Below, one piece after another: positions 1-64,000 of a stretch of DNA of 64,000 nucleotides. Both the position numbers and the translations under genes were made by a program. Positions within the stretch are counted from its first letter, which is position 1. Every line of letters starts with the position of its first letter. The notes beneath the pieces were generated by a model. The model worked only from the letters and a program-made list of their open reading frames with translations, did no database searches and was not told the DNA's origin. Origin of the DNA: a bacterium (GTDB lineage: Bacteria; SAR324; NAC60-12); contig CBDBHR010000003.1 of the NCBI GenBank assembly GCA_965205865.1, positions 61,781-125,780 on the forward strand, in the 5' to 3' direction.

Positions 1-3000
1 TGAGCGGATGGCCGATTTTCTCACCGGAGGCGTAAACAACTGTGAAATCCTGAACGTCGGCCATCGACGTAAATTGGAGCTTGAAATCGAGCTTCCGGGG
101 TCTCCACTCAGTGCGGTAATGGCAAATGAAGTCTGGGAAGAAATCCACGAGAAGCTGGAAAATACAATTTATGAACATCAGACCACCTTGATTTTCGTCC
201 CCACTCGCGCGATGGCGGAGCGCTTATCGCATCATCTGACCGCAAGGTTGGGGCCCGAATTCGTTACGGCGCACCACGGAAGCATGTCCAGAGAAAAACG
301 CCTGAATGCAGAGACGAAGCTCAAGTTTGGAGAACTGAGAGCACTGGTGGCGACAGGCTCTCTTGAATTGGGAATTGATGTGGGTTCTATCGATTTGGTA
401 GTTCAGATCGGTTCCCCCAAGTCCATTGCCTCCCTGCTTCAGCGTGTGGGCCGTTCCGGTCATACGCTGGCAGGAATCCCAAGGGGAAAGCTCTACCCAT
501 TGACCAAAGACGAACTGATTGAAGCGGTCGCGCTACTGGACAGTGTGCGCAGGGGTGAATTGGACAACCTCCCCGTTCAGGAGAAACCGCTCGATGTCCT
601 TGCCCAGCAGATTGTCGCGGAGGTCTCCTGTGAAGACTATACCAAAGACGCGCTCTATGACCTCGTCCGCAGGTCGTATATCTATCGAAATTTAAGCGAG
701 AAAGAATACCATAGTGTCATCCAGATGTTGGTTGACGGGTTTACATTCAGGAGAGGAATGAGAAGGTCATACCTCTATTTCAATCCGGTCACTGGCATCC
801 TCAAGGCAAAAAAAGGCGCATGTCTTATCGCCACGATTTCGGGAGGAACCATCCCCGACCAATTTGACTACGATGTGCGTCTCGAACCATCGGGAGTACA
901 GATTGGCGCCGTCCACGAAGATTTCGCAGTTGAAAGTATCCCTGGAGACATCTTTCAGTTGGGCAACACTTCTTGGCGGATACTCAAGGTGGAGACGGGA
1001 AAAGTCCGTGTCGAGGACGCGGAAGGCTTGCCCCCAACAATGCCCTTCTGGCTTGGTGAGGCCCCCGGCAGGTCCGCCGAACTGTCTGCGTCGATATCCC
1101 GTATCCGAGAAGAAGTCTCCACACGAGTAAACCTGGATAATCTGGGTGACGATGCGTCGCAAGAATGGAAGCGGGATGCCGTCGCCTGGCTCTGCGAGCA
1201 GGTCGGTACCAGTGAGGAATCCGCGGATCAGGTCGTCACCTACCTGGCCGCTTCAAAGGCGTGCCTTGGGCGAGTACCAACGCAGAATCACATCGTCTTT
1301 GAGCGTTTTTTCGACGTAGTGGGGGACATGCACCTTGTCATTCATTCGGTTTTCGGCAGCCGGTTGAATAGAGCTTGGGGTCTTGCCCTTCGAAAAAGAT
1401 TCTGCCGCAAATTCAACTTCGAGTTGCAGGCGGCGGCCAATGAGGACAGTCTGGTCTTGTCCCTGGGGGAGACTCACAGCTTCCCGTTGGATGGAGTGAT
1501 AAACTACTTGAATGCCCACACGGTCCGCGAGATTCTCGTGCAAGCCATCCTGGACGCGCCCATGTTCCAGGTACGCTGGCGTTGGAACGCATCTACGGCA
1601 CTGGCCGTGTTGAGACGAAGGGGCGGAGACCGGATTCCCCCTCAAATCCAGCGCTCAGATGCAGAGGACTTGCTTTCCCTGATATTCCCGGACCAGTTGG
1701 CTTGCCTGGAAAATATACCGGGAGACCGTGAAGTGCCGGACCATCCTCTGGTCAATCAGACCATTCACGACTGCCTCCATGAGGCCATGGACATTGATGA
1801 ACTAGAAAGTCTTTTCAGCCGAATTCAAATAGGTGAAGTCGAAGTGTCGTTCCGGGATTTACGAGAACCCTCCCCATTGTCTGAAAGCATTCTCAACGCG
1901 AGACCGTATACCTTTCTGGATGGCGCGCCCTTGGAAGAACGTCGAGTCCAGGCAGTCAGAACCCGTCGCTGGCTTGAACCCCAAGACGCCAGGAACTTGG
2001 GTAAACTGGAGAAAGGCGCGATTCAAGCAGTGAAGCAGGAAGCCTGGCCGGTTGTCAGTGACGCGGATGAACTATACGACGTCCTGGTCATGCATGGATT
2101 TTTGACAGATAGGGAATGCTTGCAAAGTGAAGGCGGCGCCTGGCTTCCTTTTCTGGCATCACTCTTGGCGTCCAAACAGACGGTGTCCATAGACTTGAAA
2201 GACGATCTCGAGCTCTGGATTGCTATTGAAAGAATTCCACAATTCGAGCTCCTTTACGGAAAATCTATTTCTCTCGAAAACACAAAGGTTCCGGAAACCA
2301 TCCGTGAGTTTCCATCCGGGAATGCGGAAGAAGCGCTGATCGATCTGATAAGGGGCAGGATTTCATTGCTCGGTCCAACAACGGCGTCCGGAATCGCGAG
2401 GGATATTGGCCTTCCTGAAAAAAGGATCAACCTGGCTTTGCTCTCCCTCGAGTCGGAAGGAATTGTGATCAGGGGACATTTCTCTCCCGACAGACCTTCC
2501 GACGCAGAAATAGAGTGGTGCGAACGCCGTCTCCTCGCACGTATTCACAAGTACACCTTGGAAAAGCTTCGAAGGGCAATCAAACCCATTTCCTCCGCGG
2601 ATTTCATGCGCTTTCTCTTGATATGGCACAACCTGACTGAAAGTACTCGAAAGGAAGGCCCTGAGGCGCTCAACGAAGTTTTGGACAAGCTGGACGGTTA
2701 TGCTTGTCCTGCCGTCTCCTGGGAGAGCGATGTCTTTCCCTCGCGAGTGAAGGACTACGATTACATGTGGTTGGATGCATATTGTCTCTCCGGCAAAACC
2801 ATGTGGGGCCGTTATCTCAGGACTCAGAGCGCAAAAGCGGTAAATACGCCCATCCGCACCACTCCGATCACCTTGACGAATCGAACCACGGTCTTCTCCT
2901 GGCCGCTTTGCTCTTCAGAGCCATGCAGACCAATCCTATCCCAGTCCGCACTGCAGGTCCTGGAGTTTCTCAAAGCCGATGGCGCGCTTTTTTACCAGGA

Positions 3001-3745
3001 CATTCTTGCCAGGTCCAAAATGCTGAAAAGTGAAGTCGAAGGGGCCATTGCGGAATTGGTCGCAGCAGGAATATTGACTTGCGACAGTTTCGCAGGGTTA
3101 CGCGCACTGCTGATTCCGGAGAACTACAAAGTGAGATCCGGAAGGGGCCGCAAACCCGTTTTCAGGATGGAACTAGCCGGCAGGTGGTCTATTATCGAAT
3201 CAGGGTTCAAAGAAGAGGATTCCCGTCCGGTCGATCGAACGATACCGTTGGAGGCGGATATAGAGCAATACGTAAGAATTTTGTTGAAGCGCTATGGAGT
3301 CGTTTTCAAACGCGTCTTGATGCGGGAGAATGGCATACCACCTTGGCGCGACCTTGTCCGAGTGATGAGGCGGATGGAGGACCGCGGAGAAATTCGAGGG
3401 GGCAGATTCGTTGATGGCTGGGGGGAACAGTATGCTCTTCCTGAGGCGGTCACCGTTATTCGCTCCTTGAAACGAAAGCAACCTCAGGGCGAACTGGTTT
3501 CCGTAAGCGCTTGCGATCCGGTAAACTTGGTGGGAATCATTACTCCCGGAAAACGTATTCCTGCAATTCCGGGAAACCGAATCCTGTTTCGCGACGGAGA
3601 ACCGATAGCGCGCTACGAAGGAAAAACAGTTCAGTTTGAAAAGAAACTGGACAATGAAACTGCCTGGCAAATGCAAAAAATACTGGTCCGAAAACGAGTT
3701 CCGCCCAAACTCAGAGAGTACCTGGGAAACATCACTCTTCCTTAA
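1..3745 (+). CDS. lhr: Lhr-family ATP-dependent SF2 helicase with C-terminal winged-helix/AlkZ-like extension (5' end lies before the window)
   Basis: Motifs TLIFVPTRAMAE, AHHGSMS, ATGSLELGIDVG, LLQRVGRSGH, GGTIPD, PFWLGE; C-terminal RGGRFVDGWGEQYA and SACDPVNL. The frame is open upstream of ATG 8 and motifs I/II are absent, so the gene is partial. Confidence 0.9.
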   Translation, partial: ERMADFLTGGVNNCEILNVGHRRKLELEIELPGSPLSAVMANEVWEEIHEKLENTIYEHQTTLIFVPTRAMAERLSHHLTARLGPEFVTAHHGSMSREKRLNAETKLKFGELRALVATGSLELGIDVGSIDLVVQIGSPKSIASLLQRVGRSGHTLAGIPRGKLYPLTKDELIEAVALLDSVRRGELDNLPVQEKPLDVLAQQIVAEVSCEDYTKDALYDLVRRSYIYRNLSEKEYHSVIQMLVDGFTFRRGMRRSYLYFNPVTGILKAKKGACLIATISGGTIPDQFDYDVRLEPSGVQIGAVHEDFAVESIPGDIFQLGNTSWRILKVETGKVRVEDAEGLPPTMPFWLGEAPGRSAELSASISRIREEVSTRVNLDNLGDDASQEWKRDAVAWLCEQVGTSEESADQVVTYLAASKACLGRVPTQNHIVFERFFDVVGDMHLVIHSVFGSRLNRAWGLALRKRFCRKFNFELQAAANEDSLVLSLGETHSFPLDGVINYLNAHTVREILVQAILDAPMFQVRWRWNASTALAVLRRRGGDRIPPQIQRSDAEDLLSLIFPDQLACLENIPGDREVPDHPLVNQTIHDCLHEAMDIDELESLFSRIQIGEVEVSFRDLREPSPLSESILNARPYTFLDGAPLEERRVQAVRTRRWLEPQDARNLGKLEKGAIQAVKQEAWPVVSDADELYDVLVMHGFLTDRECLQSEGGAWLPFLASLLASKQTVSIDLKDDLELWIAIERIPQFELLYGKSISLENTKVPETIREFPSGNAEEALIDLIRGRISLLGPTTASGIARDIGLPEKRINLALLSLESEGIVIRGHFSPDRPSDAEIEWCERRLLARIHKYTLEKLRRAIKPISSADFMRFLLIWHNLTESTRKEGPEALNEVLDKLDGYACPAVSWESDVFPSRVKDYDYMWLDAYCLSGKTMWGRYLRTQSAKAVNTPIRTTPITLTNRTTVFSWPLCSSEPCRPILSQSALQVLEFLKADGALFYQDILARSKMLKSEVEGAIAELVAAGILTCDSFAGLRALLIPENYKVRSGRGRKPVFRMELAGRWSIIESGFKEEDSRPVDRTIPLEADIEQYVRILLKRYGVVFKRVLMRENGIPPWRDLVRVMRRMEDRGEIRGGRFVDGWGEQYALPEAVTVIRSLKRKQPQGELVSVSACDPVNLVGIITPGKRIPAIPGNRILFRDGEPIARYEGKTVQFEKKLDNETAWQMQKILVRKRVPPKLREYLGNITLP

Positions 3746-4022
3746 AACTCTTTATTTGCAGAGAAGCAATACTCAGTTGGGTGTGATTTCGTAATTTTAT
3801 CAATTCTGGCTTGACAGGGAATCCAGGGGCGTGCCACGCTATGTGGTATCCGGGCCCTGGATCAAGTCCGGGATGACAATTCATTGAAATCATTAATTGC
3901 GCTAAAAAAAACAGAGAAAATCAGACGACTATTTAAAAATTCGGCGGACAAAAAATAATTTATACCGGGCAGGTGGAGATAGACATGATTCACCATGAGG
4001 AATTGAAAGAAGTTCGTAAGGA

Positions 4023-4108
4023 TGGTGCCGAAGGGGAGACTCGAACTCCCACGGGCATTGCCCACTGCCCCCTCAAGACAGCGTGTCTACCGGTTTCACC
4101 ACTTCGGC
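4023..4108 (-). tRNA. tRNA-Leu(GAG)
   Basis: Reverse complement GCCGAAGTGGTGAAACCGGTAGACACGCTGTCTTGAGGGGGCAGTGGGCAATGCCCGTGGGAGTTCGAGTCTCCCCTTCGGCACCA: acceptor stem, GAG anticodon, long variable arm, TTCGA T-loop, encoded CCA. Confidence 0.97.
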
Positions 4109-4288
4109 TATTTCGTAAGCATATATATAAAGATTATCAAAGAATCTTCAAGGTATTTTTTGTTTCCTTCTCCTGCATGGAAAACGTCTAAAAGTTGATT
4201 TTTGTTGGCAAACCATTTAATATATTTAGCTTGTACAGTAAAACCGTACAATAACCACCGTATAAAAACACGCGTTCATTGAGAATGA

Positions 4289-4642
4289 TTGATGCCCAGG
4301 AAGAAATTAGTTTACAAAATCATTTTCGTCAACCAGGGAAAAATCTACGAAATATATGCAAGACAAGTGAATCAGAGTGATATTTTTGGTTTCATCGAAG
4401 TCGAAGGTTTGTTTTTTGGTGAAAAATCCGACGTCGTGATTGACCCGGTGGAAGAGCGACTCAAAGGGGAATTTTCAGGAGTGGAAAGGACGTATATCCC
4501 TATGAATGCCGTGGTTCGTATTGATGAAGTTGAAAAAAGAGGCGCAAATCGCGTGACTTCGGTCTCCTCCAAGTCGGACAACGTCACCCCGTTTCCGGTT
4601 TCCAATCTTATTGTTCCGGGAGAAGGACCCCAAAAAAACTAA
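4289..4642 (+). CDS. DUF1820 family protein
   Basis: Pattern YKIIFVNQGKIYEIYAR...GFIEVE...VVIDPVEERLKGEF...YIPMNAVVRIDEVEK. Confidence 0.8.
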   Translation: MMPRKKLVYKIIFVNQGKIYEIYARQVNQSDIFGFIEVEGLFFGEKSDVVIDPVEERLKGEFSGVERTYIPMNAVVRIDEVEKRGANRVTSVSSKSDNVTPFPVSNLIVPGEGPQKN

Positions 4643-4807
4643 CCTGTCCGTGATAAGCACCGCAGATTTGCCGGTAGAATCACTGCTCCTGCCCGTTATG
4701 TCCGCCTCATCATTCCTTTCGCGTTTTTCAACAACACCTCGATGATAGGCGTCAGCGATGCTCCGGCAAGGGAGAAATCCAGGGATGCTCCCCATGCGGA
4801 ATCAAGA

Positions 4808-5098
4808 TCATTTGTGACGCAATTTTTGAGATTTCCGCAAGAGTTGGATTTTCATGGTATCCACGCTTTTTCCAATCGCTTTGTATAAATTTTCATGAGA
4901 GGCACTGCTGGACAAAGGTTTTCCCATGTAGGTGCAATTGATCAGCACATGGTGATGTACATCGACTTCTTTGGTCAAACGAATATGAAAGGGAAATTTA
5001 CTTTCTGTGATTTGAAGCAATTCACGCATCACGTCATGTACATGTTCGATGACTGATTCGGAGTGTTTCATGTTGTTAAAAGCGATGTGTATACTCAT
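4808..5098 (-). CDS. HPF/RaiA-like ribosome-associated protein
   Basis: 96 aa, N-terminal I-x-F-N-N-M-x-H-S-E-S-V and C-terminal ENLYKAIGKSVDTMKIQL. Confidence 0.65.
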   Translation of the reverse strand: MSIHIAFNNMKHSESVIEHVHDVMRELLQITESKFPFHIRLTKEVDVHHHVLINCTYMGKPLSSSASHENLYKAIGKSVDTMKIQLLRKSQKLRHK

Positions 5099-5420
5099 AA
5101 ATCCTTTGCTGGTTATGTAGTAGCCTGTGATTTTCTATTTTTGTCATTCCTGACTTGACCAGCAATTCGGTGAGCAATCCCGTTTCACGTGATTTCCGGA
5201 TCACGGGTCAAGACTGGGATGATTAATTAGTGAACGGCAAATGATTCTACAAAAAACCCTTCATGGGTCAAGCTAACATTGTGCTGGTGAAAAAATTTAA
5301 ACGGATATGATAGTTGCGCATTTCCCATTGCAGCAAATTCCTGTATCCTGATTACTGGTTTCACGTACTTGATGGCCACTCCTCATGGAATGCGACTCAG
5401 AGTTCTGAAAAGGTCCAAAA

Positions 5421-6695
5421 ATGATCCAACAATCCGAAAAAGCCTCTGCTGATACCGTCCCGTATTCGATAAGTCTGAAAGCAACGTTGCAGAGTATTTT
5501 TCGTTTTGCAGAAGACAAATTCCCCAAAAATAGTGCTCGCATTGAGCCGAGCAGCATCACCTATATCAACCACAAGTCTCTTTTGGAGATGGTGAGAAAA
5601 ACCATTTCGACGATCAAATCGGATGTGCTCCCCATCGAGCCTGCAGGTTTGAAAGACACCTTGTTTGTGACCTGCTTGTCTTTGGCGCACATGCAATACC
5701 ATTTGAATTTGCTGGAGACCCGCCTGGCTCATTTGTGGGAATACCTGTCCGGACGATTCAGATGGCGGCGTTATATCAAATGGACACGGACCAATGAAGC
5801 GTTTCGACATTATCAACTGCTCAAAGAGCAACAGCGAGATTCTCGGCAGATTTGGGAGCAATTGAATCGCGCCTATAGGGAATTGCGCCATACGATTCGA
5901 CATAACTCCCTGGCGATTGTCAAGGCACACGTCTCTTCTACGGAGGGTCAATTTATCATCGATATTGAAAAGCTGGAAAGCTCGCGGACGGCTTTGTTGG
6001 AACTGCTCTATGAAATCGAAGATCAGCATCATCGAAAACAAAAATTACGCAAAATCTTCTTTTATGCTTCCGATCGTCTACGCATTTACAATAAGTTTCG
6101 CGGGGCCAATCTGGCGCTCGAGAATTTGTCGATTCAACTAGAGAGAGTCGACTTGGACAATTCCTTCATCACACCTAATCTGTTGAAAGAAATACGTTTC
6201 AAAGAAAGAAAACGCATACGCTGGTACAATTCAGACAAATACGTGCTGCGTCAACTCGATAAACGCCAATTTCCTTTGAAAACCCTCATCGACGGTCTCG
6301 ATAGATTGCTGCAATCCGAGTCCCACAAGTTGAATCTGTATGCCAATCAGGTGACGAATCTGGGATATTTGTTGAGATTTACGCCAACACCTTCCACTGC
6401 CGAACTCTCTGGAATCTTAGTTGAGAAGGATCACTCCCGTCCCCTGCCAAGTCCCACTACAGGTGCTTCAAAAAATGAAACCGCTTCTGCGAACGAGGCT
6501 CCCCATTCAGAAGAGTCTTCTCCGACATCGGTAGTTGCCGAGCAGGAAAATGGCAATTCGGTATTGACGCTGAGCTTGGAAGAGATTGATGAACCCAGCC
6601 GGCAATCCCTGGAAGAAGACACGACGCGCGAACCTCCCTTGCCCAAGGAACCGCTTGTCTCCGAATCCCGCAAGGACGAGGCGGTGCTCTCATGA
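5421..6695 (+). CDS. hypothetical protein (helical/coiled-coil, acidic low-complexity C-tail)
   Basis: 424-aa ORF co-oriented with serS; no motif recognised. Confidence 0.65.
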   Translation: MIQQSEKASADTVPYSISLKATLQSIFRFAEDKFPKNSARIEPSSITYINHKSLLEMVRKTISTIKSDVLPIEPAGLKDTLFVTCLSLAHMQYHLNLLETRLAHLWEYLSGRFRWRRYIKWTRTNEAFRHYQLLKEQQRDSRQIWEQLNRAYRELRHTIRHNSLAIVKAHVSSTEGQFIIDIEKLESSRTALLELLYEIEDQHHRKQKLRKIFFYASDRLRIYNKFRGANLALENLSIQLERVDLDNSFITPNLLKEIRFKERKRIRWYNSDKYVLRQLDKRQFPLKTLIDGLDRLLQSESHKLNLYANQVTNLGYLLRFTPTPSTAELSGILVEKDHSRPLPSPTTGASKNETASANEAPHSEESSPTSVVAEQENGNSVLTLSLEEIDEPSRQSLEEDTTREPPLPKEPLVSESRKDEAVLS

Positions 6696-6817
6696 TTGTC
6701 AGGATTTCCGGAATTCGTATTGCCATTGTTGATGGCGCATGTTAGGCTTTTTCCATTACTCACTTCCTGCTTCTCTCAGATCAAAGTTCCTCGCCATCCT
6801 CGGTTGGAACCCCATTT

Positions 6818-8077
6818 ATGCTCGATATCAAAATCATTCGCAGCCACCCGGACCAAGTCATTACAAACTGCCGCAATCGTCATGTTGATGTAGATATTCC
6901 CCACTTGATGGCGCTCGACGAGCAATCCCGGCAGTTGAAAGGAGAATTGGATGCCCTGCGGCAGCGTCGCAATGCGATCAGTCAGCAGATGAAGCGCCCA
7001 ATGTCTGAGGACGAACGACAGCCTTTGATCGAGGAGGCAAAGTGGCTACGAGAACGAAGCGTGGCCAAGGAACGGGAGTATGATGAGGCAGAGCGTACCC
7101 AGCAATCTCTCCTGCGCCAAGTTCCCAACCTGACACACCCCGGTACACCCGTTGGGCAGACCGACGAGGACAATCGGGTCCTTCGTCAAGTGGGTACTCC
7201 GTCTGTTGTTGATTTTGAGCTTCGAGACCATCTGACGTTAATGGAAGCGCACGATATGATTGACTTTGCCGGCGGCGCCAAGGTTGCCGGACAGAAATTC
7301 TACTATTTGAAAAATGAAGCCGTGTTGCTGGAGTTGGCATTGATTCAATATGGTATAAAAACAGTCCGGGAAGCGGGATTCACCCCTTTCATCACACCCG
7401 ACATGGCCCGGCAGGACATTGTGGATGGCATCGGATTCAATCCACGCGGGGAGGAAAGCCAAATATATTCCATCGACAATTCCGATCTTTGCCTGATTGC
7501 CACTTCTGAAATCACACTGGGTGGTCGTCTCAACAATTCGATTTTCCAAGAGGCCGAGCTGCCATTACTTCATGCCGGCCTTTCCCATTGTTTTCGTACT
7601 GAAGCGGGAGCCGCAGGGAGAGAATCCAGAGGACTCTACCGTGTTCATCAATTCACTAAATTGGAAATGTTCATCTCTTGCCATCCGGACCAGTCTGAAG
7701 TGATGCATGACAAACTTCTGCTCCTGGAAGAAAAAATTTACCAGGATTTAAACATCCCTTATCGAGTAGTTGATGTCTGCACGGGTGATTTGGGGGCACA
7801 AGCGTACCGTAAATTCGACTTGGAGGCCTGGATGCCGGGACGGGGAAAATGGGGAGAAATTACTTCTGCTTCCAATTGTAGCGACTACCAGGCACGTCGC
7901 ATGAACATCCGTTTCAAGGATGAAAAAACTGGCAAAAATCGTTTTGTACACCTGCTCAATGGAACCGCCATTGCGGTGTCCCGCACCCTGATTGCCCTTC
8001 TTGAAAATGGACAGCAATCCGATGGCTCCATACGCTTGCCAAATTGCTTGGGCCTCCCTGACATTATGAGCAAATAA
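6818..8077 (+). CDS. serS: seryl-tRNA synthetase
   Basis: MLDIK start, coiled-coil arm, LIATSE, CFRTEAG, GLYRVHQFTKLE, KFDLEAWMPG, EITSASNCSDYQARR, LNGTAIA. Confidence 0.97.
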   Translation: MLDIKIIRSHPDQVITNCRNRHVDVDIPHLMALDEQSRQLKGELDALRQRRNAISQQMKRPMSEDERQPLIEEAKWLRERSVAKEREYDEAERTQQSLLRQVPNLTHPGTPVGQTDEDNRVLRQVGTPSVVDFELRDHLTLMEAHDMIDFAGGAKVAGQKFYYLKNEAVLLELALIQYGIKTVREAGFTPFITPDMARQDIVDGIGFNPRGEESQIYSIDNSDLCLIATSEITLGGRLNNSIFQEAELPLLHAGLSHCFRTEAGAAGRESRGLYRVHQFTKLEMFISCHPDQSEVMHDKLLLLEEKIYQDLNIPYRVVDVCTGDLGAQAYRKFDLEAWMPGRGKWGEITSASNCSDYQARRMNIRFKDEKTGKNRFVHLLNGTAIAVSRTLIALLENGQQSDGSIRLPNCLGLPDIMSK

Positions 8078-8088
8078 AGGATTGCCCA

Positions 8089-9801
8089 ATGACTCCTGCC
8101 GACTATCACCCCGTGATCGACATTTTAGTCCGTCATTTTAACGTGACGAGCGAAGCGCTCGTTCCTTATCAAGAACAATTGTTTGAGAAGCGTAACGATG
8201 TGACGGCACTCAAGGAAGTCTTATTAAAATATAAGGTTGTGAAAGAATCCCTCTTTCAGGAAGCGGTCGCCCGTTTTTATGACATCGAGTACCGAGGGCG
8301 TTTTGATGATCTGAATGGAATTGAAAGTTTCACGGAAGCCATTCCGATCCGCTATGCCAAGAAATTCATGTTTTTCCCCATAAAAAAGGATGGTTTCAAT
8401 CTGGAAGTGGCTTTGGAAGATCCAGCTTGCATGCATCCCATTGATGATGTGGCCTTGAAATTGAAGTGTCGGGTCATACCGGTGGTTTCGAACCGGGAGG
8501 CGATCCTCAACCTGATCAACCAAGCCTACGAACGGGCCAGTACGACAGTTGCGGCCATCGAGGAGTTGGATACTGAAGGCTTTGACAATATCCAGGACGA
8601 TGAAACGGAAGACTTGATTGACGCCGTCGATGAGGAGCCCGTTAAGCATTTGGTTAACAGTTTACTCTGGCAAGCGGTGCGGGAAAATGCCAGTGATGTA
8701 CACATCGATCCCACACCACGGGAAATCAACGTGCGCTACCGGATCGATGGCATCCTATACGATGTATCTACAATTCCTAAAAAAGCGCACTTGACCGTAG
8801 TCAACCGAGTGAAAGTGATGTCTCGCTTGGATATCGCCCAAAAAGGAATGCCTCAGGATGGACGGACCATGGTGCTGATTGCCGGGAAAAAAATCGATAT
8901 CCGGGTTTCCACCATTCCTACCGTGCAGGGAGAAAAGATTGTCATGCGGCTGCTCTATCAGAGTGAAAATCTGATGCAGTTGAAAGATCTGGGATTGGTG
9001 AACAAAGTCCACACTGAGTTTAATCGCATGATTCATAAAACCGGTGGCATTATCCTGGTGACGGGTCCCACCGGGAGCGGGAAGACGACCACACTCTATG
9101 CGGCATTGGGAACCCTGGACCGGCGTGCAAAAAACGTGATCACGATTGAAGATCCGGTGGAATATAAAATTCCGGGGTATAGCCAAATTGAAGTCAATCC
9201 CAAACTGGGTTTGACCTTTGCGAATGCTTTGCGCTCCGTACTGCGACAAGACCCGGATGTGATCATGGTCGGTGAGATGAGAGATTCGGAGACCGCGCAA
9301 ATTGCTATCCAAGCGGCACTCACCGGACACTTGGTTTTCAGTACAGTCCATACCAACAACGCCCCTGCAACCATCACACGGCTTATCGATATGAAGGTGG
9401 AATCCTTTCTGGTCTCTTCCACGATCATAGCAATACTCGCCCAACGACTGGTCCGTCGCATTTGCAAATCCTGCAAAAAAGCTTACGATCCACATGAAGA
9501 ACAGTTGAGGGAAGCTGGCCTCACGCTCCGGGAATTGAAAGATGCCGGGGTTGAACTGTACCGTGGAAGCGGATGCGAACACTGCAGGGATACAGGCTAT
9601 CATGGACGAATGGGGATCCATGAATTGCTGATCATGGATGATCGAATCAAAAGGGTGATCCTGGAAAACAAGGACGAGCACACAATCAAACGAGTGGCGA
9701 TGAGTGGAGGAATGACCACTTTACGACAGGATGGCGCCTACAAGGCATTGCTGGGGATTACGACCCTTGAAGAAGTCCTTTCCGTCACTCGAGAAAATTA
9801 G
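8089..9801 (+). CDS. gspE: type II secretion/type IV pilus assembly ATPase GspE/PilB
   Basis: ASDVHIDP, RYRIDG, PQDGR, Walker A GPTGSGKTTT, TIEDPVE, LRQDPDVIMVGEMRD, TGHLVFSTVH, two CxxC. Confidence 0.93.
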   Translation: MTPADYHPVIDILVRHFNVTSEALVPYQEQLFEKRNDVTALKEVLLKYKVVKESLFQEAVARFYDIEYRGRFDDLNGIESFTEAIPIRYAKKFMFFPIKKDGFNLEVALEDPACMHPIDDVALKLKCRVIPVVSNREAILNLINQAYERASTTVAAIEELDTEGFDNIQDDETEDLIDAVDEEPVKHLVNSLLWQAVRENASDVHIDPTPREINVRYRIDGILYDVSTIPKKAHLTVVNRVKVMSRLDIAQKGMPQDGRTMVLIAGKKIDIRVSTIPTVQGEKIVMRLLYQSENLMQLKDLGLVNKVHTEFNRMIHKTGGIILVTGPTGSGKTTTLYAALGTLDRRAKNVITIEDPVEYKIPGYSQIEVNPKLGLTFANALRSVLRQDPDVIMVGEMRDSETAQIAIQAALTGHLVFSTVHTNNAPATITRLIDMKVESFLVSSTIIAILAQRLVRRICKSCKKAYDPHEEQLREAGLTLRELKDAGVELYRGSGCEHCRDTGYHGRMGIHELLIMDDRIKRVILENKDEHTIKRVAMSGGMTTLRQDGAYKALLGITTLEEVLSVTREN

Positions 9802-9837
9802 GAAATGATTTGATGGATAAAAGCGTTTTCTAGCCTT

Positions 9838-11811
9838 ATGGACAAGCTCAGATTTTTATTAAAATACATACGTGCCCACAGCCTTTCTTTCAGTCTCGGC
9901 ATTGTCTTTGTTATCGCAACCAATTGGATTGCGGTCACCATTCCGGATTATGTCCGGCAGAGCATCGATTTGCTTGCTGTGGGATACCAGGTGACTCCCG
10001 CCTCTCTGACGCGCATCGAATCCGAGGTCGGTTCTCAAACCAGCATAACTGCTGAAGCTTTGCAGGGTTTGAAATCCTTGGAAAATCAATCATTTGAAGA
10101 TGAGGCGCGATTTGTAGAGATGCTGGTAAATACCATCGGAAAAAAGGAAACGGAGCTTTTCAAAGAAGTCATTCTCCGCAATACCTATCTCACGGACAAA
10201 CTGTCGAAAAACCAGGAATTGCTGCTGCAATATTTATTCATCATGCTCGGTTTGGCCTGCGCCATGATAATTGTGCGCACCCTTTCACGGACTCTATTTT
10301 TTACCCCGGGTCGCGCCATCGAATGTGAAGTGAAAAATGATTTGTTTGCCAAGTTAATGGAATTACAGAAAGATTTTCATGAGCAACACGCTTCCGGAAC
10401 CGTCATTTCCAGGCTCAACAACGACATCATGGGCCTGAGGATGATGTGTGGATTTGGCCTGATGCAAATTGTCAACATCCTTTCCGCCCTTTCCCTCACT
10501 CCTTACAAAATGTGGCAACTCTCCCCTCGCCTGACGCTTTATTGCATTATCCCCATTATTATTGTTTTCATAGTAGTGCGCTTCGGCATGCATTTTATGT
10601 TGATCAATATGCGCCAGCGGATGCAGAATTTGCAAGACCTCTCCGCGTTCACGGTTTCCTCTTTATCAGGGATTGACGTCATCAAGAGTTTTGAAATGCA
10701 CGACTGGTCGCGAGAAGAGTTTTCCAGAAAAAACCTATCCATGCGTCGGCGTTCCCTCAACCTTGCGCGTATTCGCTCTTTTTTCTTGTCCCTGCTCAGT
10801 AATATGGAGCATGCGCTTAAAATTCTCATTTTGTTGGTGGGGGGTACTTTTGTCATTAATGAACAATTCACTATTGGCGAGTTGACTGCTTTCATGACCT
10901 ATGCGGCCTTACTGACCATGCCGTTGATGGCGTTGGGATGGGTTTCCACAATGATCCAGCAGGGGATGGTCGGCATCGAGAGTCTGCAAACCGTGGCCCG
11001 GCAAAAGGCACGGCATATTGAGATTCCCGCCTTGCCTCACAAGGAAGCCGCCCATCTCTTTGACGATGGTTTGCTCGTACGAAATCTTCATTTTCGCTAC
11101 CCCAAACAAACAACAGACACATTGCGAGGGATTGATTTTCAAATTCTTCCCGGGCAAACAATTGGAATTTTGGGGCGCATTGGCTCTGGCAAAACGACTC
11201 TGGTCAATTGCCTTAACCGCTTCCTGGCGGCGGAAGACAGTCAAATCTTCCTTTCCGGAAAAGCGATCAATAGCCTCAGTCACTCCGATATCCGCCATTC
11301 GATTCGCACGGTCACCCAGGATCCTTTTTTGTTTTCCGACACGGTTGAGGAGAATATTCACTTTGGCAGTATTGAAAACCAAGAAGAGTCACCCATTGAT
11401 CTGGAAAACATTCTCTATGAATGCGCCCTGGAAGATGAAGTTCGCCGGTTTCCTCAACAGGAAAAAACGATGGTGGGAGAAAAAGGGATCATGCTTTCAG
11501 GAGGGCAAAAACAGCGTATCAGCCTGGCTCGGGCAATGATGGCCCCTTGTGATTTGCTCATTCTGGACAATGTGCTTTCGGCGGTCGACTCGGAAACCGA
11601 GAGTTTTCTCCTCAAACAGATTCTCCGTAAACAACATGCGCGTAGTTTGCTGATCGTCTCCCACCGTGCCAAAACTATGGAAAATGCCGATAGGATTCTC
11701 ATCTTGGAGGAGGGGAAAATTGTCGATCAAGGCGTACATGAGGAATTGATCGAACGTCCGGGATACTACCGGGAAACCTGGCTATTGCAAAATGAGACCA
11801 CCTGGGCATAG
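9838..11811 (+). CDS. ABC exporter, fused permease/ATPase (heterodimer subunit 1, degenerate Walker B)
   Basis: TM helices, Walker A GRIGSGKT, LSGGQKQR, LLILDN. Confidence 0.9.
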   Translation: MDKLRFLLKYIRAHSLSFSLGIVFVIATNWIAVTIPDYVRQSIDLLAVGYQVTPASLTRIESEVGSQTSITAEALQGLKSLENQSFEDEARFVEMLVNTIGKKETELFKEVILRNTYLTDKLSKNQELLLQYLFIMLGLACAMIIVRTLSRTLFFTPGRAIECEVKNDLFAKLMELQKDFHEQHASGTVISRLNNDIMGLRMMCGFGLMQIVNILSALSLTPYKMWQLSPRLTLYCIIPIIIVFIVVRFGMHFMLINMRQRMQNLQDLSAFTVSSLSGIDVIKSFEMHDWSREEFSRKNLSMRRRSLNLARIRSFFLSLLSNMEHALKILILLVGGTFVINEQFTIGELTAFMTYAALLTMPLMALGWVSTMIQQGMVGIESLQTVARQKARHIEIPALPHKEAAHLFDDGLLVRNLHFRYPKQTTDTLRGIDFQILPGQTIGILGRIGSGKTTLVNCLNRFLAAEDSQIFLSGKAINSLSHSDIRHSIRTVTQDPFLFSDTVEENIHFGSIENQEESPIDLENILYECALEDEVRRFPQQEKTMVGEKGIMLSGGQKQRISLARAMMAPCDLLILDNVLSAVDSETESFLLKQILRKQHARSLLIVSHRAKTMENADRILILEEGKIVDQGVHEELIERPGYYRETWLLQNETTWA

Positions 11812-11817
11812 GAGCAT

Positions 11818-13671
11818 ATGGATCGCCAAACAACCCCTGAAAAAACAATCCCCCTGGCTGAAGGCCCCCCTTCTGCAGAAACGGCGGAAAATCCGGAGGA
11901 GCCTGTCAAGCAAAGCAAGGACTGGTCATTATTGCTCCGATTTTTCGGCTATGTGCGCCCCTATTGGAAATGGGTGGCGCTCAGTCTGTGCGCCATTCCC
12001 TTTTCAGTGGGAGCCACCTTGATGCTGCCTTGGTTGATCATCCGTATTGTCGACGATTATCTGCTGGTGAGAAACTTGGAAGGATTGTATCTGTATATCC
12101 TGCTGCTTACGGTAACCGTCGTCTTGGGGTATTTGACGGACGCCCTGTACACCTATGCATTACAAAAAGCAGGGCAAATGGCCATTTCGGATATGCGGGA
12201 AGATCTCTACTCCCACATTCTCAAACTGCCTCGAACGTTTTACGACCACCGTCCCGTCGGAGTCTTGCTCACCCGTCTGACCACGGACATGGAAGCCTTG
12301 GGCGAATCCATGGCGATGGGGGTTCTTTCCATTATAACCGATTTCATCAAAACCATTGCCCTTTTTATCTTCCTTCTCTACCTCAGTTGGGAATTGACCT
12401 TGGTCATTCTGCTCATTCTACCTCCCATTTATTGGATTGCCAATTTATTACGAGGCAAGCTCCGTTATTATTACAACCTCACTCGCGAGATACTGGCGAC
12501 TTCGACAGGATTTTTGCAGGAGTGTCTCAACGGGGTGAAGACAGTGCAATTGTATGCGGCGGAAGAAAAAGTGATCAGGCGATATACCAGTAAAAATGAT
12601 GAATATCTGCGGGCACAAACCCGAACCAATTACTATGATTCATCATTGTACGCTATCATCGAAGGCATCACTTCCATCAGCCTGGGTTTGCTGATCTGGT
12701 ATGGCGCGCGACAGATCCTTGCCGGCACGACAACCGTGGGAGTATTGATTGGCTTCATCAATATCTTACACCGTATTTTTATTCCGATCCGCGAATTCAC
12801 CCAGCAAATATCGACCATCCAACGCGCATTATCCGCACTGGAGAATATCCATCTGCTTTTAGGTGAACCCCCGGAAGAATCCGAAACACTTGATGAAAAT
12901 CAGTTCAGTCGTTTGCGGAGTTTTGAAGAGTTGCGCTTCGAGAATGTCTATTTCCGCTACAGTGATCACAGTCCCTATATTTTGAAAGGCATTTCCTTCA
13001 CCCTCAAAAAGGGAGACAGGTTGGCTATAGTAGGCGCCACCGGGTCCGGAAAATCCACGATTGTGCGCCTCATCACGAGAGCTTATACCAATTACCAGGG
13101 TTCTGTGAAAATCAATGGAGTCGAATTGTCTGATATTCCACGAAAGCACTTGCTTAAACTGGTTGCGATGATGCAACAAGACGTCTATCTTTTCAATGAA
13201 AGCCTGACTTTTAATATCGGACTCAACCGAGTTGGAATCACGCCTGCATCCATCCAACAAGCCGCGGAATATGTCTATGCCCATTCCTTTATCGAGAAAT
13301 TGCCGGCAGGGTACGAGTTTCAGATTTTGGAAAATGGCAAAAACCTTTCGGCAGGCCAGGCGCAATTGATCTCCTTTTCCAGGGCAATCGCCGGGAACAG
13401 TGAAATGATGATCCTGGATGAAGCCACGAGTTCAGTGGACTCCGTGACAGAAGATTTCATCCAAAAAGCCACGCAGAAAGTATTTCTCGAAAAAACAGTC
13501 ATTGCCATTGCCCATCGGCTCAGCACCATCCGTCATTCCGACATGATTCTCGTGCTTCAGGAAGGACAGATCGTGGAAAGAGGCAGCCATCAGGAACTGA
13601 TTTTTCAGGATGGCATTTATGCTAACTTGATCTACGCTCTCCTCGACAGTTTCCTGGATTCAAGGCAATGA
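11818..13671 (+). CDS. ABC exporter, fused permease/ATPase (heterodimer subunit 2)
   Basis: GATGSGKS, LSAGQAQL, ILDEATSSVD, IAHRLST; starts 6 bp after its partner with an AGGAG RBS. Confidence 0.92.
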   Translation: MDRQTTPEKTIPLAEGPPSAETAENPEEPVKQSKDWSLLLRFFGYVRPYWKWVALSLCAIPFSVGATLMLPWLIIRIVDDYLLVRNLEGLYLYILLLTVTVVLGYLTDALYTYALQKAGQMAISDMREDLYSHILKLPRTFYDHRPVGVLLTRLTTDMEALGESMAMGVLSIITDFIKTIALFIFLLYLSWELTLVILLILPPIYWIANLLRGKLRYYYNLTREILATSTGFLQECLNGVKTVQLYAAEEKVIRRYTSKNDEYLRAQTRTNYYDSSLYAIIEGITSISLGLLIWYGARQILAGTTTVGVLIGFINILHRIFIPIREFTQQISTIQRALSALENIHLLLGEPPEESETLDENQFSRLRSFEELRFENVYFRYSDHSPYILKGISFTLKKGDRLAIVGATGSGKSTIVRLITRAYTNYQGSVKINGVELSDIPRKHLLKLVAMMQQDVYLFNESLTFNIGLNRVGITPASIQQAAEYVYAHSFIEKLPAGYEFQILENGKNLSAGQAQLISFSRAIAGNSEMMILDEATSSVDSVTEDFIQKATQKVFLEKTVIAIAHRLSTIRHSDMILVLQEGQIVERGSHQELIFQDGIYANLIYALLDSFLDSRQ

Positions 13672-13777
13672 TCACTCAGAATGGCATTTACGCCAAACTG
13701 GTCAAGGGTCTGGAAGAAACCACGGCAACCGAACCCACTCGGGCGCGAGTGCAAGTGCTTCGATGGCGTTTTCGGGA

Positions 13778-14119
13778 TTATTTCGGATATAGAATGGCGT
13801 GCCTGACCACTTTCTTCAATGCCGCCACGGGAAGAGGGTCGCCGGGTTTGAAATTGATACAACCTTTTCCAGTTTTGATATTCGGGTATTTTTCCTTGAA
13901 TTCGGCGATATGAGGCGCGCCGCAGGTGTATAAAGAGACATAACTCTTTTGATTGGCCACGCATACCCAACTATCCCGCGCTTTGTATGTTGGCATCTTG
14001 TAGGACATGTCCACTTCGGCATCGGGATACAACCCTATGATCAGTTCGTGCAACTTCATCACAAGCCCTTTCCGCTCTTCCGGAATGCTGTCAAAATAAA
14101 TTTTTACGGCTTCGTCCAT
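13778..14119 (-). CDS. DUF1801 (YdhG-like) protein
   Basis: MSYKMPTY...ANQKSYVSLY...KTGKGCINF; AGGAG RBS before ATG 14119. Confidence 0.8.
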   Translation of the reverse strand: MDEAVKIYFDSIPEERKGLVMKLHELIIGLYPDAEVDMSYKMPTYKARDSWVCVANQKSYVSLYTCGAPHIAEFKEKYPNIKTGKGCINFKPGDPLPVAALKKVVRHAILYPK

Positions 14120-14190
14120 TGTTCTCCTTTCTTTGTACTGGTCGGAGGATCGAATTTCATTTAGGGAGAAGCCTGTGATTTCCCTGCTTT

Positions 14191-14766
14191 TCATGATCCC
14201 CACATCAGGAATGCAAAGGCAATATTCCCCAAATAAAGCAAAGCCAGAGTGGAAACGGCCATACGCCCTTTCATTGTCGGATAGCGCCACACCAGCAGGA
14301 TGCTGCACACCACCACGAGCGCAATCTCGATGGGGAGAAAAATTGTACCAAAATGCTGAGGATCCCAATATGAAAATGGGCTTTTAAATCGCCAGTCGGA
14401 CAAAGGGAACAAATGCCGGTGCGCATCGTCATGATGCAAAGGAAAATCCAGCATGACATGCAAGAGCATGCCCCCAAAAAATAATTGTAATCCTTTATAT
14501 TTTTTAAAATGCGCCAACCCCAGTCCCAGCAGGATCAGTGGAAGAGAATTGAAGAAATCAATGATATTCTGCCACTTGGGATCATAGTAAGATACCGACC
14601 ATATCAAATGTTCCTGAGTTTGACGGATCATTTTTTCCACGAAATAAAAATAGAACATGGGAAGATCCGGAATAAATGAGCCTGCCACGATGAGCCAAGA
14701 GTTTCGGGTGCTTGGATTGCGATCCAATACAATTAGATTAGCCACAATGTGAGCAGGAGTGTTCAT
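14191..14766 (-). CDS. putative membrane-bound metal-dependent hydrolase
   Basis: MNTPAH start, GSFIPD, LHVMLDFPLHHDDAHRH, SPFSYWDP, several TM segments. Confidence 0.65.
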   Translation of the reverse strand: MNTPAHIVANLIVLDRNPSTRNSWLIVAGSFIPDLPMFYFYFVEKMIRQTQEHLIWSVSYYDPKWQNIIDFFNSLPLILLGLGLAHFKKYKGLQLFFGGMLLHVMLDFPLHHDDAHRHLFPLSDWRFKSPFSYWDPQHFGTIFLPIEIALVVVCSILLVWRYPTMKGRMAVSTLALLYLGNIAFAFLMWGS

Positions 14767-14861
14767 TTCGACGACCGGCGGTTCCGCATTGCTGCTTTGA
14801 AAGATTCAGGATACTTTTTCATCGAACAGTGAGGGAAAGAACCAATGAATTGGTTAAAGTA

Positions 14862-15019
14862 ACCTGAGTTTAAGATAAGAATTTAATAAATTCAATATGT
14901 TATGGAATCTTCATGTCTTAGAGAAACCTTGATAGGGGTCAGGAAGGCCATTGCCTCCCTGACCCCTATCATATACACTAGGATACTCATATTATTGAAG
15001 ATTTATGTCGAACTCAGGT
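14862..15019. mobile_element. MITE copy 1 (IS982-like termini)
   Basis: Termini ACCTGAGTT...AACTCAGGT, 7-bp direct repeat TAAAGTA on both flanks, arms shared with the copies at 19643 and 26514. Confidence 0.85.
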
Positions 15020-15048
15020 TAAAGTAAGTTTTTCTCCGGGAACAAAAG

Positions 15049-15804
15049 CTATCTGAAGTATTCGGCTGCGTCCTGCGCCTCAAATCCCAGTATTTCTTTT
15101 GCGCGACTCATATCCCGGTAGCCCCATTTGTTTTTCGAAATCACGTAGAAAACGTCGTATTTGATGGTCTTTGGGGCAGTAATACATGCTTCAATCATCT
15201 CGACAATATCCCGGTGACTGCACCAGACTGAGAAACCTCGGGAATTCAAGGGCTTGTTCGCTGCATTGACCATCCCAATACGCAGACTGATGACGGATAA
15301 ATCCCTCATATCGGCAAAATGGCGACCCAGCGCTTCTCCCCAGATTTTGGTTGCGCCATAAACACCATTTGGTCTGGATGGTGTTTGGCGGTCGAATTGT
15401 GGCCAAATTTCCGGTGCTTTCTCGTATCGCCCTTCGACAATGGCTTTGAGGGGTTCATCTTTTTCCCACCCGGAAGTGGTGGCTCCACTGCTGGCAAAAA
15501 TGACTCGCTGGACCCCGGCTTTAAGTGCTGCCAGAAAAACATTGTAGGTGCCGATGATGTTTGTCTCGAGATACTCTTGCCATATAAAATTATTTCCGGA
15601 TTTAGCTGCAAGATGGACCACAACGTCCTGCCCTTCAAAAGCCGGTCGTATTGCTTCCAAATCAAACAAATCGGCTTGAATACATTTTTCTCCCGGTACT
15701 GCACTTCGATTGAGACCGGTGAGTTCGTATTTACCTTGTAAATGTTGGCGGACCAGCCCCCCGATCAGACCACTCATTCCCGTGATCAAAACTTTTTTTA
15801 TCAT
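15049..15804 (-). CDS. NAD-dependent epimerase/dehydratase (uronate-dehydrogenase-like)
   Basis: VLITGMSGLIG, VVHLAA, VIFASS, YGATK, SLRIG. Confidence 0.88.
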   Translation of the reverse strand: MIKKVLITGMSGLIGGLVRQHLQGKYELTGLNRSAVPGEKCIQADLFDLEAIRPAFEGQDVVVHLAAKSGNNFIWQEYLETNIIGTYNVFLAALKAGVQRVIFASSGATTSGWEKDEPLKAIVEGRYEKAPEIWPQFDRQTPSRPNGVYGATKIWGEALGRHFADMRDLSVISLRIGMVNAANKPLNSRGFSVWCSHRDIVEMIEACITAPKTIKYDVFYVISKNKWGYRDMSRAKEILGFEAQDAAEYFR

Positions 15805-15925
15805 ATTGGACCTTCCATTGATTTTTGTTGCGGATTTTGTTACGACGTTTCTCACCCCGATATTTGTCCCGATATACGTTTGGAATGTCAAGAGTCGCTC
15901 CAGCGAGGTTTTATCGATATACGAA

Positions 15926-16837
15926 TCAGTGGAACGCGCTCAACACTTTCTCGTCCAATTCTTTGTAGATTTCCGGTTTGTTGGGAATTGAATGTAACTT
16001 GAATTCGTCAACTCCGACTTCGATGAAGTCCTGTGCGCGATCAATCACGTACTGGGGAGGACCGATCATTTTCCAATCGTCACCACTGCGAAGTTCCGCG
16101 GCCTTCTGCTCGTCGTATTCGATTCGTATGGGTACGTGGACCGTTCTGCGAATCTCTCCCGGATCCCGGCCGACGGCTTTACAATGTCGTTCCAGGACGC
16201 CACTCAATCGAGTTACCTCTTGCGGCGCGCACATCACGTTCATGATATCGCCATACATGGCAAGCGTGCGCAGGGTGCGTTTCTCTCCCATACCGCCTAC
16301 CATAATCGGCGGATTTGGTTGCTGTAAGCATTTAGGCTCAAAAGGCGCCTGATATAGCTTGTAGTATTTGCCTTCAAAGTCAACCAGGTCTTTTGCGGCA
16401 AAGAGAATCTTCATTAACTTGCAGGCCTCCTCGAGACGGTCACTACGTTCCTTGAGTGAGGGAAAATCCCAACCGTAAGCCTGGTGTTCACGCACGTTCC
16501 ATGCCGCCCCGATACCAATCACCAGGCGTCCGTTTGAGATGTGGTCGACGGTGGCAGCCATTTTAGCGGTGAGCGACGGGTTACGATAGGTGTTTCCTGC
16601 CACCAGCAAGCCCATACGCAAACGCTTGGTCACCGCAGCGGCGGCACAGAGCAACGACCATCCTTCGAAGGTCGGAATCCTATCATGTTCCATTACCTCG
16701 TCAGTTGGGCTTAGTGGTGGAATGAAGTGATCATAAAACCAAACACTGTGCCAACGCGTGACCTCCATAACCTCGAGAACGGCCTTGATGTCTCGCCAAC
16801 TTGTTGCTTGGTTGTGTAACTGGGCTCCAAATTTCAT
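15926..16837 (-). CDS. LLM-class (probably F420-dependent) oxidoreductase
   Basis: WFYDHF, FEGWSLL, GNTYRNP, AKMAATVDHISNGRL, GIGAAW, MVGGMGEKRTL. Confidence 0.9.
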   Translation of the reverse strand: MKFGAQLHNQATSWRDIKAVLEVMEVTRWHSVWFYDHFIPPLSPTDEVMEHDRIPTFEGWSLLCAAAAVTKRLRMGLLVAGNTYRNPSLTAKMAATVDHISNGRLVIGIGAAWNVREHQAYGWDFPSLKERSDRLEEACKLMKILFAAKDLVDFEGKYYKLYQAPFEPKCLQQPNPPIMVGGMGEKRTLRTLAMYGDIMNVMCAPQEVTRLSGVLERHCKAVGRDPGEIRRTVHVPIRIEYDEQKAAELRSGDDWKMIGPPQYVIDRAQDFIEVGVDEFKLHSIPNKPEIYKELDEKVLSAFH

Positions 16838-17341
16838 ATATTCTCCATTCACTTCTTGTATTCGTTTACACTGCAACATTGCAGGTTGATTTCCACGAAA
16901 AAATTCGTGAAGACGACGCTTTTAAAACCTGTTTTAAAATACCGGAATGAGAGAAAAACGTTTTCTCTCCTTGGCAAAGAGGGGTTAAGGGAGGTCCAAA
17001 TTGGTAAAAACCCCACCTGACATCCTCTTAACAAGGGAAGGAATTGTATTTTTAAACAGGCTCTTGATTTACTGGACTTTGGACATTCGAGTAAATTTTC
17101 AGGAAGAAATTCAGACAATCATTCTTTACGGTAGAGTTTCCAAAACAAGCATGCATACAGGAGTTGGCCATGGTTTTTCTTCCCAATGAATTTATAATCA
17201 ATTTAGAGTCATTTAGACAGCTTTTTTTTCTAACAATGTTGAGATCGACGCTCTCGAATCGGCGAAGGCCGCCGGCTGCTCCACCGGGAGAACCCTGCTG
17301 CGCTATATTCTGCCCAATGTGACCGCCCCATCCTCTTACGC

Positions 17342-17464
17342 CGGGAAGACAAGTTCCCTCTCGACAAATTGGTGACCACACGCTACAAACTGGAGCGGGC
17401 TAACGACGCTTGTGACGAGTTGCAAACCGGTGAGATTCTTGGTCGCGCGATCATTGAGTTCTAA
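17342..17464 (+). pseudogene. C-terminal remnant of a Zn-dependent alcohol dehydrogenase
   Basis: Reads ...KFPLDKLVTTRYKLERANDACDELQTGEILGRAIIEF* with no upstream gene body. Confidence 0.65.
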
Positions 17465-17609
17465 CAGCATCGATTCTTTCGAGCTTGGCGAGGGCCTTCG
17501 TCTTCCGCTGACCTCAATGGAAGAAATACAATTGGAAAATTTCTTGACCGGTCACAAGACAATCAGGCAACTTCTCGTTTAAGACTGATTGAGAGAGGAG
17601 AGCTCCGTT

Positions 17610-18551
17610 TCAACTTTTTAACTCACCCAATCCATACTGACCGCGAGCAACAAATTCGCCTTTGGGCGCATCAATGCTGCCATAGCCATACCAGGGTTTG
17701 AATCCAATCAAAGCCAACAGTTCTTCTGAGGCGTCTGTCAACACTTCAGGGGAGGTGCCCAGTAAAAAATTCTCCTGTTGCCGGAATTGCGGGGCGCAGA
17801 AATTGATCGTCAGACCGATGCGCGTTTGATTGCTATGATTGGCACCGGTCGAATGCCAGGTGCGCCCTTCAAAAATCACAACGGATCCGGCGGGAGCTAC
17901 CGTCGGGATCCAATTAGCCTGCGCATCGAGTTCGGGGTCCGGTTGACGACCGTTCAGATGGCTGCCGGGAACGACAATGGTGGCTCCATTGTCTTCCCGA
18001 AAATCATCCAGAGTCCACATCGAGTTGCAGACAAAAGCGGGAGCAAAGGCAGGCAAGTTCACGGTGGCCTCCCCCCCTACATGATGCCCCCGATGCCCCT
18101 CACGCGTTATGGAACCCGGCTTTATCAGCGTCTCTTTCCGGCTATTTGTCGGGGGTGGCATCCACCATTGATCCGTATGAAATATCTCCGTGCCCCCCGG
18201 GTGAGCAATATGACCCACATAGGAACTGAGTAAATATACGGAACCCAGCACATGATTGATCATCTTTCTTACTTCGGGATGGAACAACAAGTCGCGAAAC
18301 CCTTGCCCTTTGTTGATTAAAAAAAAGACGATTTGCTTCTTGTCCTGCCCCATCGTAGAGAATCCCTGCTGCGTTTCCGCTTCGACTTGTTCCAACAGTC
18401 GCGTACGCAATGCTGCGGCCTCCTCTGCGCTGATGGCATTGGCCAGGATGCAGTAGCCAAATTCGTCCATATGGGCTTTAGCAAATCTGAGATCTGTGGT
18501 GGGTCGAGGATAGTCTTGGTTTGTAGTTATCATGGAAGTCATTTTGTCCAT
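17610..18551 (-). CDS. phytanoyl-CoA dioxygenase (PhyH) family protein
   Basis: GYCIL, FHTDQ (HxD), NGATIVVPGSH, FEGRTWHSTG, QFRQQEN. Confidence 0.88.
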   Translation of the reverse strand: MDKMTSMITTNQDYPRPTTDLRFAKAHMDEFGYCILANAISAEEAAALRTRLLEQVEAETQQGFSTMGQDKKQIVFFLINKGQGFRDLLFHPEVRKMINHVLGSVYLLSSYVGHIAHPGGTEIFHTDQWWMPPPTNSRKETLIKPGSITREGHRGHHVGGEATVNLPAFAPAFVCNSMWTLDDFREDNGATIVVPGSHLNGRQPDPELDAQANWIPTVAPAGSVVIFEGRTWHSTGANHSNQTRIGLTINFCAPQFRQQENFLLGTSPEVLTDASEELLALIGFKPWYGYGSIDAPKGEFVARGQYGLGELKS

Positions 18552-18738
18552 TTTTGTTTTAAAACATAATTGAAATGGTTCGATACCTTGTCACTCATTC
18601 AATAATGAGTCGTCCCGAGTATATGCGATAAATCTTGTAAAATCAATCATTTCAATCACACAAGATTTCTCCTTCCGCTAAAAATGACAAAGGGAGGTGG
18701 CAATTGACATGAAATGGAAAAAGTCCACTTATTGCTCT

Positions 18739-18746
18739 GTTGGATT
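18739..18746 (+). other. candidate cassette left boundary / attI-like core site (GTTGGATT)
   Basis: Exact reverse complement of the R'' box AATCCAAC of the reconstructed attC1. Confidence 0.5.
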
Positions 18747-18772
18747 CAAGAAAAAACAACGCGGAAAGAAAA

Positions 18773-19452
18773 CCCCAAGGGGGTAAAACAATACAGAGCC
18801 TGGGGTCAGTGAGCTTGCGAGCACCACCCCAGGATAGAAAAAACACATTTCACGAACTCTGAAGGAGTTCCACAACTTCGTATTTGGCAATGCCTCAAGC
18901 GTTATCAAAGATCTATGTTCATATTATTTTTTCAACTAAAGACCGCTTTGCGTTTTTAACAGAGATGGATATACGTCAGAAACTTTATGGTTATTTGACT
19001 GGAACGCTGAAACAAATGGGAAGTGACGTTTATATTGTTGGAGGAACCGCTGATCATACGCATATTCTTTGTACACTTCCCAAAAATGAGGCAGTACCAA
19101 AGTTCATTGGTGAAATGAAACGTTCTTCCTCCAAATGGATCAAACCCAAAGGAGGAATATATACCAAGTTTGCCTGGCAAAGGGGCTATGGAGCCTTTTC
19201 AATCAGTCAGTCAGACCTACAGCGTGTCTATGAATACATCCTCAATCAGGAAGAGCATCATCGTAAAATGAGCTTTCAAGAGGAGTTCAGGAAATTTTTG
19301 GAACGATACGAAGTGGAGTTTGATGAACGATATGTTTGGGACTGATTTTGTTGAACGTCTTCAGCGTTCTTATGGCTGGAGGAACCATATCCTGGGGTGG
19401 CGTGACTTTCAGCCACTGACCCCAGGCTGGGTATTGTTAATCCCCTTTGGGG
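18773..19452. mobile_element. REP-flanked HUH (Y1) transposase element
   Basis: Long imperfect inverted arms: CCCCAAGGGGGTAAAACAATACAGAGCCTGGGGTCAGTG on the left, CACTGACCCCAGGCTGGGTATTGTTAATCCCCTTTGGGG on the right, plus inner hairpins at about 18853-18875 and 19348-19369. Confidence 0.75.
18890..19345 (+). CDS. tnpA: IS200/IS605-family (RAYT-like) tyrosine transposase
   Basis: YVHIIFSTK, HUH motif DHTHIL, FAWQRGYGAFS, catalytic Tyr in YILNQEEHH, FDERYVWD. Confidence 0.93.
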   Translation: MPQALSKIYVHIIFSTKDRFAFLTEMDIRQKLYGYLTGTLKQMGSDVYIVGGTADHTHILCTLPKNEAVPKFIGEMKRSSSKWIKPKGGIYTKFAWQRGYGAFSISQSDLQRVYEYILNQEEHHRKMSFQEEFRKFLERYEVEFDERYVWD

Positions 19453-19642
19453 AAAAGCAAACAGAGAAATACGAAATTCACCAAAATCCAATCGGGATAG
19501 GAAGGGGTTTTTCTCCCCTCCCTCCCACCACCCCGCATACGGGTCCGTACGGGGCGATTCCCAAAGAGTGTCGGGCCGTAGCCGGACCAGATTCGCAACT
19601 ACAAACCTGTACGTTTATTCGTCCCACAACGCACCTATTTTA

Positions 19643-19880
19643 ACCTGAGTTCGAGATAAGAATTTAATAAATTCAATATGTTATGGAATCTTCATATCTT
19701 AGAGAAACCTTGTCATTCCTGCAAAGCTTGTCCCTGCGAAAGCAGGGAGCAGGAATCCAGAGATATGTAGTCAGACTGAAATCCGGATCCCCGCTCCCCG
19801 CTTTTGCGAGGACAAGTTTCGCGAGGATGACATATAAACCAGGATACTCATATTATTGAAGATTTATGTCGAACTCAGGT
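19643..19880. mobile_element. MITE copy 2 carrying a GTCAT...ATGAC REP-like hairpin
   Basis: Termini ACCTGAGTTCGA / TCGAACTCAGGT, 7-bp direct repeat TATTTTA. Confidence 0.88.
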
Positions 19881-20304
19881 TATTTTAATCATCTCCACCG
19901 GTCGGCTTCATCGATGTACAGAGCTTATGGGATAGAGCGTTCTCTTGGGTTCGGGCCTTCACTCTCAAGGAGCTACTATGCCCTCGGCTGAATTCTGACC
20001 GCCCTTCGTTGCCGATTACTCGACACCGCGCTACCTGAGACAAACGAGAAGAAGGAGAGTGATGCGCAAGAGAGGAATAAACCGACCGCATCACGATCAG
20101 ATCTCCCCGGCTAAGAGCATGAACTTTCCTTACGCAATCGCGGCATTTACCATCCTCCTTAATCCGAGTGGACATCGCGATGTTGCGCATGCTCGCCCCG
20201 AAGTTCAGCCTTATATGCTGTTTCTGTCCGTCGACTCGTAGGTTTGCGCTCAGGCTTCCTCCGCACGGCTCGTCACCTCCCCGCACTTGCCCTCGGCCAG
20301 TACT

Positions 20305-20700
20305 TTTTTTATAGTTGTATTATTGGTCATTTGGTAGACAGGTTTGAGTTTGTTGATAATTTCTTCGGCAGTTTTAGTCCAGACATAGGGTTTTGGGTTG
20401 CGATTGTGTGTCTCGATGTAACTAATGGCTTCGGTCAACTCGAGCACGCTTTTGAAGGCGCCTCGTCGAATCCGTTCTGCAGTGATCTTGCCAAAAAAGC
20501 GTTCCACCATGTTCACATGAGGAGGAAGTAGGAATGAAATGCGGGTATATTCTTTCACCTTAAGATGTTTGTGGGTGGCGTAATTGTTCAAGTGTACCTG
20601 CAGTTGCTTCGAGGTAGTCTTGTCAATCGAGCACTTCCCCTGTCTGCGTATTCAAAGCATAGGTGCCATGTACAGCTCAAGGGTACAAACCGATGACATC
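20305..20700 (-). pseudogene. IS630-family transposase C-terminal fragment
   Basis: IDKTTSKQLQVHL, NYATHKH, NMVERFFGKITAERIRRGAF, HNRNPKPYVWTKTAEEI; frameshifted. Confidence 0.8.
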
Positions 20701-20796
20701 TTTCACTTATCATCACTGCCACGCCCATGAGATCATCATTGAGACCTGTTATTCCTTTTTCAGCGTTTTGCAATTTCCCATGCGGCGGTTTTGCAC

Positions 20797-22082
20797 GCTT
20801 TATGACGCGGTGGACATGGTCATTTTGTCGGTGGTCGGCATTGTTGGTGGCGCCCGTTGATTCGTTCGATTGTGACAGTTTGGAACGACCGTGTTTTGAG
20901 TCAGCGGTTGGCTGAGGATTCCGGATGAAACCACATTCGGCCGGATACTGCGTACTTTCACACAGAAAAACATCAATGAGATGGAGAGCTTGAACCATCG
21001 GATTCGAGCCGGTATCTGGCGTAAGGCGCTTCGAAGTGGGACAAGCATCGTTGGGGTGTTACACTGTCTTGTGATTGACGTGGACTCCACTGTGAAAACA
21101 GCCTACGGCAAGCAGCAAGGAGTGTCTGTCGGATATAATCCACACAAACGCGGTGCAGCTTTATCATCCTTTCCATGGTCATTTTGCCCCGAGACAAGCT
21201 GATTCCAGGGTTGGCTTCGTGATGGGAGTGCCTATACCAGCAATGGAGTCGTTGAATTCATGCGGAACTTCCGCTCATAAATCGGACTGCACTCTGTTTC
21301 GCTGGAGACTGTATTTGCTGGATTTCCTCGAAGAATGAGGCCATGGCTATCTGATCAAGGTCAAAATCAAGGGGCTTGTCTCGTTGTTGGAAACCCAATA
21401 AATGAGCAAAAAGTGAATCAGCCCGCTTGGGAAGGGTGTGAGTTTTCCCACCCTTGGAGGAGGTCAGAAAATTCATGGCCGTACGCAGGGAGAAAGAGGA
21501 GGAACTCAAAGGGATGGCCACCCTCTTTGAGATGTACGATTATTTTTGTTATGTTCTCACTGACGCGCTCACTCCCTGGCAGGCTCACAAAGAGTATGGC
21601 CAAAGGGCGGTCGCTGAGACATGGATTGAGGAAGCAAAAAATCAAACTGCGCTGGCTCAGATTAAAAAAAAGAAATGCGCGATACTCGCTTACAACACGC
21701 TGCGCTATGGCCCTTTGTAGTGGTCAGCAATAAACCGGCCACCATGCGATCTTGTCCGAATGGCAGGAAAATGGACGAGTGGCGCTCGTCAACAAAAACT
21801 GAGAGTTAACTTTACAAAAAGATGGGTCGCTGTTGGAGAGACCTAGATCCTTTGTTTCACTCCAGTGGATACATTTTCTGAGATGTAGATTCCCAAATCC
21901 AGGGAGAAGTACGTCATCTTGTGCCCGGAAAGCGGGTATCATCATCACAAAATATGACGATCTAATGGAGAAAAACCTTTATGAGCAAGGACTGATGGAA
22001 ATTCAACTCTCAAATCCTTTTTTTTAAAAAAACCTCTCAAAGACGTGGGGGGAAACTCAATCAAAATATTCCAGGATTTAGG
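20797..22082 (+). mobile_element. decayed, left-truncated IS1380-family copy
   Basis: Collinear with about 35783-37203 but with many small indels; ends CAGGATTTAGG. Confidence 0.9.
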
Positions 22083-22134
22083 TAGTATACTTTTCGGATA
22101 ATGTACAGGGGACTCACACAATTGCCGGGCACGC

Positions 22135-22252
22135 ACAATTGGATCCAGCTTAGCAGGGGATTGGCGCTTTTTTCAAAATTATCAATAAATTGTGAGTTTA
22201 TCTCTTTTTCCATGGTCATCGTCCCCCGGCAAGCTGATCCAAAACGTTGGAA
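22135..22252 (+). other. attC site 1 (its R'' box is split by the intron; left part at 19485-19490)
   Basis: Spliced sequence ATCCAAC-AATT-GGATCCAGCTT...AAGCTGATCC-AAAAC-GTTGGAA; the left L arm has one extra unpaired C. Confidence 0.8.
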
Positions 22253-22380
22253 TCATAAAAATGACTGCATGAACCCCATAAAAAGACTGATTGCGCTACT
22301 GTAGAAAAATGACTGCGGAAGGTAAAATAAGGAACGGAGAAAAACTGCAATAATTGAGAAAAAAGGAATCATTCCCAAAA

Positions 22381-22659
22381 ATGAGTAAACGAAAAAGAAA
22401 ACTTACTTATGTTCAGAAGGCAGAGAAAAAACGTAAACAAAAAGAATTCATGACTGTCTTTATCAATGGAAAGCAAAAGAGAGTAAAACGTCCCCCAACA
22501 ATTGATGGAATGGACGTTGATGAATTTATATTGAAAAATGCCGATCCCATCTGGTTGCATCAAAATGAAATGTGGGAGTATATTGACCAAAACGAATCAG
22601 ATCTTGATTTAGATGAGCAAACAAAAAATGAAGAAAAGACAAAAAACGAGATCAATTAA
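22381..22659 (+). CDS. small hypothetical protein (basic N-terminus, acidic C-terminus)
   Basis: FINGKQKRVKRPPTIDGMDVDEFILKNADPIWLHQNEMWEY; first ORF after attC1. Confidence 0.75.
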   Translation: MSKRKRKLTYVQKAEKKRKQKEFMTVFINGKQKRVKRPPTIDGMDVDEFILKNADPIWLHQNEMWEYIDQNESDLDLDEQTKNEEKTKNEIN

Positions 22660-22774
22660 GACTTTTTTTTGTGCCTTTTTTTTTCCAGTTTACAATTTGT
22701 CATTTCCTTGGGCAGTCCCCCCGCAGGAGAGATCTTATCTTCAATTCTAATTTATACATATTGGCTGAAAAGTG

Positions 22775-23470
22775 ATGTCTAAAAGAGGAACAAAACATAA
22801 GAAGGATTCGCAAAAACGAAAAGTAAATAAAAAAAAGCTGCTCTCTCCACATTCTTTTAGTCCATTACCAAACGAATTGTTCCTGTCAAAATATGAGATT
22901 ACAGATGAACCCCTGGAAAATAAATTTCCTCCGGAAATCAAAGATCAAGCAGAAACTCTTTATGAGCAGGCTCATTCATCTCCTGAGGAGGCCTTGCTCC
23001 AATTAGAAGAACTGATCGAAAATTATCCACAAATTCCTCAACTTCACAATTACCTGACGCTTGCATACTCCAGACTTGGAAAATGGGAAGAAGTTGATGA
23101 AATTATCATCAAAAATTATGAGAGACATCCTGCGTATTTATTTGCTAAATCCAATTATGCGAGACTCTGTCTACGTGATGGAAATGTAGGACAAATTCCA
23201 ACAATTTTTAATCATCAATTTGATCTGAAATTATTATACCCAATACGAACAACGTTTCATGTTTCGGAAGTAATAGTTTTTTTCGGAGTAATGGGAGAAT
23301 ACTTTTTGAAAATAGGACAAAGATCTGCTGCTGAATTATGCTATCAGGCGCTTCACCAAATTGATTCACGTCATGAACAAACCAGAGTTTTTAAGAAAAA
23401 AATTTATCCCTCGATATTTTCAAAGTTATTACACAAATTACCAGGGAGTTCATATGAACGAATTTATTGA
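22775..23470 (+). CDS. TPR-like hypothetical protein
   Basis: Helical repeats such as ALLQLEELIENYPQIPQLHNYLTLAYSRLGK and HPAYLFAKSNYA. Confidence 0.7.
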   Translation: MSKRGTKHKKDSQKRKVNKKKLLSPHSFSPLPNELFLSKYEITDEPLENKFPPEIKDQAETLYEQAHSSPEEALLQLEELIENYPQIPQLHNYLTLAYSRLGKWEEVDEIIIKNYERHPAYLFAKSNYARLCLRDGNVGQIPTIFNHQFDLKLLYPIRTTFHVSEVIVFFGVMGEYFLKIGQRSAAELCYQALHQIDSRHEQTRVFKKKIYPSIFSKLLHKLPGSSYERIY

Positions 23471-25737
23471 TTTAATGGAAAAAGTCGAAAATCCAGGAAC
23501 ATTTTCCGTAAGTGGAAAGTTGACTTCTATCCCTCCCGGGCTCAAAGTCAAAGGTTTGGGAATTGTTTCTCTACCCCTTCTTGCGCATCAAGCAAAAGCA
23601 CTGATTAAGATTAGTGAGCAAGCTCCTTATGGACGTGGAGAAGACACGATTGTAGATACAAATGTTCGAAATGTTTGGCAAATCTCTCCTGAAAATTTTG
23701 AGCTGATCAATCCCCAATGGGAGGAGGCTCTACAAAAATCCATCAATCAGATAGGAAAGCAATTGGGTTTGCACGGATGCGAAATTGCTTTTGAACAGTA
23801 CAAGCTTTTAATCTATGAGAAAGGATCATTTTTTAAATTACACCGTGATACCGAAAAAATACCTAATATGTTTGCGACTTTGGTGATTAACTTACCTTCT
23901 GAGCATGAAGGAGGCGAATTGATTGTAAGTCATGGTAGTCAAAGTCATCGTTATTCATTTGCTGATAATGATAGCTTCCATCTTGGATTTTTTAGCCTTT
24001 TATGCTGACTGTTATCATGAAGTCAAGCCATTAACTTCCGGCTATCGAATATGTTTGATTTACAACCTCGCTATTGCGAATAGACAGGTACAACCTCTAT
24101 TATCTCAACAATTAAAAATTGTTGAGGATGTTAGTAATGCCATACAAAAATGGACACAGGAAAATAAGGAAAACCCCATTTTAACCTATTTGCTGGAGCA
24201 TGATTATTCAGAGGAAAACCTTTGTCTCTCTAATCTTAAAAACGGAGATTTTGCAAAAGCCTCTGCTCTATTAAACGCAGCGGAAAAAAATGGCTGCCAA
24301 GCATTTTTATGTTTAGTGACCTATTATCGGACAAGTTATGGAGAAACAGTCTATTATGACCGGTATTCTCATAAAGATGATTTGGATGAAGATGATTTTG
24401 AAGAATATGATGTTGATGGCGAAGAAGTTTATGCGCATTATTTTATGACCTCTAAGGGGGTAAAAATAAATATAGAAAAATTACATTTAGAAGAAGATGA
24501 GCTACTCGCAAAAATTCCTTTACTTGATGGGCCTGGACGAGATTTCTCTATCTCGGAAGCAAGTGGTAATGAGGGAGCAACCAAGGAACTCTGGTATCAC
24601 CGAGGTGCTGTGATCATTTGGCCAAAGGATCGAGATTTGGACATGATCACAAAAATGGATATCAATTATGGGATACATTATTTAAAAAACCTTCTTAAAG
24701 AACAGGATTTATGGGAAGAGGATCATCGTCAAAAAATAATTCGATTGGCAGAATATATTATCGAAGATCAGCCTCGCTATAGTAAGGAAGATATTTCACA
24801 AGAGTTAATTGCAATTGGAGATGTTGAGCTGCTCCAAAAGTTTATTCATAGGCAGATGAGTTATCACGATCTAAGTCTCGTCGATGTTCAAACATTTATA
24901 CAGATTCTAGAGCGTTTTGGTTGGCAATACTTTGAAGAAGATATTTGCACTAGTTTGACCTCTGAACAGGACCTTTATCAATGGAATGTCGACAAACGGG
25001 ACGTTATTCCATGGATGAACTCCCTACTACTCGTAAAAAAATCTCTTTCCAGTGAAGGTCAATCTGTCATGAAAAAATGGGTTCATGCATTTTGGAAATC
25101 GTCATTGGAGTATCGCCTGACCAAAGGGAAAATTGCAAATATGTTACAAATTGTTTCTTTGCTTAAAATTCATGCGTTAACAGATGAGGTCATTGAGTTT
25201 TTATCTTTCCAAAAGCAGCCTTCTTTTCTTACCGCTACTTATGGCCCGGCTTTAGTGAGTGCCCACAAGAAGCTTAAAGGGTATGACTATGATCGGGTGA
25301 TCATGAAAAAATTTGTTGCGAATGTACTCCAACGGATTCAAATAGATTTTCCATCTCCTCCAAATCAACCAAAAGATTGGTTTCGTGAGGGAAATTTGAA
25401 ATGTAATTGTCAATTCTGCACTCGCGTTAATCAATTTTTACCTGATCCTGCGCAAAGTGAAATCAGTTTTTACAAAACATTAAAACGAAATATGACCCAT
25501 ATTGAATCTGAGATTGAAAAGAGCAAAGTTGACCTGGATATTGAAATTATTCGATCCCCTCCTAAGTTTCAAGGAACCTGCAGGAAGAATCAAAATAGAT
25601 ACGAAAATAAACGTCAATTATTTGATAGTGCTCAAAAAATTGTGAAAGAATTACAGCTTGATAATAATTCTATCGAAACCTGGATCTTGAAGGATTCATC
25701 GAAAATTAGGTGTCTTGGTCAAACAGTTTCAAAATGA
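23454..25737 (+). pseudogene. 2OG-Fe(II) oxygenase with long C-terminal extension, split by one frameshift
   Basis: QAPYGRG..TIVD..VR..W, YKLLIYEKGSFF..HRDTEK..MFATL..LPS.HEGGEL, then AFYADCYHEVKPLTSGYR in the next frame; removing one T from the T6 run at 23988-23993 joins the two frames. Confidence 0.85.
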
Positions 25738-25808
25738 GAAAAATAGGTCTGAAAAATGCAGAAAAATGATTTTCAGAATGCAGAAAAAAAACTTCTGAGC
25801 GGATACAA

Positions 25809-25936
25809 TTCCAACAAATTGATTGACAGGGCTGTGAGACCCAGCAGGTTTTTCAAAGATTCTGCAAAATTTGGATTTATTCTTGTTTCCAACCATAGTC
25901 AGAGAGGTCTCACACCTGTCTTCATATGCGTTGTGC
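25809..25936 (+). other. attC site 2
   Basis: TTCCAAC-AAAT-TGATTGACAGG..TGTGAGACC...GGTCTCACA-CCTGTCTTCA-TATGC-GTTGTGC, 128 bp; central part resembles attC1. Confidence 0.75.
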
Positions 25937-26029
25937 GACCTGCAAAGGCGCACATTGGGATAAGAATGACTGTTTCCCTCCCACCCGCTGGGCCGGAGGG
26001 AGGAACAGGAGCGGGTTTCGAAGGATTGC

Positions 26030-26460
26030 CTAGAAGCCCATTTCTTTCTTCAGCTCCTGGTCAATCCGGAGGCGGGAGAAGATGACCATACGATTCATAC
26101 TTCCCAGCTGGACTTCACCGTTGTAGCCTATGACCCACGGATGGATCGCGTTGAACTTGGCAGGGTGAGGCCCCCAGACATACCCCTGCTGCTCGATCAG
26201 GACCATATCTGCCTGCCTGGCGTGCTTCATCTGCTCCTCGATGGTGGTCGCCGCTTCGACCGCTTCTATGATGGCGTCCAACTCAGAGTCCTTGATTCCG
26301 GAGAGGCTTCACATGGAGCTCGAGTGACCCCGCATGCGTATTAGAAAAGTCGCATCCCTATTCCAGCCAGCCACCGTACCTTGCATACCTTCCCAAGTCC
26401 GTTCGGTTATCAGAGTCATCATAGTAGGAAAATCATGGGCAAGCATGCTCCACTGATAAC
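26030..26460 (-). pseudogene. C-terminal remnant of a peptide ABC transporter substrate-binding protein
   Basis: ...AATTIEEQMKHARQADMVLIEQQGYVWGP...PWVIGYNGEVQLG...IDQELKKEMGF; truncated next to MITE copy 3. Confidence 0.65.
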
Positions 26461-26513
26461 CCGTTTTCAGGACATACAAAATCGCATTGACGATGCTATG
26501 TTTGCTATGAATA

Positions 26514-26729
26514 ACCTGAGTTCGAGATAAATCTTCAATAATATGAGTATCCTAGTGTATATGTCATCTTCGCGAAACTTGTCCCCGCGAAAGCGGGGAA
26601 CGGGGATCCGGATTTCAGTCTGGCTGCATACCTCCGGATTGCCGCTTTCGCAGGAATGACAAGGTTTCTCTAAGATATGAAGATTCCATAACATATTGAA
26701 TTTATTAAATTCTTATCTCGAACTCAGGT
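26514..26729. mobile_element. MITE copy 3 (inverted relative to copies 1 and 2)
   Basis: Same termini and arms in reverse orientation, REP-like core, no target duplication. Confidence 0.85.
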
Positions 26730-26733
26730 TAGT

Positions 26734-28411
26734 TAGTGCCTGACAGAAAAATACAATTTTACTAATAAGAGGTGTAGAATCCGCGAGAACATCTGTTTTT
26801 GAACAAGCCATATTTTAGAGAATTGAAGCTATTTTTCTTTGGGATCCCTAATTTTTTGTTACCCCCCTATTTTTGGACACTCACCCCCCCCTCCCGGCCT
26901 CCCCTCTTGTTTCAGAATGGGGAGTCACTCTTGGGTTCAGGCCGCTTTTTTGTAGGGTCCTCGTTTACGACGCTGCCGTTCTTTTTGTTGTTCACGCAGG
27001 ACGGTGCCGAAACGGTGGATGTTTTTTGCCAGCACAGCCAGAGCGACATAGCGTTCGAACCATGGTTTCGTTGAAGCGCACACTGCGGATGATTTGGCTC
27101 ATGAGTTTTTCTGCGGAGCCCATGTACCCCCGCAAGCGTAGCAGTTTCAAAGAGGAGCGCACCCGTTTTTCCAAAAGTTCCAGGCTTGTCCGGACCCGCA
27201 GTTGATACCCCTTGGCCATGAGGACGTATTTGAGATATTCCTTGCGCCTCTTTTCTTCACGGGCACGCTTTATTTGCTCAACTTTCGAAGTGGAGGGCCT
27301 GAGCTTTTGGATGAGACGATACTGCTTTTTGAACTGCCTGAGGTTGAACCGATATTGTCGCTAGCTCTCCAACTGGCAACTCCGTGAAAGCCTGGCGCAT
27401 TCTTCAAGCGTCTTGCGTACGGCGTCGAAGAGCAGGTTGACGTCGGTCGGATAATGTACATTGGTTTCAACCACAAAGGAGTCGCAGCGTGCACGTAGCG
27501 CCTTGCTTGAATCATGAAGTTCAATCTTCTTCTCCGTGCGAGTTCGGGTTGGCCCATCTTTTGGGGCGTTTTTTTTTTACCAGCCCATGTCCGGCTTTGA
27601 CAACCAACTGATTGATCTCATCGAGAATCTCAGGTGTGAAAAGACGCAGGTTATCCTTGATCGTCTGCCGGTTGTACGTCGTTTTGTCCTCCCACCCACC
27701 ATGTCCGAGCATCTGCCGGATGGTGTCGTGATGGTTAGCCAACTCATGGATGCGGTCGTAATAGGTGTTGAGACCCAGGCGCAGTACGCCAAGCACCAGA
27801 ATCTTCCACTGCTCCATCCCAGGACGCCCAAGACGGGGGTCCGCTTTGCGATGCCTGTCTTCTTTGCTCAGGCCCGGACCGCTTCGCGAGGGGATAACTC
27901 GTTCCGGAACCTTGAATACCGATGCGCGTAATGCTGGCGTGGCGTATATGTATTGCAAACCGCGAAGGATAGGGGGGATGTCATCACGGGATTTTAGATC
28001 CAACTCGATGGCGGCAACGTCGACTTCGCCGAACTTCATCTGGGGGTCACGTATGGTGCGCATAATATTTCAAATCTTGAAGATTTACGGAAAAACGAAA
28101 GAAACCAGTCCGAAAATACTGTAACTGCAACGATTGACCCTTCATGCGAGCTGGCGCAAACTCGGGTTTTCTCAAATCTTCGCGTCACAAATATCAGTTT
28201 ATCATCTTGATATAATTAATGAAAGACTTTACATGATATTTAATGGTATTCACTTATTTTTAAGAAACGAAGATTTTGGAGAAACTCATAAAAATCCCAT
28301 TTTTTGCTGATTTTGGCCATCTGAACACTGCATCAAACCAATCTTCATCCTATGAAATTGAAGAATTATCATTTAATATCAGCAATTTGAGTATTTTTCG
28401 GCCAAGCACTA
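26734..28411 (-). mobile_element. internally deleted IS (ISNCY/IS5-like DDE transposase pseudogene)
   Basis: 21-bp imperfect terminal repeats TAGTGCCTGACAGAAAAATAC / TAGTGCTTGGCCGAAAAATAC. Transposase N-terminus from 28063 (KSRDDIP, GRPGMEQWKILVLG, ELANHHDTIRQMLG), DSFVVETNVHYPTD in another frame, C-terminal RGPYKKAA near 26940. Confidence 0.8.
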
Positions 28412-28461
28412 ATTAGTAACTGTCCCCAGATTTTAGGAATCAACGCTCTTTAATATCTTCC

Positions 28462-28490
28462 TTGCATTTAATCAGAATCTTTGATATGAT
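28462..28490 (+). promoter_or_regulatory. sigma70-like promoter upstream of the 2116-aa gene
   Basis: TTGCAT-N17-TATGAT. Confidence 0.5.
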
Positions 28491-28676
28491 TCGCATTAAA
28501 TCAGTTGAATTTGGCATGTATTCGATTTTGCGTTAACTAAGTATTGATTTGTCGCTGTCGCGACAATGCTATCAGTGTTCAGCAACTGCGGCCCGCGTGG
28601 GGTTTTCAGTAATAAAAAAGATCTAAAATACCAATAACTGACAGCTAAAAGCTCCTTCTATCTCAAAGGATTCCCC

Positions 28677-31600
28677 ATGAAAATAACGTTCACTCAGCAG
28701 ATGTCATTGGATCAGCATAGGAACCGGTTTTTGACCGATGATCGCTGTCACCAGCATTTTTTCGCAGTTCGCTGGCCCCAGGGGTTTGTCTGTCCCTCCT
28801 GTGGCCATCGTGAGTATTATGAGGTGTCGCTGCGCAAACTGTTTCAATGCAAACAATGTCATTCCCAAACCTCAGCTACAGCAGGTACGATCATGCACCG
28901 GACTCGGACTCCACTGCGTTACTGGTTTTGGGGGATTTATTATGTGGCCGCATGCAATGGGGAGATAACGGCTCAACAATTATCAGAAAAAATCGGATTG
29001 AATTACCATGCCGCCCGGAGAATGCTGGGAAAAATCCACGAAATCGAAAAGAACCAGGGTTTCCTGGGGGATCTGTTGAAAAGCTTCAAAATTCCTGAAG
29101 GGTCAAAGGAAGAAGTCTGCACCGGACCGGGAATGGAAACGCCACCCGGGCCAATAAAAGGGCCTTATCCACTAATAGAGCAGACGATTCCAGACAGAAA
29201 AAAACCGGATATACCGGGTTATTCGCTGGAGGAGGTTATTTTTGAAAGCGGACGGACCCGGCTCTGGCGGGGCAGGCGGAATAGCAACGGGCTTTTGGTT
29301 TTGATCAAGGGAGCGGCTTCCTCTGAGCAGAGCGCGCAGGAACAGGCGGAAATACGGCACGAGCATGAGATCACCCAGGCTCTCAAGATCGATGGGGTCC
29401 TCCGGTCAGAGGAACTGGTGGCGTGTGAGAACGGATCGGCTTTGATCCTGGAAAACACCGAAGGCCTTCCTTTAAGAAAGCTGATGGATGCCACCCGGCT
29501 CGACCTGCCGGACTCGCTTAAGGTAGCGGTTTCACTGACCAGCACCCTGGAAGAAGTGCACCGGCAGGGCATCCTGCATAAAATGATCAACCCGTTGAAT
29601 ATTTTTGTTGATCCGGCATCAAGAACAGTCAAATTGACCGGCTTCGGCCTGGCCACCCGGCTTCCCCGGGAAAATTTGACTACGTTGAGTCCCCAGCTTA
29701 GCGGGGAAACCCTGCCCTATATCTCCCCCGAGCAGACCGGCCGGATGAACCGGGTGCTCGATTATCGCAGTGATTTTTATTCCCTGGGCGCCACCCTTTA
29801 CGAACTTTTCAGCGGGAGAGTGCCTTTCCAATCCCGGGAGGCCATGGAAATCATCCACGCCCACATTGCCCGGCAGCCCGTACCCCTGGACCAGATGGCG
29901 CCGCAGGTGCCCAAAACTCTTTTCCGCCTGGTGATGAAACTGATGGCCAAGCGTGCCGAGGCGCGCTACCAGAGTCACTCGGGCCTGGCAGCCGATCTCC
30001 TGGCATGTCTGGATCAGCTCGAAAATCAGGGGAGCCTGTCCGATTTTCCCCTGGGCCGCTATGACATTCCCAGTGAACTGCAGATCGCCCCGGGGCTTTA
30101 CGGCCGGGAAGATGAAATCGCCACCCTGGAGGCCGCCCTGGAGCGAGTCAGTCAGGGAGCAACCGAGATGGTGCTGGTCTCGGGATCCGCCGGTGTCGGC
30201 AAAACTGCCCTGGCTGCTGAAATTCACAGGTCCGTTGCCCAAAAAAATGGCTTCTTCATCTCCGGCAAGTTTGACCAGCTCCGGCACAATATTCCCTACA
30301 GCGCCCTGATCCAGGCGCTACGGGGACTCATCCGGGAGGTATCGGCCGAAGGCAAGTTCGGAATGGAGCGTTGGAAAAGCAGGATACGGGCTGCCCTGGG
30401 ACCCAGCGGACAGCTCCTGACCCGGGTGATCCCGGAACTGGAACAGATGATCGGCCCGCAACCCCCGCTGCCGGAAATGGGAGCGCTGGAGACCCGCAAC
30501 CGCTTCACTGCCGTTTTACTGGAGTTCATCTTCGTTTTCTGTGAAAAAACCCATCCGCTGGTTATTTTTCTGGACGACTTGCAGTGGGTGGACGCCGATA
30601 CCCTCAAGCTGGTTGAACGGATCGCTCAGGATTCGGAGAGGAAACCTCTGCTTTTCCTGGGAGCCTATCGCGACAACGAGGTGGATACCGGCCACCGGCT
30701 GATGATCAGTAGTGAAGTGATCAAAAAAACAGGCCAGCTGCTGCAAACGATCCCCTTAAAGCCCCTGAACCGAGAACACATCTCACGACTGCTCGTCCAT
30801 ACTTGCCACTGCCGTCCTGAGGATGCAAACCCGCTGGCCGAGCTCCTGCTGCGCAAAACCGGCGGCAATCCCTTCTTTGTGAGCCAGTTTTTGACCCTAC
30901 TTTCCGAGAAGAACCTGATCCGGTATCAGCCTGAGGAAAAACGATGGACCTGGGAGCTGGCCGCCATCGATTTCCTGGCGGTGACAGATAATGTAGTTGA
31001 GTTGCTGATTGACCGGCTCCAGGGTTTTTCCTCTGAAACCAAGCGACTCTTGAGCCTGGCGGCCTGCATCGGCAATACCTTTGACCTCGAATCCTTGGGA
31101 CTGATCAGCGGAGAAGGAAGCGGGGAGATCGATGAGAACCTGTTGCCGGCCCTGGAAACCGGGTTGATCCTCGGTTTTTCCCAGGCCCCGCAGCTGGATA
31201 ATCCGACCGCCGGAGCGAGTGCGGAAGATGGCAGCTACAAGTTCCTGCATGACCGGGTGCAGCAGGCTGCCTATGCCCTCATTGCGCAAAAGGAGAAACC
31301 GGCGGTCCATCTTCAAATCGGTCAGACCCTGCTCAAGCAATACGCACCGGAGAAAGGTGAAGATCTGCTTTTTGACATCGTCCATCATTTCAACCTGGCC
31401 CGGAGGGTGAAGGATAAATGGAAAGAACGATCGAAGCTAGCGGAACTCAACCTGAAAGCCGGTCGTCAGGCCAGAGCGGCTTCGGCTTTTGAACAGGCCC
31501 TGGAATACTTTACCATCGGCCTGGAGCTTTCAGGAGCCACCGCTTGGAAACGGCAATACCCCCTGGCCTTATCCCTGCATGAGGAAGCTACGGAGATGTC

Positions 31601-34600
31601 ATGGCTCTGCGGCCGCTTCGAGTTGATGGAGAAGCTGGCGGGTGCCGTAAAAGACAACGCCCGAGAGGACCTGGACCTGGCCAATGTTTATCAATGCCTG
31701 ATCAAGGCGTACACGACCCAGGGTGAATTAAAGAAGGCACTGAAAACGGGTGAGGAAATTCTGGAGAAATTTGGGTGTAAACTGAGCCGTCTGTCTCCCG
31801 ACCAGTGGCAGCAGACCCTCGTTCAAATCAAACCCAGCCTGGCCGGTAAAAGCGCTGAAGAAGTGATGCGCTTTGAGCCGCTCACCCAACCGCTTTCCAA
31901 GGTCCTTGTCCATATTCTATATGAGCTCCATTTGCCATATAGCGAGGCTGGGGTTACTTTGGATGACGGTCTTTGGCAGCCCATCGCTTCAAAACGCATC
32001 TCTTTGCTGCTGAATCATTTTCATCCGAAACAATCACCCGAATCCTATGCTCTCCTTGGAATGATATATTGCGTGTATATGCAGGATTTTGAATTTGGTT
32101 ATGGACTCAATCGTCTGGGCATACAGCTCATGGAAGCGCTTGATCTGAAGGAAATAAACTGTAGAGTTTCCGGGGGATTCAATGGTGGGACCCGGTCCTA
32201 CCGGGAGCCGCTATCGGCGACATTGGAGCCCTTGCTTGAAGCTCATAAGATGGGAATCGAAACGGGAGATTTCTTCTATGCCGGTCGTAGCGCCGTCGTA
32301 AGATGTCAGATTGCGTTTATGTGCGGGAAAGAGCTGAATTGGCTGAAAGGGGAATTGTCGACGTTGAAGCTTGCTCTCAAGAAGATCGATTATATTATCG
32401 GGTCTCCCCAGGTGGAAATGCTTATGAAGGCGGTCATGATTCTGATGGAGGAGCCTTCGAGCCTGTCGAGCGGGATCATGGATCAATACCATAGGGTGAC
32501 GGGTGCAGGGTACGTCTATCGTGAACAGAGCTGTTTTAATTACCAAAAGCTGGTGCTGCAATACCTGTTCGAAGAATACGAAGCAGCGCGGGAGACGGTT
32601 TTTGAAATGATCAACTTGATGAAAACCTACAAGGATGCCCTTACCGATCCCCTGGCCAACTGCTACCTGTCCCTCGCTCTCCTCGCGCTTTGCGACCAGG
32701 GGCCTGAGGGGGAAAAGGAGGAGATCCTCACCCAGGTTAACGACAATCAGGCTTTATTGGAGAAACTGGCGCGCAGTGCCCCGCCCAATTACCGACACAA
32801 GCATCACCTGGTGGAAGCCGAACGGTTGCGAGTTTTGGATGGTGAAAGTGATGCGATCCTGTCCCACTATGACCAGGCCATCGCTTTGGCCAGAGAGAGC
32901 GAATTTATCCACGAGGAAGCCCTGGCCAATGAACTGGCAGCCAGGTACTTGCTCAACCAAGGGCAAATCGACGCCGCCAGGTCTTACCTGCGCTCTGCAA
33001 TGGAGAAATACGAAGCCTGGGGGGCAAAACGGAAGGTCGTGCACCTGAAGCATCGATATCCCGGGTTGATTGCCGATGATCACACTGAAGCAGCGGCGTC
33101 TCCTTGGGCCAACCTGGATCTGGGGACGATGCTCAAAGCCTCGGAGGCCATCTCCAGTACCATCGAGCTGGAACCGCTGCTGGAGATCTTGCTCCGTATT
33201 CTAATGGAAAATGCCGGGGCCCAGACAGCAGCCCTGCTTCTGGAAACCGAAGGTCAGTCTCTCATTGCTGCCCGCGGGAGCGCCGAGCAGGTCGAATGTT
33301 TTCTACCGTTTTCCCTGCCTGTGGAAAAGGCTTTCTCCCTCTCCCTCTCGGTCATCTCCTGGGTGAAACAAACCCGGGAACACCTGGTTTTGGACAACGC
33401 CTCCCACGAGGAACGGTTTGTCGGGGATGACTATATTAAAAGGGAACGTCCTAAATCGATCCTGTGTGCGCCGATACATCATAAGTCCGCCTTGAGCGGA
33501 ATCATTTACCTGGAAAATAACCTGGTCGAGGGGGCCTTCACCTCCCGGCGACTCGAGGTTATCAAACACCTTAGCTCCCAGATCGCCATTTCCCTGGAAA
33601 ATGCCAGGCTCTACGACAACATGAAGCGAGCGGAAGCCGAATACCGGGGAATTTTTGAAAACTCCATGGAAGGCATCTACCGGACGAGCCTAGATGGCCG
33701 CTTTCTGAACGCCAATCCAGCGATGGCCCGGTTATTCGGATACTCCTCCCCGAAAGAGCTGATGGAATCCATCACCGACGCCGGGCACCAGCTTTATGTG
33801 AATCCGGAACAACGCAACCAGTTCCTGGATCTCATGCGGCAACGACGTCCCGTTTCGGATTTTGAGGTGGAATTTTTCCGTAAAGACCGCAGCACCTTTT
33901 GGGCATCCCTGCACGCCCGCCCCGTCTATGACTTGAAAAACCACCAGTTGCTGTTCATTGAAGGGTTGGTAGCGGATATTACCCACCAGAAAAAGGCGCT
34001 GGACGAACTGAAAGCGAGCGAAACCTCCCTGCGTCAGGAAAATATCCTCCTGCGAGCCCGCATCAAAGATCGCTTTCGGTTTGGTGACATTATCGGAAAA
34101 AGCGAACCCATGCAGCAGGTATACGAGTTGATTTTAAAAGCGGCGGCCACCGATGTGAACGTGATCCTCTACGGCGAATCGGGAACCGGAAAAGAACTGG
34201 TCTCCAAGGCCATTCATGAGGCCAGTGACCGCAAGGAGCAAGTGTTTTTCCCGGTGAATCTCGGGGCCATCCCCGAAAACCTGATCGAGAGCGAGTTCTT
34301 TGGACACAAAAAAGGCGCTTTCACCGGGGCCGACAGCGATCAGCGCGGTTTCCTGCGCCTGACCGACAAAGGCACTTTGTTCCTGGATGAACTGGCCGAT
34401 ATCGGGCTGAACCTGCAGGTTAAACTGCTTCGTGTCCTGGAGGGCGGTGGCTTTACCCCGCTTGGCACCACCGAGGTCATCAAGCCCGATATCCGGTTCA
34501 TTGCAGCTTCAAACCAGGAGCTGAGTCATCGGGTGAAGACGGGGCAAATTCGAGAAGATTTCTATTACCGGATCCATGTCTTCCCCATTCGCCTGCCCCC

Positions 34601-35027
34601 GCTCCGGGAAAGAAAAGAGGATATCCCCCTGCTGGTCGAGCATTTTTTGAAATCCACGGCACCGCTTCAAAAAGGAAAGCCCATCACACCGGGATTTCTG
34701 GAAGCCCTGCAGGCTTACGATTGGCCGGGCAATGTCCGGGAGCTGCAAAACACCCTGCTACGCTATGTCACCCTGGGAGAGGTCGATTTTCCGGGGGAAC
34801 GGATAAATTCCAAAATCAGCGAAACTCCAAATTTTAGAGATAACACCAACCATGGGAAAATTGCGCTGGATCAAGCCGTCGCGGATAGTGAAAATGCGAC
34901 GATTCTCAGCGCCCTGAAAAATTCCCAGGGCCACAAGGTAAAAACCGCTGCCGCCCTGGGGATCTCCCGGACTACCCTCTTCAACAAAATGAAAAAGTAT
35001 GGAATTCGGACTATCATCGGAACTTAA
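28677..35027 (+). CDS. multidomain sigma54 activator: IS1595-type Zn-ribbon/HTH, Ser/Thr pseudokinase, STAND-like AAA ATPase, helical repeats, GAF, PAS, AAA+ bEBP, Fis HTH
   Basis: RWPQGFVCPSCGH..FQCKQCHSQTSATAGTIMH; YISPEQTGRMNR..DYRSDFYSLG; GSAGVGKT; FLDDLQWVD; TGGNPFF; FLHDRVQQAAY; SILCAPI..IYLENN; GESGTGKE, GAFTGA, LFLDE, WPGNVREL; AAALGISRTTLFNKM. Confidence 0.93.
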   Translation: MKITFTQQMSLDQHRNRFLTDDRCHQHFFAVRWPQGFVCPSCGHREYYEVSLRKLFQCKQCHSQTSATAGTIMHRTRTPLRYWFWGIYYVAACNGEITAQQLSEKIGLNYHAARRMLGKIHEIEKNQGFLGDLLKSFKIPEGSKEEVCTGPGMETPPGPIKGPYPLIEQTIPDRKKPDIPGYSLEEVIFESGRTRLWRGRRNSNGLLVLIKGAASSEQSAQEQAEIRHEHEITQALKIDGVLRSEELVACENGSALILENTEGLPLRKLMDATRLDLPDSLKVAVSLTSTLEEVHRQGILHKMINPLNIFVDPASRTVKLTGFGLATRLPRENLTTLSPQLSGETLPYISPEQTGRMNRVLDYRSDFYSLGATLYELFSGRVPFQSREAMEIIHAHIARQPVPLDQMAPQVPKTLFRLVMKLMAKRAEARYQSHSGLAADLLACLDQLENQGSLSDFPLGRYDIPSELQIAPGLYGREDEIATLEAALERVSQGATEMVLVSGSAGVGKTALAAEIHRSVAQKNGFFISGKFDQLRHNIPYSALIQALRGLIREVSAEGKFGMERWKSRIRAALGPSGQLLTRVIPELEQMIGPQPPLPEMGALETRNRFTAVLLEFIFVFCEKTHPLVIFLDDLQWVDADTLKLVERIAQDSERKPLLFLGAYRDNEVDTGHRLMISSEVIKKTGQLLQTIPLKPLNREHISRLLVHTCHCRPEDANPLAELLLRKTGGNPFFVSQFLTLLSEKNLIRYQPEEKRWTWELAAIDFLAVTDNVVELLIDRLQGFSSETKRLLSLAACIGNTFDLESLGLISGEGSGEIDENLLPALETGLILGFSQAPQLDNPTAGASAEDGSYKFLHDRVQQAAYALIAQKEKPAVHLQIGQTLLKQYAPEKGEDLLFDIVHHFNLARRVKDKWKERSKLAELNLKAGRQARAASAFEQALEYFTIGLELSGATAWKRQYPLALSLHEEATEMSWLCGRFELMEKLAGAVKDNAREDLDLANVYQCLIKAYTTQGELKKALKTGEEILEKFGCKLSRLSPDQWQQTLVQIKPSLAGKSAEEVMRFEPLTQPLSKVLVHILYELHLPYSEAGVTLDDGLWQPIASKRISLLLNHFHPKQSPESYALLGMIYCVYMQDFEFGYGLNRLGIQLMEALDLKEINCRVSGGFNGGTRSYREPLSATLEPLLEAHKMGIETGDFFYAGRSAVVRCQIAFMCGKELNWLKGELSTLKLALKKIDYIIGSPQVEMLMKAVMILMEEPSSLSSGIMDQYHRVTGAGYVYREQSCFNYQKLVLQYLFEEYEAARETVFEMINLMKTYKDALTDPLANCYLSLALLALCDQGPEGEKEEILTQVNDNQALLEKLARSAPPNYRHKHHLVEAERLRVLDGESDAILSHYDQAIALARESEFIHEEALANELAARYLLNQGQIDAARSYLRSAMEKYEAWGAKRKVVHLKHRYPGLIADDHTEAAASPWANLDLGTMLKASEAISSTIELEPLLEILLRILMENAGAQTAALLLETEGQSLIAARGSAEQVECFLPFSLPVEKAFSLSLSVISWVKQTREHLVLDNASHEERFVGDDYIKRERPKSILCAPIHHKSALSGIIYLENNLVEGAFTSRRLEVIKHLSSQIAISLENARLYDNMKRAEAEYRGIFENSMEGIYRTSLDGRFLNANPAMARLFGYSSPKELMESITDAGHQLYVNPEQRNQFLDLMRQRRPVSDFEVEFFRKDRSTFWASLHARPVYDLKNHQLLFIEGLVADITHQKKALDELKASETSLRQENILLRARIKDRFRFGDIIGKSEPMQQVYELILKAAATDVNVILYGESGTGKELVSKAIHEASDRKEQVFFPVNLGAIPENLIESEFFGHKKGAFTGADSDQRGFLRLTDKGTLFLDELADIGLNLQVKLLRVLEGGGFTPLGTTEVIKPDIRFIAASNQELSHRVKTGQIREDFYYRIHVFPIRLPPLRERKEDIPLLVEHFLKSTAPLQKGKPITPGFLEALQAYDWPGNVRELQNTLLRYVTLGEVDFPGERINSKISETPNFRDNTNHGKIALDQAVADSENATILSALKNSQGHKVKTAAALGISRTTLFNKMKKYGIRTIIGT

Positions 35028-35507
35028 TAAGGGCATGATCATAACTTAGACCACTTCCCCAAAAAAGGTACCGATTAATGACACAATTTATGAAGCAGTT
35101 TCACCTGAAGTTAAAAGAATGGATTGATACAGTGGTTCACTCAAATAAAACCCTGCCTTTTTGCGGAGATCATCAAGATGAGGAAGAAGTCTGTCCACCA
35201 GTTTATTTGCTCTTGCTTCCAGCAAAATCCCAACGACTCCCATAACAGGTAATTCTAACCGTTTCGCCATTCGTCGCCCCTCTTTTTCATCCAATAAAAC
35301 TAAATCTGCGTGTAATTCTAATGCCAGAGCAATCGTCTCTGATTCTCCCAGATCGAGGTCGTTTTCTAAAGCTGTGACAAGGGCTTTATTCTCGACAGAA
35401 TGTCTTTCAATCCAGGTAGCCTGGGAAACTTCATAGCTGCCTGGCCACTTTTTCCTTTCATGGTTTAATTCATCCCATACGCCCTGGGCAATATAAATAG
35501 ATTTGTA

Positions 35508-37203
35508 CCTAAATCCTGCAATTAGATGACAATCAAACATGGAAATGGTAATATACTCAAATAGTTAACACCAGAATCAACATTTTAAGAGATCACCATT
35601 ACCATGAAAAACAAAGGTAGCGCAAGATCGGCAAGAACGACAGCAAAAAACATCCATATCAGCCAGGGAGGCAGAGACCTGACCGCGCAAGCAGGCTTGA
35701 TTCCGGTTGTCAAATTTTTTCACAAAGAAGGGATTGTTTCAAAGACAGAGCAGACCGTAGATCATCGGCGTGGCGCCACGGGTCTTTATGACGCGGTGGA
35801 CATGGTCATTTTGTCGGTGGTCGGCATTGTTGGTGGCGCCCGTTCGATTCGTTCGATTGTGACAGTTTGGAACGACCGTGTTTTGAGTCGTGTGGCCGGT
35901 TGGCTGAGGATTCCGGATGAAACCACATTCGGCCGGATACTGCGTACTTTCACACAGAAAAACATCAATGAGATGGAGAGCTTGAACCATCGGATTCGAG
36001 CCGGTATCTGGCGTAAGGCGCTTCGAAGTGGGACAAGCATCGTTGGGGTGTTACACTGTCTTGTGATTGACGTGGACTCCACTGTGAAAACGGCCTACGG
36101 CAAGCAGCAAGGAGTGTCTGTCGGATATAATCCCCACAAACGCGGTGCAGCTTCGTATCATCCTCTGCTGGCATTTTGCGCAGAGACAAAGGAGATTCTT
36201 CAGGGTTGGCTTCGTGATGGGAGTGCCTATACCAGCAATGGAGTCGTTGAATTCATGCGGCAACTTCTCGCTCACCTTCCAAATCGGACTCGCACTCTGT
36301 TTCGTGGAGACAGTGGTTTTTTTGTGGGGGATTTGCTGGATTTCCTCGAAGAACGAGGCCATGGCTATCTGATCAAGGTCAAACTCAAGGGGCTTGTCTC
36401 GTTGTTGGAAACCCAAAAATGGCAAAAAGTGAAGGGGCAGCCCGCTTGGGAAGGGTGTGAGTTTTCCCACCAATGTGAAACTTGGAGGAGGTCAAGAAAA
36501 TTCATGGCCGTACGCAGGGAGAAAGAGGAGGAACTCAAAGGGATGGCCACCCTCTTTGAGATGAAGGAGTACGATTATTTTTGTTATGTTCTCACTGACG
36601 CGCTCACTCCCTGGCAGGCTCACAAAGAGTATGGCCAAAGGGCGGTCGCTGAGACATGGATTGAGGAAGCAAAAAATCAAACTGCGCTGGCTCAGATTAA
36701 AACCGACGATTTTTGGGCCAACAGTGCCTTGTTCCAATGCGCGATACTCGCTTACAACACGCTGCGCTGGATGGCCCTTTGTAGTGGTAACGCAATACTG
36801 CGCCGTTGGGAACCGGCCACCATGCGCACCTATCTTGTCCGAATGGCAGGAAAATGGACGAGTGGCGCTCGTCAACAAAAACTGAGAGTTCCGGAAAGAA
36901 CACTTTACAATGCTCAATGGGATGCATGGGTCGCTGTTGGAGAGACCTGGATCCTTTGTTTCACTCCAGTGGATACATTTTGCTGAGATGTAGATTCCCA
37001 AATCCAGGGAGAAGTACGTCTTGAATCTTGTGCCCGCGAAAGCGGGTATCAGATCATCACAAAATATGACGATCTAATGGAGGGCGGAAAAACCTTTATG
37101 AGCAAGGACTGATGGAAATTCAACTCTCAAATCCTTTTTTTTAAAAAAACCTCTCAAAGAGTGGGGGGAAACTCAATCAAAATATTCAATTGCAGGATTT
37201 AGG
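35508..37203 (+). mobile_element. IS1380-family element, intact (1696 bp)
   Basis: Perfect 16-bp terminal repeat CCTAAATCCTGCAATT, 5-bp target duplication TTGTA, single transposase ORF. Confidence 0.93.
35604..36986 (+). CDS. IS1380-family DDE transposase
   Basis: IDVDST..YGKQQG..GYNP..SYHPL, FRGDSGF, RAVAETWIEEAK, FWANSALFQ. Confidence 0.92.
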   Translation: MKNKGSARSARTTAKNIHISQGGRDLTAQAGLIPVVKFFHKEGIVSKTEQTVDHRRGATGLYDAVDMVILSVVGIVGGARSIRSIVTVWNDRVLSRVAGWLRIPDETTFGRILRTFTQKNINEMESLNHRIRAGIWRKALRSGTSIVGVLHCLVIDVDSTVKTAYGKQQGVSVGYNPHKRGAASYHPLLAFCAETKEILQGWLRDGSAYTSNGVVEFMRQLLAHLPNRTRTLFRGDSGFFVGDLLDFLEERGHGYLIKVKLKGLVSLLETQKWQKVKGQPAWEGCEFSHQCETWRRSRKFMAVRREKEEELKGMATLFEMKEYDYFCYVLTDALTPWQAHKEYGQRAVAETWIEEAKNQTALAQIKTDDFWANSALFQCAILAYNTLRWMALCSGNAILRRWEPATMRTYLVRMAGKWTSGARQQKLRVPERTLYNAQWDAWVAVGETWILCFTPVDTFC

Positions 37204-37279
37204 TTGTATAAGGATTGCAGTAAATCGAATTGGCCAATCGCTGCTAGATTCGTCAAGGGAGAGGTATTGCTCACAACGA

Positions 37280-37537
37280 TCATGATTTTTCCGTTTTCTT
37301 CAACTGGGCAAGATCTTCTTCAAAATCCGTTTGATCATAATGAGGCGCAATTTTTCGTGCAGCCAGCAATTGTCGAAACTGCCACAAGCTCATATTCGCT
37401 AATTCTTTGGCTTTGCCAATCGAAAGACGATTTTGCGTATAGAGATAAACAGCCATTTCTACTTTGAGTTCGCTAGGCGTCAATCGGGCAGAATCTAAAA
37501 TTTCTTGAGAAATTTCCAGCATTGCTATAGAAGCCAT
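37280..37537 (-). CDS. UPF0175-family antitoxin
   Basis: ELKVEMAVYLY..RLSIGKAKELA..FRQLL..HYD..DFEEDL; ATGA overlap with the DUF3368 gene. Confidence 0.85.
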   Translation of the reverse strand: MASIAMLEISQEILDSARLTPSELKVEMAVYLYTQNRLSIGKAKELANMSLWQFRQLLAARKIAPHYDQTDFEEDLAQLKKTEKS

Positions 37538-37655
37538 AAATGTTTTCCTTCTTATAGGGATTGAATTGGTTTTCTGTTCACAGCTATTCTATAGTTTGAG
37601 AGCGATTCAGTCAATGATACAATTCATCATCCTTATCGGTTCGCTAGCCCAATGA

Positions 37656-37743
37656 AAAAAACGCTTCCGCCCTGAGGATCTCCCGGGCCACCCTCTTCAA
37701 CAAAATGAAAAAGTACGGAATTCGTACCATCACAGGAACTTAA
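37656..37743 (+). repeat. diverged direct repeat of the last 88 bp of the 2116-aa gene (34940-35027)
   Basis: Encodes KNASALRISRATLFNKMKKYGIRTITGT* versus KTAAALGISRTTLFNKMKKYGIRTIIGT*. Confidence 0.9.
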
Positions 37744-37780
37744 GTTTTGTTGACATTTCATAAAAGTCAGTGAAAATGGA

Positions 37781-37853
37781 TGGTAGGATGGGCTTTGCCC
37801 ATCATCTGAACAGAGCTGTTTCTCATTTTTAATGGGCGGAGCCCATCCTACCA
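37781..37853. repeat. GTAG-type REP doublet
   Basis: GGTAGGATGGGCTTTGCCCATC ... ATGGGCGGAGCCCATCCTACC in inverted orientation. Confidence 0.7.
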
Positions 37854-37895
37854 ATCACTATTTACGTAACATCAGAAAATAATAAAGTTTAATAG

Positions 37896-38097
37896 TGTTC
37901 AAAATATTAAACATTTGTTTCAAATTCTGGATTTTGATCTATAAAGATTTAATATCAGTGAGTTAACGACTATTTCACCTGGCTTTAGTTAACATATTTG
38001 AACATCTGCTTCGCATACCCAAACCTCCCTCTTGTCAAAAATAGATAATAATTACAGTAAGTTAACTGAATAGACTCAGATTTGGCACACTGCTTGA
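37896..38097 (+). promoter_or_regulatory. sigma54-type promoter region with candidate activator and IHF sites
   Basis: TGGCAC-N5-TTGA at 38083-38097 (non-canonical -12); TGT-N12-ACA at 37896-37913 and a related site at 37987-38004; IHF-like TATCAGTGAGTTA near 37953. Confidence 0.55.
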
Positions 38098-38468
38098 AGA
38101 TGAACTAAAGTATCTGGGATGCTGTATCCTAAGCTTGTTGTCAATCCATTCCCTCCCAGGGAAAATTTTTCATTCACTGTCTTATCAGGAGAAGCCTATG
38201 GGGAAATCACGTTAGCAGAGAAAGAAAGTTTATACCTTCAATCTCAATAAACTAGTACCGTTGGGCAAAAGTGCGTTTACAGTCATAGCGTCATGCCGGA
38301 TTTGATCTCCAGCATCCAGGATTCACAGAAAGTTCCCTGGATTCCTGGTCAAGCCAGGAATGACAACTGCATAGATTGTCGAATGTGATTATCTGTAATC
38401 TTATTTTCACCGGGCAGTGCTAGATTTGGGAGATAATTATGAAATCAATCGTATTTGGAGAAATTATT

Positions 38469-39848
38469 ATGAAAAAGATAAAAATGAAAAAAAGGTTCGA
38501 GTTTATAGGGACTTTGATGGTCGCTATCTTCGCCCTGACGGGTGTCGCGCATGCGGATGGTCACCTCAAATTCCCGATTGGCGAAGGCGAGTTCAGCTGG
38601 GACAGCTACCACGCCTTCGCGAAGGAGCACGACTATTCTGGCCAGCAACTCACGGTCTTCGGAGCAATGACAGGTCGCCAAGAGGACAAGATGACTGCGA
38701 TGTTTGCCTATTTCGAAGAAGCGACCGGTGCCGACGTCCGCTACACCGGCTCGCAGAACTTCTCGCAAGAAGTGATGGTTGACGCCGAAGCAGGTGCATC
38801 AGCGAATATCACCGCCTTCCCGCTGCCAGGTTTTGCCATGGACATGGCCAAGCGCGGTTTCCTGACCAAATTGGATCCCGATATTGCCGGCTATACTCGC
38901 GACAACTTCGCCGCTGGCCAGTCCTGGGTTGACCTCGGCACCTATGCCGGCCCGGACGGGAAAAAGGCTTACTACGGCGTCCCAACGCATATGTACATTA
39001 AGTCGGTGGTCTGGTACGTCCCCGAGAACTTCGAGGACGCAGGCTACGAAATCCCGCAGACCATGGAAGAACTGAAGGCCCTGGCCGATCGGATCGTTGC
39101 CGACGGTGGGACACCGTGGTGCATTGGTCTGTTTTCTGAGGGTGCGACGGGTTTTCCGGGAAGTGACTGGATGGAGGACTTATTGCTGCGCTCGCATCCT
39201 CCGGAATTGTACGACCAATGGGTCAGCAACGAAGTTCCGTTTGATGACCCCCGAATCGTTGCCGCACTCGAGGAATGGGGCGAATTTGCCCGCAACGAAA
39301 AATATGTAGCCGGCGGTGTGGGTAATGTGGCCATCCAGGATTGGCGCGACAGCCCGAAGGGTCTCTTCGACAGCCCGCCGAAGTGCTACATGCACCTTGC
39401 GGGAACGTACATTACGAGTTTTTTCCCAAAAGGTGTAAAGTATGGCGACTGGGACTTCTTCTACTTCCCGGCCCGGGCGAGCAAGCCGGAGCTTGGCAAG
39501 CCAGTGATGGGTGGAGGTAACTTTTGGACCATCTCCAAGAACAGCCCAGCAGCCCATGGGTTTATCAAATGGCTACAGACGCCGATTGCGGTCGAGCTAG
39601 CTTTGGCTCAGGGCGGCGACTTGTCGCCGCACTTGCACGTCAACAAAGCGGTTTTCACTGACCCGGCGTTTGCAGCGTTAAATGATATTCTCTTGAACGC
39701 GACCACATACCGGTTCGACGCATCCGACCTGATGCCCGGTGCCGTTGGCGGCGGGACCTTCTGGAGGGGCATGGTGGACTATGTCGGTGGCAAGGATGCC
39801 GCCGCCGTTGCACGCGACATCCAGAAGTCCTGGGACGCTATCAAGTAG
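38469..39848 (+). CDS. aglE: carbohydrate ABC transporter substrate-binding protein (AglE-like)
   Basis: Signal peptide, LKFPIGEGEFSWDS, KSVVWYVPENFEDAGYEIP, GGTPWCIG, RFDASDLMPGAVG. Confidence 0.85.
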   Translation: MKKIKMKKRFEFIGTLMVAIFALTGVAHADGHLKFPIGEGEFSWDSYHAFAKEHDYSGQQLTVFGAMTGRQEDKMTAMFAYFEEATGADVRYTGSQNFSQEVMVDAEAGASANITAFPLPGFAMDMAKRGFLTKLDPDIAGYTRDNFAAGQSWVDLGTYAGPDGKKAYYGVPTHMYIKSVVWYVPENFEDAGYEIPQTMEELKALADRIVADGGTPWCIGLFSEGATGFPGSDWMEDLLLRSHPPELYDQWVSNEVPFDDPRIVAALEEWGEFARNEKYVAGGVGNVAIQDWRDSPKGLFDSPPKCYMHLAGTYITSFFPKGVKYGDWDFFYFPARASKPELGKPVMGGGNFWTISKNSPAAHGFIKWLQTPIAVELALAQGGDLSPHLHVNKAVFTDPAFAALNDILLNATTYRFDASDLMPGAVGGGTFWRGMVDYVGGKDAAAVARDIQKSWDAIK

Positions 39849-40061
39849 TCCGTGATGGTCATACGGATCCCGGGCCGTCCGGCCCGGGATACTTCACAGG
39901 CACAATGGGTTTTAGCAAATAATACATTTAGAATTTGAAAATATACATTAAAGATGTCATTGCGAGCGTAGCGAAGCAATCTCATGAGATCGCCACGTCG
40001 CTATGCTCCTCGCGATGACAATGGATAATTTCAACTTCTATTTGATTTAAGGAAACGCGAC

Positions 40062-41087
40062 ATGGCAAAAGATTACACAATCCTCATCGGCACCGCCGGC
40101 CAAGGGCTGAACGTGAGTGCCGACTGTGGTGAATCCTGGACCAAAATCAATCAGCCTATCTGGCATGAGTCCAACGTCAGGGCGTTGTGCGTGGATCCAT
40201 CCAACCCCCGGCGGGTATTGGCCGGTGCTGATTGTCAATCAGTACCCTCATCCCAAGTGGGCGTTTTCCGCAGCGAAGACGGCGGCGCGACCTGGGAAAA
40301 CCTGGATGCCCCCACAGCGGATATTGAAATCTGGTCGGTGACTGTAGACCCCACGGACCCGGACACCCTATTCGTGGGCACGCGACCCGAGGGATTCCGC
40401 TCCAGGGATGGGGGGCGGACTTGGAGCAAGCTTCATATGGGCGTAAACATGAATTGCCCCATCTCTGAACCACTTCCTCCCTCGCCGCCGCGGACCACCT
40501 GCATGATCGTAGATCCCAGGGACAACCGCACCATCTGGGCTGGCATGGAGGTTGATGGGGTTTACAAGAGCCTGGATGGCGGATACAACTGGGTCCACCT
40601 GCCCGACCTGGGGCCTGACCCCTTCCAGGGCGACATTCACAGTATGGCTCTGAAGACTGGCGCCCGTTCCGTAGTCTACTGTACCTCGCCCTTTGGGATC
40701 GCCACCAGCCACGACGAAGGTGAAAGCTGGGATTACCACTATTTCCCCAAGTTCCATGAAGCGGATCGCGTGTCCTACTGCCGCGGCATGGTCATCAAAG
40801 CGGATAATCCCGATGTCATGTTCGTCGGCAACGGCGACGTTATTCCCGGTGTTACCGGTGCCGTACAGCGCACCCAGGATGCCGGGAAAAGTTGGCAACT
40901 GGTGTCCCTGCCGGTAGAGCCCAACTCCATTATCTATGGGATAAGCTCTCACAAGGAGCGGCCCAATGTAATCGTCGCAGCCAGCATCTTCGGCTATGTG
41001 TACCTGAGCGAAGACGGGGGTGATTCCTGGCAAAAGCTGCAAAAGGAGTTTGGCGAGGTCCGTTCCGTGGCCTTGTTGCCCAACTAA
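40062..41087 (+). CDS. BNR/Asp-box beta-propeller protein (glycoside-hydrolase-like fold)
   Basis: Repeated S-x-D-x-G-x-T/S-W boxes (SEDGGATW, SRDGGRTW, SLDGGYNW, SHDEGESW, SEDGGDSW). Confidence 0.85.
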   Translation: MAKDYTILIGTAGQGLNVSADCGESWTKINQPIWHESNVRALCVDPSNPRRVLAGADCQSVPSSQVGVFRSEDGGATWENLDAPTADIEIWSVTVDPTDPDTLFVGTRPEGFRSRDGGRTWSKLHMGVNMNCPISEPLPPSPPRTTCMIVDPRDNRTIWAGMEVDGVYKSLDGGYNWVHLPDLGPDPFQGDIHSMALKTGARSVVYCTSPFGIATSHDEGESWDYHYFPKFHEADRVSYCRGMVIKADNPDVMFVGNGDVIPGVTGAVQRTQDAGKSWQLVSLPVEPNSIIYGISSHKERPNVIVAASIFGYVYLSEDGGDSWQKLQKEFGEVRSVALLPN

Positions 41088-41325
41088 TCGGCTAACTCCT
41101 ACGCACAGGCTTATTATTTGACTTAACCTTGTACTATCAACTAAGCTCTAGCAAAACTGACTTCATGTGGAAGATCAATGTACTAACATTAGCTCTGGAG
41201 AGGGGCATTCCCAGATTCCCCCCTTGGAAAAAAGGGGAGGAATGCACTTCTTCATTAATTGGAATAAACCCCCACCTCTGGTGAGGGGCTCCTATCGGTT
41301 TGACCGTGCGCTGTGGTCCTATTTT

Positions 41326-41518
41326 AGTCCCGGAGGGACGAAAGGTTATAGCCCAGCCATTGATGGCTGGGGACCGATTTTGATTATGGTTCCAGTCCCA
41401 GAGGGACGACACTGAAAGCGCATTGAAGAAAAAGTGTCGTCCCTCTGGGACTAAAAACATTTTGTGGCATAACCCAGCCATCAATGGCTGGGCTATGCCC
41501 TGTCACCCCTCCGAGGTT
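41326..41518. repeat. composite REP/BIME-like palindrome cluster
   Basis: GTCCC(G/A)GAGGGAC hairpins and CCCAGCCAT..ATGGCTGGG hairpins arranged as inverted pairs. Confidence 0.75.
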
Positions 41519-41645
41519 TTCTCACCTTTCCCTGTGTGAGATCGAACCGGACCCCTCGGGGGGACCCAATACATAGCCCTTGAGGCGTTTACAATAAACC
41601 ACCGGCTTTAGCCGGTGGTCACTTTAACTTACAGGAGACAGGAAC

Positions 41646-42356
41646 ATGAAAAATGGGAAGATAAAAACAGCAGTGATTACCGGCGAGCACCCGTACGACG
41701 TGGTCGGCTTCCAGTCCATGCTTCGCTCCCTTCCCGAAATCGAGGCCTACCCTCAGAACATGTGGGACTTCATTACCGACCCGGCGCGCGGTCCAGGGGA
41801 CTACGAGGTACTACTGTTCTACAACTGCCACCATGGCACGCCCGCTCAAGAAGATGGCAAATTAGAGCCAGGAACCTCTAAGCAGAGCGGAGCTATAAAG
41901 GAGATACTGGAGGGCCTTGCTGATGGGGACCAAGGGATATTTCTGCTGCATCACGCGCTGGTAGCCTTTCCCGACTGGCCGCTATGGAGAGAGCTTAGCG
42001 GCATGCGTCAGCGAGGCAATGTACCGGTCGCCTTTGACCAGACCGTGCGCATCGACGTCGCGGACACCGAGCATCCCCTCACTGCCCCACTGGAGCCATG
42101 GGACATCGTCGACGAGACCTATATCATAGACGACGCGGACGAGGATAGCCACATCCTGCTCACCACCAATCATCCCCAGAGTATGAAGACGATCGCGTGG
42201 ACGCGGACCTTCGGTAAGGCGAGGGTCTTCTGCTATCAGAACGGGCACGATAACCAGGCCTACTCAAACCCCGGTTTTCGTGCGGTAGTGGGACGGGGCA
42301 TCCAGTGGTTAGCGGGGAGACAAACAACCATCATCAACAACGGAGGGAAACTATGA
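41646..42356 (+). CDS. ThuA-like (class I glutamine amidotransferase fold) protein
   Basis: [43 protein letters not shown]. Confidence 0.85.
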
Positions 42357-43105
42357 GGCTGGAAGACAAGGTCGCTTTTATCAGCGGGGGAGCCAGAGGC
42401 CTGGGCGCAGCGATGGCCAAGCTGTTTGCCAGGGAAGGGGCCAAAGTGGTCATCGGAGACGTGCTGGAAGAAGAAGGGCGTCAGACCGAGACCGAAATTA
42501 ATGAAACCAGTGGCGCGTGCCTCTTCGTCCGGTTGGATGTCACCAGCGAGGCTGAATGGCAGCAAGCCGTGGCGTCCACAGTCGCCCACTTCGGGAAACT
42601 GGACGTTCTGGTGAACAACGCCGGTACTTACCGAACCGGTCTGGTGGAGGAGATCACCAGCGAGCAGTGGGACCAGGATTTGGATACAAATGCCAAGGGT
42701 GCATTTCTGGGGACAAAACACGCCATACCCGAGATGCGGAAAGCGGGTGGCGGCTCCATGATCAACATCGCTTCGGTGGCTGCGCTGATAGGCTCCATGG
42801 AGTCTTCGTGCACCTACACCATGTCCAAGGCTGCGATACGGCTATTGACCAAGTCCACCGCTATTCAATACGCCAGGGAAGGTATCCGCGCCAACTCCAT
42901 ACTTCCGCACGGCATCGTAACAATGATGAACGCCTACTTGATGGAGGAGGAGGGATATCAAGAGAAAATGCTCAACAGGATTCCCCTGGACCGCACGGGC
43001 CACCCGGAAGACGTGGCCTATGGCGCCCTTTACCTGGCTTCGGACGAGTCCTCTTTTGTCACCGGCAGCGACTTGGTCATTGACGGCGGATTAACCGCGG
43101 GGTGA
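42353..43105 (+). CDS. short-chain dehydrogenase/reductase
   Basis: [31 protein letters not shown]. Confidence 0.93.
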
Positions 43106-43157
43106 TGGGCGAGTTTAGTATGATACGCATCGACAACATTCAGGGAGGAGCGCGTAC

Positions 43158-44369
43158 ATGAACGCAGCAATCCAGGGTCTCATCATCATCATCATCGGTA
43201 TCGGCGGTTGCCTCGGTTACTTCTACCTCGCTAACCTGTTGCTCGACAAAGTCCTGTTCCCGCCGCGCGGCGAGAACGCCGGAGATAACATCAATCGCGC
43301 CAACCTGATCCGTCCGTGGTTGTTCGGCTTCCCAGCCATTTTCGTGATGGGGGTCTACATAGCCTACCCGGTTTTCGAAACCCTGCGCTTGTCGCTCACC
43401 GACCGCGATTTGGGAGGTGCGTTTGTCGGTCTTGCGAATTATCAGCAGATGTTCAAAGAAGAGAAGTTCTTGGAAGCGATGCGCAACGACGTATTGTGGC
43501 TGAGTGTCGTACCCGCCGCCTCGACGGCGTTTGGCCTCCTGATCGCCCAACTGACGGACCGCATTGCCTGGGGCAACATCGCCAGGACGATCATCTTCAT
43601 GCCCATGGCGATCTCGTTTGTCGGCGCCTCGGTGGTCTTCAAGCTGGTCTATGATAACCGCCCCGAGGTCGGGGTTCTGAACGCGGTCTGGATGCAGTTC
43701 GAAGGCGGGATCGGCTCGTTTCTTTTTCTGAGGATATTCCCGGCCACCATCCTGTTAGGTTTCGCTGCGTTGGCGGCGTATGCCTGTTACCTGTTCCTGC
43801 GCCCCTTCTTCATTCCGGAGGAACGAAAGGGCGGAATCGTCACCGCGGCTCTGCTAGTAGTTCCCAGCGCAGTAATGGCCTATATCGCCGTCCTGGCGCT
43901 TCTGAACGTGATCGATGTGTTCACGATCACCCTGCCTTACGGCAAACCCCAATCCTGGTTGACGATATCGTTCTGGAACAATTTCTTCCTGATGGCCGTT
44001 ATGATCTGGACTCAGACCGGCTTAACCATGGTGCTCCTCTCGGCGGCGCTGCGCGGCATTCCGCAGGAAACGATTGAGGCCGCCATCATCGACGGCGCAA
44101 CGCCGTTCCAGTTATTTTTTCGCATCAAGGTCCCGCAAATCGTCGGCACAATCGTCGTGGCGTGGACCATGGTCACGGTGACCGTGATAAGGGTGTTCGA
44201 CATTGTCTATGCTGCGACCAGCGGTAATTGGGGTACGGAGGTCATTTCAACTTACGTGTTCCGCGAGATATTCCACGACCTCGACTGGGGCGTCGGGTCG
44301 TCGGCTGCGATCATCACCATACTGCTAGTGGGGCCGGTCATGATCTGGAATGTGTACAAAGCCCGCTAA
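43158..44369 (+). CDS. aglF: carbohydrate ABC permease (AglF-like)
   Basis: IFMPMAISFVGASV, EAA loop ETIEAAIIDGA. Confidence 0.88.
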   Translation: MNAAIQGLIIIIIGIGGCLGYFYLANLLLDKVLFPPRGENAGDNINRANLIRPWLFGFPAIFVMGVYIAYPVFETLRLSLTDRDLGGAFVGLANYQQMFKEEKFLEAMRNDVLWLSVVPAASTAFGLLIAQLTDRIAWGNIARTIIFMPMAISFVGASVVFKLVYDNRPEVGVLNAVWMQFEGGIGSFLFLRIFPATILLGFAALAAYACYLFLRPFFIPEERKGGIVTAALLVVPSAVMAYIAVLALLNVIDVFTITLPYGKPQSWLTISFWNNFFLMAVMIWTQTGLTMVLLSAALRGIPQETIEAAIIDGATPFQLFFRIKVPQIVGTIVVAWTMVTVTVIRVFDIVYAATSGNWGTEVISTYVFREIFHDLDWGVGSSAAIITILLVGPVMIWNVYKAR

Positions 44370-44388
44370 GAAATAGGGAGAATTGAAC

Positions 44389-45543
44389 ATGGACGGAATA
44401 GTAGAAACCAAATCCACGCGCACATGGGTCGTGCGCATCTCAGTCGCTTTGCTGGTCGCGGTGTGGCTGGCTCCGACGCTGGGTCTGTTCGTCTCTTCGT
44501 TCCGAACCGCAGACCAGATCAGTGGTTCAGGATGGTGGGCAGCGCTCTTTCCAAACGAGCAGAACGAAGTTCTCCGGGCCGCCGATCCGGACGACTTTCG
44601 CGTGGCTGACGGCGACGTCTTTACGGTCTCGGGCAATCTGTTCGGCGAGGGGTCCTCGAAGAAGATTTCCGTCTGGGGCACCTCGTCGCGAGCGATTGAT
44701 GCCTATGTTCCTGGTGACGTGGCCGACCTGGGAGATGGGGAAAGCATCACGGTTCAAGCCAATGGCGATTACGTCTGGCGCGGCAACGACGATCAGTTGA
44801 GCGGCCGCGGACAACGCGTATTCGCCACGGTAAGAGCGCCACCCAAATTTACGCTCGCAAATTACCACTGGATGTTGTTCGACGAGAAGCACGAACGAGG
44901 GATATCGCAGGCCTTTCTCAACACGCTGACCGTGGCCATTCCAGCGACGATTATCCCAATCGTGATTGCCGCATTTGCCGCCTACGCGCTCGCCTGGATG
45001 AATTTCCGCGGTCGGGCATGGTTGATTGCGGGGATGGCCATGGGCCTTGTCACTCCTTCCCAGGTTGCCTTGATCCCCATTCTAAAGCTACATGTGGACA
45101 TCGGTATCGGCAAGAGCTATCTGGGCGTTTGGCTCTTCCATACCGCGTTCACCCTGCCGTTCGGCATCTTTCTTTTGCGCAACTACATGGCCGGCATACC
45201 GCGCGAAATTATCGAAAACGCCAAGCTCGACGGTGCGAGTGATTTCCAAATATTTATCAGGATCATTCTGCCGCTCAGTATTCCGGCGCTCGCCGCGTGG
45301 GCGATCGTCCAGTTTCTGTGGACGTTTAACGATCTCCTGGCTGCCAAGGTGTTTCTGATCGACGCCTCCGGTGACACCATGGTCATGACACAGGCCATTA
45401 TCAGAATGATGGGGACCTTTGGCGGCAACTGGGATCTCATGGCGGCGGGGACCTTCATTTCCATGGCGGTGCCGTTGGCGGTCTTCTTCGCCATGCAACG
45501 ATATTTCGCGCGCGGCTTGTTGGCCGGATCGATCAAAGGGTGA
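44389..45543 (+). CDS. aglG: carbohydrate ABC permease (AglG-like)
   Basis: SSFRTADQISGSGWW, AAFAAYALAWM, EIIENAKLDGA, FARGLLAGSIKG. Confidence 0.88.
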   Translation: MDGIVETKSTRTWVVRISVALLVAVWLAPTLGLFVSSFRTADQISGSGWWAALFPNEQNEVLRAADPDDFRVADGDVFTVSGNLFGEGSSKKISVWGTSSRAIDAYVPGDVADLGDGESITVQANGDYVWRGNDDQLSGRGQRVFATVRAPPKFTLANYHWMLFDEKHERGISQAFLNTLTVAIPATIIPIVIAAFAAYALAWMNFRGRAWLIAGMAMGLVTPSQVALIPILKLHVDIGIGKSYLGVWLFHTAFTLPFGIFLLRNYMAGIPREIIENAKLDGASDFQIFIRIILPLSIPALAAWAIVQFLWTFNDLLAAKVFLIDASGDTMVMTQAIIRMMGTFGGNWDLMAAGTFISMAVPLAVFFAMQRYFARGLLAGSIKG

Positions 45544-45639
45544 CCGGTTGAAGAATTGAGGGCAGGGCGTCGCGACATGTGGCGTCCATGAACCGGGTCC
45601 GGCAGACGTGCCGGACGGTAAACAAACAGGGAGGGACCG

Positions 45640-46731
45640 ATGTCCGAAATGAGGCTGACCAACGTCGAAAAAATCTATGGAGGAGCGGTCAAGGTCCTCG
45701 AGGATATCAATCTTGATATCGAGCAGGGTGAACTGATCGTCTTACTCGGGCCGTCGGGCTGTGGCAAGACGACCCTTTTGCGCATGATCGCCGGACTCGA
45801 GACCATCACATCGGGCACGCTGGAGATCGAAGGGCAGGTCGTCAACGATGTGCCACCGGCCCAGCGTGGTATCGCGATGGTGTTCCAGTCCTATGGCTTG
45901 TATCCGCACATGAACGTGCGCAAGAACATGAGCTTTGCCCTCGAGCTTGCCAGGAAGTCGCGTCAGGTGATCAATACCACCGTCACGCAGGCCGCGCGGA
46001 TCCTCCAGATGGAACCCTATCTCGAACGACTGCCCAAGGCGCTCTCCGGCGGCCAGCGTCAGCGGGTTGCTATCGGCCGCGCGATCGTGCGTGACCCCAA
46101 GGTTTACCTGTTCGATGAGCCGCTCTCCAATCTGGATGCCGCCTTGCGGGTGGCCACCCGGATTGAGATTGCCCAGCTCAAGGAGTCGATGCCCGAGAGC
46201 ACCATGATCTACGTGACCCACGACCAGGTGGAGGCCATGACCCTGGCGAGCCGCATCGTGTTGCTCACCCCCGGTGGGCGCATTGCCCAGCTCGGCAGAC
46301 CGTTGGAACTGTATACCCGGCCCCAGAACGAGTTTGTCGCCCAGTTCATCGGTTCGCCCGCCATGAACCTGCTTCCCGGCGAAGTCGTCGGCACGGGAGA
46401 GCAGACCACCATCAAACTCGACACCGGCAGGGTTGCCGTCTCGGCTGCCCCGACGCGAAGTTCGGAGGAAGGCCTGAAGGTCAAGGTTGGGGTTCGGCCG
46501 GAGGATTTGGTAGAAACCGACGGCGATTATATTTTCGAGGGCAAGGTGAGCATCACCGAGGAATTGGGTGAGATGACTCTGCTCCACTTTGACCGGGTGC
46601 AGGACAAGGATACCGTGCTCGCAAAGCTGCCGGGCATTCACACGGGGTTGCGCGGCAACACGGTCAAACTGACCGCCGAGCCGCCCAGGATTCACGTCTT
46701 CCACGAAGGCGTTTCCCTCTATTACCGCTAG
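45640..46731 (+). CDS. aglK: carbohydrate ABC ATPase (AglK/MalK-like)
   Basis: GPSGCGKT, LSGGQRQR, LFDEPLSNLDA, YVTHDQ, TOBE-like tail. Confidence 0.92.
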   Translation: MSEMRLTNVEKIYGGAVKVLEDINLDIEQGELIVLLGPSGCGKTTLLRMIAGLETITSGTLEIEGQVVNDVPPAQRGIAMVFQSYGLYPHMNVRKNMSFALELARKSRQVINTTVTQAARILQMEPYLERLPKALSGGQRQRVAIGRAIVRDPKVYLFDEPLSNLDAALRVATRIEIAQLKESMPESTMIYVTHDQVEAMTLASRIVLLTPGGRIAQLGRPLELYTRPQNEFVAQFIGSPAMNLLPGEVVGTGEQTTIKLDTGRVAVSAAPTRSSEEGLKVKVGVRPEDLVETDGDYIFEGKVSITEELGEMTLLHFDRVQDKDTVLAKLPGIHTGLRGNTVKLTAEPPRIHVFHEGVSLYYR

Positions 46732-46941
46732 GATCTAAGAGGGACAGACCCGTGCTCGTCATCGTGCTCGTGCATGTGCTCGATTGCAACATTCCCGATC
46801 CCTTTGAGATGGGGAAGTCCGAAGAGAAGAGAAGGCATGGAATCCAGGGTTCTACGGGATGTCGTTTCGTTCACGAGCACGAGCACGTCTCACGAGTACG
46901 ATCACGAGGAGCCCCTTCCAGGAGCTAATTTAGGATCTAAG
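46729..46941. repeat. CGTGCT / AGCACG inverted short-repeat element bounded by 11-bp direct repeats
   Basis: TAGGATCTAAG at 46729 and 46931; iterated CGTGCTCG on the left and CACGAG on the right. Confidence 0.6.
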
Positions 46942-47029
46942 GGGGGCGGAAAGAAATAAGGTAAACTTTAAATGCTTCCCATGCTTCGCATGGGAATCCG
47001 AGAACAAACTGAATTCTTAGGAGCTATCC

Positions 47030-48106
47030 ATGCCAATATTAACGAAACATCAGATTGTCCGTATAACAGATGTGATGATGCAGGCGGGAGGAGCCTCGGC
47101 TGGCCACGCTGGTATCGTGGCGGACCACCTGGCCAATGCCAATCTTGCGGGATACGATTCCCATGGGTTCCTTCGCATACCCCAGTACCTGAAAAACATT
47201 GAGGACGGAGATTGCGATCCAAAGGCAGAGCCGGAAGTCGTTGGCAACCATGGGGGGATCCTCCGGATTGATGGCCATTCTACCTTCGGACAGGTGGTTG
47301 CCACACGAGCGACCGAAATGGCGATCGAGAAGGCTCGTGATCATGGAGTAAGCCTGGTAACCATGGGAAACCTTACTCATACGGGTCGAATCGGAACCTA
47401 CCCTGAAATGGCAGCAGCAGCCGGCATGGCTGCCATCATGTTCACGGGCTGGGCGGGAGGACCGTTCGCCACCCTGGCTCCCTTTGGAGGACGCGAGGGC
47501 CGACTAGGTTCGAACCCTTTAGCGATGGCATTTCCTCATGCCGAAGGCGCCCCTGTCCTGCTTGATTTTGCTACCTCTATCACGTCTGAGGGTAAGCTGC
47601 GGGTATACCGTAACAAGGAAGAGGAGCTTCCTGATACTTGGGTCATTGATAAGAATGGGGTCCCCAGTAGGAATCCTAACGATTTCTACGATGGGGGTGC
47701 GCAATTACCCGTCGGTGGGATGCAAGGGGGCCACAAGGGATATGCGCTCTCGCTAATGATCGCGCTTTTCGGGGGAATTCTTGGCCAGATCGCTTCCCCT
47801 CCAGGAGAGATTGATTTTTGGGCAGGATCCACGATACTCGTCATCGACCTGGGCTGCATGGCGCCCCTGGAAACCATCCGGGCCGAGGTCCAACAGATGA
47901 TGAGATACCTTCAAAACACCCCCCTGATGGAAGGATCGAGCGGGGTTTTCTTTCCGGGGGAAAGATCAGCCAATACTCGCCAAGAGCGATTGGCCCAGGG
48001 CATCCCTGTGGATCCCGCCACTTGGGCTCAGGTAGAAGCCCTTTTCGACCCCTACGGGGTCCGTGACCAATTGGCGGATGTCCTTTCCTCCGGAGGGCAT
48101 CCCTAG
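47030..48106 (+). CDS. Ldh_2 family (malate/L-lactate/sulfolactate-type) oxidoreductase
   Basis: GYDSHGFLR, DGHSTFGQV, HTGRIG, LGSNPLA, LDFATS, GHKGYAL, FPGE. Confidence 0.92.
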   Translation: MPILTKHQIVRITDVMMQAGGASAGHAGIVADHLANANLAGYDSHGFLRIPQYLKNIEDGDCDPKAEPEVVGNHGGILRIDGHSTFGQVVATRATEMAIEKARDHGVSLVTMGNLTHTGRIGTYPEMAAAAGMAAIMFTGWAGGPFATLAPFGGREGRLGSNPLAMAFPHAEGAPVLLDFATSITSEGKLRVYRNKEEELPDTWVIDKNGVPSRNPNDFYDGGAQLPVGGMQGGHKGYALSLMIALFGGILGQIASPPGEIDFWAGSTILVIDLGCMAPLETIRAEVQQMMRYLQNTPLMEGSSGVFFPGERSANTRQERLAQGIPVDPATWAQVEALFDPYGVRDQLADVLSSGGHP

Positions 48107-48663
48107 AATAGCCATAAGGAACTGTTAGGCGCCCAAGGGGATGACTGAGATTCACTAGCGGATGAAAGCTGATAATTCAAAGCTTCTTCAGGGGTATCGC
48201 CAAAAACGGTTTTGGTATATAAACGGATCTGTAACTCAAGGATAAAAATTAACAACATTTTGACTTTTAAAAAACATTGAGGAAGCTTTCGAAAAGGAGA
48301 TTCCTCTTCTCGAACAGGAAGCCTGGATGAATTCCTGGTTGGCAGAACTTTTCTGTCAGTGGTTGCTAGGGGGAGCCGAACCGCCAAACAGCCTTGAAGA
48401 CAATATACAGTGCCCGCTCTCCTGTTTGCTGCCCTGGAGTCAGCGCATTCGAAAAAAATTGTCGAAGTCCAGCCATTCCTACAAAAATACCTCAATCAGG
48501 TTGGCCTCTAAATAGAAAATTTGGCAAACAACATTTCATCACACCCCTCCTTGTGAATTGTTGAAAAAGGGGTAGATAAGTAATGAATAGTAATCGGGTC
48601 GGACCCTATTCCTCCTTCTTCGCGGTGATTTTTCTTTTGGAGCTGGTGATAATGACGAGCGCC

Positions 48664-49020
48664 TCAGATAGACTTCAGACGGATGCCTAGGCTGTTTAGG
48701 ATGGCTTGATCAATTTCGGTCATAGTCGCTTCAGTAAGATCCGCCAATTTGGGTTCGAGAATTCGTTTTTTGTCGATTGTCCTAATCTGAGATAAGTTGA
48801 CGATTGAATCTTTCGTTAGTCCTGATTCTTTCTTCACAGTCACACAAATTGGAAAAGACGCTTTTTTCCTGGAGTATGCGGTAACTACGGCAACAATGGT
48901 TGTAGGGGAATACTGATTTCCAATATCGTTTTGAATCACGAGGACAGGTCGTCTTTTACCGGTTTTGTGCCCTACTACCGGATCAAGGTTGGCATAATAC
49001 ACTTCACCGCGTTTAATCAT
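48664..49020 (-). CDS. mazF: PemK/MazF family toxin
   Basis: KRGEVYYANLDPVVG..RPVLVIQNDIGNQYSPTTIVA..SQIRTIDKKR. Confidence 0.92.
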   Translation of the reverse strand: MIKRGEVYYANLDPVVGHKTGKRRPVLVIQNDIGNQYSPTTIVAVVTAYSRKKASFPICVTVKKESGLTKDSIVNLSQIRTIDKKRILEPKLADLTEATMTEIDQAILNSLGIRLKSI

Positions 49021-49044
49021 TTTTGTCACCATAAGGCTGACGCG

Positions 49045-49302
49045 TTACAGATTTTCCGCATCGGAGTATTCAAAATCTTTTGAAATCTCAATATTTTCTT
49101 TTGCTAATTCCAGATAAGCGTTTTTTAATCTTACATTAAAAATTCGTGTCTCTATCTGCTCCAATTTTTGCTCTATCGATTCCCTAATTAGAAGGGAACG
49201 TTTTTTTCCTTCAACGGTCGAAGCCCAATCCAGTTTTTCTTTCAATTCAAGAGGAACTTGAACATTGATCCGAGTATTTTGTTGTGCTTTTATTTGACGC
49301 AT
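49045..49302 (-). CDS. ribbon-helix-helix antitoxin
   Basis: RINVQVPLELKEKLD..RSLLIRESI, acidic tail; directly upstream of mazF. Confidence 0.78.
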   Translation of the reverse strand: MRQIKAQQNTRINVQVPLELKEKLDWASTVEGKKRSLLIRESIEQKLEQIETRIFNVRLKNAYLELAKENIEISKDFEYSDAENL

Positions 49303-49717
49303 TTTTCCGCTCCAATTTGTTAGCAATAATGTTTATAGAAATGTATCAAATAATGACTAATAAAGTAACATACTAAATTTGACTGTAACCAACGGATGAG
49401 TTTGTTACCAAAATCAACGGATCTATCTGGAATCATCCCTAGCGGTTTAAACTTGACCACTTCACTCTCAATCCTCACATTCTTAGCTTACCATCAGTCG
49501 CTTAAAATTCCGCTAACCATTCCAGTTGGCTGTTTCATCAATCCCGTTTAGGAGGCCGTAGGTGCGTCCTCATCCAGCAGTCCTTCAGCTTTCAGCCGTG
49601 TCCACGTAGTGATGAAGTTTCTGTGATGGAAGAAGTATAATTTTCTTGCGTTAAATCATCTGAAAGGTTATACAAACATAAAATTTACAATCAAAAATAT
49701 TCATTAAATCATCTTAG

Positions 49718-49910
49718 ATGTGGGAGCGCCAAGTGGATGATACAACTCAAGCTTATTCCTTTCATGAGATCCAAAAGCTCTTTTCGAACGATGAAGTCTG
49801 TCGCAATCACCTCTTCCACCTCCGTTGGCCAGACGGTTATGTGTGCTCAGTCTGCGGTAGTAACCAATACGATGCCCAGAAAAAACGTCAATTACTGCAA
49901 TGCAGAAACT
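49718..49910 (+). pseudogene. IS1595-type transposase Zn-ribbon fragment
   Basis: FSNDEVCRNHLFHLRWPDGYVCSVCG..LLQCRNC, then abuts the RAYT remnant. Confidence 0.75.
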
Positions 49911-50385
49911 GTATCGACCAAGAGCGCTTTAAATCGCCCCTGAAAAAGATGACCCATCCGTTTTTGTTGTTGATTGATGTGGCGCGTGTAACGAAAGGAG
50001 AGATTCTGCATTATTTTTGATAAAGTCAGCTCGCCAACTTGAAGAGCAAAATGCATATGAATACTCATCAAACAAAAAGCATGGACTCGATAATCAAATC
50101 GCTCGATTCCTTCCTCCAACAAAGAATAGACCACTTGGCGATCACTATCCGAAAAAAAGATATACTGTGAACGGATGTTTTCTTCATTTTTTGTCATCCT
50201 GAGGGAACCGAAGGATCTTCTTGATTCCCATGAGATTCTTGCTTAGGCAGCCCTCTTAGCTCAGAATGACAGGTCTTTTGAAAAGTGAAATTTAAACCCG
50301 TTCAGAGTATAGCTTGACCTCCATTGCCACGAAGCATCACATGGTAGATGCCTCCGGGGAGATGAATACGGGGTTTACGAGACAT
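49905..50385 (-). pseudogene. REP-associated tyrosine transposase (RAYT), MITE-interrupted and 3'-truncated
   Basis: MSRKPRIHLPGGIYHVMLRGNGGQA | IFFSDSD..HAFCLMSIHMH..GHLFQGRFKA. Confidence 0.85.
50161..50311. mobile_element. TA-targeting MITE with REP-like hairpin
   Basis: Termini TATACTGTGAACGG / CCGTTCAGAGTATA; removing the element and one TA restores the RAYT frame; internal GTCATCCTGAG...CTCAGAATGAC. Confidence 0.8.
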
Positions 50386-50527
50386 AGGATTCCTTCTAAA
50401 GATTGGGTGAAAACTTTCAAGGAGATCCTACCATAAATAAAAATTTTAATAACGAATCAACGAAGCCTGACCCTCACTAAGATGGCTAGATTATGGTCCC
50501 TTTTTATGAAACATGATAATCTGTCGC

Positions 50528-50722
50528 TCAATCTCTCTTTGTATTTTCAGCAATCATGCTTAATAAGCCAATCATTTTATCTTGACCGGATTCAAGATTT
50601 TCTAAACGTTTGTTGACACCTTGAAGTTCCGCTTTTACTTCTGATATTTCATTAAGTAATTTTTCATCTCGCTCGGCTAGTTCTTGTTGTAGCGTTTGCA
50701 TTGATTTGTGATCGCTAATCAT
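50528..50722 (-). CDS. small coiled-coil hypothetical protein
   Basis: Heptad pattern; start uncertain. Confidence 0.4.
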   Translation of the reverse strand: MISDHKSMQTLQQELAERDEKLLNEISEVKAELQGVNKRLENLESGQDKMIGLLSMIAENTKRD

Positions 50723-51208
50723 TATTGATCTATTTTACGGCATCAAGCATATTATCTTGTGTGATATCTTCAGTTTACAACAGTTCTAACATTTTTTCCC
50801 TTTAGCTGGGGTTTTGGTAATCTTTTAGAAGTACTTTAGCAACTAAAACGCTACTGAACAATTCAATCATCCGGAGCTTTAACACAGCGAATTTTGCTTC
50901 GATTTAAGAGTATCAAAAGTACAAAATTGTCTCTCAAATCAAGCTGAAAAACTGAATAGGGGACATTTTTGCTTTAAAGAAAAGCCATATCGAGAACATG
51001 GGAAACGGAATTCCAAGGGTGCTCCTTGTCAAGCTCCCTATTTATCAAATATTTTGACAGGACAACATATTCTTGAAGTTATTGAAAAGTAACAGGATTG
51101 AAGATCTGTAAATAGGATCAGTTAAACAATATCTGTAAATAACTTGAATTGTTATTAGATCTATTTTATATGAATTCCTCACAATCACTCATTCGGGACA
51201 GATCACAG

Positions 51209-51826
51209 ATGTACAGTATAGGTCAGTTTGCAAAAAAGGTTGGTAAAACCGTTGAAACAATTAGGATATGGGAGCGAAAAGGGATTCTTGTGCCTGCCTA
51301 TAGGAGCCAGGGAAGTCACAGAATGTATAGCGAAGAACAACTGGCACAAGTACTCCGGAAAGATCAACCCAAAAACAGGATCAATATAGGGTACGCTTTT
51401 GTGGATTCCCATAATCAAAAAGATGATCTTCTCAGACAAGAACAATTGATTGAATCCTATCTTGCGCTTCAAGGGAGACCTTATCAAATCATCACGGATA
51501 TAGGAAGTGGCATAAACTACAAGAAGCAAGGATTGAAACAGTTGCTCTTCACGATCATCAGTAATCAAGTAGAAACGATCTACGTCCTCCGCAAAGATCG
51601 TTTGCTTCGATTTGGTTTTGAACTGTTGGAAGAGGTTTGCAGACTCCATAACACGAAGATAGAAATTATAAACCAGTCTGAAGAGGAAACCTCTGAAAAG
51701 GAATTAGTCGAAGAGATGATAAAAAACAGATCGAGTGCCTCAGGTTGGAATAGTCCTGATTCGACTGTGGGAACGCACCGTGAAAAAGCCCTCCGCGGCA
51801 GATTCCTCCGGAAAAAAACCCGATAA
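51209..51826 (+). CDS. IS607-family TnpA-derived protein (MerR HTH plus resolvase fold, catalytic motif altered, C-terminus replaced)
   Basis: YSIGQFAKKVG..TIRIWE..SHRMYS; GYAFVDS instead of GYARVSS; DIGSGINYKK; KDRLLRFGFEL; no tnpB downstream. Confidence 0.85.
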   Translation: MYSIGQFAKKVGKTVETIRIWERKGILVPAYRSQGSHRMYSEEQLAQVLRKDQPKNRINIGYAFVDSHNQKDDLLRQEQLIESYLALQGRPYQIITDIGSGINYKKQGLKQLLFTIISNQVETIYVLRKDRLLRFGFELLEEVCRLHNTKIEIINQSEEETSEKELVEEMIKNRSSASGWNSPDSTVGTHREKALRGRFLRKKTR

Positions 51827-53084
51827 AAAATCCCCCCGCAAGCGGCGGAGTATTAGACCCAAAGGTTCTAACATTTACGTAAATCCGCGGAACTCTGCGG
51901 CCAAAGCAAATAAAGCGTCTCCTGGACTTCCTGAACCGGTTGTGAACAAAACGAAATCCATTTCCAGTCCGGAAAAACCAGAGATTCCGGGTTATTCTCT
52001 GCAGGAGGTCCTTCTTAAAAGCAGCCGGACCCGGCTCTGGCGCGGCAGGCGACAAAGTGACGGGCTTTTGGTCCTGATCAAAGGACCTTCCACTCAGCAG
52101 AGCGCGCAGGAGTTGGCGGAAATACGGCACGAGCATGAGATTACCCAGGCTCTCAAGATCGATGGGGTCCTCAAGTCAGAGGAACTGGCGCAGTGTGAGA
52201 ACGGATGGGCTTTGATCCTGGAAAACACCGAAGGCCTCCCTTTAAGAAAGCTGATGGATGCCGCCCCACTCGACCTGCTGGACTCGCCTAAGGTAGCGGT
52301 TTCACTGGCCGGCACCCTGGAAGAAGTACACCGGCAGGGCATCTTGCATAAAATGATCAACCCGTTGAATATTTTTGCCGATCCGGCATCGGGAACGGTC
52401 AAACTGAGCGGCTTCGGCCTGGCTACACGGCTTCTCCGGGAAAATCCGAATACGTTGAGTCCTCAGCTTAGCGGGGAAACCTTGCCCTATATCGCCCCCG
52501 AGCAGACCGGCCGGATGAACCGCCCACTCGATTATCGCAGTGATTTTTATTCCCTGGGCGCCACCCTTTACGAACTTTTCAGCGGAAGATTGCCTTTCGG
52601 ATCCCGGGAGGCCATGGAAATCATCCACGCTCACATTGCCCGGCAGCCTGTACCCCTGGACAAGATTACGCCGCATCTACCCAAAACCCTTTCCCATATG
52701 GTGATGAAACTGATGGCCAAGCGTGCCGAGGCGCGCTACCAGCGTCACTCGGGCCTGGCAGCCGATCTCTTAGCATGTGTGGATCAACTCGAAAACCGTG
52801 GGAACCTGTCCGACTTTCCCCTGGCTCACCAGGACGTTTCCAAAGAACTGCAGATCGCCCCGGGGCTTTATGGCCGGGAGAATGAAATCACCGCTCTGCA
52901 GGCCGCCCTGGAGCGAATCAGCCAGGGAGCGACAGAGATGGTAATGGTCTCGAGAACCGCCGGTGTCGGCAAAACCACCCTGGTCGGTGAAATCCACAAG
53001 TCCGTGGACCAAAAAAACGGCTTCTTCATCTCCGGCAAGTTTGACCAGATCCGGCACAATATCTCTTACTCGTGTGTACGATGA
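51735..53084 (+). pseudogene. truncated paralog of the 2116-aa protein (linker, pseudokinase, start of ATPase)
   Basis: Closely matches about 29190-30295 at nucleotide and protein level; breaks off after SGKFDQIRHNI. Confidence 0.88.
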
Positions 53085-53207
53085 AAAGACCGGTGAGTTA
53101 GTCGCCGGCGGAATGCCACTTTACACCCCCCTCTTCAAATGGTAAGGTCATCTGTAAATTTTTGATTTTCCTAATGCCGTTCCCGCTTTTTATTACCAGG
53201 GGGACTT

Positions 53208-55199
53208 ATGAGTCACAAACCGAAAGGGCACCACATCGTACGAGAAAACCGTCTGCCGGGTCATCCCTCAACTGAGTGGGACATTAACGGCTGGGGTGAT
53301 CCGACGATTCAGGGCTTCGGTCACGATATCAGCATCAACCGTGGCGAGACGATCTTCTTCAAGATCAAAACCGACTCGGACGACTATCGCATCGACATCT
53401 ATCGCATGGGCTATTACAGTGGCATGGGCGCGCGTCGCGTCGACACCATCAGGCCGTCCGTCGATCTGCCGCAAACGCAACCCGAGGGCTTGCGAGATCC
53501 GGCTACGCACCTGTACGACTGCGGCAACTGGGCGGTCTCCGCATCGTGGCAAGCGCCGCAGGATGCGACTTCCGGGATCTACTTCGCACGGCTGATCCGG
53601 CAGGATTTCGCAGGCGAAAGCTGGCGTGCGGACAACAGCCGAGCAGAGCCCGCGCAAGCGCCTGCGCCTGCGCCACATTCCTATGGCGCGCTGGGATACG
53701 GCCGACTAACGAACGCGCTGCACGAGCCCCGTGCAAGTCACATCTACTTCGTTGTGCGCGACGACGACAGCCACTCCGACATTCTGTTCCAAACGTCTGA
53801 TACCACCTGGCAGGCCTACAACCGCTACGGTGGACACAGCGCCTACGGCCGGCTCCATCCGGAGCACCCCCGCGGCCATGGCGGCGAGCCACGTGCGTAC
53901 AAGGTGAGCTACAATCGTCCTCTTGAGACGCGACATTATCGCGCCGTCAACACGGTGTTCAACGCCGAGTATCCGTGCGTGCGCTTTCTCGAGGCCAATG
54001 GCTACGATGTCAGCTATTTCACCGGAGTCGACAGCGATCGGCGTGGTGAGCGGATCTTGCAGCACCGGCTCTTTCTTTCGGTCGGTCACGACGAGTATTG
54101 GTCGTTGGACCAACGGCGTCACGTCGAAGCCGCGCGTGATGCCGGTGTCAATCTGGCCTTTTTCAGCGGTAACGAAGTGTTTTGGAAAACGCGTTGGGAG
54201 TCTAACATCGAGGGCTCCGGCGACGATCACCGCACCTTGGTCACGTACAAAGAAACCCATGCCAATGCTAAGATTGACCCGGTCGCCGAGGTCTGGACCG
54301 GGACTTGGCGCGATTCCCGGCCGTTCAATCCGGAAGGGCCGCAGCCGGAAAACGCGCTGACCGGGACCATCTTCACAGTCAACGCCTGGCGTAACGACCC
54401 ACTCATCGTGCCGGCCGAATACGCACCCCTGCGGTTTTGGCGCAACACGGCAGTAGCCAAGCTCAAATCCGGCGAGAAAGCAGTCTTGCTCAAGGGGCTG
54501 CTCGGACACGAGTGGGACGAAGATCTGGACAACGGCTTCCGTCCGCCCGGTTTGTTTCGTCTGTCCGAGACCATCGTCCACAACCTGCCATACATTCAAG
54601 ACCACGGCTCGGTGTACGACTCCGGCACTGCGACCCATCACTTGACGTTGTATCGGCACAAAAGCGGTGCGTTAGTGTTCGGTGCCGGTACGGTGCAATG
54701 GGCTTGGGGTTTGGATGCGCACCACGATACCGAGACCGGGGTACCGCCGGAGCGTGCCAATGACAACTCCACCCGGGTTGGCGTCGACCTGAATGGTCCC
54801 GATCAAAACGTCCGGCAAGCCACCGTGAATCTTTTTGCGGACATGGGAGTGCAGCTGGCGACGCTGCAGCAAGACCTCGAACCGGCGACGGCCTCCACCG
54901 ACACCGAACCCCCGACCTCGAAGATTCAACATCCTACCGACGGCGCGAAGGTTGCGCTCGGTGAGATGACGATTCGCGGTACGGCGACGGATGCCGGTGG
55001 AGGACAGGTAGCTGCCGTCGAAGTGTCGACCGACGATGGCGCCACCTGGCACCCCACGCTCGAGCGCGAGAGCTGGAGCTACCAGTGGCTGGCGCAAGAA
55101 GCGGGACATGTCACCATCTTGAGCCGCGCCGTGGACGACAGTGGTAACCTGGAACGACCGTCAGCGAGTGTACGAGTGACCGTCGGTCCGGCGACCTGA
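53208..55199 (+). CDS. N,N-dimethylformamidase beta-subunit-like domain protein with C-terminal Ig-like domain
   Basis: IDIYRMGYY, FVVRDD, TWQAYNRYGG, VSYNRP, LSVGHDEYWS, GHEWD, VFGAGTVQW; tail GTATDAGGGQVAAVEVSTD..SRAVDDSGNLE. Confidence 0.85.
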   Translation: MSHKPKGHHIVRENRLPGHPSTEWDINGWGDPTIQGFGHDISINRGETIFFKIKTDSDDYRIDIYRMGYYSGMGARRVDTIRPSVDLPQTQPEGLRDPATHLYDCGNWAVSASWQAPQDATSGIYFARLIRQDFAGESWRADNSRAEPAQAPAPAPHSYGALGYGRLTNALHEPRASHIYFVVRDDDSHSDILFQTSDTTWQAYNRYGGHSAYGRLHPEHPRGHGGEPRAYKVSYNRPLETRHYRAVNTVFNAEYPCVRFLEANGYDVSYFTGVDSDRRGERILQHRLFLSVGHDEYWSLDQRRHVEAARDAGVNLAFFSGNEVFWKTRWESNIEGSGDDHRTLVTYKETHANAKIDPVAEVWTGTWRDSRPFNPEGPQPENALTGTIFTVNAWRNDPLIVPAEYAPLRFWRNTAVAKLKSGEKAVLLKGLLGHEWDEDLDNGFRPPGLFRLSETIVHNLPYIQDHGSVYDSGTATHHLTLYRHKSGALVFGAGTVQWAWGLDAHHDTETGVPPERANDNSTRVGVDLNGPDQNVRQATVNLFADMGVQLATLQQDLEPATASTDTEPPTSKIQHPTDGAKVALGEMTIRGTATDAGGGQVAAVEVSTDDGATWHPTLERESWSYQWLAQEAGHVTILSRAVDDSGNLERPSASVRVTVGPAT

Positions 55200-55221
55200 T
55201 GGGGATTATCGGGCGACGAGC

Positions 55222-55480
55222 TCAGTAAGGCCATTCACTTAGGTTTGTCTTACCTAAAATCACAGCACCGGCTTCCCGAAGTTTTTGGGCGACAAATGAA
55301 TCCTGGGAAGCAATTGAACCAACAAGAGCCAAAGAGCCGGCCGTCGTCATCATTTGATCGGCCCTATCGATATTGTCTTTGATAAGAACAGGGATGCCGT
55401 GCAATGGGCCACGGGGGCCCCTATCTTTACGCTCTGTGTCTAGAGAGTCGGCAAGGACCAAAGCCTCAGGATTAGTGTGA
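55222..55480 (-). pseudogene. amidase N-terminal fragment
   Basis: RGPLHGIPVLIKDNID..TTAGSLAL..GAVILGKTNLSEW, truncated at both ends. Confidence 0.85.
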
Positions 55481-55518
55481 TCACCCAGAACCACCGCACG
55501 CCCCTAAGAAGGAATGGA

Positions 55519-56210
55519 GTCACCGTAAAGAACTGACTTATAGTGGTTTCCAGCCACCTTTCGTCATTCCTCCGGTACAGATCCGGACGTGCGCTGCTAA
55601 CGCATCCGGCTCCTGCTTCGAGTCAGACGCTCAAACGTTGCCGTTTGGCGCACTCTGCTTAAACCGCTCTCTGATTTTACCGGCCTCTGAGTTCCGAACA
55701 CAGGAGGGCAAGCAGAATTCCTCTCAGCCAAGTCCCTTTGCTCCACAGGCTCCGTTGATTTCCTTTGCATTGTTACTCTCTGCAAATGATCTCATTGTTC
55801 GCCGCTTCATCGCTACTACGAACTTGTCCGACTTCCTGAAGACGTAGATATCGGGGTTATTTATTAATTTTCCCGATCCGACTACCAATGGAATGTTGAC
55901 AGTCATCTTCAGGATCTCCCATGTTCCGGTCAAGAAACTTCCACACATGCACCGGGTCTTTGACTCCGCCAGGCTCAGCCGAGACTCACGCTAACGTCTT
56001 CGGTTGATATTGCCTTCCCCACCAGACCACAAGGTCAGCGCCTGAAACTATGATTTCGGAGCTCAATACCGAGCCTATGTTCTCCCCTGTCAACGCTTAG
56101 CGCCTATCCTTGCGAATAACCACTCATGACTCGGGGACTCGGCGGGTCGTTACTGCCTTACCGAGTAAGAGACTTTCACTCTCTATTTCTTACCAGCTTT
56201 CCTGGCGCAC
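55519..56210 (-). ncRNA. ORF-less group II intron (about 690 nt)
   Basis: 5' GTGCGCCAGGAAAGCTGG at 56210; DV GAGCCGGATGCGTTAGCAGCGCACGTCCGGATC near 55582-55614; probable 3' end ...TTTACGGTGAC (approximate). Confidence 0.8.
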
Positions 56211-56444
56211 GGTCCTATCCCCATTACATCTGAGAGATGAAACTTTGAAAAAGACATCTCAAGTCGTTGTCGATATAATTCAAGAATTACTTAACGAGTT
56301 CAATCAAAAGAAAGATGTTGTTGAAATAAGGTAATTTGTAAGAATTTTCTATAATTTGCGTAATTTTTGAGAATTCTATACAATGAGATTACTCAATGTT
56401 TAATTGTTTCAAAATAACACAAGCAACACTAGAAAAAGGTAGGA

Positions 56445-56693
56445 ATGGAAATTGTAACAACCGTTCGAGATTTACCAACAGAAATTCAAAAGCACCATTT
56501 GGAGCCAGATGTTCAGGTACGTGTGATTGTGGAAGAAATTCCTAAATTGTTATCAAAAAAAAGTAAGAATACTTCACGAAAATTTCCTTTTCTGGATGCT
56601 CCTATATGGGAAGGGAATGAAGATTCACCGACAGATATTTCTACAAATGTTGATCACTATTTGTACGATGATGTAGATCCACATGGCTCATAA
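56445..56693 (+). CDS. putative antitoxin (VapB-like)
   Basis: C-terminal PTDISTNVDHYLY motif; overlaps the PIN gene. Confidence 0.75.
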   Translation: MEIVTTVRDLPTEIQKHHLEPDVQVRVIVEEIPKLLSKKSKNTSRKFPFLDAPIWEGNEDSPTDISTNVDHYLYDDVDPHGS

Positions 56694-57108
56694 AATCTTT
56701 GTAGATACAGGCGCTTTTTTTGCCCGCTTCTATCGCCGTGACCAATATCACAATGATGCAGTTTCGATATGGAACCATTTAGAGAGTGAGTCCGTAGATC
56801 TCATCACAACAGGATATGTGCTTGCAGAATTTACTTCCCTTCTTGCAAGACGTACAAGTCATGAATATACTTCTCAAATCCTACCCCTTGTTTACAATCC
56901 AGGAATCTTCAATATTGAAAATGTTATTGAGGCGGATGAACAAAGGGCAATCAAGCTTTTTGCTAAATATGCTGACCAGAATATAGGATTTGTTGATTGT
57001 CTTTCCTTTTCGGTCATGGAGCGTTTAAAAATCGGGCAAGCATTCACTTTCGACAAAAAACACTTTGGATTTGCTGGTTTTGAAATTCTTTCACCCCCAT
57101 ATTTTTGA
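56683..57108 (+). CDS. vapC: VapC/PIN-domain toxin
   Basis: IFVDTGAF, DQYH, VLAE, FVDCLSFSVM, AFTFDKKHF. Confidence 0.9.
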   Translation: MAHKIFVDTGAFFARFYRRDQYHNDAVSIWNHLESESVDLITTGYVLAEFTSLLARRTSHEYTSQILPLVYNPGIFNIENVIEADEQRAIKLFAKYADQNIGFVDCLSFSVMERLKIGQAFTFDKKHFGFAGFEILSPPYF

Positions 57109-57509
57109 TCTCCAATTTTATAGCAACTAATCACATCTAATCATTAAGCTGTATTGCTGCTAGGCAAAAACGGCTTTGCAATCGTTTTATCAATTTGTTA
57201 GACGTTGTCGGCCAGGAATTGTTGCGCCCCATCCACGATTAGATGTCGCAACTCGATCATGGTCATGAGGTCCGTGTGCAGCTTGCCGCCAGCGGCGTAG
57301 ATGCGGTTGAGCCTTAATCGTAGTCGGCATCGCCAGCAAATCATACTCATTAAGAACCTTGTCATACGACGCTCTCAGCAGTCTACTCAGATTGATTGCC
57401 TTTCCATCTTTTCAGGTCGAGGCCCGTCTCAGCAGGCGTACTGGTAACCCAATCCTTCTCCGGATAGATAATCCAGTCAAGTATCTTGTTTGGCATTGAT
57501 TATATCTCC

Positions 57510-59464
57510 TTAACCTCCCTTTATATATTTATTCATCCAATCTAATAAGGCCTCATTCTGTGCTTTTTGGACGTTAATCGGTCCGTTTATCGAAGCCACA
57601 TGCGACATTCCTGGGAAGCGGATCATCTCGGTGATGCAGCCGTTGGCTTTGAGGTGGGTGTAGAACTGCTCCGATTGACCGGCCGGGCAACGGTAATCGG
57701 CTTCACCCTGAATTAATAAGGTCGGCGTTGCGCAGCGATGGGCGTACGTGATGGGGGAGCTGCGCCGGTACAAGTCCGGAATCTCATGCGGCTTGCCGCC
57801 CAACTCGCTTAATGATCCATAGGGACCCATGTCGGCAGTGCCATAGTGGCTTACCAGTTCGGTGATTGGGTTCTCGGCAACAGCGGCTTTGAAGCGATCG
57901 GTCTGGCCAACGGTGAAGCAGGTCAAAAAACCGCCATAGGAGCGTCCGCATATCCCCAAGCGGTCAGGATCGGAAAAGCCTTTTTCGATCAAATAGTCCA
58001 CCCCTGCCATAAGGTCTTTATAGTCCATCACCCCCCAGTTGCCGGATAGCGCGGTTGCGAAGGCATCGCCATAGCCGGTCGAGCCGCGCGGGTTGGTGAA
58101 TAACACGGCATAGCCGGCCCCGGCAAGCATCTGGAAGTCGCTTCCGTACTGGTATCCGTACCAGCCATGCGGACCGCCATAGATGTAGAGAATGGTCGGA
58201 TAAGGAGGTTCCCCTGTGCTGGGTACGAGCAGCCACCCCTCGATCTGGCTGCCTTCCGCGTTTTCATAGAGCAGATGCTCGACCTTCGGGAACGCAATCT
58301 CAGCGATGTGCCGGCTATTGACTTGGGTAATCTGGCGTTCCTCTGAGCCGTCCAGGTTGGCAATACATAGCTCACCGGGATTTTCCAGGGTACTGGAGAG
58401 GAACAGCATACGTTTGTCATCCGCATCCTGAAGAGAAACCGCTCTTTCGCCACCGATGAGCGGCTGCCAATGAGGGTCTCCTGCCAATGCTACTGAGTAA
58501 ATACCTTTTGTGCCTTCCCTTACGACATTGACCAGAGCCGCAGTTTCTGCGTTTAACATCTTTCCGGCACCGAACACCGGATACCACTGGACCTCAACGC
58601 CCCAATTCAAGGCCTTGGTACGATTTTCAGTCGCGCCACCTTCACGGTCGATAATCCAGAGATCGTCCTTGGTGCCCATCGGTTGCTCTCCAGTTGCGGC
58701 TGCGAAAACGATCCGTCGCCCATCGGGTGTCCAGTTGGCATTTTTAATAAAACCCCAGTCGAGTCCCAGTATTTTATCAACTTTACCCTCCCCTGGAACC
58801 TGTTCCACCTTCGCCACACGCAGTTTGGTGAAGAACAGCTCGGGACGATCAGGATCATGGGAGGCCAGGTATGGAATTTCACGGCCGTTCGGTGACCAAC
58901 GCAGAGTGCGATTGAGCTGCGCATCATCTGTGAGTTGTTGGGGCTCACCGCCGTCGACTGCCTGGATGTAGATATTTTGCACAGCCTTATCCAGGTAGCC
59001 AGTGCCGTCAAACAGGTAGACATAGCGTGTGAGGCGGTACGGTTCCTTTGGGTCCGGAGGGTCAGCATCCAGACCGGCAGTAAAGGCAATGGTTTGTCCA
59101 TCCGGTGACCAGACAGGCCCCCCCCCTACTTAAGGTCGGTCAACCGGCGGGCATCTCCGCCATCGATTGGCATCAAATATATCTGCTGTTGGCCATCGCG
59201 GTTGAAAAGGAAAGTGATCTGCTTCCCATCCGGAGACCATTCAGGCGAGGTGTTGTTCTTATTTCCGTAGGTCAACCGGCGAGTTTCTCCGTTCTCCAAG
59301 CTGACCCGCCAGAGGGAGGTGACGATCTCTTCTTTTTCGATATCGTTCTGCGTTAGTTCGTAGACCACCCACTTGCCGTCCGGAGTGATTCTGGCGCTTC
59401 CGATAAATGCATAGCGCAGCTCATCCAGGGGTTCAAAGCTGCGTTTTTGGTTTGTGTCTGACAT
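57510..59464 (-). pseudogene. S9-family (acylaminoacyl/prolyl oligo)peptidase, frameshifted in the N-terminal propeller
   Basis: WSPDG repeats, YGGPH, NPRGSTGYG, nucleophile GRSYGG, GEADYRC, SH; split over three frames. Confidence 0.85.
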
Positions 59465-59600
59465 TTATTTTCTCCACTAGGGTTTAGGCGTTCAATAAAT
59501 AATCAAGCTCAGGTGATTATTTGCATACGATGTCAGCCCCAGCACCTTCCACAGCCGCTGTCCACATAGTTACTATGTAAAACAGACAGTCTCAGAGGGT

Positions 59601-60441
59601 TGTGCGTATTCCGCTCACTTCGATCACTGATTCCGCTAGACTTCGATCACCCCTTCGGAGCGAAGCGACGCTCTCTTTAAACAACTTTTAATTCATTGCA
59701 TAGAATTGGTCAACTTGGATCTTTTTTTTCTGACCGACTCTCCTTTCAATTGAAGTATATAGGCATTGCGCACTACTCGGTCGAGGATGGCATCAGCCAG
59801 AGTGGGATCTCCGATGATCTGATGCCATTTTTCCACAGGAAGTTGAGCGGTAATAATAGTTGAACCTCGGTTGTGGCGATCATCGAGGATTTCCAAAATA
59901 TCGCGTCTTTCCTGGTCGTCAAAGACAGAGAATCCCCAGTCGTCTAAAATAATCAAATCCATTCGCGCCATCTGGTTGATCATTTTCAGATAGGAGCCAT
60001 CTCCTCTGGCTAAGGCCAACTGGGGCAGCAATCGAGGGATTCTCAAGTATTTGACTCGGGCTCCCTGCAAACAAGCTGATGTCCCAGGGCACAAGCAATA
60101 TAACTTTTCCCGATACCGGTTGGTCCGCAGATGAGGATATTGAGATGTTCTTTAATCCACTGGCCGCTGTAGAGGGATTGCATCAGAGCAGGATCTAATC
60201 CTCTGGGCAGCGTATGGTCAATGTCCTGGATACAGGCTTGTTGTCGCAAAGCAGCCTGTTTCAGTCCGGATTGCATACGACTGTTTTCTCTTTCACTGGC
60301 TTCCCGATCCACCAGCAAGCCCAAGCTTTCTTCAAAACTCAAACGCTCATACTGACTGGAGGACATTTGTTCTTGGAAAGCTTGGGCCATTCCCCAAAAC
60401 TTCATAGATTTCAATTTTTCAAAAGTAATGTTTGGCTTCAT
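59601..60441 (-). mobile_element. istB: IS21-family remnant: right end plus frameshifted istB, istA absent
   Basis: GPTGIGKSYIACALG, LIILDDWG, IGDPTLADAILDR; terminal TGCGTATTCCG with repeated ATTCCGCT..ACTTCGATCAC. Confidence 0.88.
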
Positions 60442-60455
60442 ACTGACTCCTGCAA

Positions 60456-61412
60456 TTACTCTGTCGCGACATCGCCGGGTCCGAAGACTTTCAAGATCTC
60501 GACGTCGTCAGAGGCACCTGTTTCGTTATGAATAATCTCGGGCGGTAGAAAGAAACTGTCTCCTGCTCTGAAGGTTAATGTCCCTTCCACCCCTTCAATC
60601 TCGAAACTGGTCCACCCCTTGAGCACATAGTTGAAATGAAAGTCATAGTGATTACGGTGCATAACAATCGTAGCTTTAACACCTACCACATTATCTTTTT
60701 TGCGTAATTCCGGGTTCCATTTGAGAATGTGTGCGTGGAATTGTCCGCCTGTTGCTTCTGCGAGGCCAAGGTCGGCATATAGCACGTTGCCCCGCATGCC
60801 CGGTAAAAATTCACGAACCTTCTGACTAGGGTGACGACCTTCGGCAGTTTGTGTCGTGCAGACTGGTGTCTGCTTGTTCCATCCTTTCAGATATTGATTT
60901 TCATTCTCTTTTTTGGTCATGTCATTAACAGACTTCCCGTGCCCGACTCCTTCCTCCAATTGCTTTGTTGCGACATTGGCGGGTGCCTGAAACGACAAGA
61001 TCTCGACGTCGTCAAAGGCACCAGTTTCGTTATGAAGAATCCAGTGCGGTAGAAAGAAACTATCGCCCGCTCTGAAGGTGAATGTCCCTTCCACCCCGTC
61101 AATCTCGAAACTGGTCCACCCCTTGAGCACATAGTTGAAATGAAAGTCATAATGATTACGGTGCATAACAATCGTAGGTTTAACACCTACCACATTATCT
61201 TTTTTGCGTAATTCCGGGTTCCATTTGAGAATGTGTGCGTGGAATTGTCCACCTGTTGCTTCTACGAGGCCAAGGTCGCTATATAGCACGTTCCCCCGGA
61301 AACCCGATCCAAATTCCTGAACCTTCTGACCAGGGTGACGGCCTTCGGCAGTTTGTACCGTGAAGGCTGGTGTCTGCTTGTTCTATCCCTTCAAATATTG
61401 TTTATCACCCAT
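60456..61412 (-). pseudogene. tandemly duplicated cupin (bicupin) with an in-frame TAG at codon 10
   Basis: Two highly similar units (YxDLGL..ATGGQFHAH..MHRNHYDFHFNYVLKGW..GDSFFLP..HNE); QYLKG*NKQTP in unit 1 versus QYLKGWNKQTP in unit 2. Confidence 0.8.
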
Positions 61413-61470
61413 TTTATAGCTACTTTGGTTAAGTGAAGGTTATGAATGCTAAGGCGGTCTGGATGATCGC

Positions 61471-62349
61471 CTAGCGTTTCCGTGGCCCGAGCGCGATGTG
61501 ATCGTGCGTGAGCTCGGGCCACGCGGCGGGACGCGAGCAGGCTGCCGCGGCCGCGTCGAAGTCGATATCGGGATCCCAGTTTGCGGCGATGTAACGCCGG
61601 CCGGTCACGTTGTCGCCTGCCTCGGCGCATAACCAGATCATCGGCGGCGCCATGCACTCGGGATCGATCAGGTCACTGCGCGCATACGGCGCCTCTTTCG
61701 GTATCATCGGCGTGTCCACCCCCCCGCCCGGCAGGACCACGTTCACGGTGACGCCGGTGCCGCGGAACTCGCCAGCTTGGCTCACGGACATCGCCTCCAT
61801 ACCGGCCTTGGAAGCCCCGTAGGGTTGCCCACCGACAAACAGCATCCCGTTGAAGCTCGTCGTTACGTTGATGATTCGGCCGTAGCCCTGATCGACCATG
61901 TGTGGCAGCACGTTGTAGCTCAGGTACCACGCACCGGAGAGGTTGACGCCCACGATCCGATCCCAAACTTGCGGACTCAGCTCGTCGGTCCTGACAGGTT
62001 GCGTCAGATAGTCCGGGCGCACGGAATTCATGCTGACGCCCGCGTTGTTCACGAGCGCGTGCACGGCGCCGAAAGTGTCGAGTGTCGACTCGACGCAGCT
62101 CGCGCAAGCCCGCGAGTCGGCAACGTCGGTCTCGATCGGCATCAGCTGCCGCTGGGTCACGCCGTCCTCGGCGAGCCCGGCGACGAGCCTCGCGAGCGCC
62201 GCCTCGCTGACGTCGACGGCAGTGACCTTTGCACCTTCGTTCAGGAAAGCCCTCGTCAGCCGCGATCCGATGCCGCCGCCGCCCCCCGTGATGATCGCTA
62301 CCTTGCCATCCAGTCGGCCTCCCATAAGTGTTCGTGATTTTGATTTCAT
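61471..62349 (-). CDS. short-chain dehydrogenase/reductase
   Basis: TGGGGGIG, LVNNAG, YGASK, NVVLPGG. Confidence 0.9.
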   Translation of the reverse strand: MKSKSRTLMGGRLDGKVAIITGGGGGIGSRLTRAFLNEGAKVTAVDVSEAALARLVAGLAEDGVTQRQLMPIETDVADSRACASCVESTLDTFGAVHALVNNAGVSMNSVRPDYLTQPVRTDELSPQVWDRIVGVNLSGAWYLSYNVLPHMVDQGYGRIINVTTSFNGMLFVGGQPYGASKAGMEAMSVSQAGEFRGTGVTVNVVLPGGGVDTPMIPKEAPYARSDLIDPECMAPPMIWLCAEAGDNVTGRRYIAANWDPDIDFDAAAAACSRPAAWPELTHDHIALGPRKR

Positions 62350-62424
62350 GCTACCTTTTCAAGATCTGTGGAAGCCGCTCGTGATGAGATTGAAACAATT
62401 TCTGAGTTTTTCGATACATGCCTC

Positions 62425-62502
62425 TCACCCTGTTAGATCAACACTGGCCAAGAATTGTGGAGGCTGGCGTTGGGTAGCCTGCTCGTAAGCATAGGCTAAT
62501 CG
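62425..62502 (-). pseudogene. amidase C-terminal remnant
   Basis: RLAYAYEQATQRQPPQF resembles the amidase C-terminal AYAYEQAT..R.PP motif. Confidence 0.6.
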
Positions 62503-63453
62503 TCACTTCTTCCACAATTTTGTTATACGCTTGGATAGTTTTTTCCTCGTTCCGGAATATCTCCCGAGACTACCTTTCAGCCTCGGGTCCAAGAGATCTC
62601 TGACCGCATCGCCAAACATATTGAGGCCGTAGATTGCAATACTGATAGCAAGACCAGGCCAGAGGGCCATCCAAGGAGCGAGGAACATATAATTGCGTCC
62701 CGTGCCACTGAGCATCCCTCCCCAGCTCGGCTGCGGTGGGGGGATGCCAAGCCCAAGGAAGCTGAGGTTGGCTTCAGATAAAATGGAACCCGGCACCTGT
62801 GTCGAAAATACGATAATCACGGGAGGCATAATATTGGGCAGGATATGTCGGATAATGGTTCTCCTCGTCGGACTGCCAATAGCCTCAGCCGCTTTTACAT
62901 ACAATTCCTCTCTAATGTTGATAACGGCGCTTCTTATTATCCTTGAAACAGCGATACCTTGTACCAACCCTAAAATGACAATAATCTGCAACATACCTGG
63001 CCCGACTACAGAGACAGCGGCTAAGAAAAGGACTAACAAGGGAAAGCAAAGCCAGCCATCAACAAAGCGCTGCACCACAATATCGAACCTACCGCCGATA
63101 ACCCCGGAAGGAACACCTATCACAAGGGCAATAAGTACAGTCATAGCGCCGGCAGCTATACCTACAATCATCGAGACACGGGCCCCAAAGATAACACGAC
63201 TTAACATGTCCCGCCCCAGATGATCCGTACCGAGGAAATACTTGGCTGATGGGGGTTGCAAGCGATCTACGGGGCGAATTTCGTTCATCTCATAAGGAGC
63301 CAGCCAATCGGCAAAAATACCAGTCAAAAGAAAGAGCAGCACTATAATCCCACCAATAAGACCCAGTGGTTTCTCCTTGACCAGCCTGATAAGAAAATTA
63401 ACCAACGGGGAGGGAGTGCTTTGTTTCTCTATAAGGCGTATCGATTGCGTCAC
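62503..63453 (-). CDS. peptide/nickel ABC permease (DppC-like)
   Basis: LGTDHLGRDMLSR, HILPN, EANLSFLGLG, PSWGGML, GDAVRDLLDPR. Confidence 0.93.
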   Translation of the reverse strand: MTQSIRLIEKQSTPSPLVNFLIRLVKEKPLGLIGGIIVLLFLLTGIFADWLAPYEMNEIRPVDRLQPPSAKYFLGTDHLGRDMLSRVIFGARVSMIVGIAAGAMTVLIALVIGVPSGVIGGRFDIVVQRFVDGWLCFPLLVLFLAAVSVVGPGMLQIIVILGLVQGIAVSRIIRSAVINIREELYVKAAEAIGSPTRRTIIRHILPNIMPPVIIVFSTQVPGSILSEANLSFLGLGIPPPQPSWGGMLSGTGRNYMFLAPWMALWPGLAISIAIYGLNMFGDAVRDLLDPRLKGSLGRYSGTRKKLSKRITKLWKK

Positions 63454-63474
63454 TCATTCTTCTCAGCTATTTGT

Positions 63475-64000
63475 TTACTTATCAAACCGAACCCTGGGGT
63501 CAAAAAAGCTATAGGACAGGTCAATAACCAGATTGGCCAGCACGATAATGCCAGCCAAAAACATCGTTACTCCGGAGACTATGGTATAGTCTCTATCGTT
63601 GATGGCCAGTAGTAGTAAATGACCCAGGCCGGGTAAGCCGAAGATCTTCTCTGTAACAACTGCACCACCAATCATCCAAGGTATCATAAATCCTATTACG
63701 GTGACCACCGGAATCAGGGCGTTTCGAAGAGCATGCCGGAGGATTACAATCCTCTCCTTGAGTCCCTTTGACCAAGCCGTCCTTATGTAATCTTGCCTTA
63801 GCACCTCCAGCATCATGGTTCGCGTCATCCTCATGATCATCCCCGCCATAATCATGCCCAAAACAAGAGCCGGAACGATGTATTGCTCCAGGTTTCCCAG
63901 CGGGTCATCAGTGAACCTGATAAGCTCTAGCGACGGAGACCAACCCCACCAAATCGAGGGTAAGACTACTACCAATGTCCCTAGCCAGAAGCCTGGTATC
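63475..64000 (-). CDS. peptide/nickel ABC permease (DppB-like), 5' part outside the window
   Basis: RMTRTMMLEVLRQDYIRTAWSKGL, HALRNALIPV, IFGLPGLG, DPRVR. Confidence 0.93.
   Translation of the reverse strand, partial: IPGFWLGTLVVVLPSIWWGWSPSLELIRFTDDPLGNLEQYIVPALVLGMIMAGMIMRMTRTMMLEVLRQDYIRTAWSKGLKERIVILRHALRNALIPVVTVIGFMIPWMIGGAVVTEKIFGLPGLGHLLLLAINDRDYTIVSGVTMFLAGIIVLANLVIDLSYSFFDPRVRFDK

Follow-up and report, generated by a model that had tools for sequence, protein, structure and literature searches.

NtrC-family enhancer-binding proteins, such as those of the NifA, FhlA and NorR types, carry a GAFTGA-bearing AAA+ domain and a C-terminal HTH_8 domain, with GAF and PAS domains ahead of them, and act at promoters that combine upstream palindromes with an IHF-like site and a -24/-12 element. 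E. coli MalT and the AfsR/SARP-type proteins are STAND transcription regulators: in MalT-type proteins an NTPase joined to a repeat sensor controls the transcription of a sugar-uptake regulon, and in AfsR-type proteins the DNA-binding domain is N-terminal. PknK of M. tuberculosis combines kinase, AAA_16 and TPR parts. It is well documented in eukaryotes that host genes have captured the DNA-binding domains of transposases; to our knowledge, few bacterial cases exist. SETMAR is reported to be a host gene that acquired such a part from a transposase, a fusion since kept by selection (PMC6326780).

The locus described here lies in a 64,000-nt stretch of DNA (the window) belonging to a genome of 4.74 Mb (G000), and a closed genome of the same genus (G001, 4.26 Mb) was analysed along with it. 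A sponge metagenome run contained only a small share of the stretch, and no habitat is drawn from it. The best explanation, which we hold to be on balance probable, is that the window contains one working and one wrecked member of a strongly expanded, lineage-specific family of giant sigma-54 activators, the exchangeable N-terminal heads of which would serve for autoregulation or tethering; the descriptive parts of this explanation, taken alone, are very likely correct.

The gene of copy 1 (28677..35027, + strand) is intact and encodes a regulator of 2116 residues (ORF, translation and Pfam), with the domain order head, pseudokinase, AAA_16 STAND NTPase, TPR, GAF, PAS, sigma-54 AAA+ and HTH_8. 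The IS1595-type head (28677..29084, +; about residues 1-136) consists of a Zn ribbon, matched by Zn_ribbon_IS1595 (PF12760) at residues 20-64 (E 6e-16), and a helix-turn-helix region, in frame with the Pkinase, AAA_16, GAF, PAS, Sigma54_activat and HTH_8 matches. A Pfam search of the 2116-residue translation found no DDE domain: of an IS1595 transposase the protein has the Zn ribbon and lacks DDE_Tnp_IS1595. The whole pre-DDE part of a genuine IS1595 transposase of the same genome (302 residues, DDE domain at 135-284) aligns with this head. A Pro-rich linker (29085..29207, +; read from the translation, with its variants tabulated) leads to the pseudokinase. The in-frame fusion through such a linker, as well as the ribosome binding site, had been pointed out in the initial annotation, and both stand, the latter as AAAGGA 8 nt 5' of the ATG. 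The AF2 model of the Zn head reached a pLDDT of 80, and a Foldseek comparison of this head with the PDB returned nothing at E <= 0.001, only weak Zn-ribbon look-alikes.

The kinase domain (29208..29987, +; Pfam Pkinase, residues 198-437) shows HKM in place of HRD and GFG in place of DFG when aligned to PknB; since both catalytic aspartates of an active Hanks-type Ser/Thr kinase, that of HRD and the Mg-binding one of DFG, are missing, it is regarded as a pseudokinase. Then follow an AAA_16 (STAND-type) NTPase (30096..30656, +; Pfam E 2e-44), weak NB-ARC and nSTAND matches and one TPR_14 match, that is, a predicted P-loop of the AAA_16/NB-ARC kind ahead of a repeat sensor, as in STAND NTPases. 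The C-terminal part (34089..35000, +; Pfam) comprises the Sigma54_activat AAA+ domain (PF00158, residues 1805-1971, E 6e-67), the lid and an HTH_8 domain of class P1 (residues 2068-2108). The translation contains GESGTGKE and KKGAFTGA; in its Walker A/B motifs and GAFTGA loop the AAA+ domain is that of a sigma-54 activator.

This family resembles the NtrC family in its AAA+ domain, HTH_8, GAF and PAS domains and target promoter, but differs in some 1500 additional N-terminal residues (head, pseudokinase, STAND NTPase, TPR), in the addition of an N-terminal mobile-element DNA-binding module to the C-terminal HTH, and in the number of near-identical paralogs that a single genome can hold, namely 22. 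With PknK it has in common the order kinase, AAA_16, TPR, whereas the kinase here is without the catalytic Asp residues. As in AfsR-type proteins a DNA-binding domain stands at the N-terminus, although here, in contrast to the STAND regulators, it is recombinase-derived, and the output is a fused sigma-54 AAA+ motor instead of the LuxR or SARP domain of MalT and AfsR. In a literature search, no paper turned up that describes a head from a transposase or integrase on a sigma-54 activator or a STAND protein.

Four full-length paralogs plus remnants were found in G000, and 22 plus about 5 fragments in G001, where the family makes up an estimated ~3% of the DNA (22 genes of ~6 kb in 4.26 Mb). All 22 full-length paralogs of G001 have a head, open and in frame: 8 are IS1595 Zn-ribbon heads, 12 are integrase Arm domains, one is a dead TnpA and one is MerR-only, the last retaining just the 55-aa MerR HTH. 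Among the 120 database homologs listed, 43 have Zn, 44 Arm and 4 TnpA/MerR heads. The repeated recruitment of recombinase DNA-binding modules put forward in the initial annotation is therefore borne out, with three kinds (IS1595, IS607 TnpA/MerR and integrase Arm) and not two. In the Arm-headed proteins, Arm-DNA-bind_3 (E 2e-10 and 2e-11) is followed by a linker and the pseudokinase, and is all that they hold of a P4-type tyrosine integrase; this head, known from relatives, has no match in G000. In-frame TnpA fusions are represented by a frame of 2050 aa in G001 and by P0078, P0087 and P0098 (2038-2040 aa). Zn-headed homologs reach down to 38-45% identity (P0119, P0114), and the same Zn head occurs in a second family of sigma-54 activators, without kinase and STAND parts (P0134, P0273, P0274). 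The heads are considered a lineage-specific addition, because each of the 15 relatives examined from other genera has its start at the kinase. Further, a clade formed by P0104-P0106 and P0108 (70-73% identity) begins at MGNLLKIFK, which suggests that a head can also be lost.

The three kinds of head are homologous to the DNA-binding parts of IS1595 transposases, IS607-family TnpA (IS1535, ISC1904, ISC1926) and P4-type integrases, from which they differ in having no DDE domain, a YARVSS motif with serine and arginine replaced, and no integrase catalytic domain, respectively; with catalytic domains absent or so altered, the headed regulators cannot be recombinases. By sequence comparison, the N-terminus is a swappable head taken from the DNA-binding part of a mobile-element recombinase, with the catalytic part removed or disabled, and the heads would presumably bind DNA. 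The Zn head is 40-47% identical to genuine IS1595 transposases of the same order; all 12 aligned Zn heads have the four Zn-ligand Cys unchanged, and so do 38 of the 43 listed, the other 5 of which begin after the ribbon. PDB sequence searches returned no hit for the Arm head and no significant one for the Zn head. No parental integrase was found for the Arm head, all 15 Arm-head matches in G001 being regulators or fragments, and no live IS607 either, the TnpA-like matches in G000 being the two head loci only; the nearest genuine TnpA (41% identity) belongs to another genus.

The dN/dS values, which are rough because they were obtained by pairwise NG86 on paralogs that recombine, were 0.25 for Zn heads (11 sequences), 0.245 for Arm heads (12 sequences) and 0.35, 0.35 and 0.18 for three pairs of TnpA heads, with 0.28 for the pseudokinase and 0.33 for AAA_16. 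The possibility, raised in the initial annotation, that the IS-derived parts evolve neutrally is contradicted by these figures, about 0.2-0.35 in the heads being comparable to 0.28-0.33 in the body. When head labels are mapped on a tree built from the initial 700 residues of the body, a minimum of 4 changes is required even on starred branches, one instance being the sister pair of L069 (Zn) and L072 (Arm), with a support of 100; moreover, classified by head variant, promoter class and the presence of PAS, the 22 paralogs of G001 fall into 18 distinct combinations. Judged by these comparisons, the heads are under purifying selection and are swapped among paralogs along with their own upstream DNA.

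Copy 2 is the dead remnant of a TnpA-headed paralog that has undergone one frameshift and a 3' truncation. Its IS607 TnpA-like head (51209..51826, +; ATG at 51209) has Pfam matches to MerR HTH and Resolvase and could be aligned, in a PDB sequence comparison, to catalytic domains of the IS607 family (3ilx, E 9e-26). In agreement with the initial annotation, the MerR HTH is kept and YARVSS has become YAFVDS (YAFVD at 51392-51406). Other heads of this type read YVCVD (C23b) or YACVD (P0078, P0087, P0098): the nucleophile Ser of IS607 TnpA is missing from these heads, HTH and fold are kept, and a linker stands in place of the C-terminal helical part. The body remnant (51735..53084, +) holds linker segments, the pseudokinase and the first ~70 AAA_16 residues, with 79% identity to residues 163-544 of copy 1; homology ends at ~53062, inside AAA_16, after ~375 of ~1940 body residues. 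A Walker A glycine is substituted, and neither a sigma-54 module in copy 2 nor a promoter of the regulator family after it was found, so that the description of copy 2 as a second signalling gene has to be abandoned. The single frameshift that had been suspected within 51735-51826 is real: a GGG run (51768..51770, +), where the sister locus on contig C23 has GG, is all that separates the frame of the head from that of the body. The extra G is also present in public contigs, without any indel in the Logan contigs of X1, X2 and X3, which represent two studies, one sample possibly being the assembly's own source. Copy 2 has the highest mean dN of the family (0.099) and a dN/dS of 0.33, within the family range; this comparison gave no clear sign of long neutral decay.

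The IS1595 Zn-ribbon fragment previously noticed at 49718 is confirmed as such (ORF 49718-50020; PF12760, E 6e-11), and is more precisely the broken 5' end of a further paralog, the stump of one that earlier stood there. This decapitated 5' end of a Zn2-type paralog (49606..49913, +), comprising upstream DNA with the promoter and the first 65 codons, matches the C24 and C23 paralogs at their 5' ends with 92-93% nucleotide identity. Homology stops at 49913, and the repeat DNA breaking the gene (49914..50478, no strand assigned; blastn against the genome) includes, at 50163-50313, a repeat of 151 bp that is present in multiple copies. Some Logan contigs run directly from 50162 to 50314; they were not taken as polymorphism at the window locus, since they most likely come from C23, where the paralogous place is without the 151-bp repeat.

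The presumed target operon of copy 1 (38439..48106, +; Pfam) encodes SBP_bac_1, BNR, ThuA, SDR, two permeases, a MalK-like ATPase and Ldh_2, a gene set that other paralogs also precede. Between copy 1 and the target promoter lies an IS transposase gene (DDE_Tnp_1_4; 35604..36986, +; Pfam E 2e-50), and the stop-to-promoter distance is 3055 nt, compared with 0.2-2.2 kb at other loci. The putative enhancer (UAS) of promoter class P1 (37895..38005, +), conserved in an alignment of 13 P1 promoters, contains GTGTTCAAAATATTAAACA and its partner GTTAACATATTTGAACAT, with ATCAGTGAGTTAAC, a putative IHF-like site, in between. A predicted -24/-12 type promoter, TGGCACACTGCTTGAA (38083..38098, +), stands ahead of the ABC operon.

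Nearly all paralog loci have an ABC uptake or catabolic operon downstream on the same strand, with a single promoter match in 24 of 26 loci. Genome-wide, the family promoter pattern falls just after a paralog in 4 of 4 matches in G000, each preceded by a full-length paralog, and in 21 of 21 in G001; a control pattern gave 0 matches. Three promoter classes, P1-P3, can be distinguished, each with a palindromic putative enhancer, an IHF-like site and a -24/-12 element, the -12 element being TTGA in two of them, where TTGC is usual for sigma-54. The family promoters emerged only after TTGA was allowed at -12: of the 21 genomic sites that fit the strict consensus TGGC[AC][CT]-N5-T[TC]GC[AT], not one lies within 12 kb of a paralog, and with one mismatch this consensus gave 4 matches in the window against 4.5 expected, which is chance level. 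An rpoN gene is present (554-aa frame on contig C25; Sigma54_DBD, E 2.5e-58). The class of the C-terminal HTH equals that of the promoter in 23 of 23 cases, an HTH apparently being matched to a predicted enhancer upstream of -24/-12. Promoter class is independent of head type, the conserved promoter blocks are identical whatever the head, and no 11-mer specific to Zn or to Arm loci was found between regulator and operon. Given the adjoining ABC and catabolic operons and a promoter class that tracks the C-terminal HTH and not the head, the paralogs look like activators of nutrient operons.

Each head type is accompanied by its own upstream DNA. That travelling with the TnpA-type head (50479..51208, +) is 93-95% identical to C23:42020-42900 and includes two ATCTGTAAAT repeats upstream of the head of copy 2 (51104 and 51131, +). 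This motif occurs in 2-4 copies in 4/4 TnpA-head loci and in 0/24 others; it is found 12 times genome-wide, against about 9 expected by chance, and in pairs only at the two TnpA-head loci of the genome, and a lone copy at ~53150 of the window may be there by chance. The ends of IS607-family elements are similar in having short direct repeats, and their TnpA has been reported to bind multiple subterminal repeats (PMC6188088). CTATTT[GAT] appears in 2-5 copies on one strand in 12/12 Arm loci, although it is a short AT-rich word of which TnpA loci too have 1-2 copies, and TAAA[TC]CATCT in 2-5 copies in 5/8 Zn2 loci. No repeated motif was found upstream of Zn1 heads, the type of copy 1, or of Zn3 heads, so that the one intact gene of the window is without a site for autoregulation. 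Motif and head are passed on as one unit, and that they occur together therefore gives no independent evidence for binding.

According to the mechanism that we propose, the region of pseudokinase, STAND NTPase, TPR, GAF and PAS would, by analogy with known families, sense the signal; binding of ligand and ATP would allow assembly of the sigma-54 AAA+ domains on the enhancer and, through them, opening of the adjacent promoter, in the manner of MalT-type and NtrC-type activators. The captured module would be the 5' end of a recombinase gene, with element-end repeats, promoter and DNA-binding domain, and the head may still bind these repeats, autoregulating the gene or tethering the protein at its own locus. 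That such a captured 5' end binds its own repeats to either effect is a plausible but tentative proposal; autoregulation or tethering is the best guess because the upstream DNA is particular to the head type and mostly contains repeated motifs. It is doubtful, though conceivable, that heads and accompanying repeat arrays form an addressing system holding each activator at its own locus. If so, this would insulate up to 22 near-identical activators with three enhancer classes from cross-talk, would allow new substrate-specific cassettes to arise by shuffling of head, sensor and output modules, and would amount to a regulatory network in bacteria for which domesticated DNA-binding domains of mobile elements, together with the end sequences that they recognise, had been the building material.

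Other roles for the heads have to be weighed. They might not bind DNA at all, acting as dimerisation, docking or regulatory modules or as a tolerated leader that supplies promoter and start codon: three unrelated folds seem interchangeable, one paralog has the 55-aa MerR HTH only, one clade seems headless, and the family of the dead resolvase domain is reported to form dimers (PMC6188088). This is nevertheless unlikely, since the DNA-binding part is exactly what the three heads have in common, the catalytic parts being deleted or dead, Zn ligands and HTH region are the conserved core, purifying selection equals that of the body, and the MerR-only variant retains the HTH and not the dimerising domain. 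Alternatively, the heads could provide an additional hold on the DNA of the target promoter, binding next to the enhancer and helping to recruit or orient the activator, or distinguishing paralogs of one enhancer class. Up to 12 paralogs in one genome have one C-terminal HTH class and one enhancer class in common, so that a further source of specificity seems needed, and the Zn head of P0134, P0273 and P0274 ties head to sigma-54 module; but the lack of Zn- or Arm-specific 11-mers between regulator and operon, the independence of head type and promoter class, and promoter blocks that are the same under any head make this distinctly unlikely.

The initial annotation favoured an NLR-like activator, with the transposase-derived heads as variable sensor, decoy or targeting domains. 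A surveillance protein of this kind would guard against mobile elements or phages, and the STAND NTPase with its TPR repeats, an N-terminal domain that varies and stems from mobile elements, and the shuffling of heads among paralogs would fit it; however, the paralogs are paired with nutrient ABC transporter or catabolic operons and cognate sigma-54-type promoters, no defence genes were seen beside them, there is no parental integrase or live IS607 in G000 or G001 to guard, and the heads show purifying and no sign of diversifying selection, all of which renders it very improbable. The same annotation allowed that the IS parts might be neutral debris of chance insertions, the proteins starting at an internal Met such as METPPG, if homologs were to begin at the kinase. 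This is so in the 15 relatives examined from other genera, and in the window copy 2 is broken amid IS and repeat debris, yet the 22 full-length paralogs of the closed genome all carry open, in-frame heads; with head dN/dS of 0.2-0.35, Zn-headed homologs as distant as P0119 and P0114, and catalytic domains cleanly gone at the domain border, chance insertion is hardly credible.

The preferred reading, a sigma-54 activator family with captured heads, has in common with SETMAR, other eukaryotic host-transposase fusions and plant NLRs with integrated BED fingers the capture of a transposase DNA-binding part. It differs from SETMAR and the BED-bearing NLRs in being bacterial, with no immune role indicated, in the interchangeability of DDE, serine and tyrosine recombinase classes on one protein family, and in a capture at the 5' end that included the upstream DNA. 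Each of these three mechanistically unrelated recombinase classes gave only its DNA-binding part to a single activator family, in which the heads are kept by selection and traded like cassettes. Should the heads bind the accompanying repeats, large regulators would here have a natural, modular means of autoregulation or addressing, and bacteria would offer a clear example in which a protein domain and its DNA site both came from mobile elements. Finally, about 25 regulator-promoter-transporter cassettes have been defined, the substrates of which could be worked out.

The regulator gene designated copy 1 (28677-35027) translates into a product of 2116 aa, in which Pfam matches mark a Zn_ribbon_IS1595 domain (residues 20-64, E 6e-16), Pkinase (198-437), AAA_16 (474-660, E 2e-44), GAF (1497-1640), PAS (1655-1769), Sigma54_activat (1805-1971, E 6e-67) and HTH_8 (2068-2108), together with one TPR match and an AAA lid. 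The body combines known kinds of module: a sigma-54 enhancer-binding protein placed behind a PknK/MalT-like input of kinase, STAND and TPR. The N-terminal head is derived from a recombinase. No DDE domain was found in copy 1 by the Pfam search, and a genuine IS1595 transposase encoded in the same genome (302 aa; Zn ribbon 16-63, DDE_Tnp_IS1595 135-284, Pfam) aligns with the head over everything that precedes its catalytic domain, so that the cut falls where the DNA-binding part meets the catalytic one. The AF2 model of the first 150 residues (mean pLDDT 80) contains two short helices, a three-stranded ribbon and then a helical bundle (80-136), and a Foldseek search with it returned no similar solved structure at E <= 0.001.

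In alignment with PknB, the kinase-like domain of copy 1 carries HKM in place of HRD and GFG in place of DFG, and is, judging by these motifs, a pseudokinase. The same motifs were compared in four database proteins (P0001, P0105, P0114 and P0119) and in the headless loci L085-L099. In headed proteins the aspartate of DFG is gone (GFG, GFE, GFC), as is mostly that of HRD (HKM, HKK), and many of the 15 headless relatives from other genera retain HKD and DFG. A head may have been acquired together with the loss of catalysis, in what is a small sample.

The recruitment of recombinase domains proposed in the initial annotation proved wider than noted, extending to three recombinase classes. A database search with residues 1-470 gave 120 listed matches, which were sorted by the sequence preceding the kinase: 43 (plus 3 degenerate) carry the IS1595 Zn head, 44 (plus 2 partial) an Arm-DNA-bind_3 head (Pfam E 2e-10, 2e-11), which is the arm-site-binding domain of tyrosine integrases, and 4 a TnpA or MerR head, three of these last being full fusions in a single frame (2038-2040 aa) whose catalytic motif is the dead YACVD. 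Among the same listed matches, 12 start within the kinase (probably cut gene calls), 4 within the linker, 4 are distant double-kinase proteins with a cyclase output, and 4 form a small clade starting at MGNLLKIFK. The members of this clade (P0104, P0105, P0106 and P0108, at 70-73% identity) begin only a few residues before the Zn head ends; they may have lost the head, or their starts may be miscalled.

The genome of the window (4.74 Mb, 30 contigs, 92% complete) holds four full-length paralogs besides remnants; three have the Zn head, and the fourth, C23b, has the same TnpA-like ORF in front, one base out of frame. In C23b, the full-length sister of copy 2 (42935-49401 of contig C23, in part within locus L004), the TnpA-like frame crosses the linker up to an A7 run (GGAAAAAAACC; near 43540 of the contig), where either one more A or slippage by -1 on A_AAA_AAA would join it to the 1940-aa body and yield the linker sequence of proteins of the P0055 type. 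The break may stem from misassembly, from a true mutation or from programmed slippage. The closed genome of the same genus, G001 (4.26 Mb), contains 22 full-length frames of 1629-2119 aa and about five fragments. All 22 are headed: 8 by Zn, 12 by Arm, one by TnpA in frame (2050 aa) and one by a MerR HTH attached straight to the kinase. In this MerR-only paralog (near 4005335 of contig C1; L030 / L059) the junction reads ..KNRIN|PGY.., which suggests that the segment between two GY-containing sites was deleted.

One alternative is that homologs begin at the kinase and that the heads are insertions evolving neutrally. Relatives outside the genus agree with its first part: they were found at 35-42% identity (4 to 17 matches in each of five genomes of the same taxonomic family), align only from residue ~177 onward, and in 15 of 15 large frames fetched open at most ~40 codons before the kinase, but within the genus every full-length G001 paralog is headed. 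Zn-headed homologs do occur at 45% (P0114) and 38% (P0119) identity, and these two are almost the sole long head-bearing proteins found among 1.84 billion representative proteins. As to neutrality, pairwise NG86 dN/dS was 0.25 for Zn heads (11 sequences), 0.20 for the Zn2 subtype, 0.245 for Arm heads (12 sequences) and 0.35, 0.35 and 0.18 for three pairs of TnpA heads, against 0.28 for the pseudokinase and 0.33 for the AAA_16 region; recombination among the paralogs, and their lack of independence, make these figures rough. All four cysteines that ligate zinc are unchanged in 12 of 12 aligned heads, one of them from a real transposase. Together, these ratios and the invariant cysteines argue that the heads are not neutral debris.

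Heads have also been exchanged between bodies. On a tree of 26 paralogs, made from the N-terminal 700 residues of the body, the head label does not cluster, Arm and Zn each requiring 7 changes; at least 4 changes are forced by the starred branches, and sister pairs bear unlike heads (L069, Zn, with L072, Arm, support 100; L064, Arm, with L070, Zn, support 98). With head subtype, promoter class and the PAS segment (present or absent) taken together, 18 combinations occur among the 22 G001 paralogs. Linkers are likewise modular, identical segments reappearing behind unlike heads.

At the output end, nearly all loci have an ABC uptake operon on the same strand after the regulator, either of the sugar kind (SBP_bac_1, two permeases, MalK-like ATPase) or of the Opp/Dpp kind (~620-aa binding protein, permeases), accompanied by BNR, ThuA, SDR, Ldh_2, PhyH or luciferase-like enzymes. 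One -24/-12-like element lies downstream of the regulator in 24 of 26 loci and falls into three classes, P1 (TGGCACACTGCTTGAA), P2 (TGGCATGACTTTTGAA) and P3 (TGGCACCATCCTTGCC), each with ~280 bp of conserved upstream DNA containing palindromes and an ATCAA-N4-TTA element, which we take to resemble the IHF consensus. Searched across whole genomes, the exact patterns number 4 in the genome of the window and 21 in G001, always just 3' of a paralog; with the reversed control pattern there were no matches. Within the body, sequence varies most in the C-terminal HTH_8 region (pairwise identity 0.45-0.60 versus 0.8-0.9 elsewhere), whose class agrees with that of the promoter in all 23 cases; rpoN is present in the genome of the window. 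The P1 promoter of the window is at 38083, with palindromes at 37895 and 37988. The stretch between copy 1 and this promoter includes a minus-strand DUF3368 gene and an IS (DDE_Tnp_1_4 transposase, Pfam; 35604-36986), together at 35088-36986; they displace the promoter to 3055 nt past the stop codon. The DUF3368 gene also occurs after the paralog at L065.

Head type is independent of promoter class, and no head-specific 11-mers were found between regulator and operon. Each head subtype comes instead with its own upstream DNA, often containing repeated short motifs: ATCTGTAAAT is present in 2-4 copies in all 4 TnpA-head loci and in none of 24 others, CTATTT[GAT] in 2-5 copies on a single strand in all 12 Arm loci, TAAA[TC]CATCT in 2-5 copies in 5 of 8 Zn2 loci, and a 10-mer in four copies in the sole Zn4 locus; no repeated motif was found upstream of Zn1 (copy 1) or Zn3 heads. 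For IS607-family TnpA, binding of the N-terminal domain to multiple subterminal repeats is reported (PMC6188088). Each captured module may be the 5' part of a recombinase gene, complete with its promoter and the binding sites at the end of the element, and the head would still bind these sites, leading to autoregulation or to tethering at the gene's own locus. Such a putative role is the preferred inference for the heads; the immune or decoy function suggested in the initial annotation is not supported. Duplications were also observed in this DNA: in 4 of 8 Zn2 loci (e.g. on contigs C24 and C23 (C23a) of the window's genome, L068 and L069) a gene-start duplication of ~66 nt gives rise to a mini-ORF, MWERQVDET.QAHP*, immediately ahead of the real start, and tandem duplications of 85-150 nt lie upstream of Arm and Zn4 genes.

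The same Zn head is found in 3 of 8 proteins of a second, smaller family of sigma-54 activators with neither kinase nor AAA_16. These three (P0134, P0273 and P0274; 1116-1208 aa) carry an IS1595 Zn head, 51% identical, before TPR, GAF, AAA+ and HTH_8; five relatives (P0275-P0279) are without it. The closest parallels to headed proteins are fusions of host and transposase genes in eukaryotes, SETMAR among them, and NLRs carrying integrated BED fingers. Interchangeable N-terminal heads from three recombinase classes were not found described in the literature searched.

The sequence details first recorded for this region all hold, including those of copy 2; of the two paralogous signalling genes then proposed, copy 1 is intact but copy 2 is a truncated, frameshifted remnant. 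Its ORF (51735-53084) shows 79% identity to copy 1 residues 163-544 and then ends, the homology stopping at ~53062 within AAA_16; the first glycine of its Walker A is substituted, and the next gene, at 53208, is DMFA2_C (Pfam), unrelated to the family. No family promoter follows copy 2 in the genome-wide pattern scan. The overlapping upstream ORF (ATG 51209 to 51826) has MerR HTH and Resolvase matches (Pfam), aligns to the IS607-family catalytic domains 3ilx (E 9e-26), 6dgc and 6dgb, and reads YAFVDS in place of YARVSS. Comparison with the sister locus on contig C23 (95% identity across the TnpA part) confirms the single frameshift anticipated within 51735-51826: one extra G (GGG at 51768-51770; GG in the sister) splits the TnpA frame from the open frame of linker and pseudokinase. 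Logan contigs of three public runs span 51659-52047 with no gap, and thus place the frameshift in the DNA of those samples; X1 and X2 come from a single sample, which may be the assembly's own source, and X3 from another study. Contigs of X2 and X3 follow copy 2 to 53062-53063 and then run on as intact AAA_16 (..PYSALIQALR), which may reflect a strain with an untruncated copy or cross-mapping of a paralog.

Further upstream, the small ORF at 49718 encodes a Zn ribbon (Pfam) and belongs to a Zn-headed paralog stump, which over 49606-49913 shares 92-93% identity with the upstream DNA and first 65 codons of two full-length paralogs and is interrupted at 49913 by repeat DNA. The region is therefore a graveyard of a Zn-headed stump, repeats and a TnpA-headed 5' module with ~375 body residues. 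Among the repeats, 50163-50313 is a 151-bp MITE-like sequence with at least 25 genome copies at 93-98% identity; its surrounding element occurs without it at 178294-178697 of contig C23, and Logan contigs connect 50162 directly to 50314. Finally, between the ABC operon and the stump, on the minus strand of 48664-49326, a PemK/MazF-like toxin gene (E 2.5e-30) and a small ORF just upstream (49045-49326) are likely to constitute a toxin-antitoxin pair.
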